Below are positions 1 through 37,657 of a stretch of 37,657 nucleotides of DNA, one piece after another. The position numbers and the translations under genes are program-made. Under the pieces are notes generated by a model, which had not been told where the DNA came from, did no database searches, and was given only the letters and a program-made list of their open reading frames with translations. Within the stretch, counting starts at the first letter, position 1. The number at the start of each line of letters is the position of its first letter. The stretch is from a virus (taxonomy: Duplodnaviria; Caudoviricetes), in IMG/VR virus record IMGVR_UViG_3300037188_000089, positions 1 to 37,657 of that record. One strand, written 5' to 3'.

Positions 1-594
1 CTACCCTCCACTCGCGAGCAACTGCGCGAGCGTATTCAACTGGGAGTTGGCCGCCGTGAGGCCGCCGCTCAACGTCCCCGCAGCTACGCTGCCCGGCGCC
101 GTATAAGTTCCGCTCGTTGCGCCCGTCGTCGCAGTAGTGCCGGTCGATCCCGGCGCCGCGAAGCCGAAGCCAGTAGCGGTCTGCATCGCTTGAAGCTGCT
201 GCTGCTGCGCCGCGGCTTCGAGCGACGCCTGCAGCCCGCCGACAGCGCCGCCCCTAGCTAGTCCCGTTTGCAGCGCTGCTGTGCCGCTGGCGCCGCTGTT
301 TCCGTACCCGCGTGACGCTAGACTTTGCTGTAGCTGGTCGCCGATTCCCTTGTACGTTGTGTTGATGTTGTCCGTGCCCGTCGTCATGGCCGGCGTTAGG
401 TCTGGTCCCTTCGTGATGAACCGATTCAACGCGTCCGCTGTCGAGGTCTGCACACCAGTCTGCGTCGGATTGAAGGTCGGCGTTGACGTGCCTGTGCTCC
501 CGCCCGATGTCGTGGACGCGTTCGTTCCCGTTCGCGCCGCCGTCGTGTTGCTCAGTCCGCCCAGCAGACTCCCAAGTCCCGTTAGTATCGACAT
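1..594 (-). CDS. Putative ejection/pilot (internal virion) protein
   Basis: G/T/A/S-rich with poly-Q helix and LASRGYGNSG motif; lies right after a GNAT gene, as in podovirus ejection modules. Confidence 0.55.
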   Translation of the reverse strand: MSILTGLGSLLGGLSNTTAARTGTNASTTSGGSTGTSTPTFNPTQTGVQTSTADALNRFITKGPDLTPAMTTGTDNINTTYKGIGDQLQQSLASRGYGNSGASGTAALQTGLARGGAVGGLQASLEAAAQQQQLQAMQTATGFGFAAPGSTGTTATTGATSGTYTAPGSVAAGTLSGGLTAANSQLNTLAQLLASGG

Positions 595-1096
595 AATCCG
601 CCTTCACACTCCCCACCATCACCAGATCCGACAAGATCCCACCGCACTTCGTAAAGCTGCGCAGTCGTCCTTCCTCCCGTGCCCCAACACGCTTCAAGAG
701 GGCACGGATCCCGCGATTTTGCGCGAGCACCGGGCAACTGACACGCTCGTAACCAAGAGCCCAGATCGCCTCGAAACACAACCGAACCGCTACGTCCGTC
801 GTTTCGCGGCCCAGCGACCACGGAGCAAAGAAGCAGTGCCCCACGCCCGACACCTGATTCACCGGCTCGAACCCGAGCCAGCCGCAGAGCCGGCCGTCCC
901 GCAAAACCCCCCACGTCTTGCCGCCGCGCGCGTCCATCGTTTCCGCTGCATCTAGCAACGCGTCGATGTTGCGCAGCGCGAAGTCATCCGCCATTAAGTG
1001 CAGGGATGGCTCTACCCACTGCCAGGCCACCGGCAACGCATACGTCGGGAATGGTGTTATCAATTCGATTCGGCTCGGCGTTCTGGTTTTTACCAT
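254..1096 (-). CDS. GNAT-fold virion-assembly-associated protein; last ~113 codons overlap the next gene
   Basis: WGVLRDGRLCGWLGFE, GHCFF and NRGIRALLKRVGAREEGRLR are RimJ/RimL-like GNAT motifs; typical position between tail and ejection genes. Confidence 0.75.
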   Translation of the reverse strand: MVKTRTPSRIELITPFPTYALPVAWQWVEPSLHLMADDFALRNIDALLDAAETMDARGGKTWGVLRDGRLCGWLGFEPVNQVSGVGHCFFAPWSLGRETTDVAVRLCFEAIWALGYERVSCPVLAQNRGIRALLKRVGAREEGRLRSFTKCGGILSDLVMVGSVKADYVDTNGTWESAGRTEQHDGGANGNERVHDIGREHRHVNADLQSDADWCADLDSGRVESVHHEGTRPNAGHDDGHGQHQHNVQGNRRPATAKSSVTRVRKQRRQRHSSAANGTS

Positions 1097-1100
1097 TCAC

Positions 1101-1114
1101 TCCGGTTAGTCGGA
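1101..1114 (-). promoter_or_regulatory. TCCGACTAACCGGA motif copy 1 (candidate phage-sigma promoter)
   Basis: Exact 14-mer 4 nt upstream of the GNAT ATG; extends to a perfect 7-bp inverted repeat CACTCCG-N6-CGGAGTG at 1098-1117. Confidence 0.7.
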
Positions 1115-1135
1115 GTGTCCGTAAGTTGCTTTTGC

Positions 1136-1164
1136 TTGCGTCGGCGTCGAATCGCGGCTACAGT
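1136..1164 (+). promoter_or_regulatory. Sigma70-type promoter TTGCGT-N17-TACAGT
   Basis: -35 at 1136-1141, -10 at 1159-1164, 8 nt before ATG 1173. Confidence 0.55.
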
Positions 1165-1172
1165 GCTTATGT

Positions 1173-1400
1173 ATGGCAAAAGCAGCGGCTTCGGCCGCAT
1201 CCAAAAGCAAGAAACGAGCACCTGCTGCGCGCGCCGCGTCCACGGCTTCCGCAGCACCGCCCGCGCGTAGCGCGTCCAGCAAACGGAGTGGTCGCTCATC
1301 CAGAAACACGGCGGTGAACGCTGTCGGCAAGACCACCCCAATGGAGGAGACGGCCGCAAAGAAACAGCCCCGCGCTCAGACTCGAAAAGCCGCCGGCTAG
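1173..1400 (+). CDS. Small K/R/A/S-rich basic (histone H1-like) protein, antisense to the late operon
   Basis: Fills the gap between two tail genes, has its own promoter, and its stop overlaps the convergent stop at CTAG 1397-1400. Confidence 0.55.
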   Translation: MAKAAASAASKSKKRAPAARAASTASAAPPARSASSKRSGRSSRNTAVNAVGKTTPMEETAAKKQPRAQTRKAAG

Positions 1401-4400
1401 GTTACCGACACACTCGCCTCTTCCGCCGGTGGATCTAACCGCCAGCCGAGGAGACACATTTGATCGATAGCGAACGGCGTAAGGTGCGCCAAGCCTGCGC
1501 TCTTCGCTAATCGGTAATCACTCCACAACGCCACACCGGCGTTGTCTACACTGTAGAGAAAGCGAAGTTGTGCCAAAGGCCACGCTAGGCCGAGCACGCG
1601 CGCGAGCGTGGCCTTCATGAAATCGACGTTGCGGTCTGTCGTCGAAAATGCCAGCGCTTCGAGCCAGAAAATCTGGAAGGGCGCACTGGCTTGGGCCTGC
1701 CAAGTAGCCGGGAAGTTTACGAACGAGTTGAGAGCGCCGCCCACTTGCGAGAGCGGCGCCACAGAGGAGCCGTTCACATCGCCCGGCCACAGCAGGCCAA
1801 ACACTGCCGCCGGATACGTTGCCACCACTGCCGCGATGATCGCGGCCACATGCGCCGCCAGGCGATTCGCGAGAAACAGCGCATCCGGCAACACCGGCGT
1901 ATCGGTCGGAAAGGTGAACGTCGCGAGCGGGTGCCCCAGCGCGCTATTTGCCGCTGTCGTCGTCTCCAGATCGTAAAACGCCATCGATCCACCGGATGCG
2001 GTGCCCGTACCGACGACCCAGGAGCCGCCGCCGTACGGCGCGCTGATGTCCACGTGGGTCGAATCCGGCACTGCGATGACGCTCCACGTGCCATTGATGG
2101 ACGGAATTCCTTGCAAATTCTGCACGGCGAGTAGTTGTGCTGGTACTAACCCATGAGGTTGCGCAAAGCCCAAACGAACATAGGCCAGAATCGCCACGCT
2201 CCCCACTGGACGCAGCCATAATTGCGAGAAAAACCACCACAGAAACTCACCGCAAATCAGGTACGGGATGAGGCCAGCGGACGCTTGTAAGTCCGCCAAA
2301 TGCTTGAACATGGCGATCTGGTAGGCCAGAAACGCCGTCGCCATCGGCGCGCATTGCGTACTGAGCGTGTTGGCGAACCCAGTACTAGTTTGCACAGTTT
2401 GCCCATTTTGGAAGCGTGCCGCCCAGACTTGCCCGACGATATTCGCGTCCGGCGGGTAAACCAGCTCCATCGACAGCGCCGTCCCGACGACGTTTCCGCG
2501 CGCGTGAACCCCGGCAAAGAAATCGGCGTGCCACGCCGCCGCTGCGTAATTCAGCGCCGGCGTCTGCGTGGTGTCGATTTCCCAGATTCCCGGCACACTG
2601 CCCGTCAGATCGGGCGCGCTTGTAGAGATCGCCACCGGCGAACCGCCGTTTTGATAGCTCGCACTGACGGGCGTCACAGCATAAGCTGCTGTGTCGTCGC
2701 GGGTCGTGATCGTCAGAACCGTTCCCGCGAAGGAAGCCCAGACGCCCGAGAACGTCTCATTGACGAAGTAAGCGAAATGCGCCGCCCACGTCGCCGCTGT
2801 TTCATGCTGGTACACGCTTTTGCTGATGATCGTTCCCGCAATGTCAATGGAAATGCTCGCCGTCCCTGGCGTCAGCGCTGGCAACGTGGCGAAGTCCATG
2901 GTTAGGCCCGCCAGCGTGCGACCCGTGGCTTTGCGCTGATTCAGCCAGAACACGCCGCTGTAGAGGTACATCGGTCCTGTGAACCCCAGCGCGTCGAGCA
3001 TCCACAGTAAACGCGCGGGCGCAAGCTGGTAGCCGTGCTGCGTATCGAAGTCAATCGCCGGTGAGCGATCCGCCCAAGGCCCCGGCGCCGCCGGCACGTC
3101 CGACGCCACGCACGCCTCGAGGAAATCGAAGTAGCCGTTGCCGCCGCTGATCGTCAGAACAACCGTATGCTGCCCGGCGGTGAGCCCGGTAGCGACCTGC
3201 CGGCGCGTGGAGATCTCTTCCGTCGTTGCGAGCGCCGTGTCGATACTAGCCGCCGCTACGCCATCCACCGTCGTCGCGAACGTGCCGCCGCCAAGCGCGA
3301 GGTAGGTCCCCAGCCATAAGTCATGAACGTGCGGACACCAATACGTCACCATAACGGAGTCGGCCGGCGTCCCACTGACCGCCGCGAACCCATTCGAGAA
3401 CCAGCCGACATCAGTCCGTGACCAGTTACCCGCGAACGTCGTCCAGACATCCGACTCCTCGATCCGCACCGAGCCCGGCCCGGCCGCCGCGAGCGGCATG
3501 AGGCCGTGCGGATCGGCCGTCGCTCCCCAGTTGGTGACAATAATGTCAGCCTGGGTGTCGGCATAATTGGCAGAATCCGCCAAGAGCGGCGCAAACGTCA
3601 ACCAGAGTTGACGCACGTCGGTCAGCCCGAGCGACGAGAAGTCGAGCTTGACGTGATACGTGACTGCCGAACTGCCACCCGCAAGCTGCTGCCCCGCCGG
3701 CACGAGCGAAAAGCCGGACGGATTCGAGGCAATCGAATAGAGGCGGATCATGTTGCCGTCCACGCCTGCGGGCGAGGCGGTAATGGTGATGCCGCCGCCA
3801 CCGCCCGCCGCCTGCAGTTGATAGAGATTGCTGCCCCAGCTTGTCGCATTGATGAGGTTCACGAAGTCGCTTTGCGTCATCGTGAGATACGTCCAGGTCC
3901 AGGAGGAGTTCTGGAACCACAACGTGAGATAGTCGCCAAACGCCGCGCCTGACGTGTTCACGCCGAAGACGCAGCTCGCGGCGCCGTGCGTTCCGCTGGT
4001 GATGGTCGTCGCATTTGGATTGGCGGTACCGCCGCCACCGTGCGAACTCTGGAAGTTGCCGACGCTGAGATCGATCCGGCCCATCGTTCCGTCCATGAGG
4101 ATGTAATCGAGGAACGGCCAGTCGATCGTTGGAAACTTCGGACAGTCGTAGCCCGCCGCGCCGCTAAACGTGACGTCGAACTCTAAGACGATGCCCGTAA
4201 GGTCTGACGCCGGCAAGGCCTTGATGCGCGGATGCCCGAAGTAATCGTCGATATCAAACAGCACCAACACCCAGAACGCCGCAGCCTTACGAAAGATGCC
4301 AGAGACCGTAAAGCCCGTCGCCGAAGCTGAATGCAGCGCCGCGGGCGAATCGATTCCGGAAAACCCGCGAAAGTACATCGTCTTCGAAGGGTCGAATTTG

Positions 4401-4414
4401 TTGAGGACAGCCAT
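1397..4414 (-). CDS. Large tail protein resembling N4 gp65 non-contractile tail sheath (N-terminal domain, CBM-like middle, TIM-barrel-like C-terminus)
   Basis: Start reassigned to MAVLNKF (TAATG coupling at 4412-4416); ALHSASATGFTVSGIFR, GHPRIKALP, PAIDFDTQHGYQLAPARLLW and PYLICGEFLWWFF motifs recalled from this family. Confidence 0.6.
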   Translation of the reverse strand: MAVLNKFDPSKTMYFRGFSGIDSPAALHSASATGFTVSGIFRKAAAFWVLVLFDIDDYFGHPRIKALPASDLTGIVLEFDVTFSGAAGYDCPKFPTIDWPFLDYILMDGTMGRIDLSVGNFQSSHGGGGTANPNATTITSGTHGAASCVFGVNTSGAAFGDYLTLWFQNSSWTWTYLTMTQSDFVNLINATSWGSNLYQLQAAGGGGGITITASPAGVDGNMIRLYSIASNPSGFSLVPAGQQLAGGSSAVTYHVKLDFSSLGLTDVRQLWLTFAPLLADSANYADTQADIIVTNWGATADPHGLMPLAAAGPGSVRIEESDVWTTFAGNWSRTDVGWFSNGFAAVSGTPADSVMVTYWCPHVHDLWLGTYLALGGGTFATTVDGVAAASIDTALATTEEISTRRQVATGLTAGQHTVVLTISGGNGYFDFLEACVASDVPAAPGPWADRSPAIDFDTQHGYQLAPARLLWMLDALGFTGPMYLYSGVFWLNQRKATGRTLAGLTMDFATLPALTPGTASISIDIAGTIISKSVYQHETAATWAAHFAYFVNETFSGVWASFAGTVLTITTRDDTAAYAVTPVSASYQNGGSPVAISTSAPDLTGSVPGIWEIDTTQTPALNYAAAAWHADFFAGVHARGNVVGTALSMELVYPPDANIVGQVWAARFQNGQTVQTSTGFANTLSTQCAPMATAFLAYQIAMFKHLADLQASAGLIPYLICGEFLWWFFSQLWLRPVGSVAILAYVRLGFAQPHGLVPAQLLAVQNLQGIPSINGTWSVIAVPDSTHVDISAPYGGGSWVVGTGTASGGSMAFYDLETTTAANSALGHPLATFTFPTDTPVLPDALFLANRLAAHVAAIIAAVVATYPAAVFGLLWPGDVNGSSVAPLSQVGGALNSFVNFPATWQAQASAPFQIFWLEALAFSTTDRNVDFMKATLARVLGLAWPLAQLRFLYSVDNAGVALWSDYRLAKSAGLAHLTPFAIDQMCLLGWRLDPPAEEASVSVT

Positions 4415-4896
4415 TAGCGCAATTCTAAGGTCAGGTCCGCTCCAGGGAACGTCGTCCCGCAAGACGTGATATCCAGCCGCAGCAGCGCATCCTTGGCAAT
4501 CGCTGGATACCCCGCCACGCTCGCCGAAACGCTCAACCCGCTCGCCGTCAGCGCTGGGCCCCAAACCACGCCGCTGGCGAAGAGTTGCACTATGACCGAT
4601 GCGCCAATCGGCGCCGTCTTCAGCAGTAACACTGCTTGCGACGGCGCAAACGCCACCGGCAGCGTCAATGACGGCGCCGCGTCGCTTTCCACGCCCAACG
4701 TCCCCGGCACGGTCAAGGTAACCTGCGTAATGCCCGCACTGCCGCCAGAGGACGCGCTCGATGTGGAACTCGTCACCACATTCGCCAGCGCCGTCCCGAT
4801 TCGACGCATCCGGTCATTCAGCACCGAGAGAAAGCCCGCGTCTACCGCATCGCTCACGACTTCGAGATTGCCGATCTGATTGGTTGGACTGGGCAC
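4414..4896 (-). CDS. Small tail/virion protein
   Basis: Likely GTG start at 4896 just after the upstream stop; LNDRMRRI helix plus a beta-rich C-terminus ending LRLDITSCGTTFPGADLTLELR. Confidence 0.6.
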   Translation of the reverse strand: MPSPTNQIGNLEVVSDAVDAGFLSVLNDRMRRIGTALANVVTSSTSSASSGGSAGITQVTLTVPGTLGVESDAAPSLTLPVAFAPSQAVLLLKTAPIGASVIVQLFASGVVWGPALTASGLSVSASVAGYPAIAKDALLRLDITSCGTTFPGADLTLELR

Positions 4897-4900
4897 AGGT

Positions 4901-7657
4901 TTACTCCGCGTCCGGCGCTTCCGCCGGCGTTCCGCTAATAAAGTCGCGCCACTCCCACACGCCCGGCTGCGCATCGCCAACGCTGCGCATCCAGCCGCGG
5001 ACCGCATACACGCGCGCTTCGCCCACGGGAAGGACATCGACGCGATAAAGCCGCCCGCGCACATTCGGCGGCAGCGTGAATTCGAAGATCGAGCGCCCTG
5101 TCATCGTGCCGTTGTACGTGTAGCGCAGCGCCAGGCCGTTCGGCTCATCCGTCCAAATCTTGATGGTGACTTCGCCCACCTGGTCTACTTCGATGCGCTT
5201 GCACATTTGAATGCGCTCGCTGTGGAAGTCAAGCACTTGCGTACCGCGAATCGAAGCGTCGCGCTCTTCGACGCCGTAATAGATGTAAAGACCATGAATG
5301 GCGGGCGGTACGCTGACCTCCGTCGCAAAGTAGGTGATCTCGGTCCGGACGCTGATGTGATATTCGCCCGTGTCGCCTTCGTCTTGCGGCAGCGGCATAT
5401 AGAATTTCTGACGTTTTCCGCCCGTGAACGTTGCCGTGTACGGCGACGCAATCGCCGACAATGCGCCCGCGTCGCTCGTGTTGTCAAACAACAGCCACAC
5501 CTGCATAGTCGCGCCGTTTAACTCCGCGTCAAGCACGATCTCTTGATAGAACTTCGGCGTGTCGCCGAGCCCTTGGTCCAGAAAGCGCGTTTGCCAGATG
5601 GCGTCGAGCGCGCCGCGCACCGGCGGCTGCGCAATCAGCAGATTGCCATACGCATCGCCCGCGAACCATTGAAAGCGGTTGTCGCTTCCCAGGGCCACTG
5701 TCAGCGATTGACCGCCGTTCCACACAAGAGTAGACCAGCGCTGAAGCTCTGGCTGGTAGAGGAAGGTTGTGCCCGAGAACGTGTCGCCGGCAAAACTCCC
5801 TCCATTTCCTATCACAGCAACGCCGTTCAGCCAGGCGCAGAACGGATACTGCGGCGTTCCCCAGTGAGGCTGCACGATGCTGCTCGAACCGAGGCCGATC
5901 CACTGCTGGCCGATAAATACAGGCGAGATCTTCTCACTCACCGGCCCGGTGTTGTCCAGATTGAACTTATATACACCGTCCGCCGCGAGCACTAGATCGA
6001 ACGCGCCGCAATTCGCGACGGCGTTTTTCCCGACCGCGCCGCACGTGGCGGACGTGTCCATGAGCGTGCCTGTCACAATGTCTCCGATATTGCGCCAGAT
6101 CGAGCGCGCTTTGTGGATCGCGCACAGAATCGGATGCAGCGTAATCATTTGAATTGGATCGTCCGGCGCGCCCACGTCCACCCAGTTGCCTTCCGCCGTG
6201 CCCGCTTGCGAACCCGGAAACAAGGGGATACCGTTCTGACTCCAGAACAAGCGGCCGTCTTTCCACGCCAACAGCGCATTGAAGTACGGCCCGACGACGC
6301 CCATGACGTTGGCCGCCGTCCCTGTGGGCGGCGGATCGTTCGTCGTTGGCATGAGAATACCGTTGAGGGTAAGCTGCAGGTCCGGCGCGCCGTCAATGTA
6401 ACTTGTTGTCGTAGCGTCCGCGAATTCGATCACCTGATAGGCGTTGCCGAGCGTGCCCCCGGTGCGATAGAGCCGCTGTCTCCGAACGTCCTGATAGAAC
6501 GGCGGCGCGGTCCAAGACAGATCCACTAGCCCGTTTGAAGGAGTCACATCCGCGCTCACAGGCCCCGGATTTGTTTCGAGCCCGGCTGAATTGACGTAGG
6601 TTCGATAGTACTGATAGGTGCCCACCAAGCCGACCGATGAACTCACATTAAAGCCCGGCACGGCGACGAGCGCGGATGTCGGCGCAGCGGGAGCCCCCAC
6701 GGCGCCGCTCACCGGCATGACGACACCCGAAGCCGCCAGCGTGTCAGTCCAGGGAGTATCCACCGTTGGGTAGGTCGAGGTCAAATACGTGAGACAAACC
6801 GCGCCGGTCGGATCTGGCCCTGTGCCGAACTGCTTGAGGAATGTGATCGCGCCCGCGCCAAGCTGCCGATAAACACGGATCGCGTCAACTGGCACACCGC
6901 CGCTCGTTGACGCAAAGGGCAATTGAAGAACGCTAATCGCGCCGCCGGCCGCTACGATCGGCGCCGTCGCGGCGCCGCCAGCCGATTCGAGCGCCGTCAA
7001 AAACCCACCGACGACGGGAAAGGCATAGTGTACGTATGTGCAGTAGTAGGTGTACGTGCCACTGAGCGGACCATCGCCCACGGTATCCTCGACCGCAATC
7101 ACCGGCGAACTTGGAACCGCCGGTAGCCACATTGACGCGGCGTTACTTGTGTACGGCCCGACAACCCCAGGAAAGATCCCGCTTAAGACGGCTGGATCAA
7201 TTTTGATTTGCAATAGGCTGTCAAGTACCCAAATCAGTCCGTTCCAGACTACAATGCTCAACGGATTGCCGCTAAAGCCCGTCGCAACGGTGAACGAAAC
7301 GCCAGCGCCGCCGAAGGCACCCGGCCAATAGAAAAAGAGCGTAGGCCCCGCGCCAATCAGGAACGCGCCCGTGAGGCCAATGCCGGCGCCAGAGAGGCCT
7401 ACACCCCACGCAATATCGACCTCGCCATTGACATAGGCTTGCGTCGTCGAGAAGTCATCAATTTTAAACTCCGTGTGGACCGCGTGGGCGCCACTGAATA
7501 CCTGCGTCAAGCTCACGAGCGAATCGCCCACCCGCAGCACGCCTTGCTGATCGACGCGGAAATTCTGAAGCGCGATCGCGTCGTTCTCGGGCGTCTTGTC
7601 GGAAGGCGTCAACAGGTTCAATGAACCCGCGAGGACTCGCTGCGAATCGAGCTTCAC
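4901..7657 (-). CDS. Tail nozzle/DNA stabilization protein (P22 gp10 / T7 gp12-like) with inserted Ig-like arms
   Basis: 918 aa; LQNFRVD N-terminus, beta-propeller-like segments (RLFWSQNG, GAVGKNAV, DGVYKF), WQTRFLDQG..KFYQEI C-terminal motif; duplicated GTY.YY.TYV..LE arms. Confidence 0.75.
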   Translation of the reverse strand: MKLDSQRVLAGSLNLLTPSDKTPENDAIALQNFRVDQQGVLRVGDSLVSLTQVFSGAHAVHTEFKIDDFSTTQAYVNGEVDIAWGVGLSGAGIGLTGAFLIGAGPTLFFYWPGAFGGAGVSFTVATGFSGNPLSIVVWNGLIWVLDSLLQIKIDPAVLSGIFPGVVGPYTSNAASMWLPAVPSSPVIAVEDTVGDGPLSGTYTYYCTYVHYAFPVVGGFLTALESAGGAATAPIVAAGGAISVLQLPFASTSGGVPVDAIRVYRQLGAGAITFLKQFGTGPDPTGAVCLTYLTSTYPTVDTPWTDTLAASGVVMPVSGAVGAPAAPTSALVAVPGFNVSSSVGLVGTYQYYRTYVNSAGLETNPGPVSADVTPSNGLVDLSWTAPPFYQDVRRQRLYRTGGTLGNAYQVIEFADATTTSYIDGAPDLQLTLNGILMPTTNDPPPTGTAANVMGVVGPYFNALLAWKDGRLFWSQNGIPLFPGSQAGTAEGNWVDVGAPDDPIQMITLHPILCAIHKARSIWRNIGDIVTGTLMDTSATCGAVGKNAVANCGAFDLVLAADGVYKFNLDNTGPVSEKISPVFIGQQWIGLGSSSIVQPHWGTPQYPFCAWLNGVAVIGNGGSFAGDTFSGTTFLYQPELQRWSTLVWNGGQSLTVALGSDNRFQWFAGDAYGNLLIAQPPVRGALDAIWQTRFLDQGLGDTPKFYQEIVLDAELNGATMQVWLLFDNTSDAGALSAIASPYTATFTGGKRQKFYMPLPQDEGDTGEYHISVRTEITYFATEVSVPPAIHGLYIYYGVEERDASIRGTQVLDFHSERIQMCKRIEVDQVGEVTIKIWTDEPNGLALRYTYNGTMTGRSIFEFTLPPNVRGRLYRVDVLPVGEARVYAVRGWMRSVGDAQPGVWEWRDFISGTPAEAPDAE

Positions 7658-8280
7658 GCCGAGGCCTCCGCATTACCCCAGTATTGAGTAAACACTTGCT
7701 CAAACAGAGCGCAGGCCTGCCCCGCCGCCTCCGCGATCTCTGGCATCTGATAGGGCGATTCCTTGCCGCGGGCGCGCTGCAACGCGAAGTACAAAAAGTA
7801 ATCGGACAACACGGATGGAATCGGCGCCAGCGTTTGCGCCGGCGTGATCGTCTCCGCCGAAACGTGATCGATGGTTTCCAGTTCAGCCGCCGCCGATGGC
7901 TGGGGGTACAGGGTGATTGTCCCGAGCGCGCCCGCGTCGAGCGAATAGCGGTAAGGGAGTTCGCCCGGTTCGCAAATCAGCGCGAGCCACAATGAATCAT
8001 AGGCGACCAGCTCCGCTACGCTGGTCGGGCGAAGCTGCTGGCCGTTGACACTGACATGCAGCGAGTGTAGCCAGTTGGGCGCGCACGCATACTGCGGCGC
8101 CGCCGCCGTGATCGTTTGCGTGTTCGAGGAGACGAATAGACCCATCTCCGCGAGCTTTTGCGTCGCTTCATCGAAGTAGCCGTAGATTTCGTCTTCGGTA
8201 CACCAGTTCAGATCTGCCCAGGATAGGACGCCGGCGCGGCTCAGAAACTCGGCCGCCGTGGCTGTTAGATCAAAAGCCAT
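7654..8280 (-). CDS. Head-tail adaptor/ring protein paralog 3
   Basis: IYGYFDEATQKL, LRPTSVAEL, GELPYRY, ITLYPQP motifs shared with adjacent paralogs. Confidence 0.7.
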   Translation of the reverse strand: MAFDLTATAAEFLSRAGVLSWADLNWCTEDEIYGYFDEATQKLAEMGLFVSSNTQTITAAAPQYACAPNWLHSLHVSVNGQQLRPTSVAELVAYDSLWLALICEPGELPYRYSLDAGALGTITLYPQPSAAAELETIDHVSAETITPAQTLAPIPSVLSDYFLYFALQRARGKESPYQMPEIAEAAGQACALFEQVFTQYWGNAEASA

Positions 8281-8922
8281 CTACTTCACCCTCTCCAGTT
8301 CAAACGGTCCTACCGTCTCGTAGCCTGCGTCTTTGTTCCGTTCGCGCACCAACGCCGCCACGCGAACCGCCTCGCCCATGAACTCTTTCAGGTAGCCCGC
8401 GAACTTGGCGAACTCCTGCCCGCCTTCCGGTTGCCGCAAAGCCCACGATGCGTAATTGACGAGCGAATACTGCGACTGCATCCGAATCCCCGGCGTATCA
8501 TCGCCCGCCGCGAGCGTCGTCGGGCAGCACGCATAAACGATGCTGAGCGTGTCCGCGCTCGGCGGCTGCGGGTAAACAGCCAGCCAATCGAGCCCGCGCG
8601 CCACGTAGCGCAAAGGCACGCCCGCCGTGCCCTGCCAGTCGGAGTCGAGCGCTTCTAGCTGGGCAATTGTGGCCGGTCGCATCTGCTGCCCCGAAGAATT
8701 GTAAACCCGCCGAGGAAGAACGAAGTCCGGCAACTGCGTCAGCACGTTATAAGACAACTGCCCGCCCGTCAGAGCAAACGATGCCGTTTTCTCCAGACAC
8801 AGCGAGAGCAAAACAAAGACCCGCTGCGCTTCGTTCAGCGCGCCGGACGTGTCCGGGTAATACGTGCCGGTGCTGTCGTTAAGCTTGCCAAGCGTAAGAA
8901 GTTCGAGCGTCGTGAGCGTCAT
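8281..8922 (-). CDS. Head-tail adaptor/ring protein paralog 2
   Basis: Start reassigned to MTLTTLE (8922); ALNEAQR, LPDFV, MRPATIAQL, GVPLRY, LAVYPQP motifs. Confidence 0.7.
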   Translation of the reverse strand: MTLTTLELLTLGKLNDSTGTYYPDTSGALNEAQRVFVLLSLCLEKTASFALTGGQLSYNVLTQLPDFVLPRRVYNSSGQQMRPATIAQLEALDSDWQGTAGVPLRYVARGLDWLAVYPQPPSADTLSIVYACCPTTLAAGDDTPGIRMQSQYSLVNYASWALRQPEGGQEFAKFAGYLKEFMGEAVRVAALVRERNKDAGYETVGPFELERVK

Positions 8923-8940
8923 GCGGCGTATCCTTGGCTT

Positions 8941-9234
8941 ATGAAGAGAAGAGCGTTCTTCGCGGCGTTGTTTGGAGGCGCGATCGCCGCGCCAGTGGCT
9001 GTCAAGGCCGTAGCCGCAGCGCTCCCGGATGGCGTGGCTCTGTTCTCGTGCGCGCATCCGCCGCCGCTCGCGTCGATCGAGGAACCCGTCCTCGAACGCG
9101 CATATGTCCATCTCACGTACGCCTTGGGCTTTAAGGTCGACGGCAGTGATCCGTGGGGGAAACTGCTCGGCCACTCCATGCGCGAAACGCGCGAGCGCAT
9201 TGCCGCACAGATTTTCAACGATGGCCTACTGTAG
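8941..9234 (+). CDS. Twin-arginine-leader mini-protein built from permuted MCP segments
   Basis: MKRRAFF plus hydrophobic stretch; three segments align with the MCP at 15955-16878; TATCCT -10 at 8929-8934, 6 nt before ATG; fits exactly between flanking minus-strand genes. Confidence 0.85.
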   Translation: MKRRAFFAALFGGAIAAPVAVKAVAAALPDGVALFSCAHPPPLASIEEPVLERAYVHLTYALGFKVDGSDPWGKLLGHSMRETRERIAAQIFNDGLL

Positions 9235-9237
9235 CCG

Positions 9238-10407
9238 TCAATACGTGTATTGCGCAAGGATCGCCGCCCCTCCCGCTGGAATCGAGCCAGGCAAGAACAC
9301 AATGAGCATCCCCGACGCCGTGTAGTTCGTCCCGGCCAGCTTCAGCGCTCCGTTCACCGTCACGATGACCGGCGTCAACGCCGGATAGCTCAAGGTGAAC
9401 AAGCCGTTGACGCCGTTCACTGCGCCCGCTGGCGTTTCGCTTCGGAACGTCCCCGCGCCCGTCAATAAGTCATCGTCCGACGAATCAAGCAACACGTTAC
9501 GCGCGATCACGGGACCGCCAGAGCGCAAGAACCGGTCGATGCGATGCTGCCAGTAGCTTTGCTCCAGCATCATGCGCTGGCCTGGCCGTTTGTCGTTCTC
9601 GAGATGAATCATCGCACGGAAGAACGCTGCGTACATCGCTTCGTACGCCGCCGCCTTCGCTAACGACCCGTTCGGCTTTTCTAGCTCTAGATCCGCCTTC
9701 GCCCCGGCAATCAGTGCCGAACTAGAGACGGCCGCAAGCGGCGCATCCGTCGTCGAAGAACCATCGAACGCTTCCGCCACGGCGTCGTATTTGATTGGAT
9801 AGCCCTGCGCGAGCGTGGGAACCGGGTAAAGTAATATCTGCTGAACCGTCGCGCCCGTCTGCCCGTCGACGCCGTCCGGTTGCGGCACGTAGCTCCCGGC
9901 GGGCTCATTCACCGCCAGAAACGATCCCTCTAACTCGCCAAACACGTCTTCGTCGATCGCGTCCAGGTTCGCGCCGTCTACAGGCGAGCTGATCGAGCGG
10001 AGGTTACGGCAGTCGTCCGGCAGTTGATAAAGCGTTTGCGCGAGCCAATACGCTCCGTACGCGGTGCCTTCAAAGGGTCGATCGAGCGTCAGTGACGTAG
10101 CGCTCAGTATCGTCACGGTGTAAACCGGACCATTGCCCAGGAAGAGCTGCCGACCGGACATGGCGGACGTCCACGCCGTACCGACGCCCGTTACCGCCGT
10201 GGAGCCCGTTGTGAGCGTGATCGCTCCCGCGCTGTAAGCCGCCGTCGTTCGAAGGACGGCGCTCGCCTCGATCGCGTGCCAGTTCATGAGCGACAGAATC
10301 AGCTCATAGCGCGCGTTGATGGCGTGATCGATTTGGTCGAGCGAGATCTGCGGGCCTGCGAACTTTTGGAGTAAGAGGCGGATTTGGCCCCAGGAATAAG
10401 ACGCCAT
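9238..10407 (-). CDS. Head-tail adaptor/ring protein paralog 1 with inserted beta domain and C-terminal Ig-like domain
   Basis: Start MASYSWG (10407); AINARY, YQLPDDC, LLYPVP motifs; VTGVGTAWT insert; ETPAGAVNGVNGLFTL tail. Confidence 0.7.
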   Translation of the reverse strand: MASYSWGQIRLLLQKFAGPQISLDQIDHAINARYELILSLMNWHAIEASAVLRTTAAYSAGAITLTTGSTAVTGVGTAWTSAMSGRQLFLGNGPVYTVTILSATSLTLDRPFEGTAYGAYWLAQTLYQLPDDCRNLRSISSPVDGANLDAIDEDVFGELEGSFLAVNEPAGSYVPQPDGVDGQTGATVQQILLYPVPTLAQGYPIKYDAVAEAFDGSSTTDAPLAAVSSSALIAGAKADLELEKPNGSLAKAAAYEAMYAAFFRAMIHLENDKRPGQRMMLEQSYWQHRIDRFLRSGGPVIARNVLLDSSDDDLLTGAGTFRSETPAGAVNGVNGLFTLSYPALTPVIVTVNGALKLAGTNYTASGMLIVFLPGSIPAGGAAILAQYTY

Positions 10408-10412
10408 GGCGG

Positions 10413-11243
10413 TTAGTAACTCTCCCCTGCGTAGATAGCGGCAATTTCCGGCTGCGTCAGAGCGCGGCTGTAGAACCGGACACCGACCGGGCCGCCGCCG
10501 TCCCACCAGCCATTGCCGGTTGTGCCGCAATCCGCCGAAATCCCGCAGCCACCGAGCCGCACAGCGCCGCTCATCGCTCCTGAAGTCGGCGCAGTGGGTA
10601 CGCTGGTCGGGCCCGCCACCAGCACGGCGTTGACATAAAGCGATTCGGTCGATCCGGTGTAAACGCCCGTCACCATCTGCCAGGGGTTTGTCGTGACGCA
10701 GGACGTGTAACCCCCGCTGGACGGTGAAGTCGTGCTGCTGCCCGTCACGAACGTGCCATGCACCACGAAGTTGAAATGCGTGGCCGCGCTATCTGAGCCC
10801 AAATAAAAACCCAAGAGGTAATCGTTATCCACAATGCGCGCGAAACCCGTGGCACTCGGACAGTTCGGCTGCACCCAGGCGCTCACGGTGAACGCGCCGG
10901 TGCCGAGCGTCGGGTTGGGCGAGAGGAGATAACTGTCAGGCGAACCCTTGTTCGAGTAGTAATCCTTCGCGCGCAATTTCCCGACCGCGAGTGGCTGCAA
11001 ACCGCCTATCGCCGTGGCGGTGAAACGATTGCCGCTTTGATCGTAGATCGTCGTCGAATTCCCGCTGCTCGTGGTTGCCGAGGGAAAGTAGAAGACCAGC
11101 GAAGAGTCGCGCAAGGCGTTACTGTTGCTGAAAGACTGGCTGCGCAGGTAGGACGCCCGCGCCACCGGCTGATTGTTGTAGCTCGTGTAGTTTTGCCCGA
11201 ACGCGCAAAAGCAGAGCGCTAAGAAAGAAATGGCTTTGTGCAT
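10413..11243 (-). CDS. LamG/concanavalin A-like lectin domain protein with signal-peptide-like N-terminus
   Basis: YDQSGN, FTVSAWV, WQMVTGVY, SLYVNA, VRFYSRALTQPEIAAIY. Confidence 0.85.
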   Translation of the reverse strand: MHKAISFLALCFCAFGQNYTSYNNQPVARASYLRSQSFSNSNALRDSSLVFYFPSATTSSGNSTTIYDQSGNRFTATAIGGLQPLAVGKLRAKDYYSNKGSPDSYLLSPNPTLGTGAFTVSAWVQPNCPSATGFARIVDNDYLLGFYLGSDSAATHFNFVVHGTFVTGSSTTSPSSGGYTSCVTTNPWQMVTGVYTGSTESLYVNAVLVAGPTSVPTAPTSGAMSGAVRLGGCGISADCGTTGNGWWDGGGPVGVRFYSRALTQPEIAAIYAGESY

Positions 11244-14200
11244 TTAGGGTCGCGTCCTCAATCCGATCACGACATCCACACTGCCCGCCGTCAGCGCGGC
11301 ACTCGTGGCGCCGACAAACGTAAAGGCCGCCACAATCGCCTGATTGGTGCGATCCGCCGCCGCGCCCGCATCCAGCCAGTAGTTATTGGTTGCATTGCCG
11401 ACTGAGCCGAAAATGTCTTGATTCGGCGAATACAAAAGCGGCGTGCCGGCGCCGGATTGTAAGCGCACCGTCGCCGCCGTAACCGAAGTGCCGGCAAAGG
11501 AAGTAGTACCCGAAATCTCTATGTAACAGATGCGCGTCGAGGTGCCCGCCATCGTGACAAGCGTCGAGGTCGGTGTCAGCGAAGCGGCGCCCGTCAGACT
11601 GCCGTATGCGATCACATATTTCGTAAGCGTGCATTGGTCGGACGCAAGCCGCGCATCGGGGAGTGTGCCGCTCGCGATGTTGCTCGCGTTCGTCGTGTCC
11701 GTCGTCGCTGACGCTGCTAAGCCGCTCACACCGCTAGCCGCAATGTTGGTGGCCGTGATCGTGCCCGTCCCGGTCGCCCCCAGAGTGCCGCCTGTACCAA
11801 CCTGCAACGTCGCCGTTGTGTTGACGCCGCTCGTGAGCGCCGAAAAGGCCGTGCCGCCGCCGACCGAGCCGCACGGCGCGCCCGCATCGCCTAAGTCGCC
11901 CGTGCCCGTCCAGTACGCGCAGTTGCCGGTTGCTGACGTAGCCGTCGCTGAAACTGTCTTCGACCCCGCGCCCGTAAAGCTCAGGGGAAGGTCGCCAGCG
12001 ACCAGCGTGTGAGCGACGACTGTGGTACCCGCCGCCGCGTAATAAGGGAACTGCCCCACTGTCCCGGCGGGCAACGTAGCGCCGCCGCTGCCGCAGGCCG
12101 CACCCGCATCGATCACGTTTCCGTTCGCGTCCCACTTCGCGCAATCGCCCGAGGTCAACGTGCCCGTCGTGGTAGCGGTCTTGCCGCCATTGCCGGAGTA
12201 AGGCGCGGTATAGGGAGAGAGCTGCATCGCCGCTTCGAAAGCGCGCTTGAGATCGATATGGCCTTGCGGGTTGGGGTGTAGCGAGTTGACGCCGCCCGAG
12301 CCCGAATTTGGATCCACCGTCGTCGTGTTCATATCCGCCACGCCCTCATCGTTCAAACAGCTATTGGCCACGCCGCCGACCGTGCCCTGCTGGGTGCAGA
12401 GGTAGTTCCGGACATTCACAAAGTAGACGCCTAAGCCGTCGCCCGCGAGCAGCGCCACGTCCGCCTGGACGTCGGCATCATAGGCCGCGAAAATCGTGGG
12501 GGATGTGTTGAATTGGGCGCGCGGAATGCCCGCGACGAACACCTTTGGTTCGTTGTAGTAGTGCTGCGCGGGCGGCGTGCCGATGGCTAGAATTTCGTTC
12601 GGGCCGGCCGTCACGGTGAAGACGATGGTATGCGCGCCCGCTGCGACGGGGACTCGCTTGACGAACCAGCCGTAGGTGACATGCGAGGCGATCGCAGGCG
12701 TCGAAAAGCCATTGACCGACACCGCGCCCGTCGCATCCACGTTGTAGGTGAAAGTGGAAGACGAGTTGGCGTCGCTCACGTAATACCAGAAGTAAATCGG
12801 TTTGCCGTAAGTGGTGATGGGGCAGGTTTTGACCGCTCCCGCGGCGCCAAGGTCGTTCGGAATCGCCCATTGCGTCGTGCCGTTGCCGCCGGCCTGATAG
12901 GTCCAGCTTCCGGTGTTCGTGCAGGTGCCGCCGTTACTCGTGCTGGTGATGTTGTATTTGTTCGCGATGGCGTTCCAGGAGATCATGGCTTGATGACTGG
13001 GCTCGAAAACGCCCGTCTCGTAGCTGCCCGTCCCCTTGTTGTTCGCGTCGTTGGTGCCGATCAGGTATGTGTAAATCGGCGAAAAATCCATGGCCTGTGG
13101 AACCGAGGGAACGTCTTTGATGAATACCTGCGTCGAACCAATGTCTGTGCTCGTGTAGCCGATTGTGGCTTCCATCGTGAGTGTTGATCGCGCGTCGGCT
13201 GCGAGCAGAGTGTCATAAGCGCAAGCGGGCAAAGTCGTGCCTGCGATCGCGCAAGCCAACCAGCCCGCCGTGATCGAATCACCGTGCGCCACGACGGAAG
13301 GGCTTTGGAGCACCGTTGACCGTCCGCCGCCGAGCGAGGTATCGAAGCCCGCAGAATTCACGACGTGCAAATTGTCGCCCAAGTCCGTATAGAGTTGGTC
13401 GTAGCCCGACGCCGGAAGCACTGGCGCGCTGAGTTGCTTGATGTCCAACATGGAAAATCTGTTCAGGCCGAGTAGGTCATTCGCCGTCGCTTTCAGCGGC
13501 ACGACCGAAGTCACGAGGTCGCAGATGCCGTACACGCCGCCGAAGTCCGCAGGCGCGCAATCGAGCCCTCCGGACGGACCCGCCGTAATCGCCGTGCCCC
13601 AGCTCGCGGTTGTCCCATTGGTATTGAGCGAAGCGCCGTTGAATCCGGTTTGCGTGGGGAGACTCGCGCCCCCGCCGCCCGAGCCGCAAGGGGCGCCCGC
13701 ATCGCCTAAGTCGCCACTCGCCAGCCACGTTACACAATCTCCCGACGTCCCGCCGGCTGCAGCCGTAGCCGCGAGCGCAGCCGTGCCCGTGCGCGGAATG
13801 TCCGCGAGGATGAGGTTGTGACCACTAACGACGGTTCCCGCGGAATTGTAATACGCGAATTGCCCGACGCCGCCGGTGTTGATCGTTCCCGTCCCGGTGC
13901 CGCTGGCCCCTGTTGCCCCTGTTGCGCCTGTTGCGCCTGTGGCTCCCGTTGGCCCCGTGGGCCCCGCTGGACCCGCTGGACCCGCTGGACCGACCGCGCC
14001 GGCCGCTCCGACGACATAGCCAGCGTCTAGCGGACCTCCCGAGCTGAGAGTAATGATGAGGTGACCCGAGCCATTGATCGACGCGCCGGTAACGGTTACG
14101 CCCGCGGCGCCCGCGGATCCTGTCGCGCCCGTTGGTCCTGCCGGTCCTGTCGCGCCCGTTGGTCCTGCCGGTCCCGTGGCTCCCGTGGCTCCCGTAGCGC

Positions 14201-14474
14201 CGGATCCACCTCCGCCGCCCGTTCCGCCGCCAGTGCCGAGCGCATAGCCGGACCCAGCCCAAGTGCCCGCTTTCGGACCATAGATGACCCAGGCCGCCGT
14301 GTCGATGTAGAAATCGCCGATACTGCCGAGCGAGTTTGAAGGCGGACCGCTGCCGTTCCAAATCGTGTTGACCGAGTGGGGATGCGTGCTGACGCTGCTA
14401 GATTGCGCACGCGCCGGCCTTGCGGCCACGCCCGCCAGCACAAGAGCGAGAATCAAAAGCCGAATGGCCGTCAT
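11244..14474 (-). CDS. Fibre/spike-like protein: signal-peptide-like leader, collagen Gly-X-Y repeats, SGNH/GDSL hydrolase domain
   Basis: Start MTAIRLL (14474); GATGPAGPT repeats; GDSIT, IGTND and LHPNPQGH SGNH blocks; repeated C..W...G.L.DAGAPCGS modules. Confidence 0.8.
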   Translation of the reverse strand: MTAIRLLILALVLAGVAARPARAQSSSVSTHPHSVNTIWNGSGPPSNSLGSIGDFYIDTAAWVIYGPKAGTWAGSGYALGTGGGTGGGGGSGATGATGATGPAGPTGATGPAGPTGATGSAGAAGVTVTGASINGSGHLIITLSSGGPLDAGYVVGAAGAVGPAGPAGPAGPTGPTGATGATGATGATGASGTGTGTINTGGVGQFAYYNSAGTVVSGHNLILADIPRTGTAALAATAAAGGTSGDCVTWLASGDLGDAGAPCGSGGGGASLPTQTGFNGASLNTNGTTASWGTAITAGPSGGLDCAPADFGGVYGICDLVTSVVPLKATANDLLGLNRFSMLDIKQLSAPVLPASGYDQLYTDLGDNLHVVNSAGFDTSLGGGRSTVLQSPSVVAHGDSITAGWLACAIAGTTLPACAYDTLLAADARSTLTMEATIGYTSTDIGSTQVFIKDVPSVPQAMDFSPIYTYLIGTNDANNKGTGSYETGVFEPSHQAMISWNAIANKYNITSTSNGGTCTNTGSWTYQAGGNGTTQWAIPNDLGAAGAVKTCPITTYGKPIYFWYYVSDANSSSTFTYNVDATGAVSVNGFSTPAIASHVTYGWFVKRVPVAAGAHTIVFTVTAGPNEILAIGTPPAQHYYNEPKVFVAGIPRAQFNTSPTIFAAYDADVQADVALLAGDGLGVYFVNVRNYLCTQQGTVGGVANSCLNDEGVADMNTTTVDPNSGSGGVNSLHPNPQGHIDLKRAFEAAMQLSPYTAPYSGNGGKTATTTGTLTSGDCAKWDANGNVIDAGAACGSGGATLPAGTVGQFPYYAAAGTTVVAHTLVAGDLPLSFTGAGSKTVSATATSATGNCAYWTGTGDLGDAGAPCGSVGGGTAFSALTSGVNTTATLQVGTGGTLGATGTGTITATNIAASGVSGLAASATTDTTNASNIASGTLPDARLASDQCTLTKYVIAYGSLTGAASLTPTSTLVTMAGTSTRICYIEISGTTSFAGTSVTAATVRLQSGAGTPLLYSPNQDIFGSVGNATNNYWLDAGAAADRTNQAIVAAFTFVGATSAALTAGSVDVVIGLRTRP
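11878..11900 (+). repeat. 23-bp exact direct repeat (second copy 13693-13715) flanking the SGNH domain
   Basis: GCGCCCGCATCGCCTAAGTCGCC at both sites, encoding GDLGDAGA. Confidence 0.85.
14118..14171 (+). repeat. 27-bp tandem duplication in the collagen-coding region
   Basis: TCCTGTCGCGCCCGTTGGTCCTGCCGG x2. Confidence 0.85.
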
Positions 14475-14490
14475 TGTGAGTTGTTTTTCC

Positions 14491-14916
14491 TTAGCTGGTG
14501 GTTTCCATTGACAACGAATACGTGTAGCTCGTCGCATCGCCTACGGCGATATTGACGTCCCACTGAACAGGCATAAAGCTATTGAGCGTGAAACGAGCGT
14601 TCGTGTTCACGTCCGCTGGTCCAACTTCATAGAAATAGAGTCCAACTGCCGTTATGGGCGTAGCGTCCGCCGCGATCACTACAGACAGGCCGCTTGCCTT
14701 GTCCCAGCCGCGGAGCTGCAGCGTCAAGCCGCCGGTGCCCGACGCCGCCGACACGCGCAGGTAAAAGCGCGCCGTCAGCATGTCGTACTCCATCTGCGGC
14801 CCGATTGGCAACGAGTTGCCATTCGAAACGGCGTTCAGGACGCCGCTCGTGGCCGTCGCCACCGTGCGCGCCGCTGAACGCAACAAGATGCGCTGATTGC
14901 GTGTTTTCTTGAGCAT
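14491..14916 (-). CDS. Small beta-rich virion structural protein
   Basis: 141 aa in the head operon; LLRSAART, ARFYLRVSAASGT, YTYSLS pattern of phage decoration-like proteins. Confidence 0.6.
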   Translation of the reverse strand: MLKKTRNQRILLRSAARTVATATSGVLNAVSNGNSLPIGPQMEYDMLTARFYLRVSAASGTGGLTLQLRGWDKASGLSVVIAADATPITAVGLYFYEVGPADVNTNARFTLNSFMPVQWDVNIAVGDATSYTYSLSMETTS

Positions 14917-14920
14917 CGCG

Positions 14921-15916
14921 TTAGCTCAGGACCAGGCCGCCGTTGCCTGGATTGATACAGATAGCCGCGCCAAGGCAATTCACGTAGACGGTTTGCACGC
15001 CGCTCCCCGTGTTGCCGATGACGAACTGTAAAGTTAGCTGGGGTGTTGCCGTTTCCGGATCACGATACGTGCCACCGATCACCGAGAGAGTGCCGGACGG
15101 CGCAATGCCGCCGCCGCTGCCGGTCGATAAACCTTGGTCGGCTGAAGCGAACACGAACGTCGAAGGCGTCGCGACAAAGTTCTTGTTGGAAGTCGCCACG
15201 GCGATTTGATCGCTGGCGAGAAGCCGGATCGCTTTGTTCGCGCCGCTGGGCGTCACAACCGGCAGACTGCCGTTGCTCAACGTCTGCGACGGATTCGCCG
15301 CGAGGTAAGCCGCCAGCGTCGCCGGATTGAAGAAGCCGATGATCGGTTCGCCCGTGTTCGGGACGAGATTGATCTGGGTCGTGAGGTTCGCCGCCGTCGG
15401 CGTTGTCCCTGAAGCGCCAACTGAAGCGATAGTGAGGGAAGCGTAAAGGGCGGCAAGCTGCTTATCGCATTGTGCCCCGGTCTTGATAGCTAGGCGCATG
15501 GCCAGATCGAACAAGAGCGTCGGGTTTTTATTCACCACGTCGATCGGTACGATCTCTTTCACGCTGATGTTTTGATCGAACCAGCTTGTCGTAGCGGGCG
15601 AAGCGATCGCGTTGACGCTAAACGTCCCGCCCGCCACTACAGCGCTTTGCACGACGCGGTAAGAGTTCGCGAGAATGACGCTTTGCTGAATCGCCAGTAA
15701 CGGCACGAGCTTTGCCAGGGCGCCGATCAGCGCCAGGCAATCGCTATTTTGCGGTGCGCCGAGTGTGGCCGCCGGCAGATTGGTCGGATACCAGTTTGTC
15801 GGCACGCGCGCCGCTGCGACCGGTTGGCCGCCGCGGCCGGCGACACCGACCGATGTCCCGCCGATCCGTAGTTCGTTTGTGACCGTGGCAGTGCCAAAGT
15901 GGGTAGATTTGCTCAT
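14921..15916 (-). CDS. Second, diverged capsid-like protein (P22 coat-like)
   Basis: DKQLAALYASL..VGASGT, FFNPATLAAYL, NKNFVATPSTFVFASA, RDPET..LTLQFVI, VYVNCLGAAICINPGNGGLV resemble recalled P22-coat motifs; AAGGGG RBS. Confidence 0.55.
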   Translation of the reverse strand: MSKSTHFGTATVTNELRIGGTSVGVAGRGGQPVAAARVPTNWYPTNLPAATLGAPQNSDCLALIGALAKLVPLLAIQQSVILANSYRVVQSAVVAGGTFSVNAIASPATTSWFDQNISVKEIVPIDVVNKNPTLLFDLAMRLAIKTGAQCDKQLAALYASLTIASVGASGTTPTAANLTTQINLVPNTGEPIIGFFNPATLAAYLAANPSQTLSNGSLPVVTPSGANKAIRLLASDQIAVATSNKNFVATPSTFVFASADQGLSTGSGGGIAPSGTLSVIGGTYRDPETATPQLTLQFVIGNTGSGVQTVYVNCLGAAICINPGNGGLVLS

Positions 15917-15954
15917 AGTTGTGTCCCCTTCGCAAAAGAAGGCGAGCGAAGCGC

Positions 15955-16878
15955 CTAAGCGCTCGGGCTCGCCGCCAGGCCGTAAAAGCTATTGAAGCCG
16001 GAAGAAAACTGCATCCAGCCGGCCGTCTTCATGGAACGCGATTCGAAGTCAACGCCGTGAACGGTGTTGAACGCTTCGCGATCGTACCAACGGCATTCGG
16101 TTTCGGAGGTGTCCGCCTTAATGCCCCAAGCGTGCGGATCGTTCAAGTAATCCCACACGATGATGTTCTCGAACGAACTCATACCCACGCGTTTTTTGAA
16201 CGCGTTGAGGGCGCGGTTCGCCGTGTCCGGGCGTTCGTCGCCCTTGAGCTGCTCGATGCCCACGAACTCCAGCTCCGGAGGAAGCCAAAGAGTCGTAGGA
16301 ACGATGCGCTGTCTCAGGCCGCGGTGATTAACCGTGCGGCGCATGAGTGTAAGAAGCGCGCGAATCGAGTCCACATCCGGATCAGCCGCGATCGCCAGCA
16401 TGTTCGATTGCACGCCGCCGCCCACTAACGGGTGCGCGGTCGAGAAAAGCGGTACGGCGTCAGGTCCAGGATAGAGGGAACTGAAGCCCATGTTGAAGTT
16501 GTAAGCCGCGCTGACTTCTCGGGTTTCATGAGCCGACTTGCCCAGCTCTTTAGCGAGCTTCGCGAAGACGCCGAACTGGTCGTTATCCATCGCAATCTTG
16601 GTGACCTTGAAGCCAAGACCGTACTGCAAGTGCAGGTACGTTTTACGGAAGCCGGGTAACGGCGTATCGTAACGAACGCCCACGCCTTCGCCAACGACTG
16701 GCACGGTGCCGAAGCCGGTGACCTCTGTCGTTTGCTCAATTGAGCGTTTCGACCCAGCGACACGGAAGAACTGCTGGTATTGGGGAGGGAACTGATTGTA
16801 CCGGTTCATGATGACTTCATCAATCGCCGGCAACATCGAAGTGAGGTTTAAATCGGGTAGTAACTGTCTGACTATCAT
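15955..16878 (-). CDS. Major capsid protein (HK97 fold, Mu gpT-like family)
   Basis: GFGTVPVVGEG.GVRYD, YGLGFKVT, LGKSAHETRE, PLFSTAHPL, LWLPPEL, WDYLNDPHAW, DFESRSMK; AGGAG RBS. Confidence 0.92.
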   Translation of the reverse strand: MIVRQLLPDLNLTSMLPAIDEVIMNRYNQFPPQYQQFFRVAGSKRSIEQTTEVTGFGTVPVVGEGVGVRYDTPLPGFRKTYLHLQYGLGFKVTKIAMDNDQFGVFAKLAKELGKSAHETREVSAAYNFNMGFSSLYPGPDAVPLFSTAHPLVGGGVQSNMLAIAADPDVDSIRALLTLMRRTVNHRGLRQRIVPTTLWLPPELEFVGIEQLKGDERPDTANRALNAFKKRVGMSSFENIIVWDYLNDPHAWGIKADTSETECRWYDREAFNTVHGVDFESRSMKTAGWMQFSSGFNSFYGLAASPSA

Positions 16879-16910
16879 TGTGTTGTCTCCTGAGAAGAGC
16901 CGTCGCGCGA

Positions 16911-17483
16911 CTAGACTCCAGCGCTCCCTGGTGCGTAGGCGTGTTTGAGAACCAACACTTCCACGATGGCGTTCGGATTTTCTGAGTTGGTGACTAAGCG
17001 GAGGAAATCCATAATCCGTAGATCTAGGCCCGCCGTCACAGCAATTGATGCAAAGCTCACCTGCATGGCGCTGATGAGCGAGCCGCTCGTCTGGGCCGTA
17101 TTGTTGACGTTGGCGTTCTTACCAACCGAGGCGGCTACCGTGACGGCACCCGTGCCATCTACTTGCGCTTCATAGAGCGCACCCGGATCGTCAACGACCG
17201 TGTGCCACGTTGCGACCGAAGCGGCGCCGTAATTCAGCGAAGAGCCAACGATGAGCGTGGTGCCGGGTGTGGCTGTGGCGAACGTCTGGACGGAGGCGGT
17301 AGGCAAGAGTTGCCCTTCCACTGGCGCCGACGTTGCCATCTTCCGAAGAAAGTCAAAGGTGTAAATTGCGTTTGCGTCGCTAGACGGTTTCGCGTACTGA
17401 TGCACGCCAACTGGCGCGCCCGCTGTATCCACCATCAACGGCTTGAAGCCGTGGGGGAAGTTTTGATTTATGAGTGCTGCCAT
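16911..17483 (-). CDS. Capsid decoration/cement protein
   Basis: NFPHGFKP, VVDDPGALYEAQ, VGKNAN, ISAMQV motifs typical of the gene before this MCP type; AAGGAG RBS. Confidence 0.7.
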   Translation of the reverse strand: MAALINQNFPHGFKPLMVDTAGAPVGVHQYAKPSSDANAIYTFDFLRKMATSAPVEGQLLPTASVQTFATATPGTTLIVGSSLNYGAASVATWHTVVDDPGALYEAQVDGTGAVTVAASVGKNANVNNTAQTSGSLISAMQVSFASIAVTAGLDLRIMDFLRLVTNSENPNAIVEVLVLKHAYAPGSAGV

Positions 17484-17571
17484 TCAGCGAAAGTCTCCTT
17501 CACAGTTGCGAAGCAGAACAGAAGCCGCCATACCAATCGAAACCCATAGCGGCCCCGCTCTCCATCGCCTG

Positions 17572-17585
17572 TCCGGTTAGTCGGA
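17572..17585 (-). promoter_or_regulatory. TCCGACTAACCGGA motif copy 2, heading the decoration-MCP operon
   Basis: Exact 14-mer, intergenic, 88 nt upstream of ATG 17483. Confidence 0.7.
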
Positions 17586-17625
17586 ATGGTCAACGATGCA
17601 ATTTGCGGGAACTACGCGCACCTGG

Positions 17626-17793
17626 CTAAAGGCGAATAGACGAACCGCCGAGCAGGAACGCGATCAGCAGGATGAGCAGGATCGCGCCAAGGCCAATGCC
17701 GAACCCGCCGCGATGGCCCCAACGGCCGTAGCCGTAGTAACCGCCACCGCCGCCGAAGACGACCAAAGCAATGATGATAAGCAGAATAATCAT
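17626..17793 (-). CDS. 55-aa Gly-rich two-TM membrane protein (DUF3309-like), absent from the ORF track
   Basis: MIILLIIIALVVFGGGGGYYGYGRWGHRGGFGIGLGAILLILLIAFLLGGSSIRL; AAGGGGA RBS. Confidence 0.8.
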   Translation of the reverse strand: MIILLIIIALVVFGGGGGYYGYGRWGHRGGFGIGLGAILLILLIAFLLGGSSIRL

Positions 17794-17805
17794 GGTGTGT
17801 TCCCC

Positions 17806-18453
17806 TTACTGTTCGGGCGGCCCTTCGCCGCGTTCGACGCTCACGCCCATCGCGTGATCTACGCCGTGCTTATTGACTGTTTCGCCTGGCCGCAAGAGTT
17901 CCAGCCCCATGCCTTTAGCCTGGGCGCGCAGCGCTTCGACCGCCTGCGCAGACTCATCGGTGATGTGACTGAGTTCTTCCTGCGAGTCTTTTACAACCTG
18001 GTTGCGTCGCCGCAACGCAATTCGCTCCGGGATCTCGCCGAGCACCATCGTTCCGAACCTCACCGGATCGCCTGCGCGGTCTTTCACGATGCGGTAGTCC
18101 CGGGTACCGAGGCGTGCGTTGACGGTGCTCGATAGTAACTTCACCGCGAAGCCAGGCTTCTGATACTGACGCTTCAGCGCTTCGAGCGGATCGCGCGTAC
18201 CGAGCGGATCATGGTCGAGATCGCCCCAGGCGTCCAGGTCTTTTTCCTTCTGGTCCAAGCCCATTTCCACTTTGGGGTAGCCGCTGGCCGCGCGTAAGGC
18301 ATCGAGTTCAAGCTGCTTCGCGAGCAGCTCTTCGTTCGATGGCCCGACGTTAACGTGCGAGAACGCCGCATCGGGCGTTGGGATAGCGACGCCGGCGGCC
18401 AGGATGGCTGCCACGTGAGCCGCTTGTTTCTTTGCTGTGTGTTGATTTGCCAT
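17806..18453 (-). CDS. Conserved head-module protein between scaffold and decoration genes
   Basis: Start MANQHTA (18453); KPGFAVKLL..DYRIV..VRFGTMVLGEIPERIA.RR motif. Confidence 0.65.
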   Translation of the reverse strand: MANQHTAKKQAAHVAAILAAGVAIPTPDAAFSHVNVGPSNEELLAKQLELDALRAASGYPKVEMGLDQKEKDLDAWGDLDHDPLGTRDPLEALKRQYQKPGFAVKLLSSTVNARLGTRDYRIVKDRAGDPVRFGTMVLGEIPERIALRRRNQVVKDSQEELSHITDESAQAVEALRAQAKGMGLELLRPGETVNKHGVDHAMGVSVERGEGPPEQ

Positions 18454-18457
18454 GACT

Positions 18458-19225
18458 TTATACCTGACTTCCGGTGTAAACGACACCCTTCTGCGCGCGC
18501 GCTTTGTACGCCTCTTCCGACACACCCATCTGTTCGCAGAGATTCTTCTGGAAGGCGTCCAGTTCGTTATCGTCTTTGGCCGCCGCCGCCTTGCCGCCCT
18601 TGCGCCCGGTGTCGCCACCCGCTGCCGCCGCGTGCGCGTCGATATCGTCTTGCTGCGCTTTTGTGACGATCTTGCCAGCCTTCACGCCGTCCAGATAGGC
18701 ATTATTAGCTGCTTGGCGCGTGGCGATGATGTGCGGCGTGCCGGCGTCGATCAGGAGCCGGTAGTGCGTAGCTGTTTGCTTGAATAACTCGCTTTTCGGG
18801 TCCAGCAGGTCCGGGTATTCCTTCGTGAGCGCCGCTTCGTCGGTGAGTTGCCGGGCGCGCGTCTCGATCGCCGAAGCGAGCTCCGCCTTTGTCACAAAAC
18901 CGCTTTTGGCGACCAGTTCTGTGAGCCCCTTGCCGCCTTTCTTGGACATGACCTCGATCGGGTCTTCCTCTATTTCTGGAGTCTCAATCGGGGTATCCGC
19001 CTTCTTTTCCTTGCCCGAGTGCTTGGCTTGTTCATGCCAGTAGCGCGCCGCTTCGTCCTTCTCCGCCAACTGCGCGGCAAAAGTCGTCTCCTTCGCGGCG
19101 CCCTCGGCCTTGAGTGCGTCAATTTGCGTTTGCAGCGCAGCCATCGCCGCTGTATTGTCTTCGCCGCCGCCGGCGCCGCCCTCTTCGCCAGCCTCGGCGC
19201 GCAAAAGCGTCCAGTTTCTAAACAA
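18458..19225 (-). CDS. Capsid scaffolding protein
   Basis: LLRAEAGEEGGAGGG leader, acidic coiled coil, EYPDLLDPKSEL, C-terminal LDAFQKNLCEQMGVSEEAYK; AAGGAG before the TTG start. Confidence 0.8.
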   Translation of the reverse strand: MFRNWTLLRAEAGEEGGAGGGEDNTAAMAALQTQIDALKAEGAAKETTFAAQLAEKDEAARYWHEQAKHSGKEKKADTPIETPEIEEDPIEVMSKKGGKGLTELVAKSGFVTKAELASAIETRARQLTDEAALTKEYPDLLDPKSELFKQTATHYRLLIDAGTPHIIATRQAANNAYLDGVKAGKIVTKAQQDDIDAHAAAAGGDTGRKGGKAAAAKDDNELDAFQKNLCEQMGVSEEAYKARAQKGVVYTGSQV

Positions 19226-19568
19226 GTTTCAACTCCTTGCCAAACGCCGTGCCTTTGTAGAGGTCCGCCCGCTTGCGGCAGTAGGACTCTTTGCAGCTAG
19301 AACAGGCCACGGCGTATAGGCCATCAATGGGGATCACGTACATCCGGGTAGTCGGTTGATTGTGCAAATCGTTCAGTGTTTCGAGCGAAGCGCCGCAGAG
19401 TTGGCAGCCGTTTGGCGTCGCGCCGGCGAGAACATTTAGTGCGTGATAGTGCCAGGCGTGGCAACGGAGGCACATGCGTTGCCCAGTGGAAAGCGTCATC
19501 AGATCTGTGGGCGCGACCTGGCGGCTGCACCAATGACAGCGCGAAGCGACGATAATTTGCGTGGTCAC
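19218..19568 (-). CDS. Cys-rich double zinc-finger protein
   Basis: Four CxxC pairs: CHWC, CLRC, CQLC, CSSC; coupled to both neighbours. Confidence 0.7.
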   Translation of the reverse strand: MTTQIIVASRCHWCSRQVAPTDLMTLSTGQRMCLRCHAWHYHALNVLAGATPNGCQLCGASLETLNDLHNQPTTRMYVIPIDGLYAVACSSCKESYCRKRADLYKGTAFGKELKLV

Positions 19569-19894
19569 TGACTTATAGGTCCTGGGGGGAGGTGCGGCGG
19601 CATGGGGATTGAATCTCCGTCGCGCATTAGCGGGTGTTCGCGCAAGTAGTCATAGATTGCAGTTTTTGCCTCGGGCGTGAATTCCAGACCAACTACCGGC
19701 GCTGTAGCTTTTCTTCGATGGCCACCGCCGCGGCGTCTTTGCAGTTCAACGAGGATCGGCCCGAGCTTGGCTTCTAGTTTCTCGTCGAGCGCTTTGAGTT
19801 TACGGTCGAGGCTGCGTAAGATGAAGCCGATGACGCACAGCGCCCCGCCGTTCAGTAAAACGATAAGCGCATACGCCAGTAGATCGCGTTTCAT
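19565..19894 (-). CDS. Single-pass membrane protein with coiled coil
   Basis: N-terminal hydrophobic helix then LDRKLKALDEKLEAKL. Confidence 0.6.
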   Translation of the reverse strand: MKRDLLAYALIVLLNGGALCVIGFILRSLDRKLKALDEKLEAKLGPILVELQRRRGGGHRRKATAPVVGLEFTPEAKTAIYDYLREHPLMRDGDSIPMPPHLPPGPISQ

Positions 19895-19909
19895 TTGCTT
19901 GCTTTCTCT

Positions 19910-20122
19910 TTAGCCAACTACCGTGATGCGGTCGCCAATCGACAGCGGGACGCACTGGAATAGACCGAATGTGGCCACGCCCACGGCGCGGTAATGAATA
20001 CCCGGCAGCAGCAGCACGCCGCCCGCGGTGCCCTGCGACCAGAACACTAGTCCGGTCGTTAGTGGCAGCGGCAACAGCAGCGTGTAAAACGCCTGCACGT
20101 CGACGACGGTGTACGTTTTCAC
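19910..20122 (-). CDS. Small beta protein resembling phage Ig-like decoration domains
   Basis: GVLLLPGIHY...GDRITV pattern resembles the C-terminal domain of 9238-10407; GTGA coupling. Confidence 0.45.
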   Translation of the reverse strand: MKTYTVVDVQAFYTLLLPLPLTTGLVFWSQGTAGGVLLLPGIHYRAVGVATFGLFQCVPLSIGDRITVVG

Positions 20123-20358
20123 GCCACGTACCGCCAGGGATGGTTTTTCGATTTGCTGCGAATGTGCTCGTGAAAAAACTTCCCGATACTCGGCGCTTTC
20201 ATGAGCGCATCCGCCTTGACCTGATCCACGTCGTCATACTCGGCAACAGCGCCCTTGCGGTTCGGCGTGCCATGGAACTCGACGTGTAACTTCTGCGTTG
20301 CCGGATCGTAGCCGACGCTCTTCAGCGCCGTGCTTTCGACATTCGTGCGTTTCAGCAT
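20119..20358 (-). CDS. KTSC domain protein
   Basis: VESTALKSVGYDPATQKLHVEF...YDDV...LMKAPSIGKFFHEHIR. Confidence 0.92.
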   Translation of the reverse strand: MLKRTNVESTALKSVGYDPATQKLHVEFHGTPNRKGAVAEYDDVDQVKADALMKAPSIGKFFHEHIRSKSKNHPWRYVA

Positions 20359-20570
20359 CCGTCCCTCGGCGGCGGCACCTTGATCGGCCGCCGCGTTACT
20401 TCGATTCGGTACTCGTCCGTGAACTTCTGCAAATCGGCGACGATCCGCTTAGACTCTTCGAGGAGCGCAGGAGCTACGCGATCATCAATGAGGTGCGTGC
20501 TCGCGACGTGCGCAACAAGCGCCATCTGCGTCGTTACCAGCCGCTTTAGAATGTAAGCAAGACCGGGCAT
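20352..20570 (-). CDS. Hypothetical protein
   Basis: Abuts the acb2 stop and overlaps the KTSC start. Confidence 0.55.
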   Translation of the reverse strand: MPGLAYILKRLVTTQMALVAHVASTHLIDDRVAPALLEESKRIVADLQKFTDEYRIEVTRRPIKVPPPRDGC

Positions 20571-20783
20571 TCAAAACCCATCCGGTTTCGTGATGGCTCT
20601 CACCCAGGCCATGATTCCTTGCTGTATGTTGGTTCGCGCGATCGCGAGCCAGCGCTGGTCTACGCCAGGAATGGCGCCGCTCGCTTCGATCGCTACGCCC
20701 ATCTTTTCGCCCTGCGTTTTGATGTCGTTGATGAGATCAATCTCGGCATCGCTCAACGGGCGGTACCCTTTGATTTCTGGCAT
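20571..20783 (-). CDS. acb2: Anti-CBASS cyclic-nucleotide sponge Acb2-like protein
   Basis: IKGYRPLSDAEIDLINDIK...RWLAIARTNIQQGIMAWVRAITKPDGF matches the recalled Acb2 signature (KGYR.LS..EI..MN..K; RWLAI..T..Q.G.M...RA.A.P..F). Confidence 0.9.
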   Translation of the reverse strand: MPEIKGYRPLSDAEIDLINDIKTQGEKMGVAIEASGAIPGVDQRWLAIARTNIQQGIMAWVRAITKPDGF

Positions 20784-20784
20784 C

Positions 20785-20994
20785 TCAGCAACCCGGCATC
20801 GAGCCGGGCGGCGGCACGCCAGGCGGCAGCGGCCCGCTCGTGGGACCGCCCGCCATCGGCGGACCAGCAGGAGGAGCCATCTGAGGGCCGGGCGGCGCCA
20901 TCGCCATCTTCATGGCGGCTTTGTGGCCGGGGTGCTTATCGCCGTGGTGAACCATGGCGGCGAAGCCGGGATGACTGCTCACTTTTCTCGCCAT
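20785..20994 (-). CDS. Small Pro/Met/Gly-rich protein with HPGF/HPGH repeat
   Basis: Start MARKVSS (20994) immediately after the upstream stop. Confidence 0.55.
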   Translation of the reverse strand: MARKVSSHPGFAAMVHHGDKHPGHKAAMKMAMAPPGPQMAPPAGPPMAGGPTSGPLPPGVPPPGSMPGC

Positions 20995-20995
20995 G

Positions 20996-21460
20996 TTAGT
21001 GTTTGACCGGTCCTGACCGCACCGGCTGGGTGTCGCCCTGCGACGGGTGGTGCTCGGGATATTCGGCATCGTTCGGCAGATGCTCGGGATCTGGCTGAGC
21101 CGCCGCGTTCTGCGTTAGCTGGTCGGATACGTCGTGGAGGGCTTGTTGCCGTCTCATTGCGACCTTACCGTCCGCTTCCTCTGCCGTTCCCGTTTGTCCG
21201 TACGGTTCGTAGGCTGCTTCTTGCTTCTCCGCGTGCGCGTCAACTTCTTCTTTCTTTGGGTCCGCGAACACGTCCGGCAGCAAATCATGCCGCAATGTAG
21301 CCGCGTCTTCTTCGCTGACGGTGATGACATTTCCGGATGTCAACTGTACCCCGCCATTCTTAGCAACATGCACGACCTGGGTGAGATTGACAATCTCCGC
21401 CCCGACGACATTGCCCTCGTCGTCGCGGTCCACATTCACGGGAACAAACACATTATCCAT
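20996..21460 (-). CDS. Acidic hypothetical protein
   Basis: Likely start MDNVFVP; small beta domain plus acidic tail; follows motif copy 3. Confidence 0.65.
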   Translation of the reverse strand: MDNVFVPVNVDRDDEGNVVGAEIVNLTQVVHVAKNGGVQLTSGNVITVSEEDAATLRHDLLPDVFADPKKEEVDAHAEKQEAAYEPYGQTGTAEEADGKVAMRRQQALHDVSDQLTQNAAAQPDPEHLPNDAEYPEHHPSQGDTQPVRSGPVKH

Positions 21461-21504
21461 AGTCAGGAAACTCTTTCTTTTCCGGCGCATCGCTTGCGCG
21501 CACG

Positions 21505-21518
21505 TCCGGTTAGTCGGA
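21505..21518 (-). promoter_or_regulatory. TCCGACTAACCGGA motif copy 3
   Basis: Exact 14-mer containing the upstream gene's TAA; 21500-21522 is the exact reverse complement of 30591-30613. Confidence 0.7.
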
Positions 21519-21779
21519 GTGCCGAGCCGCAGCTTCCAACTCCATCTCTAGAATAGGGGCGATTTGCTCAACCCGGCGCAGCGCTTCGACTGAGCCCTGC
21601 GCTTTGCGCCAGGCGACTGCGTCGGCCGACGTTTCGCACGCTTTTACCGCCGCTTCGAGCAGTATTCCAAGGCGAGCCTGGTGGACCTTCCAAGCGCGTG
21701 ACTCGGTCATATCGTACAAATCACGCAACGATAGCGCCGCTTCGCCGCGGACGGCTACCACTTTCCCGGTTATGTGCAT
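21510..21779 (-). CDS. Small helical post-portal protein
   Basis: Start MHITGK (21779); ESRAWK...RKAQGSVEALRRV pattern common downstream of podoviral portals. Confidence 0.65.
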   Translation of the reverse strand: MHITGKVVAVRGEAALSLRDLYDMTESRAWKVHQARLGILLEAAVKACETSADAVAWRKAQGSVEALRRVEQIAPILEMELEAAARHSD

Positions 21780-22414
21780 ACTTTCTTTCGCCGTCCGCCC
21801 GAGGGCGGCCGTCCGTCGAGCCACCACGGATTTGGAAACAGCCGATACTTTTCTACCCGAGTCAAGAGACGGGGCCCACGGTGCCGAAGACGCTCCGCGC
21901 GGCGGATGACGGCTAAAGCGACAAGCATGTCCTGGCGCGTTTGCAGTTCGGCGGCAAGTACCCAGTTCGGGCGGCGCCGCTTCTTTGGCTTTTCGCGCCG
22001 CCAGATGCGCCATAAATCCGACGTAGTGCGAACATACTCTCGCCAGTTTGCCATCGTCAGGACCGCCGTTCCGCGCGGTATTTTAGGACGCGCCGTCAAT
22101 TCGACCCAGCGCTCCATATCGTCGTGATAGCGGCGATGTTTCGGCTTACACAGAAACTTCGTGAGGAATTCCGCCTGCAGGTGCAACAGTTCATGCACAA
22201 TCGATACCTCCAAATCTTTGTTGCCCAGCCAATCTTTATCGATCTTCACCGGATCGAGCAGCGTGAGCTTCGCGCTCTTGTACTTCGGCAGCGCGTTCGC
22301 GGACGCCAGCCCGTCTTCCGTTTGGTCGACGACGACGGCGGTGATCTCCCAGTCCTGCAGGCGCAGCCGCTTCTGCCACTCCGGGATAAGGGCGATCGCT
22401 TCGAGCGCGGTCAC
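21770..22414 (-). CDS. Phage zincin-like metallopeptidase (HEXXH) with basic C-terminal extension
   Basis: GTGA-coupled start 22414; WQKRLRLQDWEI and EVSIVHELLHL motifs. Confidence 0.75.
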   Translation of the reverse strand: MTALEAIALIPEWQKRLRLQDWEITAVVVDQTEDGLASANALPKYKSAKLTLLDPVKIDKDWLGNKDLEVSIVHELLHLQAEFLTKFLCKPKHRRYHDDMERWVELTARPKIPRGTAVLTMANWREYVRTTSDLWRIWRREKPKKRRRPNWVLAAELQTRQDMLVALAVIRRAERLRHRGPRLLTRVEKYRLFPNPWWLDGRPPSGGRRKKVCT

Positions 22415-22620
22415 CGTAGAACAACCTTCCCGTCCTCGAGGTATGCCTGCATGATTGGTTGACCGTAATCCTCTCCATCGGCGTGCCGGACTATCGCAGT
22501 CGGCGGCAGCTTGCGCAGCACCTTGCGGAGATCCTTGACCGTAAAGCCCTCGCGCTGACTGACATGGGCGCCCTCGCGCGCTACCTCTGGGCAACCGAAC
22601 CCGACAACTGGCTTGCTCAT
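22411..22620 (-). CDS. Small phage hypothetical protein
   Basis: TVKDLRKVLRKLPPTAIV motif; coupled at both ends. Confidence 0.6.
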   Translation of the reverse strand: MSKPVVGFGCPEVAREGAHVSQREGFTVKDLRKVLRKLPPTAIVRHADGEDYGQPIMQAYLEDGKVVLR

Positions 22621-22958
22621 ATCACCCCGGAGGCAAGGCCAATCAAGTCGCTTTCGCTTAATCTCCGATGCACCTTGGCGTGTGGATACCTGGATAGAAC
22701 TTCGCCGACAACATCGCGCCCTTCCACCATGAAGTGCTGCACGGCCTTTTCGCCGTGAGCGTTCGTTCCAACAAGCGAACCGCGCTGATAGGCCGCGAAA
22801 CGCTTTATGGTCCTAGTCTCGAAGTCCGTCTGGAATCCTTCCGGCTCGTCGTCACGGACGTAAACATCAGTGATCTCTTCGCGCGAATGGGGCCGCGACG
22901 CCGACAGCGCCGCGCATGTAGACCCAATAACGGCAAGAAGCTCTCTTCGGTTCATCAT
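22617..22958 (-). CDS. Twin-arginine-leader mini-protein carrying an MCP C-terminal-like motif
   Basis: MMNRRELLAVIG leader; YVR-x9-DFETRTIK matches MCP YDR-x9-DFESRSMK without gaps. Confidence 0.7.
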   Translation of the reverse strand: MMNRRELLAVIGSTCAALSASRPHSREEITDVYVRDDEPEGFQTDFETRTIKRFAAYQRGSLVGTNAHGEKAVQHFMVEGRDVVGEVLSRYPHAKVHRRLSESDLIGLASGVI

Positions 22959-22961
22959 TGT

Positions 22962-25199
22962 TTACCCTGTCGGCGGCAATCCGCTACCCGGCGGCGGCTT
23001 CGCCCCTGGCGGCGGTGCGCCCTTGAATTCATGCGGCTTGATGGGCGGCGCCACACTCCCCGCGAGCGGCATCGGCGGCGTGATCGGCGTTCCGCCCGGC
23101 GGCATCATCACGCCCGGCGGCAGTTGCCCCATGCCCGTGCCAAGCGACGCCGCGGGATTCGCGCCCGTCGCCGCCGCTTGCTGAACGATTCGCTCCGTGA
23201 TCGCTTGTACCAGCTTTTTCTGTTCGAGCTGGTGAATGTGATCGACGTAATGCGCCTTCAACGCCGCGATGGCGTCTTTGTCGGCGTACTGATCTTCGAC
23301 CGCCAGGTTCAGATCCTTCATGTGGCGAACCATGTGTAACTGGTCGTTATCCTGCGGATTGACTTCGATCGCTTCGCCCTGCTGCATCCGCGCCCACTCG
23401 TCCTTCGGATTCAACGGCAGATCGCCCGCCGGCGGTTGTGGAACCAGATCGCCAAAGTCCGGATCGCCCAGAGCCTTGTGCGCGTCGTTCGTGACTTTCC
23501 AGAGTGCGGCCGGATTCTGAACAATGAGCGGATTCTGTAAGTCGAGCTGATAGCGCGCGAGCGTGTTCTCTTTGTCCGCGGCTCGACTCCACACCGACGT
23601 GGCTAGTTTCAAGCGAAAGTCGTAGCTGCCGTTGCGCTCCGCTTTCGCGAGGTACGAACCGCCCTTGCCTGTGTCGAATAGCCCATCGGCATCCTCTTCC
23701 GTCACGCGGAAGAACGTCTCGGCGTCGCCGAATTGAAACTCCAATATCCAGAACTTCTGAAAGACGAGCGCGTAGTCCTCGCGCAAGATGGTTGTGTCCA
23801 TCGTCATGCGCAAGTTGCCCGCCTGCATCAGCATCGCCTGGCCGCTCGCCGTGCGTGGCGCGTTCGGACGATCCGACGCGCGGCCGTTCGCCTGGTCGGT
23901 TTCGCCCGTCAAGCGTTCGAGGTACGACAAGACGACCTGCTCTTTCGCCGCGACCGCCTCCAGGTCTGCCGTGAACTTCATTTGGTTCATGTCAGTGGCG
24001 GGATTATCCATCGGGATCATATCGCCTGGCCGCAGTCTAAATTGCTTCGGCGCAAACCCCTGCGCCGGCTTGTAGCCAATCGGCGGCGATACGACTAGAT
24101 CCAGCGCATCCGATCCTTTGTTGTGGTTTGAGCGGATCTCGTCTTCGCTGTCGATCGATAGCGCCATCATGCCGTCACACCAATACGATCCGTCTTTTAC
24201 GTAGCTGGCTTCGACGAACGGACGCGGGAACGGATCGGCAGGATAGAGCTTCCGCAAATCTTGCGCGCCGATCATCAGGTAAGCCATGTCCGGCAGAACG
24301 CGGAAGACGATGTCGCTCTCGTTCAACTGCCGCTTGTCAACGTCGTATTCGTCGGCGTCGTGTTGGCCTTTCTTCAACATGCGCCAGCGCCCGTACCATT
24401 CGAGCATCAGCAATGTGGAGCCCGACGACATGCCGCCCTCTTGCTGGACACCCTCGGCGGCGTCTTTCTGGCGCTTCGTCTGATCGCCTTCGACCTCGCG
24501 TTTCTGGCGATTGTATGACTGCATCAGGATTTGCTTGTAGTTCTTTTTGATGTTGGTGTAGCGTCCAGCCTGCTCGCCGTCGAGAAGCTTCTGCGGCGTG
24601 ATCGCCACCTTGCGCACGAACCACGTAAAATCGTGCAGCGTTTCGGCGTCTTCCGCCGGAAACACCATGTCGTCGCCTTCCATCACCTGAAAGTCTGGGC
24701 CTTTGTAATAGGTGTTGGTTTGCGTGCCGTCCTTCGTCGTTTCAAAGTCGAAGCTCTTCTTTGTCCACGGCGTATAAGCGTGAACGCGGCCGAAGATGAT
24801 CTTGTAAAGCTCGAACTGCAATAGCCGATTTGTGAGCTTCATCGACTGAAACACGCGCCACGTCATGTAAGCGCCGATCTTCGCATCGTTGCGGTAGTCC
24901 GATGGTCCGTTCGGAACCGCGGTTATCTCCGCGTCGTCGCCGAAGATCGAATCGGCGTTGCGCGCCCACTTCTGCGAAGCGAGCCACTTGCACACCGGAA
25001 CCGGATAATTGCTCTTGTCTTCGTCGCCGGGCTTCGGTGGATCGACCAAACAACGCCAGCGACGAAAGAAGAGCGCTTGTTTCGCCATGCGTTTTGCGTG
25101 ATCGTCGAGCGCGTTCCGATAGTCCGCCATCACGCGATTGGCGAGCCGCGAGCTTTCCTGGTCGCTGAGCTTGATCTGGTACTGCGTTTGGTCAGGCAC
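22962..25199 (-). CDS. Portal protein (P22/N4-like)
   Basis: 745 aa after TerL; KSNYPVP, PRPFVEASY..GSYWCDG, LRPGDMIP, ERLTG, RTASG, Pro-rich tail. Confidence 0.9.
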   Translation of the reverse strand: MPDQTQYQIKLSDQESSRLANRVMADYRNALDDHAKRMAKQALFFRRWRCLVDPPKPGDEDKSNYPVPVCKWLASQKWARNADSIFGDDAEITAVPNGPSDYRNDAKIGAYMTWRVFQSMKLTNRLLQFELYKIIFGRVHAYTPWTKKSFDFETTKDGTQTNTYYKGPDFQVMEGDDMVFPAEDAETLHDFTWFVRKVAITPQKLLDGEQAGRYTNIKKNYKQILMQSYNRQKREVEGDQTKRQKDAAEGVQQEGGMSSGSTLLMLEWYGRWRMLKKGQHDADEYDVDKRQLNESDIVFRVLPDMAYLMIGAQDLRKLYPADPFPRPFVEASYVKDGSYWCDGMMALSIDSEDEIRSNHNKGSDALDLVVSPPIGYKPAQGFAPKQFRLRPGDMIPMDNPATDMNQMKFTADLEAVAAKEQVVLSYLERLTGETDQANGRASDRPNAPRTASGQAMLMQAGNLRMTMDTTILREDYALVFQKFWILEFQFGDAETFFRVTEEDADGLFDTGKGGSYLAKAERNGSYDFRLKLATSVWSRAADKENTLARYQLDLQNPLIVQNPAALWKVTNDAHKALGDPDFGDLVPQPPAGDLPLNPKDEWARMQQGEAIEVNPQDNDQLHMVRHMKDLNLAVEDQYADKDAIAALKAHYVDHIHQLEQKKLVQAITERIVQQAAATGANPAASLGTGMGQLPPGVMMPPGGTPITPPMPLAGSVAPPIKPHEFKGAPPPGAKPPPGSGLPPTG

Positions 25200-25821
25200 G
25201 GCGGGATGCCCTCAGCGGTATTAGTTTTCGGCCGGGCGGCGCCCATGGCGGCGGGGCGTCAATGACGGCGAGCGGGTGCGCTGACTCGCCTCTTCCTAAA
25301 GCGAAGTACTGATCTAACGGAAAGAGCGCGTGTGGCTGCAGTTCGCGAAAGACGCGGCCTAGCGTTTGCTCGATGCGATACGACTCATGGAAGTAAGCGC
25401 CACGGTCCATGTCGAGTTTGGCGCAACATGCCTTCCAATCAGCGCCGAGAAGGTAGTGGAAGCGAAAGAGCCGGTGCTGGGCGATGGTCAGCGAACGCTG
25501 CGCAACCAGGCAGAAGTCCGCGCAGTACTCTTCGTCCTTGCGTCCCCACATTCCCTGCCCGCGGGCGCCGTTGCGATTCTCTAGCGACGCAGCAGAGACG
25601 TGCGCAAACTTGCGATCGAGCGTGGCGAGTGCGCAAAAGCGGTTGTAGCACGCACGAAAGATGGCGCGAAACACACAGTTGCACGGCGTCTCCGCGCCGT
25701 GACGACCGAGTCGCTGTCCAAGACCGAAGCAATATACGCAACTTTGCTGGGCCAGCGCCAATGTCTCGCTGCGCGTCCAAACGGGCAGCTCCGTCGTGTG
25801 TTCGTTTCTTATTGTCTTCAT
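25192..25821 (-). CDS. Zn-finger plus sigma-r4-like HTH protein (candidate late regulator)
   Basis: ATGA-coupled start 25821; CVYC..PCNC zinc site, then LFRFHYLLGADWKACCAKLDMDRGAYFHESYRIEQTLGR HTH-like segment. Confidence 0.65.
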   Translation of the reverse strand: MKTIRNEHTTELPVWTRSETLALAQQSCVYCFGLGQRLGRHGAETPCNCVFRAIFRACYNRFCALATLDRKFAHVSAASLENRNGARGQGMWGRKDEEYCADFCLVAQRSLTIAQHRLFRFHYLLGADWKACCAKLDMDRGAYFHESYRIEQTLGRVFRELQPHALFPLDQYFALGRGESAHPLAVIDAPPPWAPPGRKLIPLRASRRA

Positions 25822-27563
25822 GCGACCTTTAGTCTTCTTCCGCGCTCGTCCGGTAAGTCGGAGGCGGGACGCCGGTAGTTGTCGATCTTCGTCAGCGCGT
25901 CCGGCAAGAGCGGCATCACGATCTTGGGCGGCATCTCTTGAATACCGACGCAAAGCAGCGCCAGGCCGATCACGTCGTCGTCGTGGCAACCATACGCGCC
26001 CTCCGCTTTGCCGTCCGCCTTAATCACAAAGGTTCGGCACTGCTGCTGTGTTTCCGGGTGATGGACGATTAAGGCGCCGGTGCGCAGCGCTTCGTCGAGC
26101 GTGGAGATCATTTGTGGCCGCGTCACTGTCGTCGTCAGGAAGCCGATCAGGTCGGCGCGCTCTTGCGGGTCTTGGTCGGTCGTGCGAATCCGGTGATAGA
26201 TGAGCGTCACTGGATAGCCTATTCGCCCGTCGTCGCCTTTCAGTAGTGCGTCGACCGTCGCCCAGCCGTGGTTATTAATTTCAGGAACAAGCTGTGCCCA
26301 GTTGTAGAAGCTGCCAAGCATCCAAAGCTGCCGTGCGAACTCCGCCGGCGTGAGGCGGGCGCTTAGTCGCGCCACGACTTCGCCCGTATCGCGATCGCCG
26401 ACTTGGGCGCAAGCGAAATCTGGATCCGCTTTGCCGCCGCCGCCTTTGAGAATGTCGATGCCTTGCGCTGAGTCAGCGCCGATGATGTACTGGCGATTGC
26501 GTTCCGGGCGTTTGTAGATCGTCAGTTCGCCGCGTTCGCGCTGAAGGAACCGCAGGCGCTTCTCGCCGCCGATGTCGTCAAGCTGCAAGCCGCCTGTGAG
26601 TCCATCGCGAATGATCGGCATTCGCTCAATCGAGGCAGAATTGAACCGAGGCCGTCCTGATGTTAGCCAGCATTCCTGCGGGTTGCTTGAAAACTCCTGC
26701 TTGAATAAGTCCTCGTCGCCGGTGAGATCGTTGCGAATCTTCCAGCGCCGCCAGGCGAGCTGCGGGAGCGTGAGGTTGTACGTCTCGCGCATCGTGCGCT
26801 CTTCGGGCGTGAGCACCGCCTGGAACGCCGCCGGCGTTGTGTCGTCTTCGGCCAGCGCGCGGACGTATTCAGGATGCTCCCACCAGCCGAAGTACTCCGC
26901 AATCCAATCCGACTCGCCATTTACCGCCGCTTCCCACATCGTGTGGAACTCGGTACCGACGCCCGCCGGCGAACTTTCGCCGATGACTTCGGTGTCCGGC
27001 GTCGTCGGAACGGCCGCCATCACGGAGGCGATGAGCTGCCGCGCGTGATCGCCGTAAAAGCCCAGCTCGCTAAAGTGAACGTTGTGGAGAGTGAACGAAC
27101 GTCCGATGTTCACGCTGCCCGCGGTGTGAATCTTGATCCAACTGCCGTTGTCGTATTCGAGGGCGTCCGTGCGATCGCTGATAAGCTTGGGCAAGCCGAT
27201 CACGCCGCGAAACGGTTTGTAGTTGTCGTGGAAGCGCTTATAGTGGTCGAAAATGTTCTTCGCGCTTTTCGCATCGTGAGCGAGCACGAGCGTATGCTGC
27301 CCCGGCTGCATGATCGTCCGTCGGAAGAAGCGCGACGCGACGTACACCGTGCCCCAGACCTGGCGCGCTTTTAAAAAAAGCAGACGGATAGCATGGCCTA
27401 GCTCCTCTTCGCGCTTGATCCGATTCGCCAGCTTCGTTTGCGCCGGGCCGTGAATCATCGGTACGAGCTGCCCGGCCTTGTTGAGCACCATCAGCGACTC
27501 ACGCGCGAAGATCGCGTCGTCGTTGAAGTCTTCGCGCAACGTTTTAAGATCGAGCGTCTTCAT
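25818..27563 (-). CDS. terL: Terminase large subunit
   Basis: Walker A-like LKARQVWGT, Walker B VHFSELGFY, ESSPAG coupling motif, FKQEF, nuclease IIGADSAQG and HDDDVIGLAL; ATGA-coupled start 27563 (alternative 27653). Confidence 0.95.
   Translation of the reverse strand: MKTLDLKTLREDFNDDAIFARESLMVLNKAGQLVPMIHGPAQTKLANRIKREEELGHAIRLLFLKARQVWGTVYVASRFFRRTIMQPGQHTLVLAHDAKSAKNIFDHYKRFHDNYKPFRGVIGLPKLISDRTDALEYDNGSWIKIHTAGSVNIGRSFTLHNVHFSELGFYGDHARQLIASVMAAVPTTPDTEVIGESSPAGVGTEFHTMWEAAVNGESDWIAEYFGWWEHPEYVRALAEDDTTPAAFQAVLTPEERTMRETYNLTLPQLAWRRWKIRNDLTGDEDLFKQEFSSNPQECWLTSGRPRFNSASIERMPIIRDGLTGGLQLDDIGGEKRLRFLQRERGELTIYKRPERNRQYIIGADSAQGIDILKGGGGKADPDFACAQVGDRDTGEVVARLSARLTPAEFARQLWMLGSFYNWAQLVPEINNHGWATVDALLKGDDGRIGYPVTLIYHRIRTTDQDPQERADLIGFLTTTVTRPQMISTLDEALRTGALIVHHPETQQQCRTFVIKADGKAEGAYGCHDDDVIGLALLCVGIQEMPPKIVMPLLPDALTKIDNYRRPASDLPDERGRRLKVA
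25849..25862 (-). promoter_or_regulatory. Motif copy 4 (TCCGACTTACCGGA, one mismatch) in the terL 3' end
   Basis: 27 nt upstream of ATG 25821, heading the regulator-portal genes. Confidence 0.6.
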
Positions 27564-27823
27564 CGTCGCCACCATTTCGGATAGCGTCGGTACGCGTGTT
27601 TTCGGCAACGCGCGACGTAGTAACCGTTCCAGATCGCGCAGCCGCACGGGCACGGACAGAAGGAGTCCCCGGTGTAAGGCGATGGCTTGACGCCCAGGTG
27701 CGCGCGTCTCATGCGCCGAATCTCTTCCCGCTCATCCAGTTCAGCAATCGCGCCAGCCACGGATGGCGACCGTGTATGTCGTGCGGGTAGAAGGGCGGAT
27801 GGAAGCGCCCACAGATCCGGCAA
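27560..27823 (-). CDS. Small Cys-rich hypothetical protein
   Basis: CPCPCGC..C..H; fills the gap between sigma and terL. Confidence 0.5.
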   Translation of the reverse strand: MPDLWALPSALLPARHTRSPSVAGAIAELDEREEIRRMRRAHLGVKPSPYTGDSFCPCPCGCAIWNGYYVARCRKHAYRRYPKWWRR

Positions 27824-27827
27824 ACCT

Positions 27828-28439
27828 TCATGCCGCTTTGTCCTCGCGCTCTAACTCTGTGCGCATCTTGCGTTTCGCGACCAGCAGCAGCTTATGCACG
27901 CGACTACGCGGAATCCGCCGCTTGGCCGCGATCTGCGTCAAGGATCGCCCGCCAATATGGCCATCGATCACCGCTCCTTCGGTGCGCGTCAACGTCTTGC
28001 GGGCGCGGCCGGCGTCGATGCAAACGACAACGCACTGCTCGCGGTCAATGAGTTCGTCAAGGACAGAAGAGCGATCGATCAGTATCTCAGGAAGGTCGGG
28101 GACGGGATCGATACGTGAGCGCTTGCGGCGGTCGCGCATAACGAACGTGTCCGGCTCTTCGCCGAGCCATTCGCCCGGCATCTGCACATAGCGCCGCGGA
28201 TAACGCGGGCCTTGGAAGTTGTCGATGATCGCGCCGTGAATTCGCAGGCTCGCCCAATTTGCGAAGGTCTTCCCGTGCCGTGGATCGAAGCGATCCGCCG
28301 CTTGGCACAAGCCAAGGTAGCCAGCCGCTAGAATTTCGTCCATTTCGATCCAACGTGGCAAGCGCCGCGCTTCATATCCTGCGATGTTCTGTACTAGGCG
28401 CAGGTGTGACGTGACGAGCTGCTGCTGCGCGGGCGTCAT
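27828..28439 (-). CDS. RNA polymerase sigma factor, FliA/WhiG (sigma28)-like
   Basis: Region 2: HLRLVQNIA..RRLP..DEILAAGYLGLCQAADRFDP..GKTFANWASLRIHGAIID; region 4 HTH: LTRTEGAVI..RSLTQIAAKRRIPRSRVHKL. Confidence 0.92.
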   Translation of the reverse strand: MTPAQQQLVTSHLRLVQNIAGYEARRLPRWIEMDEILAAGYLGLCQAADRFDPRHGKTFANWASLRIHGAIIDNFQGPRYPRRYVQMPGEWLGEEPDTFVMRDRRKRSRIDPVPDLPEILIDRSSVLDELIDREQCVVVCIDAGRARKTLTRTEGAVIDGHIGGRSLTQIAAKRRIPRSRVHKLLLVAKRKMRTELEREDKAA

Positions 28440-28792
28440 GCCGGCGCCACGCCGCCGTTATTCCACCAGCCGTGGCACGGGCAGGGGCAACTGCTCGCGC
28501 GGCAGTCAGGATGGTGGCCGATGTGGCAATCGGGCGATTTTAGCGATTCTGGCGGATTTCGGTCCTCGTAGAACGCGCTAGGATCAAACGCCGATGGGGC
28601 GCTGATAGTGCCAGGTGTCAGATTTAGCCGTCCGGCCTGCCGGTGCCCCGCGTGCCGGACGCGCTCGCACTCGCCGCGAATCGAACGTCGCAACGCCGGC
28701 AGCGCGACCGCAAGTTTTGTCAGCGCTGAGAGCGGCGCATCAAGTTCGATGCAAAAGCCTTTAGCCGTGCGGTATTCGATTCGACCGGTCAT
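28436..28792 (-). CDS. Hypothetical protein with C-terminal Cys/His cluster
   Basis: GGAG RBS, start MTGRIEY; DCHIGHHPDC..CPCPCH. Confidence 0.6.
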   Translation of the reverse strand: MTGRIEYRTAKGFCIELDAPLSALTKLAVALPALRRSIRGECERVRHAGHRQAGRLNLTPGTISAPSAFDPSAFYEDRNPPESLKSPDCHIGHHPDCRASSCPCPCHGWWNNGGVAPA

Positions 28793-28938
28793 GTAATCTC
28801 CCGTAGCTCCATCGTCGGCCGCTCGAAGCGTTTGCCTTCGTGCGGGCAACTGCTAAACGTATGGCCGTGCAAGAGAACTAAAGCGATGGTGTGGACTTCC
28901 ACTGTGTCGCCGGGCTTCAAAACCACAACTGTCTTCAT
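28789..28938 (-). CDS. 49-aa hypothetical protein, absent from the ORF track
   Basis: MKTVVVLKPGDTVEVHTIALVLLHGHTFSSCPHEGKRFERPTMELREIT; ATGA overlaps at both ends. Confidence 0.6.
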   Translation of the reverse strand: MKTVVVLKPGDTVEVHTIALVLLHGHTFSSCPHEGKRFERPTMELREIT

Positions 28939-29438
28939 TGCTTCTGTGCCTCGTTGTAGATCAGCGTTAACTGCTCATACGTCACAAGCCGCGGGCCGCT
29001 GTCTTCCGCCGGTGTGAGCTTGCCCGTGAGCTGGGCGATCAGTCTGTAGTTGTGGCGCGCCTGTGAAATTGCCTTAAGCGCGAGCCCAGCGTCCGAAACG
29101 AGGACGGGCCCCAGCTTCTTATCGAGGACCGGTGCGCCGTTTCGATCGAGCAACGGAACGCCGCGCAACGCCGTTTCCATGATGTGCTCGGTGACGGATT
29201 GCAACCGCTCGACGCGGTCGACTAGGTCGACGCCGATGGCTCGCTCTTGCCGTTCTATTGCTTTGGTGACGGCGAGTCTAGTACAATTCAGCTTGTGCCG
29301 GTCGAGCGTTCGCGCACATATTCCGTACAGATTAGCGATGCTGCGATTACTTTTCGTGGGATCGGCGAGCGCACGTTCGATGTGCGCACGCTTCGGATGC
29401 GCGCAGATTTTGCACGCTTTGCTGCTGACGATGGGCAT
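28935..29438 (-). CDS. Putative terminase small subunit
   Basis: CKICAHP zinc/HTH N-terminus (SNRSIANLYGICARTLDRHK), helical middle, ALKAISQAR..LIAQLTGKL; first gene of the packaging block. Confidence 0.6.
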   Translation of the reverse strand: MPIVSSKACKICAHPKRAHIERALADPTKSNRSIANLYGICARTLDRHKLNCTRLAVTKAIERQERAIGVDLVDRVERLQSVTEHIMETALRGVPLLDRNGAPVLDKKLGPVLVSDAGLALKAISQARHNYRLIAQLTGKLTPAEDSGPRLVTYEQLTLIYNEAQKQ

Positions 29439-29531
29439 AAGCTCGTTGACTCAACACTGCGCTTATCCGTCGAGCATAGCTACGATCCTGCCGCTAAAGT
29501 GATTGCCTGCGCCAAAGAGTAGACATCTTCC

Positions 29532-29572
29532 CTGTCAATACTGACAGCTTTACGTGGTGTCCCGATTGTCAG
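29532..29572. promoter_or_regulatory. TGTCA/TGACA operator-like cluster upstream of the TerS-like gene
   Basis: Palindrome CTGTCA-N4-TGACAG (29532-29547) plus GATTGTCAG (29564-29572). Confidence 0.5.
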
Positions 29573-29796
29573 GTTATGTCGATGAATTGCTCGCCAGCAA
29601 GGCGGTCGAGCGCTTCGAGCGACGGCTCATAGCCGCGAGCCCACGCCGTCGCACACACAACGCCCATAGCGAAAGCGTTCTCGAACGATGCCCCGGCGAC
29701 GAGTAGAGCAGTGACGCGATCGAGCGTCTCTTGCGCTGGGGTGTGCCGGCGAAGTTGACGCCGTTCTTTGTCGGTCAACTTGGGTCGGTCTAGCAT
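29569..29796 (-). CDS. Hypothetical protein
   Basis: Overlap-coupled member of a small-gene operon. Confidence 0.5.
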   Translation of the reverse strand: MLDRPKLTDKERRQLRRHTPAQETLDRVTALLVAGASFENAFAMGVVCATAWARGYEPSLEALDRLAGEQFIDIT

Positions 29797-30068
29797 TTGC
29801 TATCGCGATTGAGGGCGACTTGTCGCTCTACTTGCGCCGAGAGCAGCGAAAGGGCAGGCAGCGCGCGGAAGCGTACTTCTATGGCCTCGCATTCGGTAAT
29901 GCGGCGATACTCGCCGTCCGCGGTGCGCACGAAGTATATCCACGATTCGACAAGCTTCGGCGGCGACGGAATCGAGATCGTCTTCGCGCCCGGCACCCAT
30001 AGCAGCCGCTCGGGATCGAGCACGGCGGCGGCGATCATGCCGAAGAGGAATGAACGGCGGTTAGTCAT
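29790..30068 (-). CDS. Twin-arginine-leader mini-protein (third copy)
   Basis: MTNRRSFLFGMIAAAVLDPERLLWVPGAKTISIP leader. Confidence 0.7.
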   Translation of the reverse strand: MTNRRSFLFGMIAAAVLDPERLLWVPGAKTISIPSPPKLVESWIYFVRTADGEYRRITECEAIEVRFRALPALSLLSAQVERQVALNRDSKC

Positions 30069-30312
30069 GGCTCGGCCACAAGAGAGCGGCTTCTATGACA
30101 TGCGCGCGCAGGATGTGGCCTTTCATCACGGCGTCGATGCCGCTCGTGAATTCGCAGTAAGGACACTTGCTTTCGATATCAGTCAGTCTCATTTTGCGAC
30201 GGCGCAAGACCCCAGGCGCTTGATGCACGTCACAGTTCCCGTCTCCGTCGTGATCGCGTTCGCAGCAGCGTGTCGCAGCCGCGGCGTTTGCGTCTTTCGT
30301 TTCGTCGCTCAT
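30061..30312 (-). CDS. Small Cys/His zinc-finger protein
   Basis: CCERDHDGDGNCDVH and C2H2-like CPYC..HILRAH. Confidence 0.6.
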   Translation of the reverse strand: MSDETKDANAAAATRCCERDHDGDGNCDVHQAPGVLRRRKMRLTDIESKCPYCEFTSGIDAVMKGHILRAHVIEAALLWPSHD

Positions 30313-30392
30313 CGCTTTAGTTTACGGCGTTTCGGCTATCGGCGCGAGCGCGGATTCTGCGACACGGGAGACGCGGGAGGCGCGTTGGTGGG

Positions 30393-30533
30393 TCACGAGT
30401 GCCGTTCCAGTGTTTCAGCTAGTTCCTTACCCTCGCCCTTGCCGTTTTCAATACTGCCGAACCTGAGCACTATCAGGCTTTTGACTATGTACGCGAGCGC
30501 TTTGCAAAGCAGTTTGAAGTGCCACGGCTCCAT
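30393..30533 (-). CDS. 46-aa protein, absent from the ORF track
   Basis: MEPWHFKLLCKALAYIVKSLIVLRFGSIENGKGEGKELAETLERHS; TACACT -10 at 30547-30542, 8 nt upstream. Confidence 0.5.
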   Translation of the reverse strand: MEPWHFKLLCKALAYIVKSLIVLRFGSIENGKGEGKELAETLERHS

Positions 30534-30550
30534 TGTTTTTAAGTGTACTC

Positions 30551-30570
30551 ACTGAAACGAACGTTTCAGT
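30551..30570. promoter_or_regulatory. Perfect 9-bp inverted repeat with AA core (candidate res/crossover site or operator)
   Basis: ACTGAAACG-AA-CGTTTCAGT about 40 nt upstream of the serine recombinase. Confidence 0.65.
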
Positions 30571-30594
30571 CGAGAACAGCACGCGCGCACGCAC

Positions 30595-30608
30595 TCCGAC
30601 TAACCGGA
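30595..30608 (+). promoter_or_regulatory. TCCGACTAACCGGA motif copy 5
   Basis: Exact 14-mer 1 nt before the recombinase GTG. Confidence 0.7.
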
Positions 30609-30609
30609 C

Positions 30610-31299
30610 GTGCCACGAAAACCACGCGCCGAAGCCTACGTCGCCTACTACCGCGTAAGCACCGACCGCCAAGGCCAAAGCGGCCTCGGCCTCGAAGCGC
30701 AGACCGCCGCCGTCGCCCGGATCGCCGCACGTTGCCCCGTCGTCGCCGAATACACCGAAATCGAAAGCGGCAAGCAACACGCGAACCGCCCGCAGCTCCT
30801 CGCCGCACTCGCTCACGCCAAACGCCTGCACGCCGGCTTGATCATCGCGAAGCTCGACCGCCTGGCGCGTAACGTTCACTTTATAAGCGGATTGATGGAA
30901 AGCGGCGTGGAGTTCATCGCTGCCGATATGCCGGAAGCGAACCGACTCACGGTCCACATTCTCGCCGCGGTTGCCGAGCACGAACGCGAAATGACCTCGC
31001 AGCGCACCAAAGACGCGCTGCAAGCGGCCAAGGCACGCGGAACACAGTTGGGTAACCCGCGTTGGTCCGAGAGCTTGGCGCGCGCGCGAAGCGTCAAGAA
31101 CCCCAACGTGCCAAGCAAAGAGCTACTCGACCTGATGCGCCACCACCGAACCGCCGGCGAATCGTTCCGCGCGCTCGCGCGGCGCCTGAACGTGCTCGGA
31201 TTGCGGACGCCTGGCGGGTGCGAGTGGCACGCGAGCACGGTGCGTGCGGCGATCCTGCCAATTGTGAACGTTCCTACTTCGTCCGAATCGTCACGATAG
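30610..31299 (+). CDS. Small serine recombinase (resolvase/invertase family)
   Basis: YVAYYRVSTDRQ catalytic Ser, ESG..RPQL, IIAKLDRLARN, AEHERE..SQRTK..L..AKARG..LGNP, C-terminal HTH. Confidence 0.95.
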   Translation: MPRKPRAEAYVAYYRVSTDRQGQSGLGLEAQTAAVARIAARCPVVAEYTEIESGKQHANRPQLLAALAHAKRLHAGLIIAKLDRLARNVHFISGLMESGVEFIAADMPEANRLTVHILAAVAEHEREMTSQRTKDALQAAKARGTQLGNPRWSESLARARSVKNPNVPSKELLDLMRHHRTAGESFRALARRLNVLGLRTPGGCEWHASTVRAAILPIVNVPTSSESSR

Positions 31300-31524
31300 C
31301 GGCGGCGGCCGTGGCCGCAACGGCGCGCACGCCACGCGCTGCCGAACCATGTAGGCGTCCAACGCCGCAAGCGAAGTACGCCAGAGTTTGCTCTTCCGGC
31401 CCGTCCGCATGGCGGGGAGCAGGCCGTCTCGCATCAAACCACGCGCGGTGCTCTCACTGACTCCAAGCCTGAATGCGATCTCTTTCGGCCCCAGGAGCGG
31501 GAGCGGTTGCCGACTCAGTACCAA
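31291..31524 (-). CDS. Excisionase-like HTH (HTH_17/MerR-type) protein
   Basis: LLGPKEIAFRLGVSESTARGLMRDGLLPAMR.G..KLWR....LDAY; AAAGGGAG RBS. Confidence 0.85.
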   Translation of the reverse strand: MVLSRQPLPLLGPKEIAFRLGVSESTARGLMRDGLLPAMRTGRKSKLWRTSLAALDAYMVRQRVACAPLRPRPPPLS

Positions 31525-31539
31525 CTCCCTTTTAGATTC

Positions 31540-31743
31540 TCACTCTTTAGCGGTCTTCTTTGGCGCCTTCTTTCCCTTCCACCGGGCTTCGGACGCCTTC
31601 TTGGCTACCGCGCTACGCTGCTCCGGTGTCGTGGTGGCCCAACGGGCATCGTTCATCATGACGGCGTGCTCCCGCTTGTCTTCCACTGACTTACCCTTCC
31701 ATCGTTTTTTCCCCAGCGACACTGCCGCTTTGTCTTTACTCAT
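31540..31743 (-). CDS. Small basic protein with three ~20-aa xRW repeats
   Basis: AAVSLGKKRW / SVEDKREHAVMMNDARW / TPEQRSAVAKKASEARW; TATAAT 9 nt upstream. Confidence 0.8.
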   Translation of the reverse strand: MSKDKAAVSLGKKRWKGKSVEDKREHAVMMNDARWATTTPEQRSAVAKKASEARWKGKKAPKKTAKE

Positions 31744-31855
31744 GGCGTATTTATTATAGCGTCCTAGCGCTAGCCTGGGCTATCAGGCAAATCCTACCGT
31801 GCTTCTTTCGTCCTTGCGCTTGACAGGTTATCCATCCTAGCGCTACGATTGACTC
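31744..31855. promoter_or_regulatory. Divergent promoter switch with two TCCTAGCGCTA operator-like boxes
   Basis: Leftward TATAAT (31758-31753); rightward TTGACA (31820-31825)-N18-TACGAT (31844-31849); boxes at 31762-31772 and 31835-31845, one in each promoter. Confidence 0.8.
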
Positions 31856-31993
31856 ATGAGCAACAACTCTACAAACGGCGTGACGAACTACCGCCGCAGC
31901 AACACAGACTACTCGCGGACTGAGTTCGCGAAACAAAAGACTCTCCGTCTCCGCCAGGCGCGCCGCCGCAAAGCGCAGCAAGGACGTGCGTAA
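31856..31993 (+). CDS. 45-aa Arg-rich leaderless first early gene, absent from the ORF track
   Basis: MSNNSTNGVTNYRRSNTDYSRTEFAKQKTLRLRQARRRKAQQGRA; ATG 6 nt after -10; TAATG-coupled to the next gene. Confidence 0.75.
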   Translation: MSNNSTNGVTNYRRSNTDYSRTEFAKQKTLRLRQARRRKAQQGRA

Positions 31994-32394
31994 TGGAAAA
32001 CATCTGCAACGCGTGCAACGCGACAATCCAGATCGACGACGACGGCGGCGCGGCGTGTGACTGCGCCTCGCTCGCTCGCGCTTCTTACGACATTCCCTCC
32101 ACCTGGGACTTGACGGGCGCTGAACTTGATGCGCAGCGAAGCCGCTATCGCTACGCCTGCGACGCCAAAGCGTGTGGCGCATCCGGCCTGACGCTCGACG
32201 AAACGTGGAAATGCAAAGACTGTGGCGGGCTTTTCTGCGACGAACATATTCACTTCGTGGGCGGCTCAACACACGTGTGCGCGCCGTGCGGCGTCAAGCG
32301 CGCCGTACGCAACGCGGACGCGGAAAGCATCGAGTGGGACGCACCGCGCGAAGAGCGCTTCGGGTGCGGATATGACTGCGAAGGCGCGGCATAA
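31993..32394 (+). CDS. Cys-rich zinc-finger protein
   Basis: CNAC, CDC, CDAKAC, CKDCGGLFCDEH, CAPC (AN1/B-box-like spacing). Confidence 0.7.
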   Translation: MENICNACNATIQIDDDGGAACDCASLARASYDIPSTWDLTGAELDAQRSRYRYACDAKACGASGLTLDETWKCKDCGGLFCDEHIHFVGGSTHVCAPCGVKRAVRNADAESIEWDAPREERFGCGYDCEGAA

Positions 32395-32426
32395 AGGAAC
32401 CAAAGAGAACTTCGAGGGAAATTATT

Positions 32427-33011
32427 ATGGCAACTAGAGAAAAGATCAAATTTCAGACGGGCGTACCTGTCACGGTCCAGCTCGATTCGATTCGCGGAAC
32501 CGAAACGCCTAGCAATTTTGGCGATGGCAAAGAGTACCGCTTCTACTGCCGCTCGCGCGGCGAACTCAGCATGTTTTACGTGCCTGTCGATGGGCAAATT
32601 GCGATTACCAACTCAGGCGCGCGAGAAGGCGATGAGGTCCAAATTACGAGAACAACAAAGTCGGGCGGCTGGCTCGTTAAGCTTGTCTCCGACGCGGTTC
32701 TCGCCGTCAACGCACCGCTGCCCGGCCCACGGCTGCTCGCGCCATCTCGCCCGCCGGCGCCTACTCCGCTCCAGCAGGACGTGCAACGCCGCGAAGCGAC
32801 GCATACGCCCGAAGTGGTGGAAGAGTCCGCGCCGATCGGTACCGCCGCGCTCATGACGAAATGCCTGCAATGCGCGATTGATGTCCTGAGCGAAGCGGAA
32901 GCATACGCGATTCGGCTTGGCTGGGCACAAGAGCGCGTTGAGTTCAACGCCGAAGACGTTCGCGCGATGGCCAACACGTTCTACATCCAGAAAACGAAGG
33001 TGAGCTACTAA
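32427..33011 (+). CDS. Early protein, possibly OB-fold ssDNA-binding/recombination
   Basis: GAGGG RBS; beta-rich N-terminus (SNFGDGKEYRF, REGDEVQITR), Pro linker, C-terminal EDVRAMANTFYIQ helix. Confidence 0.55.
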   Translation: MATREKIKFQTGVPVTVQLDSIRGTETPSNFGDGKEYRFYCRSRGELSMFYVPVDGQIAITNSGAREGDEVQITRTTKSGGWLVKLVSDAVLAVNAPLPGPRLLAPSRPPAPTPLQQDVQRREATHTPEVVEESAPIGTAALMTKCLQCAIDVLSEAEAYAIRLGWAQERVEFNAEDVRAMANTFYIQKTKVSY

Positions 33012-33160
33012 TGGAAACGACTTGCTATCTGTGCGGCGAGCCCACCACGAGCGTCTGTGATGCGTGCGAGCGTCCCGTTTGTCACGATTGCTCAGCTAAT
33101 ATCCACTCCACGTCGGGCGAGACGCGGCAGTGCGAACCATGCCGCCAAGGAGCGTGCTAA
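33011..33160 (+). CDS. 49-aa B-box-like zinc-finger peptide, absent from the ORF track
   Basis: METTCYLCGEPTTSVCDACERPVCHDCSANIHSTSGETRQCEPCRQGAC; TAATG coupling, abuts ATG 33161. Confidence 0.75.
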   Translation: METTCYLCGEPTTSVCDACERPVCHDCSANIHSTSGETRQCEPCRQGAC

Positions 33161-33739
33161 ATGGCGACTCCGTTTCCCTTCCCTGTCACCGCCCGCAAGC
33201 TCGCGCCTGCGCCCGGCATCCGGAACCCAGCGCTTTACGCCAACGTCGCAGCCGCCGGCCCGCAGCTCGTACCGGACGTGCCAGCGAAAGGCGCCGCGGC
33301 GCACAAACGCGCGGCCGTGTCCGAGCACGCCGCCGAAGCGCTGCTTAAGCGCAAAGTGCAAACCGCTAACGATGCGCTCAATTACATCGAGGCGCAAACT
33401 GACAATCTTGACGCAGAGATCGCTGTCATCATGGCGCGCAAGAAAGCGCTAACGAAACGTTTCGCACGAGTCGAAGACGCCGCCATCAAATTCATGGAGA
33501 CTAACGGCCTCGCGATGATCGAAGGCTATCGCTGTACGTGGTCGACGGCGCAGACGCCCGAAGCGCTGGACGTGTTCGACGAGACGAAAGTGCCGAAGAC
33601 GTACATGAAGGCAGGCAGGACACCGCCGCCGGCACCCGACAAGAACGCGATCAAGAAAGCGCTCAACGGCGACGCTGAACTTGTTCCGTCCGACTGGGGA
33701 TGCAAATTGACATCGCGCACGAAGTTGAATCGCAAATGA
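33161..33739 (+). CDS. Siphovirus Gp157-like protein
   Basis: Coiled coil LDAEIAVIMARKKAL, then TPEALDVFDETKVPKTYM..PDKNAIKKAL..GCKL. Confidence 0.8.
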   Translation: MATPFPFPVTARKLAPAPGIRNPALYANVAAAGPQLVPDVPAKGAAAHKRAAVSEHAAEALLKRKVQTANDALNYIEAQTDNLDAEIAVIMARKKALTKRFARVEDAAIKFMETNGLAMIEGYRCTWSTAQTPEALDVFDETKVPKTYMKAGRTPPPAPDKNAIKKALNGDAELVPSDWGCKLTSRTKLNRK

Positions 33740-33855
33740 TGACCCTAATCGCCGTCCTAGCAGCCATCGAGCTTCTGTGCGCCCTCGCGGCCTTCGTCTT
33801 CGAGCGCGGCGACGATCCGCGCTTCGCGGAGGACCGCGAGGGCTACCGCTCTTAA
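33736..33855 (+). CDS. 39-aa single-TM peptide, absent from the ORF track
   Basis: MMTLIAVLAAIELLCALAAFVFERGDDPRFAEDREGYRS; ATGA coupling. Confidence 0.5.
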   Translation: MMTLIAVLAAIELLCALAAFVFERGDDPRFAEDREGYRS

Positions 33856-33859
33856 TCTC

Positions 33860-33895
33860 CCTTGCGAGAGTGTCTCACCACTCCCGCAAGGTTTT
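33860..33895 (+). terminator. Intrinsic terminator-like hairpin
   Basis: CCTTGCGAGAGTG/CACTCCCGCAAGG 13-bp stem (one mismatch) followed by TTTT. Confidence 0.6.
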
Positions 33896-33957
33896 AGCGA
33901 CCGTCCGGAGACGGCTGCACTGATCCACAACAACCAACGTTTAAAGGAAGAATTATC

Positions 33958-34251
33958 ATGAACCTCAAAGATTATACATATAAAGCCGGCGTGTGCCTGC
34001 TCGCTCTCTCCCTCAGCGGTCTTTTGCCCGCGACTCCAACCGCACCAGCGCGCATGGATAAGTCCATCTTGGACTCAAAAACCATCTTCGTCCCGAAGCC
34101 CATCTCGGCGAACTGGAATCCGGACGCCAAGGTTATCTCGCCGGCCAAACAACAAGAGGCAATGGGCCTTATTGGTTGCGGGATCATGATCGGCCTCTTT
34201 GGTCCGCTCGTCTGGTTCGCGATCAAGAACGACTGCTCGTGGTCGCTCTAA
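33958..34251 (+). CDS. Exported/membrane protein (signal peptide plus C-terminal TM)
   Basis: AAAGGA RBS; GVCLLALSLSGLLPA leader; MGLIGCGIMIGLFGPLVWFAI helix. Confidence 0.7.
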   Translation: MNLKDYTYKAGVCLLALSLSGLLPATPTAPARMDKSILDSKTIFVPKPISANWNPDAKVISPAKQQEAMGLIGCGIMIGLFGPLVWFAIKNDCSWSL

Positions 34252-34261
34252 CCAACACCCT

Positions 34262-34300
34262 GACCTCGCGAGGGCGTTTCAGCGCCCCCGCGGGGTCTTT
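34262..34300 (+). terminator. GC-rich hairpin (terminator or stabiliser)
   Basis: GACCTCGCGAGGGCG/CGCCCCCGCGGGGTC 15-bp stem (one G-T pair, one mismatch) then TTT. Confidence 0.5.
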
Positions 34301-34332
34301 ATCCACAACTAACCGCCAAGGAGCAATTTGCC

Positions 34333-35247
34333 ATGAACTTCTCTACCAATAGCAGGGTACGGCTTTTCGTACTCGCCTCTTTCGTCGCCGGCGCCGCGTG
34401 CGCCGATACCTATACCGTGGGCGCCGCTTCGTGTAGCAACACCCAGAGCGGCAAGTCACTGGCGATCTGTCAGGCGACGGGCGCATCGATTGCACTCAAC
34501 CAAAACACCGCGACCGCTACGTCGCAAAGTCTTTCGCTTGTCTGGTCCGCGAGCGGCGTCGCTGTGAACTTCGGTTACCGGATCTCCGTCGCTTCGCTTT
34601 CGCCCGGCACGTATAATGTGTCGACGCCGGCGGGCGCGTTTCTAGTCTCCACTGTGAACGGGTTTTTGAACTACTCGTACTCGTTCACAACTGCCAGCAG
34701 CGGCTCAGGCGTGATTGCCATAACACCAGCAGGCAAGATTGCCAGCGCCACGGCCGCGGCCACGTTCACGGGCAGCGACGCCAGCACCGAGGGAAGCTGG
34801 AACGGCAAGTACGGAGGCGCGGGCTACTTAATCGCGGGCGATGCCATGCAGCTTCCGGTGTACGCCAACGTCTCGATGAGCGGGGCGACGCTTCTCACAT
34901 GGGCAAACCCGACAACTGACATGCGCGGGCTCGAAGATTTTAACGCTACTACCACGCAACGGACCGCCGCGGCTTGGTCAAACACCGGCAGCTTTTCGAT
35001 TGCGTTGAATTTGACGGACGGGAACGCTCACAGCGTGAGCCTCTATCTGTTGGATTGGACGGGCGGACGCAATCAAGGCGTACGCATTACCGACGCCGCG
35101 AGCGGCGCAACGCTCGATCAGGAGTATCTGAACAGCTTTACGTTCGGACACTACTGGACGTGGACGCTGCAAGGTAACGTCATTCTGACGGTCGTGAACA
35201 ACGGCGGCAGCAACGCCGTGGCGTCCGGCCTTTTCCTTAATAATTAA
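34333..35247 (+). CDS. Secreted beta-sandwich protein (host-like extracellular domain)
   Basis: AAGGAG RBS; Sec leader ending ACA-D; DASTEGSWNGKYG..GY, LNLTDGNAHSVSLYLLDW, NAVASGLFL domain recalled from Acidobacteria/Planctomycetes secreted proteins. Confidence 0.75.
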   Translation: MNFSTNSRVRLFVLASFVAGAACADTYTVGAASCSNTQSGKSLAICQATGASIALNQNTATATSQSLSLVWSASGVAVNFGYRISVASLSPGTYNVSTPAGAFLVSTVNGFLNYSYSFTTASSGSGVIAITPAGKIASATAAATFTGSDASTEGSWNGKYGGAGYLIAGDAMQLPVYANVSMSGATLLTWANPTTDMRGLEDFNATTTQRTAAAWSNTGSFSIALNLTDGNAHSVSLYLLDWTGGRNQGVRITDAASGATLDQEYLNSFTFGHYWTWTLQGNVILTVVNNGGSNAVASGLFLNN

Positions 35248-35253
35248 ACCAAT

Positions 35254-35290
35254 AGAAAAAGGCCAGCTCCGAACGAGCTGGCCTTTTCTT
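35254..35290. terminator. Bidirectional intrinsic terminator
   Basis: AAAAAGGCCAGCTC-CGAAC-GAGCTGGCCTTTT between convergent genes. Confidence 0.9.
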
Positions 35291-35298
35291 CGTTTGCA

Positions 35299-35808
35299 CT
35301 AGCCCTCGAACTCCTCTAAACTCTTCCGCTGAATCTTCCACCCGCCGCTCTTGCGCGCCGTAAGCTTCCCTTGCTTGCACAACAGCAACAAATCTGTACG
35401 CGCCAGGCCGGAGTATTCGGCCGCCTCATCGAGCGATAGCCACAACTTCACGCCAATCGCGACACTCGCCGTTTGCGCCGTCATCATCGTCGCGATTCGT
35501 TCGAGCGCGCCTTCCCACGTCTTCGGCGCCGGCCGGCGGATCGTGATTTGTTTCGACGCAGGTCCCCCCGCCATCACCTGCACGTCGGACGGCATTAGCC
35601 GCGCGATGTCCGCGGGGCGACACACGTTCTCGGGCTTCTTCCCGGCCCGCGGGCGTTTCTTGGTTTGAATCGCGCCCTCTTTTTTGTACCGCCAAAGGGT
35701 GCGTACGGAAGTCTGGAGTTGCTCGGCCGCCTGCTCGATGGTCGGCCACGTTTCGATGCCGGGCGCGCTGCTGGGTTTAGCAAGTGCTGATCCTGACGAT
35801 GCTGACAT
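35299..35808 (-). CDS. Double excisionase-type HTH DNA-binding protein
   Basis: WPTIEQAAEQLQTSVRTLWRYKKEG and WLSLDEAAEYSGL..LCKQGKL..GGWKIQRKSLE; likely start MSASSG 35808. Confidence 0.8.
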   Translation of the reverse strand: MSASSGSALAKPSSAPGIETWPTIEQAAEQLQTSVRTLWRYKKEGAIQTKKRPRAGKKPENVCRPADIARLMPSDVQVMAGGPASKQITIRRPAPKTWEGALERIATMMTAQTASVAIGVKLWLSLDEAAEYSGLARTDLLLLCKQGKLTARKSGGWKIQRKSLEEFEG

Positions 35809-35834
35809 CCCAATAGTGTGCAGGATTGTCAGTA

Positions 35835-36344
35835 TCAAGCGCAAGCGGCCGAAGTACTGCTATTCCCGCCATGTGGGACTATCAACTCGCCTTCGGCAAA
35901 CGATCCTAGCGCGTTTCTGCTGGTAGGACTTTCCGCCGCAAACATCTCAAAGAGCGTTTCCTGGGTAAAGCCCGCCTTTTCCAAATCTACAAACGCGAGG
36001 CGACGCTGCTCCGTCATGTTGGGCTGGACCTCACGCCACAACTGCAGCAGTAGGGCAGGGAATCCATACGACGGGCGCCGCGTCGCATGGACGCGCGAAT
36101 GACACCCCCGGCACAGCGTAATCAGCCACCGCAACACGTTCACGCCCGTACGCCGATGATGCACGAGAACGTCATCCAGTGACGCGCAGCTCCGACACCG
36201 GTAGCCATCGCGCTTGAGCGCTGCTTCCCGCAGGCCGTCGAAGTCTTCCACGCTCAGACGCCGGCGGCGATCGCACGTCGCGCATCGGCCGTGCCGATTT
36301 ACGATCAGCGAGCCGCACGAACACCAGAGCGTTTCTTGCTTCAC
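35835..36344 (-). CDS. HNH endonuclease
   Basis: LKRDGYRCRSC..VHH..LITLCRGCHSRVH plus N-terminal CxC/CxxC. Confidence 0.88.
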   Translation of the reverse strand: MKQETLWCSCGSLIVNRHGRCATCDRRRRLSVEDFDGLREAALKRDGYRCRSCASLDDVLVHHRRTGVNVLRWLITLCRGCHSRVHATRRPSYGFPALLLQLWREVQPNMTEQRRLAFVDLEKAGFTQETLFEMFAAESPTSRNALGSFAEGELIVPHGGNSSTSAACA

Positions 36345-36565
36345 CGGGCACTCATCCCTTCATCGATCAACCGCTGCAGGCGCGCGCGCGTTTTCGGATA
36401 CCGCGCGACGACGAGCTTCGCCGCATACCACGCGGAATAACCCTGCTGCCGCAAAAACATTCCGTAAAACGCGGCGTGTAAGTCGCTGCGGTCCTCGCGT
36501 TCGGCGTCGCGATCGCGCCGGGCGCGCTCTTCGATCTCCCGCATCATCGTAAGGTGCGTTTTCAT
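36341..36565 (-). CDS. Hypothetical protein
   Basis: Start MKTHLT via ATGA overlap; GAGG RBS. Confidence 0.6.
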   Translation of the reverse strand: MKTHLTMMREIEERARRDRDAEREDRSDLHAAFYGMFLRQQGYSAWYAAKLVVARYPKTRARLQRLIDEGMSAR

Positions 36566-36936
36566 GACGACCTCACCAGGAACAGCGGAGTCCGCGGGGG
36601 ATCGCAACGATGCGCCGCGACGTCTTCCAACGTCGGCCCCAGCTTGGCGCCGCAAACGCCGCACACTGGCGGCGCCACGGCACCCAGATCCGCCAGGTGG
36701 GCGTGGGCGACGAAACCCGTGGCGCGCAGGAACTCCGTAATCTTCTCGATAATTTCGTTCGCCAGCTCCGAGGCGCTGCCGATGTTCTCCGGATGCCGCC
36801 GGGCTAATTGCAACTGGGCCACCAACTGCACCGCGGCGGTCGGATCTAATACCAGCGGTATCCTGATCGCGCCCAGGCGGTGAAGTTCCTCTGCCATTAA
36901 GCCTGCCAATACTTCCGGACTCACAGGGCGAGTCAT
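36562..36936 (-). CDS. Hypothetical phage protein with C-terminal CxxC..H.C
   Basis: Start MTRPVS via ATGA overlap; LVAQLQLARRHP motif. Confidence 0.65.
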   Translation of the reverse strand: MTRPVSPEVLAGLMAEELHRLGAIRIPLVLDPTAAVQLVAQLQLARRHPENIGSASELANEIIEKITEFLRATGFVAHAHLADLGAVAPPVCGVCGAKLGPTLEDVAAHRCDPPRTPLFLVRSS

Positions 36937-37241
36937 ACGCATTCCCCTTCGGCCGCTGGTCCGCGCGCCGCCGCCAACTCCTCGGCGTGCCGGACCACGC
37001 AATACGCCTTGAATTCCGTCACGTTCGGTTTGCTCTGCGAGTGGATCCAGCTCACCGCCTGCTCGGTCGGCATTCGCCAATGCCGCGCGATCGCGTCGAA
37101 TGTTTCCGCCAGCTCGCGCAGTTCGGCGTCCGTGACGTAGCGGCCACCGTTGCTCTGCAATAACGAGATCTCGATACGCAGGGCGCGCTCGATCCAATCG
37201 ACAGCGGAGCGTTGCGGTTGTTGCGGTTGGGCGTTCGTCAT
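36933..37241 (-). CDS. Hypothetical protein
   Basis: ATGA-coupled at both ends; GGAGG RBS. Confidence 0.6.
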   Translation of the reverse strand: MTNAQPQQPQRSAVDWIERALRIEISLLQSNGGRYVTDAELRELAETFDAIARHWRMPTEQAVSWIHSQSKPNVTEFKAYCVVRHAEELAAARGPAAEGECV

Positions 37242-37657
37242 GCGCCGCCTCCCGCCTTCATGCTCTTCGCCGCAGCCGCTGCGCGCACCTGCTCCCGCAG
37301 TCCGCTGGGCAAGCGTTTATCCACTTCGCCCCTGACCGCGTTGACGAGATACCCCCAGCCGTCCGCCGCGCGCTTCCCGCTTTTGATCTCGCGGGCGCGT
37401 TCTTCGAGCACGTCCAGCACTTCGCGAATCGCGCCCGCTGTATTCAGCCGCAGGAGATGATTCGCGAGCGTCGTGATTGTGCCCGCATCGACGCGGATCG
37501 CGCCCATCGTCGTCAGGCGCGCGGCTTGTAGCCGCGCGGTGATTTCGTGCTTGATCTCCGTCCTCGCGGCTTCGGTTTTCAGCTCAGCCTCGCGCGTTTC
37601 CGGCCTCGTGCCTTGGCTTCCTTTTGAGAGAGCTAGCTGAACCTCTGAACTCTGAAC
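37238..37657 (-). CDS. 5'-truncated ORF, probably the C-terminus of a phage replication initiator
   Basis: Frame open to the window edge (VQSSEVQLALSKG...); WGYLVNAV helix; short CTGAAC repeats at 37637-37657. Confidence 0.45.
   Translation of the reverse strand, partial: VQSSEVQLALSKGSQGTRPETREAELKTEAARTEIKHEITARLQAARLTTMGAIRVDAGTITTLANHLLRLNTAGAIREVLDVLEERAREIKSGKRAADGWGYLVNAVRGEVDKRLPSGLREQVRAAAAAKSMKAGGGA

Follow-up and report, generated by a model that had tools for sequence, protein, structure and literature searches.

The locus described here raises the question of why a phage whose structural operon lies on the minus strand should carry a short plus-strand open reading frame (ORF) resembling pieces of its capsid protein, and what the product of this ORF could do. 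The window, by which we mean the whole 37,657-nucleotide stretch of DNA analysed, is a provirus record from a peat metagenome, estimated by CheckV to be 81% complete; the stretch was present whole in one metagenome run, which may be its source, and in pieces only in a second run. The structural operon on its minus strand includes the terminase (25818-27653), a portal-like gene (22962-25199), a likely scaffold gene assigned from its position (18458-19225), the gene for the major capsid protein (MCP; 15955-16878), which has a Mu gpT-like HK97 fold (PF25209, E 6e-13; PF10124, E 2e-9), and three SU10-type adaptors. We infer an acidobacterial host, because, of the four bacterial-genome sequences that match the MCP most closely (54-61% identical), three come from Bryobacterales or Bryobacteraceae metagenome-assembled genomes (MAGs) and the fourth from a Streptosporangiaceae MAG. 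Directly after the MCP lies a gene for a 331-aa protein (14921-15916, minus strand) without a Pfam or PHROG match, which has a relative at the same place in one related locus (L004, 43%) and not in another (L003).

The ORF itself, a mini-gene for a 97-aa product at 8941-9234 (plus strand), begins 18 bp from the start of its divergent neighbour, a SU10 adaptor-like head-tail adaptor gene (8281-8922, minus strand; PF24175, E 1.9e-15, above cut-off), and ends 3 bp from the stop of its convergent neighbour, an adaptor-like gene (9238-10407, minus strand) matching the same family below cut-off (E 1.9e-4). The sequence-only reading from which this work set out had placed the ORF between two minus-strand adaptor genes, and this was borne out. 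In the product, a twin-arginine leader is followed by three segments resembling the MCP: block C (aa 29-40; 9025-9060), like MCP139-150 with 9/12 residues identical; block A (aa 55-66; 9103-9138), like MCP81-92 with 9/12 identical; and block B (aa 74-95; 9160-9225), like MCP110-131 with 13/22 identical. The matching MCP segments are encoded on the minus strand at 16429-16464 (C), 16603-16638 (A) and 16486-16551 (B). The order of the blocks in the ORF, C-A-B, is therefore permuted with respect to the MCP, and the linker between A and B is 7 aa long, as compared with 17 in the MCP; these identities, the permutation and the shortened linker had all been noted beforehand and were exact on recount. 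A tblastn comparison within the window gave E values of 7.7e-7 for aa 49-95 and 0.055 for aa 29-40, and the observed block score was matched by none of 5000 shuffles for aa 49-97 and by one of 5000 for aa 26-47. The match between the ORF and the MCP blocks is beyond chance. Searched as a single sequence, the ORF had no Pfam or PHROG capsid match.

We examined the coding evidence for the ORF. Its codon score was 0.30, in comparison with 0.34-0.39 for four real genes, and the other five frames scored below 0. A 127-codon opposite-strand frame across the insertion described below (8919-9302, minus strand), the stop of which overlaps the adaptor start, also scored below 0 and was set aside as a shadow. 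The codons of one block had been said to have diverged while the residues were conserved, and this held for the blocks together: 17 of the 31 identical residues are encoded by a different codon, and the identity between ORF and MCP by codon position is 34, 35 and 19 of 46. No blastn match between the two was found, and we accordingly rejected nucleotide-level copying of the MCP gene, as well as an antisense-RNA action on its message. The further claim, that the ORF is a gene and not recent debris, agreed with the codon use, the homologues and the selection seen in relatives, but the codon argument by itself was insufficient. Codon divergence would also be compatible with capture from a diverged MCP, and it is therefore the homologues that carry the argument.

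Only 2 bp separate the two adaptor genes in L003, the closest relative (MCP 86% identical); for this reason we regard the ORF as a 315-bp insertion (8923-9237), which is absent from the closest relatives. The two adaptors are separated by less than 100 bp in 19 of the 29 relatives holding both, and by more in 10; nine of these ten wide-gap relatives were inspected and none had a capsid-piece gene between the adaptors. Among 16,578 stop-to-stop segments taken from the window and 90 related loci, the ORF was the only non-MCP match to a capsid profile. In 50 whole records a second match, to the leader only, was found in just one virus, and 48 related virus records, of which 10 are at least 90% complete, yielded no capsid-piece gene. 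A leader-only match in G024 was rejected, its cargo having no significant capsid similarity (984 of 2000 shuffles were as good). The mini-gene is rare in its own clade, and is a singleton at 90% without a close nucleotide relative.

More distant homologues exist. A phmmer search over 1.84 billion proteins returned three non-self matches, 36-45% identical, two of which (P0008 and P0009) keep the order leader-C-A-B, while in the third (P0010) block C is replaced by a piece like the N-terminus of the MCP. Further homologues were retrieved with a DNA pattern of leader followed by block C, a procedure that inflates the apparent conservation of both. All 10 of the pattern matches in viral contigs were mini-proteins (76-129 aa), as were 16 of the 17 in metagenome contigs, four of which repeat viral hits and one of which is cut by the contig end; the seventeenth (L035, 387 aa) was dropped as a chance match. 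The order C-A-B was found in L033 (the same as L037), L041, L046 and L048 and the order C-B in L034, L036 and P0012, whereas other members carry MCP54-72, MCP164-181 or the N-terminal helix after C, again out of order. Conservation of the permutation among homologues was thereby confirmed, P0008 and P0009 included. As compared with five homologues, the ORF shares 6-9/12 residues in block C, 4-8/12 in block A and 8-10/22 in block B, and only 0-2/14 and 0/7 in the linkers. A profile of the family matched the MCP profile over MCP78-135 with a probability of 98.4% (E 8.9e-15), so that the proposed capsid relationship held at the profile level. Other searches were less productive: a word-indexed protein search recovered only the ORF itself among 16 candidates and 0/5 among longer proteins, an alignment search of viral contigs yielded five full capsid genes and no mini-genes, no relative of the ORF was found in 40 viral-contig stretches or in GenBank phages, an Atlas search with the ORF gave unnamed clusters only, below 0.9, and in four loci found via P0008 the leader alone is shared.

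In 10 of the records retrieved with the pattern, six non-MCP matches were obtained with a capsid profile that does not cover the leader. All six fell in twin-arginine ORFs, and five of them form a single orthologous group, a second mini-gene situated about 4 kb away. In one phage lineage (L016, L020, L021, L022 and L023), each record has two mini-genes with Tat leaders 3.5-4.3 kb apart, which cover different MCP segments; the terminase of L021 starts 5 bp beyond the end of its second mini-gene. Three records were long enough to include their own gpT-type MCP, which is on the same strand as the mini-genes, and in all four annotated relatives the mini-gene runs in the same direction as terminase or portal. 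The antisense orientation noted at first is consequently peculiar to the member in the window and did not survive as a family trait.

The relatives used all have open frames and in-frame indels, with no stop-riddled frame among them, and their dN/dS values were below 1: 0.24-0.70 in 42 non-independent pairs of at least 60% identity (of 61, the 19 more distant being dropped), and 0.26-0.39 in eight pairs of the C-A-B/C-B group, each with p < 0.05. These ranges belong to the relatives and not to the ORF itself. In five disjoint pairs, pN/pS was 0.09 for the leader, 0.30 for C, 0.38 for A, 0.54 for B and 0.71 for the rest, where the figures for the leader and C are biased downwards by the few codons that the pattern fixed in three of the five pairs. 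The ratios show purifying selection on the relatives, the leader being the most constrained part. Taken together, these data make it very probable that the ORF belongs to a genuine gene family and is functional. In this family, new genes have plainly arisen through the reordering of short conserved stretches of an essential gene.

The expression of the ORF in the window was considered from its upstream sequence. A possible leaderless -10 element, TATCCT, lies at 8929-8934 (plus strand), 6 nt before the ATG. It overlaps the AAGGA at 8931-8935 (minus strand), which precedes the adaptor's ATG (8922) by 8 nt and is likely the ribosome-binding site of that gene; the adaptor needs one of its own because the insertion uncouples it from its neighbour. 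A sigma-70 scan made no promoter call upstream of the ORF and found no -35, and a scan for a terminator on the plus strand at the ORF found none. The background chance of TAnnnT at the same distance is about 1.2% in the window. In a 143-kb sample of a Bryobacteraceae MAG, TAnnnT was not enriched 5-7 nt before ATG (2 of 131 crude starts, as compared with 2.5 expected), whereas in related phage loci such hexamers numbered 15 versus 11.1, with a skew towards opposite-strand ORFs (6/314, several of these ORFs being probably shadows) as compared with same-strand ORFs (3/732). Thus, the leaderless -10 that had been proposed is exact in position, but it overlaps the neighbour's AAGGA, was not called by the scan and has weak statistics. 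Leaderless expression of the ORF is plausible from its sequence. Small ORFs with strong -10-like hexamers 6-7 nt before ATG were also seen on the strand opposite to the MCP in L067 (6094-6454), L068 (18191-18437) and L090 (1130-1310), which suggests that hexamer-preceded antisense ORFs of this kind may be leaderless accessory genes in this phage group.

One possible explanation for a singleton that is missing from close relatives and has such weak promoter evidence is that it is a silent copy, either a family member that landed backwards or recombination debris; the lack of hexamer enrichment in the likely host relative would agree with this. However, the ORF spans the insertion with an unbroken frame and native codon use (GC3 0.73), it belongs to a family under purifying selection, and a TAnnnT at that distance is seldom met by chance. 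We consider a silent copy highly unlikely, and treat the ORF below as a gene.

The source of the blocks was assessed against a panel of 68 MCPs. The mean block score was 147-148 for MCPs at least 55% identical to the phage's own, 123 for those at 40-55% and 105 for those below 40%. The own MCP ranked only 18 of 68; at two of the three positions where block C differs from it, block C has the family consensus residue, and block C corresponds to the second most conserved 12-residue window of the 68 MCPs. The mini-proteins of G008 and G002 rank their own MCPs 1, 2 and 4 of 68, with only two members of their clade in the panel. The claim that the blocks match this phage's MCP was therefore right as to capsid origin and clade, but not as to the own MCP in particular. 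The blocks track the capsid clade of the carrier, and are not a recent copy of its own MCP.

To place the blocks on the capsid fold, we modelled the MCP by AlphaFold2 on 68 sequences (pLDDT 86, pTM 0.80; pLDDT was 30 when 6 sequences were used). The model matched HK97 folds with E values of about 1e-11, and the MCP profile matched the Mu capsid 9jod with an E value of 5.9e-17. It shows strands at 75-82 and 84-92, and its longest helix at 102-129. In the model, block A would be the P-domain strand (84-92) that returns from the E-loop, block B the C-terminal two-thirds of the spine helix together with its cap, and block C the loop that follows, the P-domain strand and spine helix being presumably those of the HK97 topology from which we take the names. 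The suggestion that the blocks include the spine helix is thus supported by the model, in which block B falls on helix 102-129. The Mu gpT-like MCP family (PF10124, PF25209, 9jod) is the source of all three blocks, whereas the ORF represents only 46 of about 307 MCP residues, and these out of order. A complete HK97 fold comprises N-arm, E-loop, P- and A-domains, which the 97-aa product does not have, and the ORF could not form this fold. The Atlas model of the ORF was poor (pTM 0.19), and the best TM in a structure search was 0.36. We infer that the three blocks may fold together so as to imitate a single capsid surface on a small scale.

The leader (aa 1-28; 8941-9024) has the build of a Tat signal as defined in section 4 of PMC6708511. 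It has RRxF at residues 3-6, 17 uncharged residues, Lys22 and Ala-x-Ala sites at 23-27, that is, a hydrophobic h-region followed by a c-region with a basic residue and Ala-x-Ala. Against the Tat consensus S-R-R-x-F-L-K, its K-R-R-A-F-F-A agrees in the twin arginine and the Phe and differs at S, the polar x, L and K. No match to PF10518 was found at E 0.1, the best being a weak TM_PetC (E 0.088), and there was none in NCBIfam; the leader of the homologue P0009 reached E 0.089 against a curated Tat profile, below cut-off. The description of the leader as Tat-like was accordingly upheld by its anatomy and by its being the part most constrained in relatives, but it scores below the curated Tat profiles. 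TatC was present in all three MAGs of the likely host group. As described in the available text of PMC4273604, Tat carries bound partners across as hitchhikers, e.g., PaoABC and HybOC, and many unfolded cargos are rejected by Tat according to PMC6708511. The known Tat and hitchhiker cases share with the ORF the RRxF, the hydrophobic stretch, the basic residue and the Ala-x-Ala, and they export partners; however, they are host enzymes, whereas this leader is phage-encoded, has a two-residue n-region and precedes a 69-residue capsid mosaic. The part of a Klebsiella phage study available to us (PMC13412088) reports no Tat signals in its phages, and the ORF is a rare candidate for a phage-encoded Tat substrate.

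The strong constraint on the leader would also be expected if the leader were the working part, jamming the host Tat translocase or a leader-binding chaperone, with the capsid pieces as weakly selected cargo. The leader has by far the lower pN/pS as compared with block B, the cargo varies widely, many leader-sharing genes have no capsid piece (18 of the 21 viral loci sharing a second twin-arginine leader of the window, and a further family in L010-L013), and the loss of tatC affects infection by some phages, as stated in the same part of PMC13412088. Nevertheless, the blocks are kept among homologues of about 40% identity while the linkers are erased, the cargo tracks the clade of the carrier, and several phages have two mini-genes that cover different parts of the MCP. 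We therefore regard a leader-only function as improbable. A mature mimic could also be exported to act outside the cytoplasm, where it might, for example, lure a periplasmic or surface protein or anchor assembling heads to the membrane. The Ala-x-Ala sites would permit cleavage and the leader is strongly selected, but a clear site is absent from many relatives, and the capsid sensors in the cited papers, as far as their available texts go, act in the cytoplasm. An extracytoplasmic role seems to us very improbable.

We prefer, tentatively and at somewhat less than even chances, the hypothesis that the ORF product is a bait carrying capsid epitopes, to which a host sensor binds, and that Tat sequesters or exports the complex. 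The bait would bind a host capsid sensor of the CapRel or Lit kind, which reads short motifs. Owing to the permutation and the short linker, the three blocks may pack together although the A-domain and the E-loop, which assembly needs, are missing. A free capsid piece could itself trigger the sensor, and the leader would disarm it by membrane tethering or by hitchhiker export, so that real capsid could then accumulate unsensed. In favour of such a decoy are the conservation of the blocks and their order in homologues, the tracking of the capsid clade and the presence of TatC in the likely host group; the co-orientation of the annotated relatives with terminase or portal also favours action at the time of capsid synthesis. 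The constraint on the leader, higher than that on the blocks, counts against such a decoy, as do the antisense position of this member, the low scores of the leader against the Pfam Tat model, and the poor Atlas model in view of the many unfolded cargos that Tat rejects.

This hypothesis rests in part on analogy with known systems. CapRel SJ46 is reported to contact the P-domain beta-sheet and the spine helix (available text of PMC9712102), elements that the ORF keeps, and Lit, which recognises Gol, and CapRel are reported to detect the MCP via short motifs that could be imitated (10.64898/2026.01.04.697583, in part). However, both sensors belong to the host and respond to the complete capsid protein, and the portions of these sources at hand describe no phage fragment decoy. 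The latter source also describes Avs7, Avs8 and Avs10, which point to widespread selection pressure on HK97-fold capsids; they are reported to wrap the folded MCP and the A-domain interface, and are poor candidate targets because that interface is missing from the ORF. The anti-DSR2 protein DSAD1 (PMC11087589, available part) follows the same logic, being a small phage protein that competes with the tail tube for a sensor. It differs in having another target and in that neither trigger pieces nor an export leader are described for it there; its binding has been shown, whereas that of the ORF is proposed only. Our full-text literature search (titles and abstract starts, mostly open-access) found no description of a design combining a Tat leader with capsid fragments, and such proteins are not mentioned in the available portions of two counter-defence reviews (PMC13728456, PMC12409349) and a Tat review (PMC13673990). 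A decoy of this kind would be a form of counter-defence in which the phage imitates a structural protein that it cannot change and links the imitation to an export machine of the host; each mini-protein would point to a surface read by a sensor, and could serve as bait to isolate sensors from soil bacteria. It is a rather unlikely extension that the whole family consists of modular bait-and-export proteins, re-cut from the capsid of each lineage, in which case the mini-proteins would map the capsid surfaces under immune surveillance in uncultured hosts.

The orientation of the ORF within the late operon bears on a different hypothesis, namely that a mimic made in the lysogen attaches to the scaffold or MCP of superinfecting relatives, which the leader then pins or exports, so that head assembly is blocked; transcription of the late operon across the ORF would keep it silent when the phage itself enters the lytic cycle. 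The ORF is antisense to that operon, and therefore fits expression in a lysogen better than the timing of capsid synthesis, and it has the possible leaderless -10. Its blocks agree with the MCPs of clade relatives at least as well as with the own MCP, and other members carry the N-terminal helix together with the spine helix, which face the scaffold in HK97-fold heads. The Tai/Ati systems (PMC11364771, available text) are a precedent for prophage assembly inhibitors: an accessory gene among the late genes, in a non-contiguous operon, blocks assembly of a competitor. They act on tails and show no leader-plus-fragment design there. The ORF matched no Pfam, PHROG or NCBIfam family of note. The relatives, on the other hand, are co-oriented with terminase, portal and MCP, and would therefore be made with the capsid, where a poison of its own clade would hit the carrier; at the ORF itself, neither a plus-strand terminator nor a -35 was found. 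An assembly poison is in our view unlikely, and would represent a new class of head-assembly inhibitors.

Several minor observations concern other leader-bearing genes. The window has a second twin-arginine mini-gene for a 92-aa product (29790-30068, minus strand), with another conserved module after the leader. A match of this product to a P22 coat had been suspected by eye and was not found, and its cargo matched none of the sequences compared. In the loci sharing its leader, the 18 mentioned above have no detectable capsid piece, and the other three (L144, L150 and L152) contain pieces that resemble a coat-like gene of the same locus, which we take to be of P22 type. A 113-aa ORF directly after the portal-like gene (22617-22958, minus strand) has a twin arginine and a hydrophobic stretch without the Phe; it is a singleton and had no family match. 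The separate 128-129-aa family in L010 (6965-7351), L011 (4566-4955), L012 (10001-10390) and L013 (2747-3136) has a twin-arginine leader, a proline-rich linker and a C-terminal motif, with no capsid piece noticed. In L021, a peptide deformylase gene (933-1457) lies between terminase and portal, and a PAPS-reductase-like gene (7961-8767) between the two mini-genes.

Follow-up and report, generated by a model that had tools for sequence, protein, structure and literature searches.

Three small genes with twin-arginine leaders

Do three small genes in unrelated modules of one phage genome share a design, and what could their products do? The DNA is a 37,657-nucleotide viral sequence (Caudoviricetes; IMG/VR record IMGVR_UViG_3300037188_000089), analyzed over its full length and called the window below. 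The first-pass annotation had listed three mini-genes of 92 to 113 aa with Tat-like leaders (KRRAFF, NRRELL, and NRRSFL); all three open reading frames (ORFs) and their RR motifs were confirmed at the following positions, given with two reference genes.

8941..9234, plus strand: gene A, 97 aa, KRRAFF; RR leader plus two capsid-protein pieces, order swapped
22617..22958, minus strand: gene B, 113 aa, NRRELL; optional, immediately follows the portal gene, its stop overlapping the start of the next gene
29790..30068, minus strand: gene C, 92 aa, NRRSFL; DPERLLWVPG leader family, start and stop overlapping the neighbors
15955..16878, minus strand: major capsid protein, Mu gpT-like, HK97 fold (PF25209, PF10124; phrog_371; fold search)
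20571..20783, minus strand: acb2/tad1-family gene (PF24729), context only

The bare RR motif is not rare, since 23 of 1,374 start-anchored ORFs in the window match a loose RR pattern. When the same ORFs were scored with a profile built from family leaders, which includes C and excludes A and B, the three genes were the top three matches among the 1,374 possible starts, with 68.3 bits for C, 11.5 for B, and 7.5 for A, the next-best score being 1.5. Likeness between the whole proteins was undetectable (pairwise z 0.3 to 1.8), and their common part is confined to the RR motif and a hydrophobic stretch. Neither Pfam nor PHROGs gave a match to whole A, B, or C at E 0.05. No relatives of A or B were found in the IMG/VR scan, the protein database (near lengths), or the fetched loci, nor any of B in an Atlas search; both are singletons in 5.8 billion proteins at the near lengths searched.

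The leaders resemble Tat signal peptides

8941..9015, plus strand: leader of A, residues 1 to 25; K-RR-A-F-F, then 17 uncharged residues
29964..30068, minus strand: leader of C, residues 1 to 35; RRSFL, 12 uncharged residues, then a near-invariant DPERLLWVPG.KTI.IP block

An RRx-F/L-hydrophobic motif lies near the N terminus of A, B, and C, and RRxF occurs in all of the 150 best family matches (of 3,411, themselves picked by leader). TatFind sets its h-region threshold at 13 or more uncharged residues; the stretch measures 17 residues in A, 15 in B, and 12 in C and reaches at least 13 in 135 of those 150 members. As a candidate signal-peptidase site (AxA), [AGS]xA stands ahead of the D in 135/150, but this region is rich in alanine. 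None of A, B, and C matched TIGR01409, and C scored 13.1 bits against PF10518, below the cutoff of 22.7; in a sample of 24 family members, 23 matched TIGR01409 and 12 passed its cutoff. The family profile gave weak PDB matches, including the CueO, NapA, and PsbU leaders, and both genomes found to carry the leader (2/2) encode TatC. The family is like Tat signal peptides (TIGR01409, PF10518) in its N-terminal RRxFL and uncharged stretch, but its main subfamily adds the invariant DPERLLWVPG block, and the family occurs almost only in phage DNA. Whereas Tat substrates carry a folded enzyme as passenger, the passenger here is a virion-protein scrap of 10 to 140 residues.

Gene A carries rearranged capsid pieces

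8281..8922, minus strand: SU10-type adaptor gene, start at 8922; back to back with A, 18 nucleotides between
9025..9060, plus strand: A residues 29 to 40, like capsid residues 139 to 150 (9/12 identical), a loop past the long helix
9085..9228, plus strand: A residues 49 to 96, like capsid residues 75 to 132 with 10 residues deleted

Gene A matched the capsid protein with a BLASTP E value of 1e-8 (43% identity over 58 columns; 0/300 shuffles), and the 9/12 piece was matched by none of 2,000 shuffles. Judged from these alignments, the A cargo is certainly a Mu-gpT-type capsid fragment, and A is the only sure one among the three genes. Residues 49 to 96 cover the strand 84 to 93 and the long helix 104 to 132 of the capsid model, a helix that we take to be the spine helix of HK97. 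The complete HK97 fold (N-arm, E-loop, P and A domains) is absent, A holding capsid residues 75 to 132 and 139 to 150 only. At the DNA level, A shows no resemblance to the capsid gene in the same genome, and the resident capsid protein, ranking 16 and 41 of 66 in likeness to A, is no closer than its relatives. Identity was higher at conserved columns (19/25) than elsewhere (6/22), an excess that an unsampled donor can explain.

The entire tail module is encoded on the strand opposite to A, a point not made in the first-pass annotation, and A fills a gap between two tail/adaptor genes. Its codon score is +14.0, versus −9 to −15.5 in the overlapping frames. A longer minus-strand ORF (8281 to 9174) that would enclose part of A was ruled out: in relatives the adaptor begins at the codon that corresponds to 8922, and the added stretch has a noncoding score. 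An assembly artifact is unlikely, as one contig spans A at even depth and without differences, although that contig perhaps comes from the source sample itself. No RNA holder is listed.

Genes B and C

22755..22865, minus strand: B residues 32 to 68, weak and marginal likeness to capsid C-terminal strands, about residues 264 to 299

The B capsid match is marginal. BLASTP gave an E value of 0.075, a score reached by 24/300 shuffles; a profile of 66 capsid proteins gave 4.6 bits (E 8e-4; 0/500 shuffles, the best shuffle at 4.5), and a scan of 17,125 segments did not show the likeness at E < 10. The resident protein ranks 48 of 66 in likeness to B, whose codon score is neutral (−1.6) and whose GC content is 0.567. 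C matched no capsid protein, including the profile of 66, and a donor search for its cargo found none; its likeness to the tail protein at 1397 to 4564 (z 3.5) was judged chance (1/300 shuffles, 51 comparisons). The earlier proposal that at least two of the cargoes resemble parts of the capsid protein holds for A and is marginal for B. The gpT-like capsid family is the source of the A cargo and perhaps of the B cargo.

Atlas structure models gave pTM values of 0.46 for B and 0.21 for C. The model of A (single sequence, no alignment) gave a pLDDT of 57, and short capsid pieces such as these would probably not restore the fold.

A leader family with exchanged cargoes

A search with the C leader (RRxFL…DPERLLWVPG) retrieved 3,411 clusters of proteins; lengths in the top 150 run from 46 to 174 aa. 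The family is nearly confined to phage DNA, with two exact matches in 185,579 genomes. The C leader was not found in 50,697 GenBank phages (two weak matches, E 2), nor was family member P0029 found in plasmids. Between members the leader is conserved and the cargo exchanged, the latter spanning 10 to 140 residues, some only 9 to 14. Thousands of phage proteins share one design, for which a search of mainly non-subscription literature found no description.

We tested 148 cargoes picked by leader alone. Against large proteins, 30 matched (0/740 shuffles): 26 a P22-type coat, 1 a portal, and 3 an unlabeled 421-aa protein. Among control ORFs, 11/424 gave some match, none of them to a coat. A P22-type coat profile matched 38/148 cargoes versus 0/1,480 shuffles and 1/424 control ORFs. 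The first-pass annotation had proposed an RR leader joined to a swappable virion-protein fragment and had named missing virion-fragment enrichment as the finding against it; this strong coat enrichment bears the proposal out. Other cargoes matched the terminase large subunit (P0052), a head-tail adaptor (L110), a portal, and a tail-nozzle-like protein (L022), while about three quarters, C included, matched no donor.

Among 122 members examined, coat capture was in frame in 25/25 cases and in none of the five other frames. Cargo dN/dS was 0.05 to 0.08 in the best-sampled pairs and 0.6 to 0.98 in others, and several family cargoes are, by this estimate, under purifying selection. These data bear on the idea that the cargoes are functionless recombination scraps decaying behind a selfish, self-expressing leader. 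The singleton status of A and B, the neutral codon score of B, the one pair at 0.98, and the conserved-column excess of A, explicable as above, would fit it, but pieces are captured in frame only, several lineages show purifying selection, the reading frames are intact, and antisense members bear a promoter signature (below), so that we hold it to be very improbable.

The same data bear on a second idea, in which the leader with its DPERLLWVPG block occupies TatC or stalls the translocase and the cargo is unfoldable filler from nearby late genes. Leader conservation is far above that of the cargo, very short cargoes exist (e.g., L170), and Tat substrates that are unfolded and expose hydrophobic stretches are reported to stall late in translocation and to impair growth (PMC13673990). 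Nonetheless, in-frame capture, the low dN/dS of several cargoes, the lack of the DPERLLW block in A and B, and arrays of two to four members with differing cargoes in 25/96 loci speak against it, and we hold it to be improbable.

The copied coat pieces are 15 to 70 residues long, sometimes in swapped order, and come mostly from residues 1 to 60 and 241 to 300. These hot spots are unrelated to coat conservation (rho 0.05), so that detection bias for conserved blocks is unsupported as their cause.

Gene order, expression, and relatives

8929..8934, plus strand: TATCCT, predicted −10 box of a leaderless transcript, 6 nucleotides 5′ of the A ATG

Of 96 classified members, 81 stand in tandem with the upstream gene. 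A TAnnnT box just 5′ of the ATG occurs in 11/15 antisense members (A included) versus 2/81 in-operon members, and because of this enrichment the antisense members are predicted to be leaderless with their own promoter; their expression could therefore possibly precede the lytic late phase or occur in the lysogen. At A, the complement of TATCCT may instead or additionally serve the adaptor gene as its ribosome-binding site. A standard scan found no full promoter at A, and no terminator is adjacent.

A is absent from both nearest relatives (G001 and G002), which are proviruses, and B is absent at the one relative junction aligned; capsid proteins in relatives lacking the insert are 79 to 86% identical. 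Cargo follows the resident capsid type: of the seven records whose cargo is P22 coat, six contain a P22-type coat and the other is a 16% fragment, and gpT-like cargo occurs in gpT phages. In P22-type loci the phage's own coat was the best donor in 3/3 (2 to 5 matches each), with 76% DNA identity in one. In-operon location and the agreement of cargo with resident capsid type would suit a role in the phage's own assembly, with an assembly surface copied and anchored in the membrane to nucleate or tune head building there. We give that only a slim chance, since the genes are optional even among relatives with such similar capsid proteins, the DPERLLW-type profile matched just 3/40 capsid-picked records, and the copied positions are scattered.

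A proposed decoy for virion-binding host factors

The explanation that we favor, tentatively and with less than even confidence, is that the mini-proteins are bait-and-remove decoys for host factors that bind capsid or other virion proteins; decoys were among the possible roles suggested in the first-pass annotation, beside superinfection exclusion and jamming of Tat. Small phage genes would join a twin-arginine leader to an in-frame virion-protein piece; the fragment would bind a host factor, presumably an immune sensor, that recognizes the capsid or another virion protein; and the leader, presumably engaging Tat, would keep the complex at the translocase or carry it from the cytoplasm. In-operon members (B and C) are predicted to be made together with neighboring phage genes, and antisense members (A) from their own leaderless promoter.

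In favor of this reading are the conserved leader with its exchanged cargo, the coat enrichment, in-frame capture, the low dN/dS of the best-sampled pairs, the prevailing tandem gene order, and the agreement of cargo with resident capsid type. STAND sensors that recognize capsid, portal, adaptor, and nozzle have been reported (PMC13581612), and the cargo donors include capsid, portal, adaptor, and a nozzle-like protein. Gol, a short capsid peptide, can trigger a defense enzyme (PMC9712102), and Tat is described as translocating bound partners that lack a signal, PaoA export waiting for its partners (PMC4273604). The same donors are also simply a list of late genes, however, which weakens the reading. 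It is weakened further because Avs7, 8, and 10 contact a broad area on the A-domain face of a capsid monomer that is folded (PMC13581612), whereas the copied coat residues are mostly 1 to 60 and 241 to 300 and such short pieces would probably not regain the fold. The unmatched majority of cargoes, the dN/dS values of 0.6 to 0.98 in some pairs, and the failure of A, B, and C to pass TIGR01409 also count against it, as does acb2. That gene lies 1.8 kb from B, and sharing an island with it had been taken to favor counterdefense; the intervening genes are also present in the nearest relative, and a co-occurrence check on Acb2/Tad1 only showed no enrichment in records with the leader (2/26 leader-picked versus 4/40 capsid-picked virus records, many of them incomplete).

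Ranking next after the decoy, and unlikely, is poisoning of rival phages' assembly. Here the fragment would pair with newly made capsid, scaffold, or portal protein from a related superinfecting phage or satellite, and tethering or export by the leader would cut the rival's yield. The copied pieces resemble assembly surfaces, their positions corresponding to what we take to be the N-terminal arm, long helix, insertion domain, and C-terminal strands. A copies the capsid family and not the resident protein, as the likeness ranks of A and B indicate, and an antisense class with its own predicted promoter, in a phage whose nearest relatives are proviruses, would suit such a role. Yet most members sit in operons, many of them amid packaging genes, and would there encounter the capsid of the very phage that encodes them, and the phage's own coat is the best donor in the P22-type loci.

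A bolder form of the decoy reading, which we consider rather unlikely, makes Tat a disposal chute: a vast library of recombining virion-epitope baits would hitchhike cytoplasmic immune sensors or rival capsid subunits out of the cytoplasm, and antisense leaderless copies would prearm the lysogen. If so, the cargo library would be a natural map of sensed or attackable virion surfaces. The decoy reading, if true, would mean counterdefense against virion-protein sensing, from which escape is reported mostly as point mutation, and protein export employed as a way of inactivating its target; assembly poisoning would be a novel kind of competition between phages. In both cases, the hot spots would indicate specific capsid surfaces.

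Relation to known systems

The cargo is homologous to pieces of HK97-fold capsid proteins (PF10124/PF25209; P22 coat, PF11651), but unlike those proteins, such short and sometimes reordered pieces would be unable to form the fold. Satellite and prophage proteins that interfere with assembly (P4 Sid, PICI CpmAB, and Psu) likewise target the assembly of another phage and either attach to capsid components or descend from them. They are folded, dedicated proteins that are not known to have export leaders.

For Tat, the comparison systems are the hitchhiker substrates HybO-HybC and PaoABC (PMC4273604). The Gol peptide with Lit, CapRel-SJ46 (PMC9712102), and Avs7/8/10 (PMC13581612) establish virion proteins as what hosts sense, but these are host sensors with natural triggers, and the accessible text reports no separate phage bait gene copying a trigger. 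Mimic antidefense proteins (the DNA mimic Ocr, antitoxin mimics, and EVADES; 10.1101/2025.06.06.658234, PMC13728456) are similarly small, optional, and imitation based, but they imitate DNA or host proteins, and none is known to have an export leader; "capsid" and "signal peptide" have 0 occurrences in the EVADES main text (10.1101/2025.06.06.658234).

Gene A, as an optional insert amid conserved late genes with its own predicted promoter, is moron-like. Morons are accessory genes of temperate phages, and unlike them, A is not AT rich, shows no terminator behind it by scan, and has a predicted promoter that would overlap the next gene's start. By eye, an imperfect inverted repeat surrounds A, and relatives show a plain insertion.

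Twin-arginine leaders and their cargo in the window

The window encodes three short proteins with a twin-arginine (RR) leader; the part after the leader is referred to as the cargo, and that of A resembles the major capsid protein (MCP).

8941-9234, plus strand: gene A, 97 aa
15955-16878, minus strand: MCP, Mu gpT-like, HK97-fold
22617-22958, minus strand: gene B, 113 aa
29790-30068, minus strand: gene C, 92 aa

The terminase, portal-like protein, MCP, SU10-type adaptors and tail genes of the window all lie on the minus strand. A, on the plus strand, occupies the space between a neighbour that ends at 9238 and an adaptor that starts at 8922, and is absent from the two nearest relatives, G001 and G002, where the flanking genes are joined directly. 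B lies directly behind the portal gene and is missing at the aligned junction in G001, while C, upstream of a small-terminase-like gene, overlaps its neighbours on both sides. Compared as whole proteins, A, B and C showed no likeness. A profile of family leaders ranked them as the top three of 1,374 start-anchored ORFs (C, 68.3 bits; B, 11.5; A, 7.5; next, 1.5).

Residues 49-96 of A resemble MCP 75-132 (E = 1e-8) and residues 29-40 resemble MCP 139-150, so the two pieces stand in swapped order. A model of the MCP (mean pLDDT 63) assigns the long piece to strand 84-93 and long helix 104-132, and the short one to the loop that follows. The first-pass annotation held that at least two of the three genes carry MCP-like cargo; this stands for A, is marginal for B (residues 32-68 against the MCP C-terminal strands) and fails for C, for whose cargo no donor was found.

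A conserved leader with swapped virion-derived cargo

Using C as the query, we found 25 relatives whose common part is the leader only, and a leader motif scan returned 26 IMG/VR, 102 metagenome and 2 genome loci. A 38-position leader-only profile matched 3,411 clusters at E ≤ 0.001 (1,679 at 1e-10), the best 150 of which are 46-174 aa long with the leader at the protein start. Among the 148 of these with at least 20 residues of cargo, 30 cargoes matched large ORFs of the fetched loci (E ≤ 1e-3): 26 a P22-type coat protein, 1 a P22-type portal and 3 an unlabelled 421-aa protein. Controls gave 0 of 740 shuffles and 11 of 424 ORFs, mostly duplicates and none of them coat. A nine-sequence coat profile at 8 bits detected 38/148 cargoes versus 0/1,480 shuffles and 1/424 controls, bearing out the earlier proposal of a modular RR leader plus swappable structural fragment. 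One cargo compared with GenBank matched annotated coat proteins (E = 3e-9), and PHROGs extended the donors to a head-tail adaptor and the large terminase subunit; with this small reference set, about three quarters of cargoes have no assigned donor. RR genes without the DPERLLW block (the A and B type) adjoin family members and contain coat pieces in 7 of 17 cases.

Two to four members occur in 25 of 96 loci. Arrays of three or four RR-leader genes with differing cargoes were seen at L099:3707-5099, L019:8277-10522, L086:1464-2723 and L055; in L086, N-terminal and C-terminal coat pieces lie in adjacent genes. A small ORF without an RR leader at L003:165-665 (plus strand) resembles the coat C-terminal region (8.2 bits), suggesting that leaderless fragment genes may exist.

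The capture test covered 122 members, after nine pattern hits (e.g., an endonuclease VII) were removed by eye as false. All 25 coat matches at 6 bits were in the leader's frame, with none in the five other frames. Cargo-only dN/dS ranged from 0 to 0.98 across 20 close, non-independent pairs; the three with the best sampling gave 0.05-0.08. That these genes are debris is very improbable. Copied coat blocks concentrate at profile positions 1-60 and 241-300 (uncorrected for kinship among members) and bear no relation to conservation (rho 0.05). The family combines a conserved leader with swapped virion-derived cargo, captured in frame, under selection in several lineages and optional in presence.

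This phage gene design is real and large, and apparently undescribed: no such family appears in the portions of the literature covered, in which subscription papers are thinly represented and which include a 2026 counter-defence review (PMC13728456) and EVADES; supplements may list such proteins.

For a reverse test, 73 loci chosen by MCP alone (63 from IMG/VR and 10 GenBank snippets) and the window yielded 17,125 ORF segments, which were searched with a profile built from 66 MCPs. Outside the MCPs themselves, four segments reached E < 1: A came first (4e-7), then a fragment that overlaps an MCP gene (0.093), an RR-less ORF (0.17) and L194:17668-17997 (0.38). This last encodes an RR leader, is an antisense insert in a tail module and carries the same strand-helix piece as A (10.2 bits; 0/500 shuffles); judged by sequence, it is a second, independent instance of A's design. 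At the same kind of site, L170 has an antisense RR gene of 35 residues. L156:1048-1203 encodes the last 24 MCP positions in another frame, which suggests a frameshift or assembly error. Within the window, A clearly belongs to this design and carries a capsid cargo, C clearly belongs by its leader, and B probably belongs.

Divergent members have a predicted promoter of their own

We classified 123 members with distinct upstream sequence using a simple codon-based gene caller: 81 were tandem, 15 divergent and 27 of unknown orientation. TAnnnT, a pattern picked after data inspection, occurred 5-14 nt upstream in 11/15 divergent versus 2/81 tandem members (Fisher p = 1e-9), against a background rate of 1.7% and 2/16 among the remaining divergent genes of these loci (p = 0.001). 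The divergent class includes A, L194 and L170, which we added to it; without them the count is 8/12. The spacer to the ATG was 5-7 nt in 11/11, and a Shine-Dalgarno motif was present in 0/15 divergent versus 32/81 tandem members. According to PMC3160421, leaderless genes are marked by TANNNT some 12 bp ahead of the start and account for 10-19% of genes in three Acidobacteria. For the antisense class we predict a promoter of its own. A's box, TATCCT, is ambiguous: read on the opposite strand, it can be the ribosome-binding site of the adaptor gene.

Possible functions

The RR motif of the leaders fits Tat, with which the uncharged stretch is compatible, and TatC is encoded in both host genomes with the leader. 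The TIGR01409 cut-off was passed by 12 of 24 family members and by none of A, B and C. Tat tolerates small, hydrophilic, unfolded passengers and stalls on exposed hydrophobic ones (PMC13673990, in part). We consider it improbable that the proteins jam the translocase.

Tat also transports bound partners (PMC4273604, in part). Our tentative reading is a sensor decoy, in which virion-derived cargo would act as bait and the leader would drive removal of the bound partner. Three points favour a decoy: most members lie in operons, their donors overlap proteins sensed by STAND receptors (PMC13581612 and PMC12236752, available sections), and triggering by a short capsid peptide is on record (PMC9712102, likewise). 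Yet what these receptors read is the A-domain face of the folded monomer (PMC13581612, same sections), a surface not represented in the cargo. Nor does proximity to acb2, previously taken as a sign of counter-defence, lend weight: acb2/tad1 was found in 2/26 leader-picked versus 4/40 capsid-picked records.

The resident MCP ranked only 16th of 66 as a match to A's long piece and 41st of 66 for the short piece, no closer than kin MCPs, and A had no DNA-level match to the resident MCP gene. This resemblance to the MCP family rather than to the resident protein, together with A's own predicted promoter, would suit poisoning of kin phage assembly, a reading that own-coat cargo in late operons does not fit and that we rate somewhat below the decoy. 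A helper role in the phage's own assembly is very doubtful. Different members may differ in role.

The element and its other genes

The window is the entire virus record, and its source contig, per the protein database and public run (labelled peat metagenome), is 72 kb. Both contig ends fall at window 17944-17973; because they overlap by 30 bases, the element appears circular, with about half of it outside the window. The two nearest relatives (MCP identity 86% and 79%) are both classed as proviruses. A Bryobacteraceae MAG is one of the two genomes holding the exact leader motif.

17626-17793, minus strand: glycine-rich membrane peptide, 55 aa, just upstream of the capsid-cement gene
19218-22958, minus strand: small-gene run between portal and scaffold
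20119-20358, minus strand: KTSC protein
20571-20783, minus strand: acb2/tad1
25192-25989, minus strand: Cys-rich ORF, flanked by the large-terminase and portal genes
27828-28439, minus strand: phage-encoded sigma-70-type factor (PF04542, phrog_351), immediately ahead of the large-terminase gene
33958-35247, plus strand: two genes, 97 and 304 aa, with Sec-type signal-like N-termini

The sigma factor may drive the late operon, whose control would then differ from that of A with its predicted host-type promoter. The KTSC gene is present in G001; acb2 had no tblastn match in the locus of either relative. The 55-aa peptide, which we take to be similar to host DUF3309 peptides, had no NCBIfam match, and 17716-17762 within its gene is common to many other contigs of the source run. 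G002 carries an insert of about 3.5 kb (L131:5919-9408) flanked by the cement gene and the gene that follows the scaffold; at this place the window has a 55-aa gene. The Cys-rich ORF matched no family and also occurs in G002. The genes of 33958-35247, with neither Pfam nor PHROG matches, look like moron-like secreted proteins.
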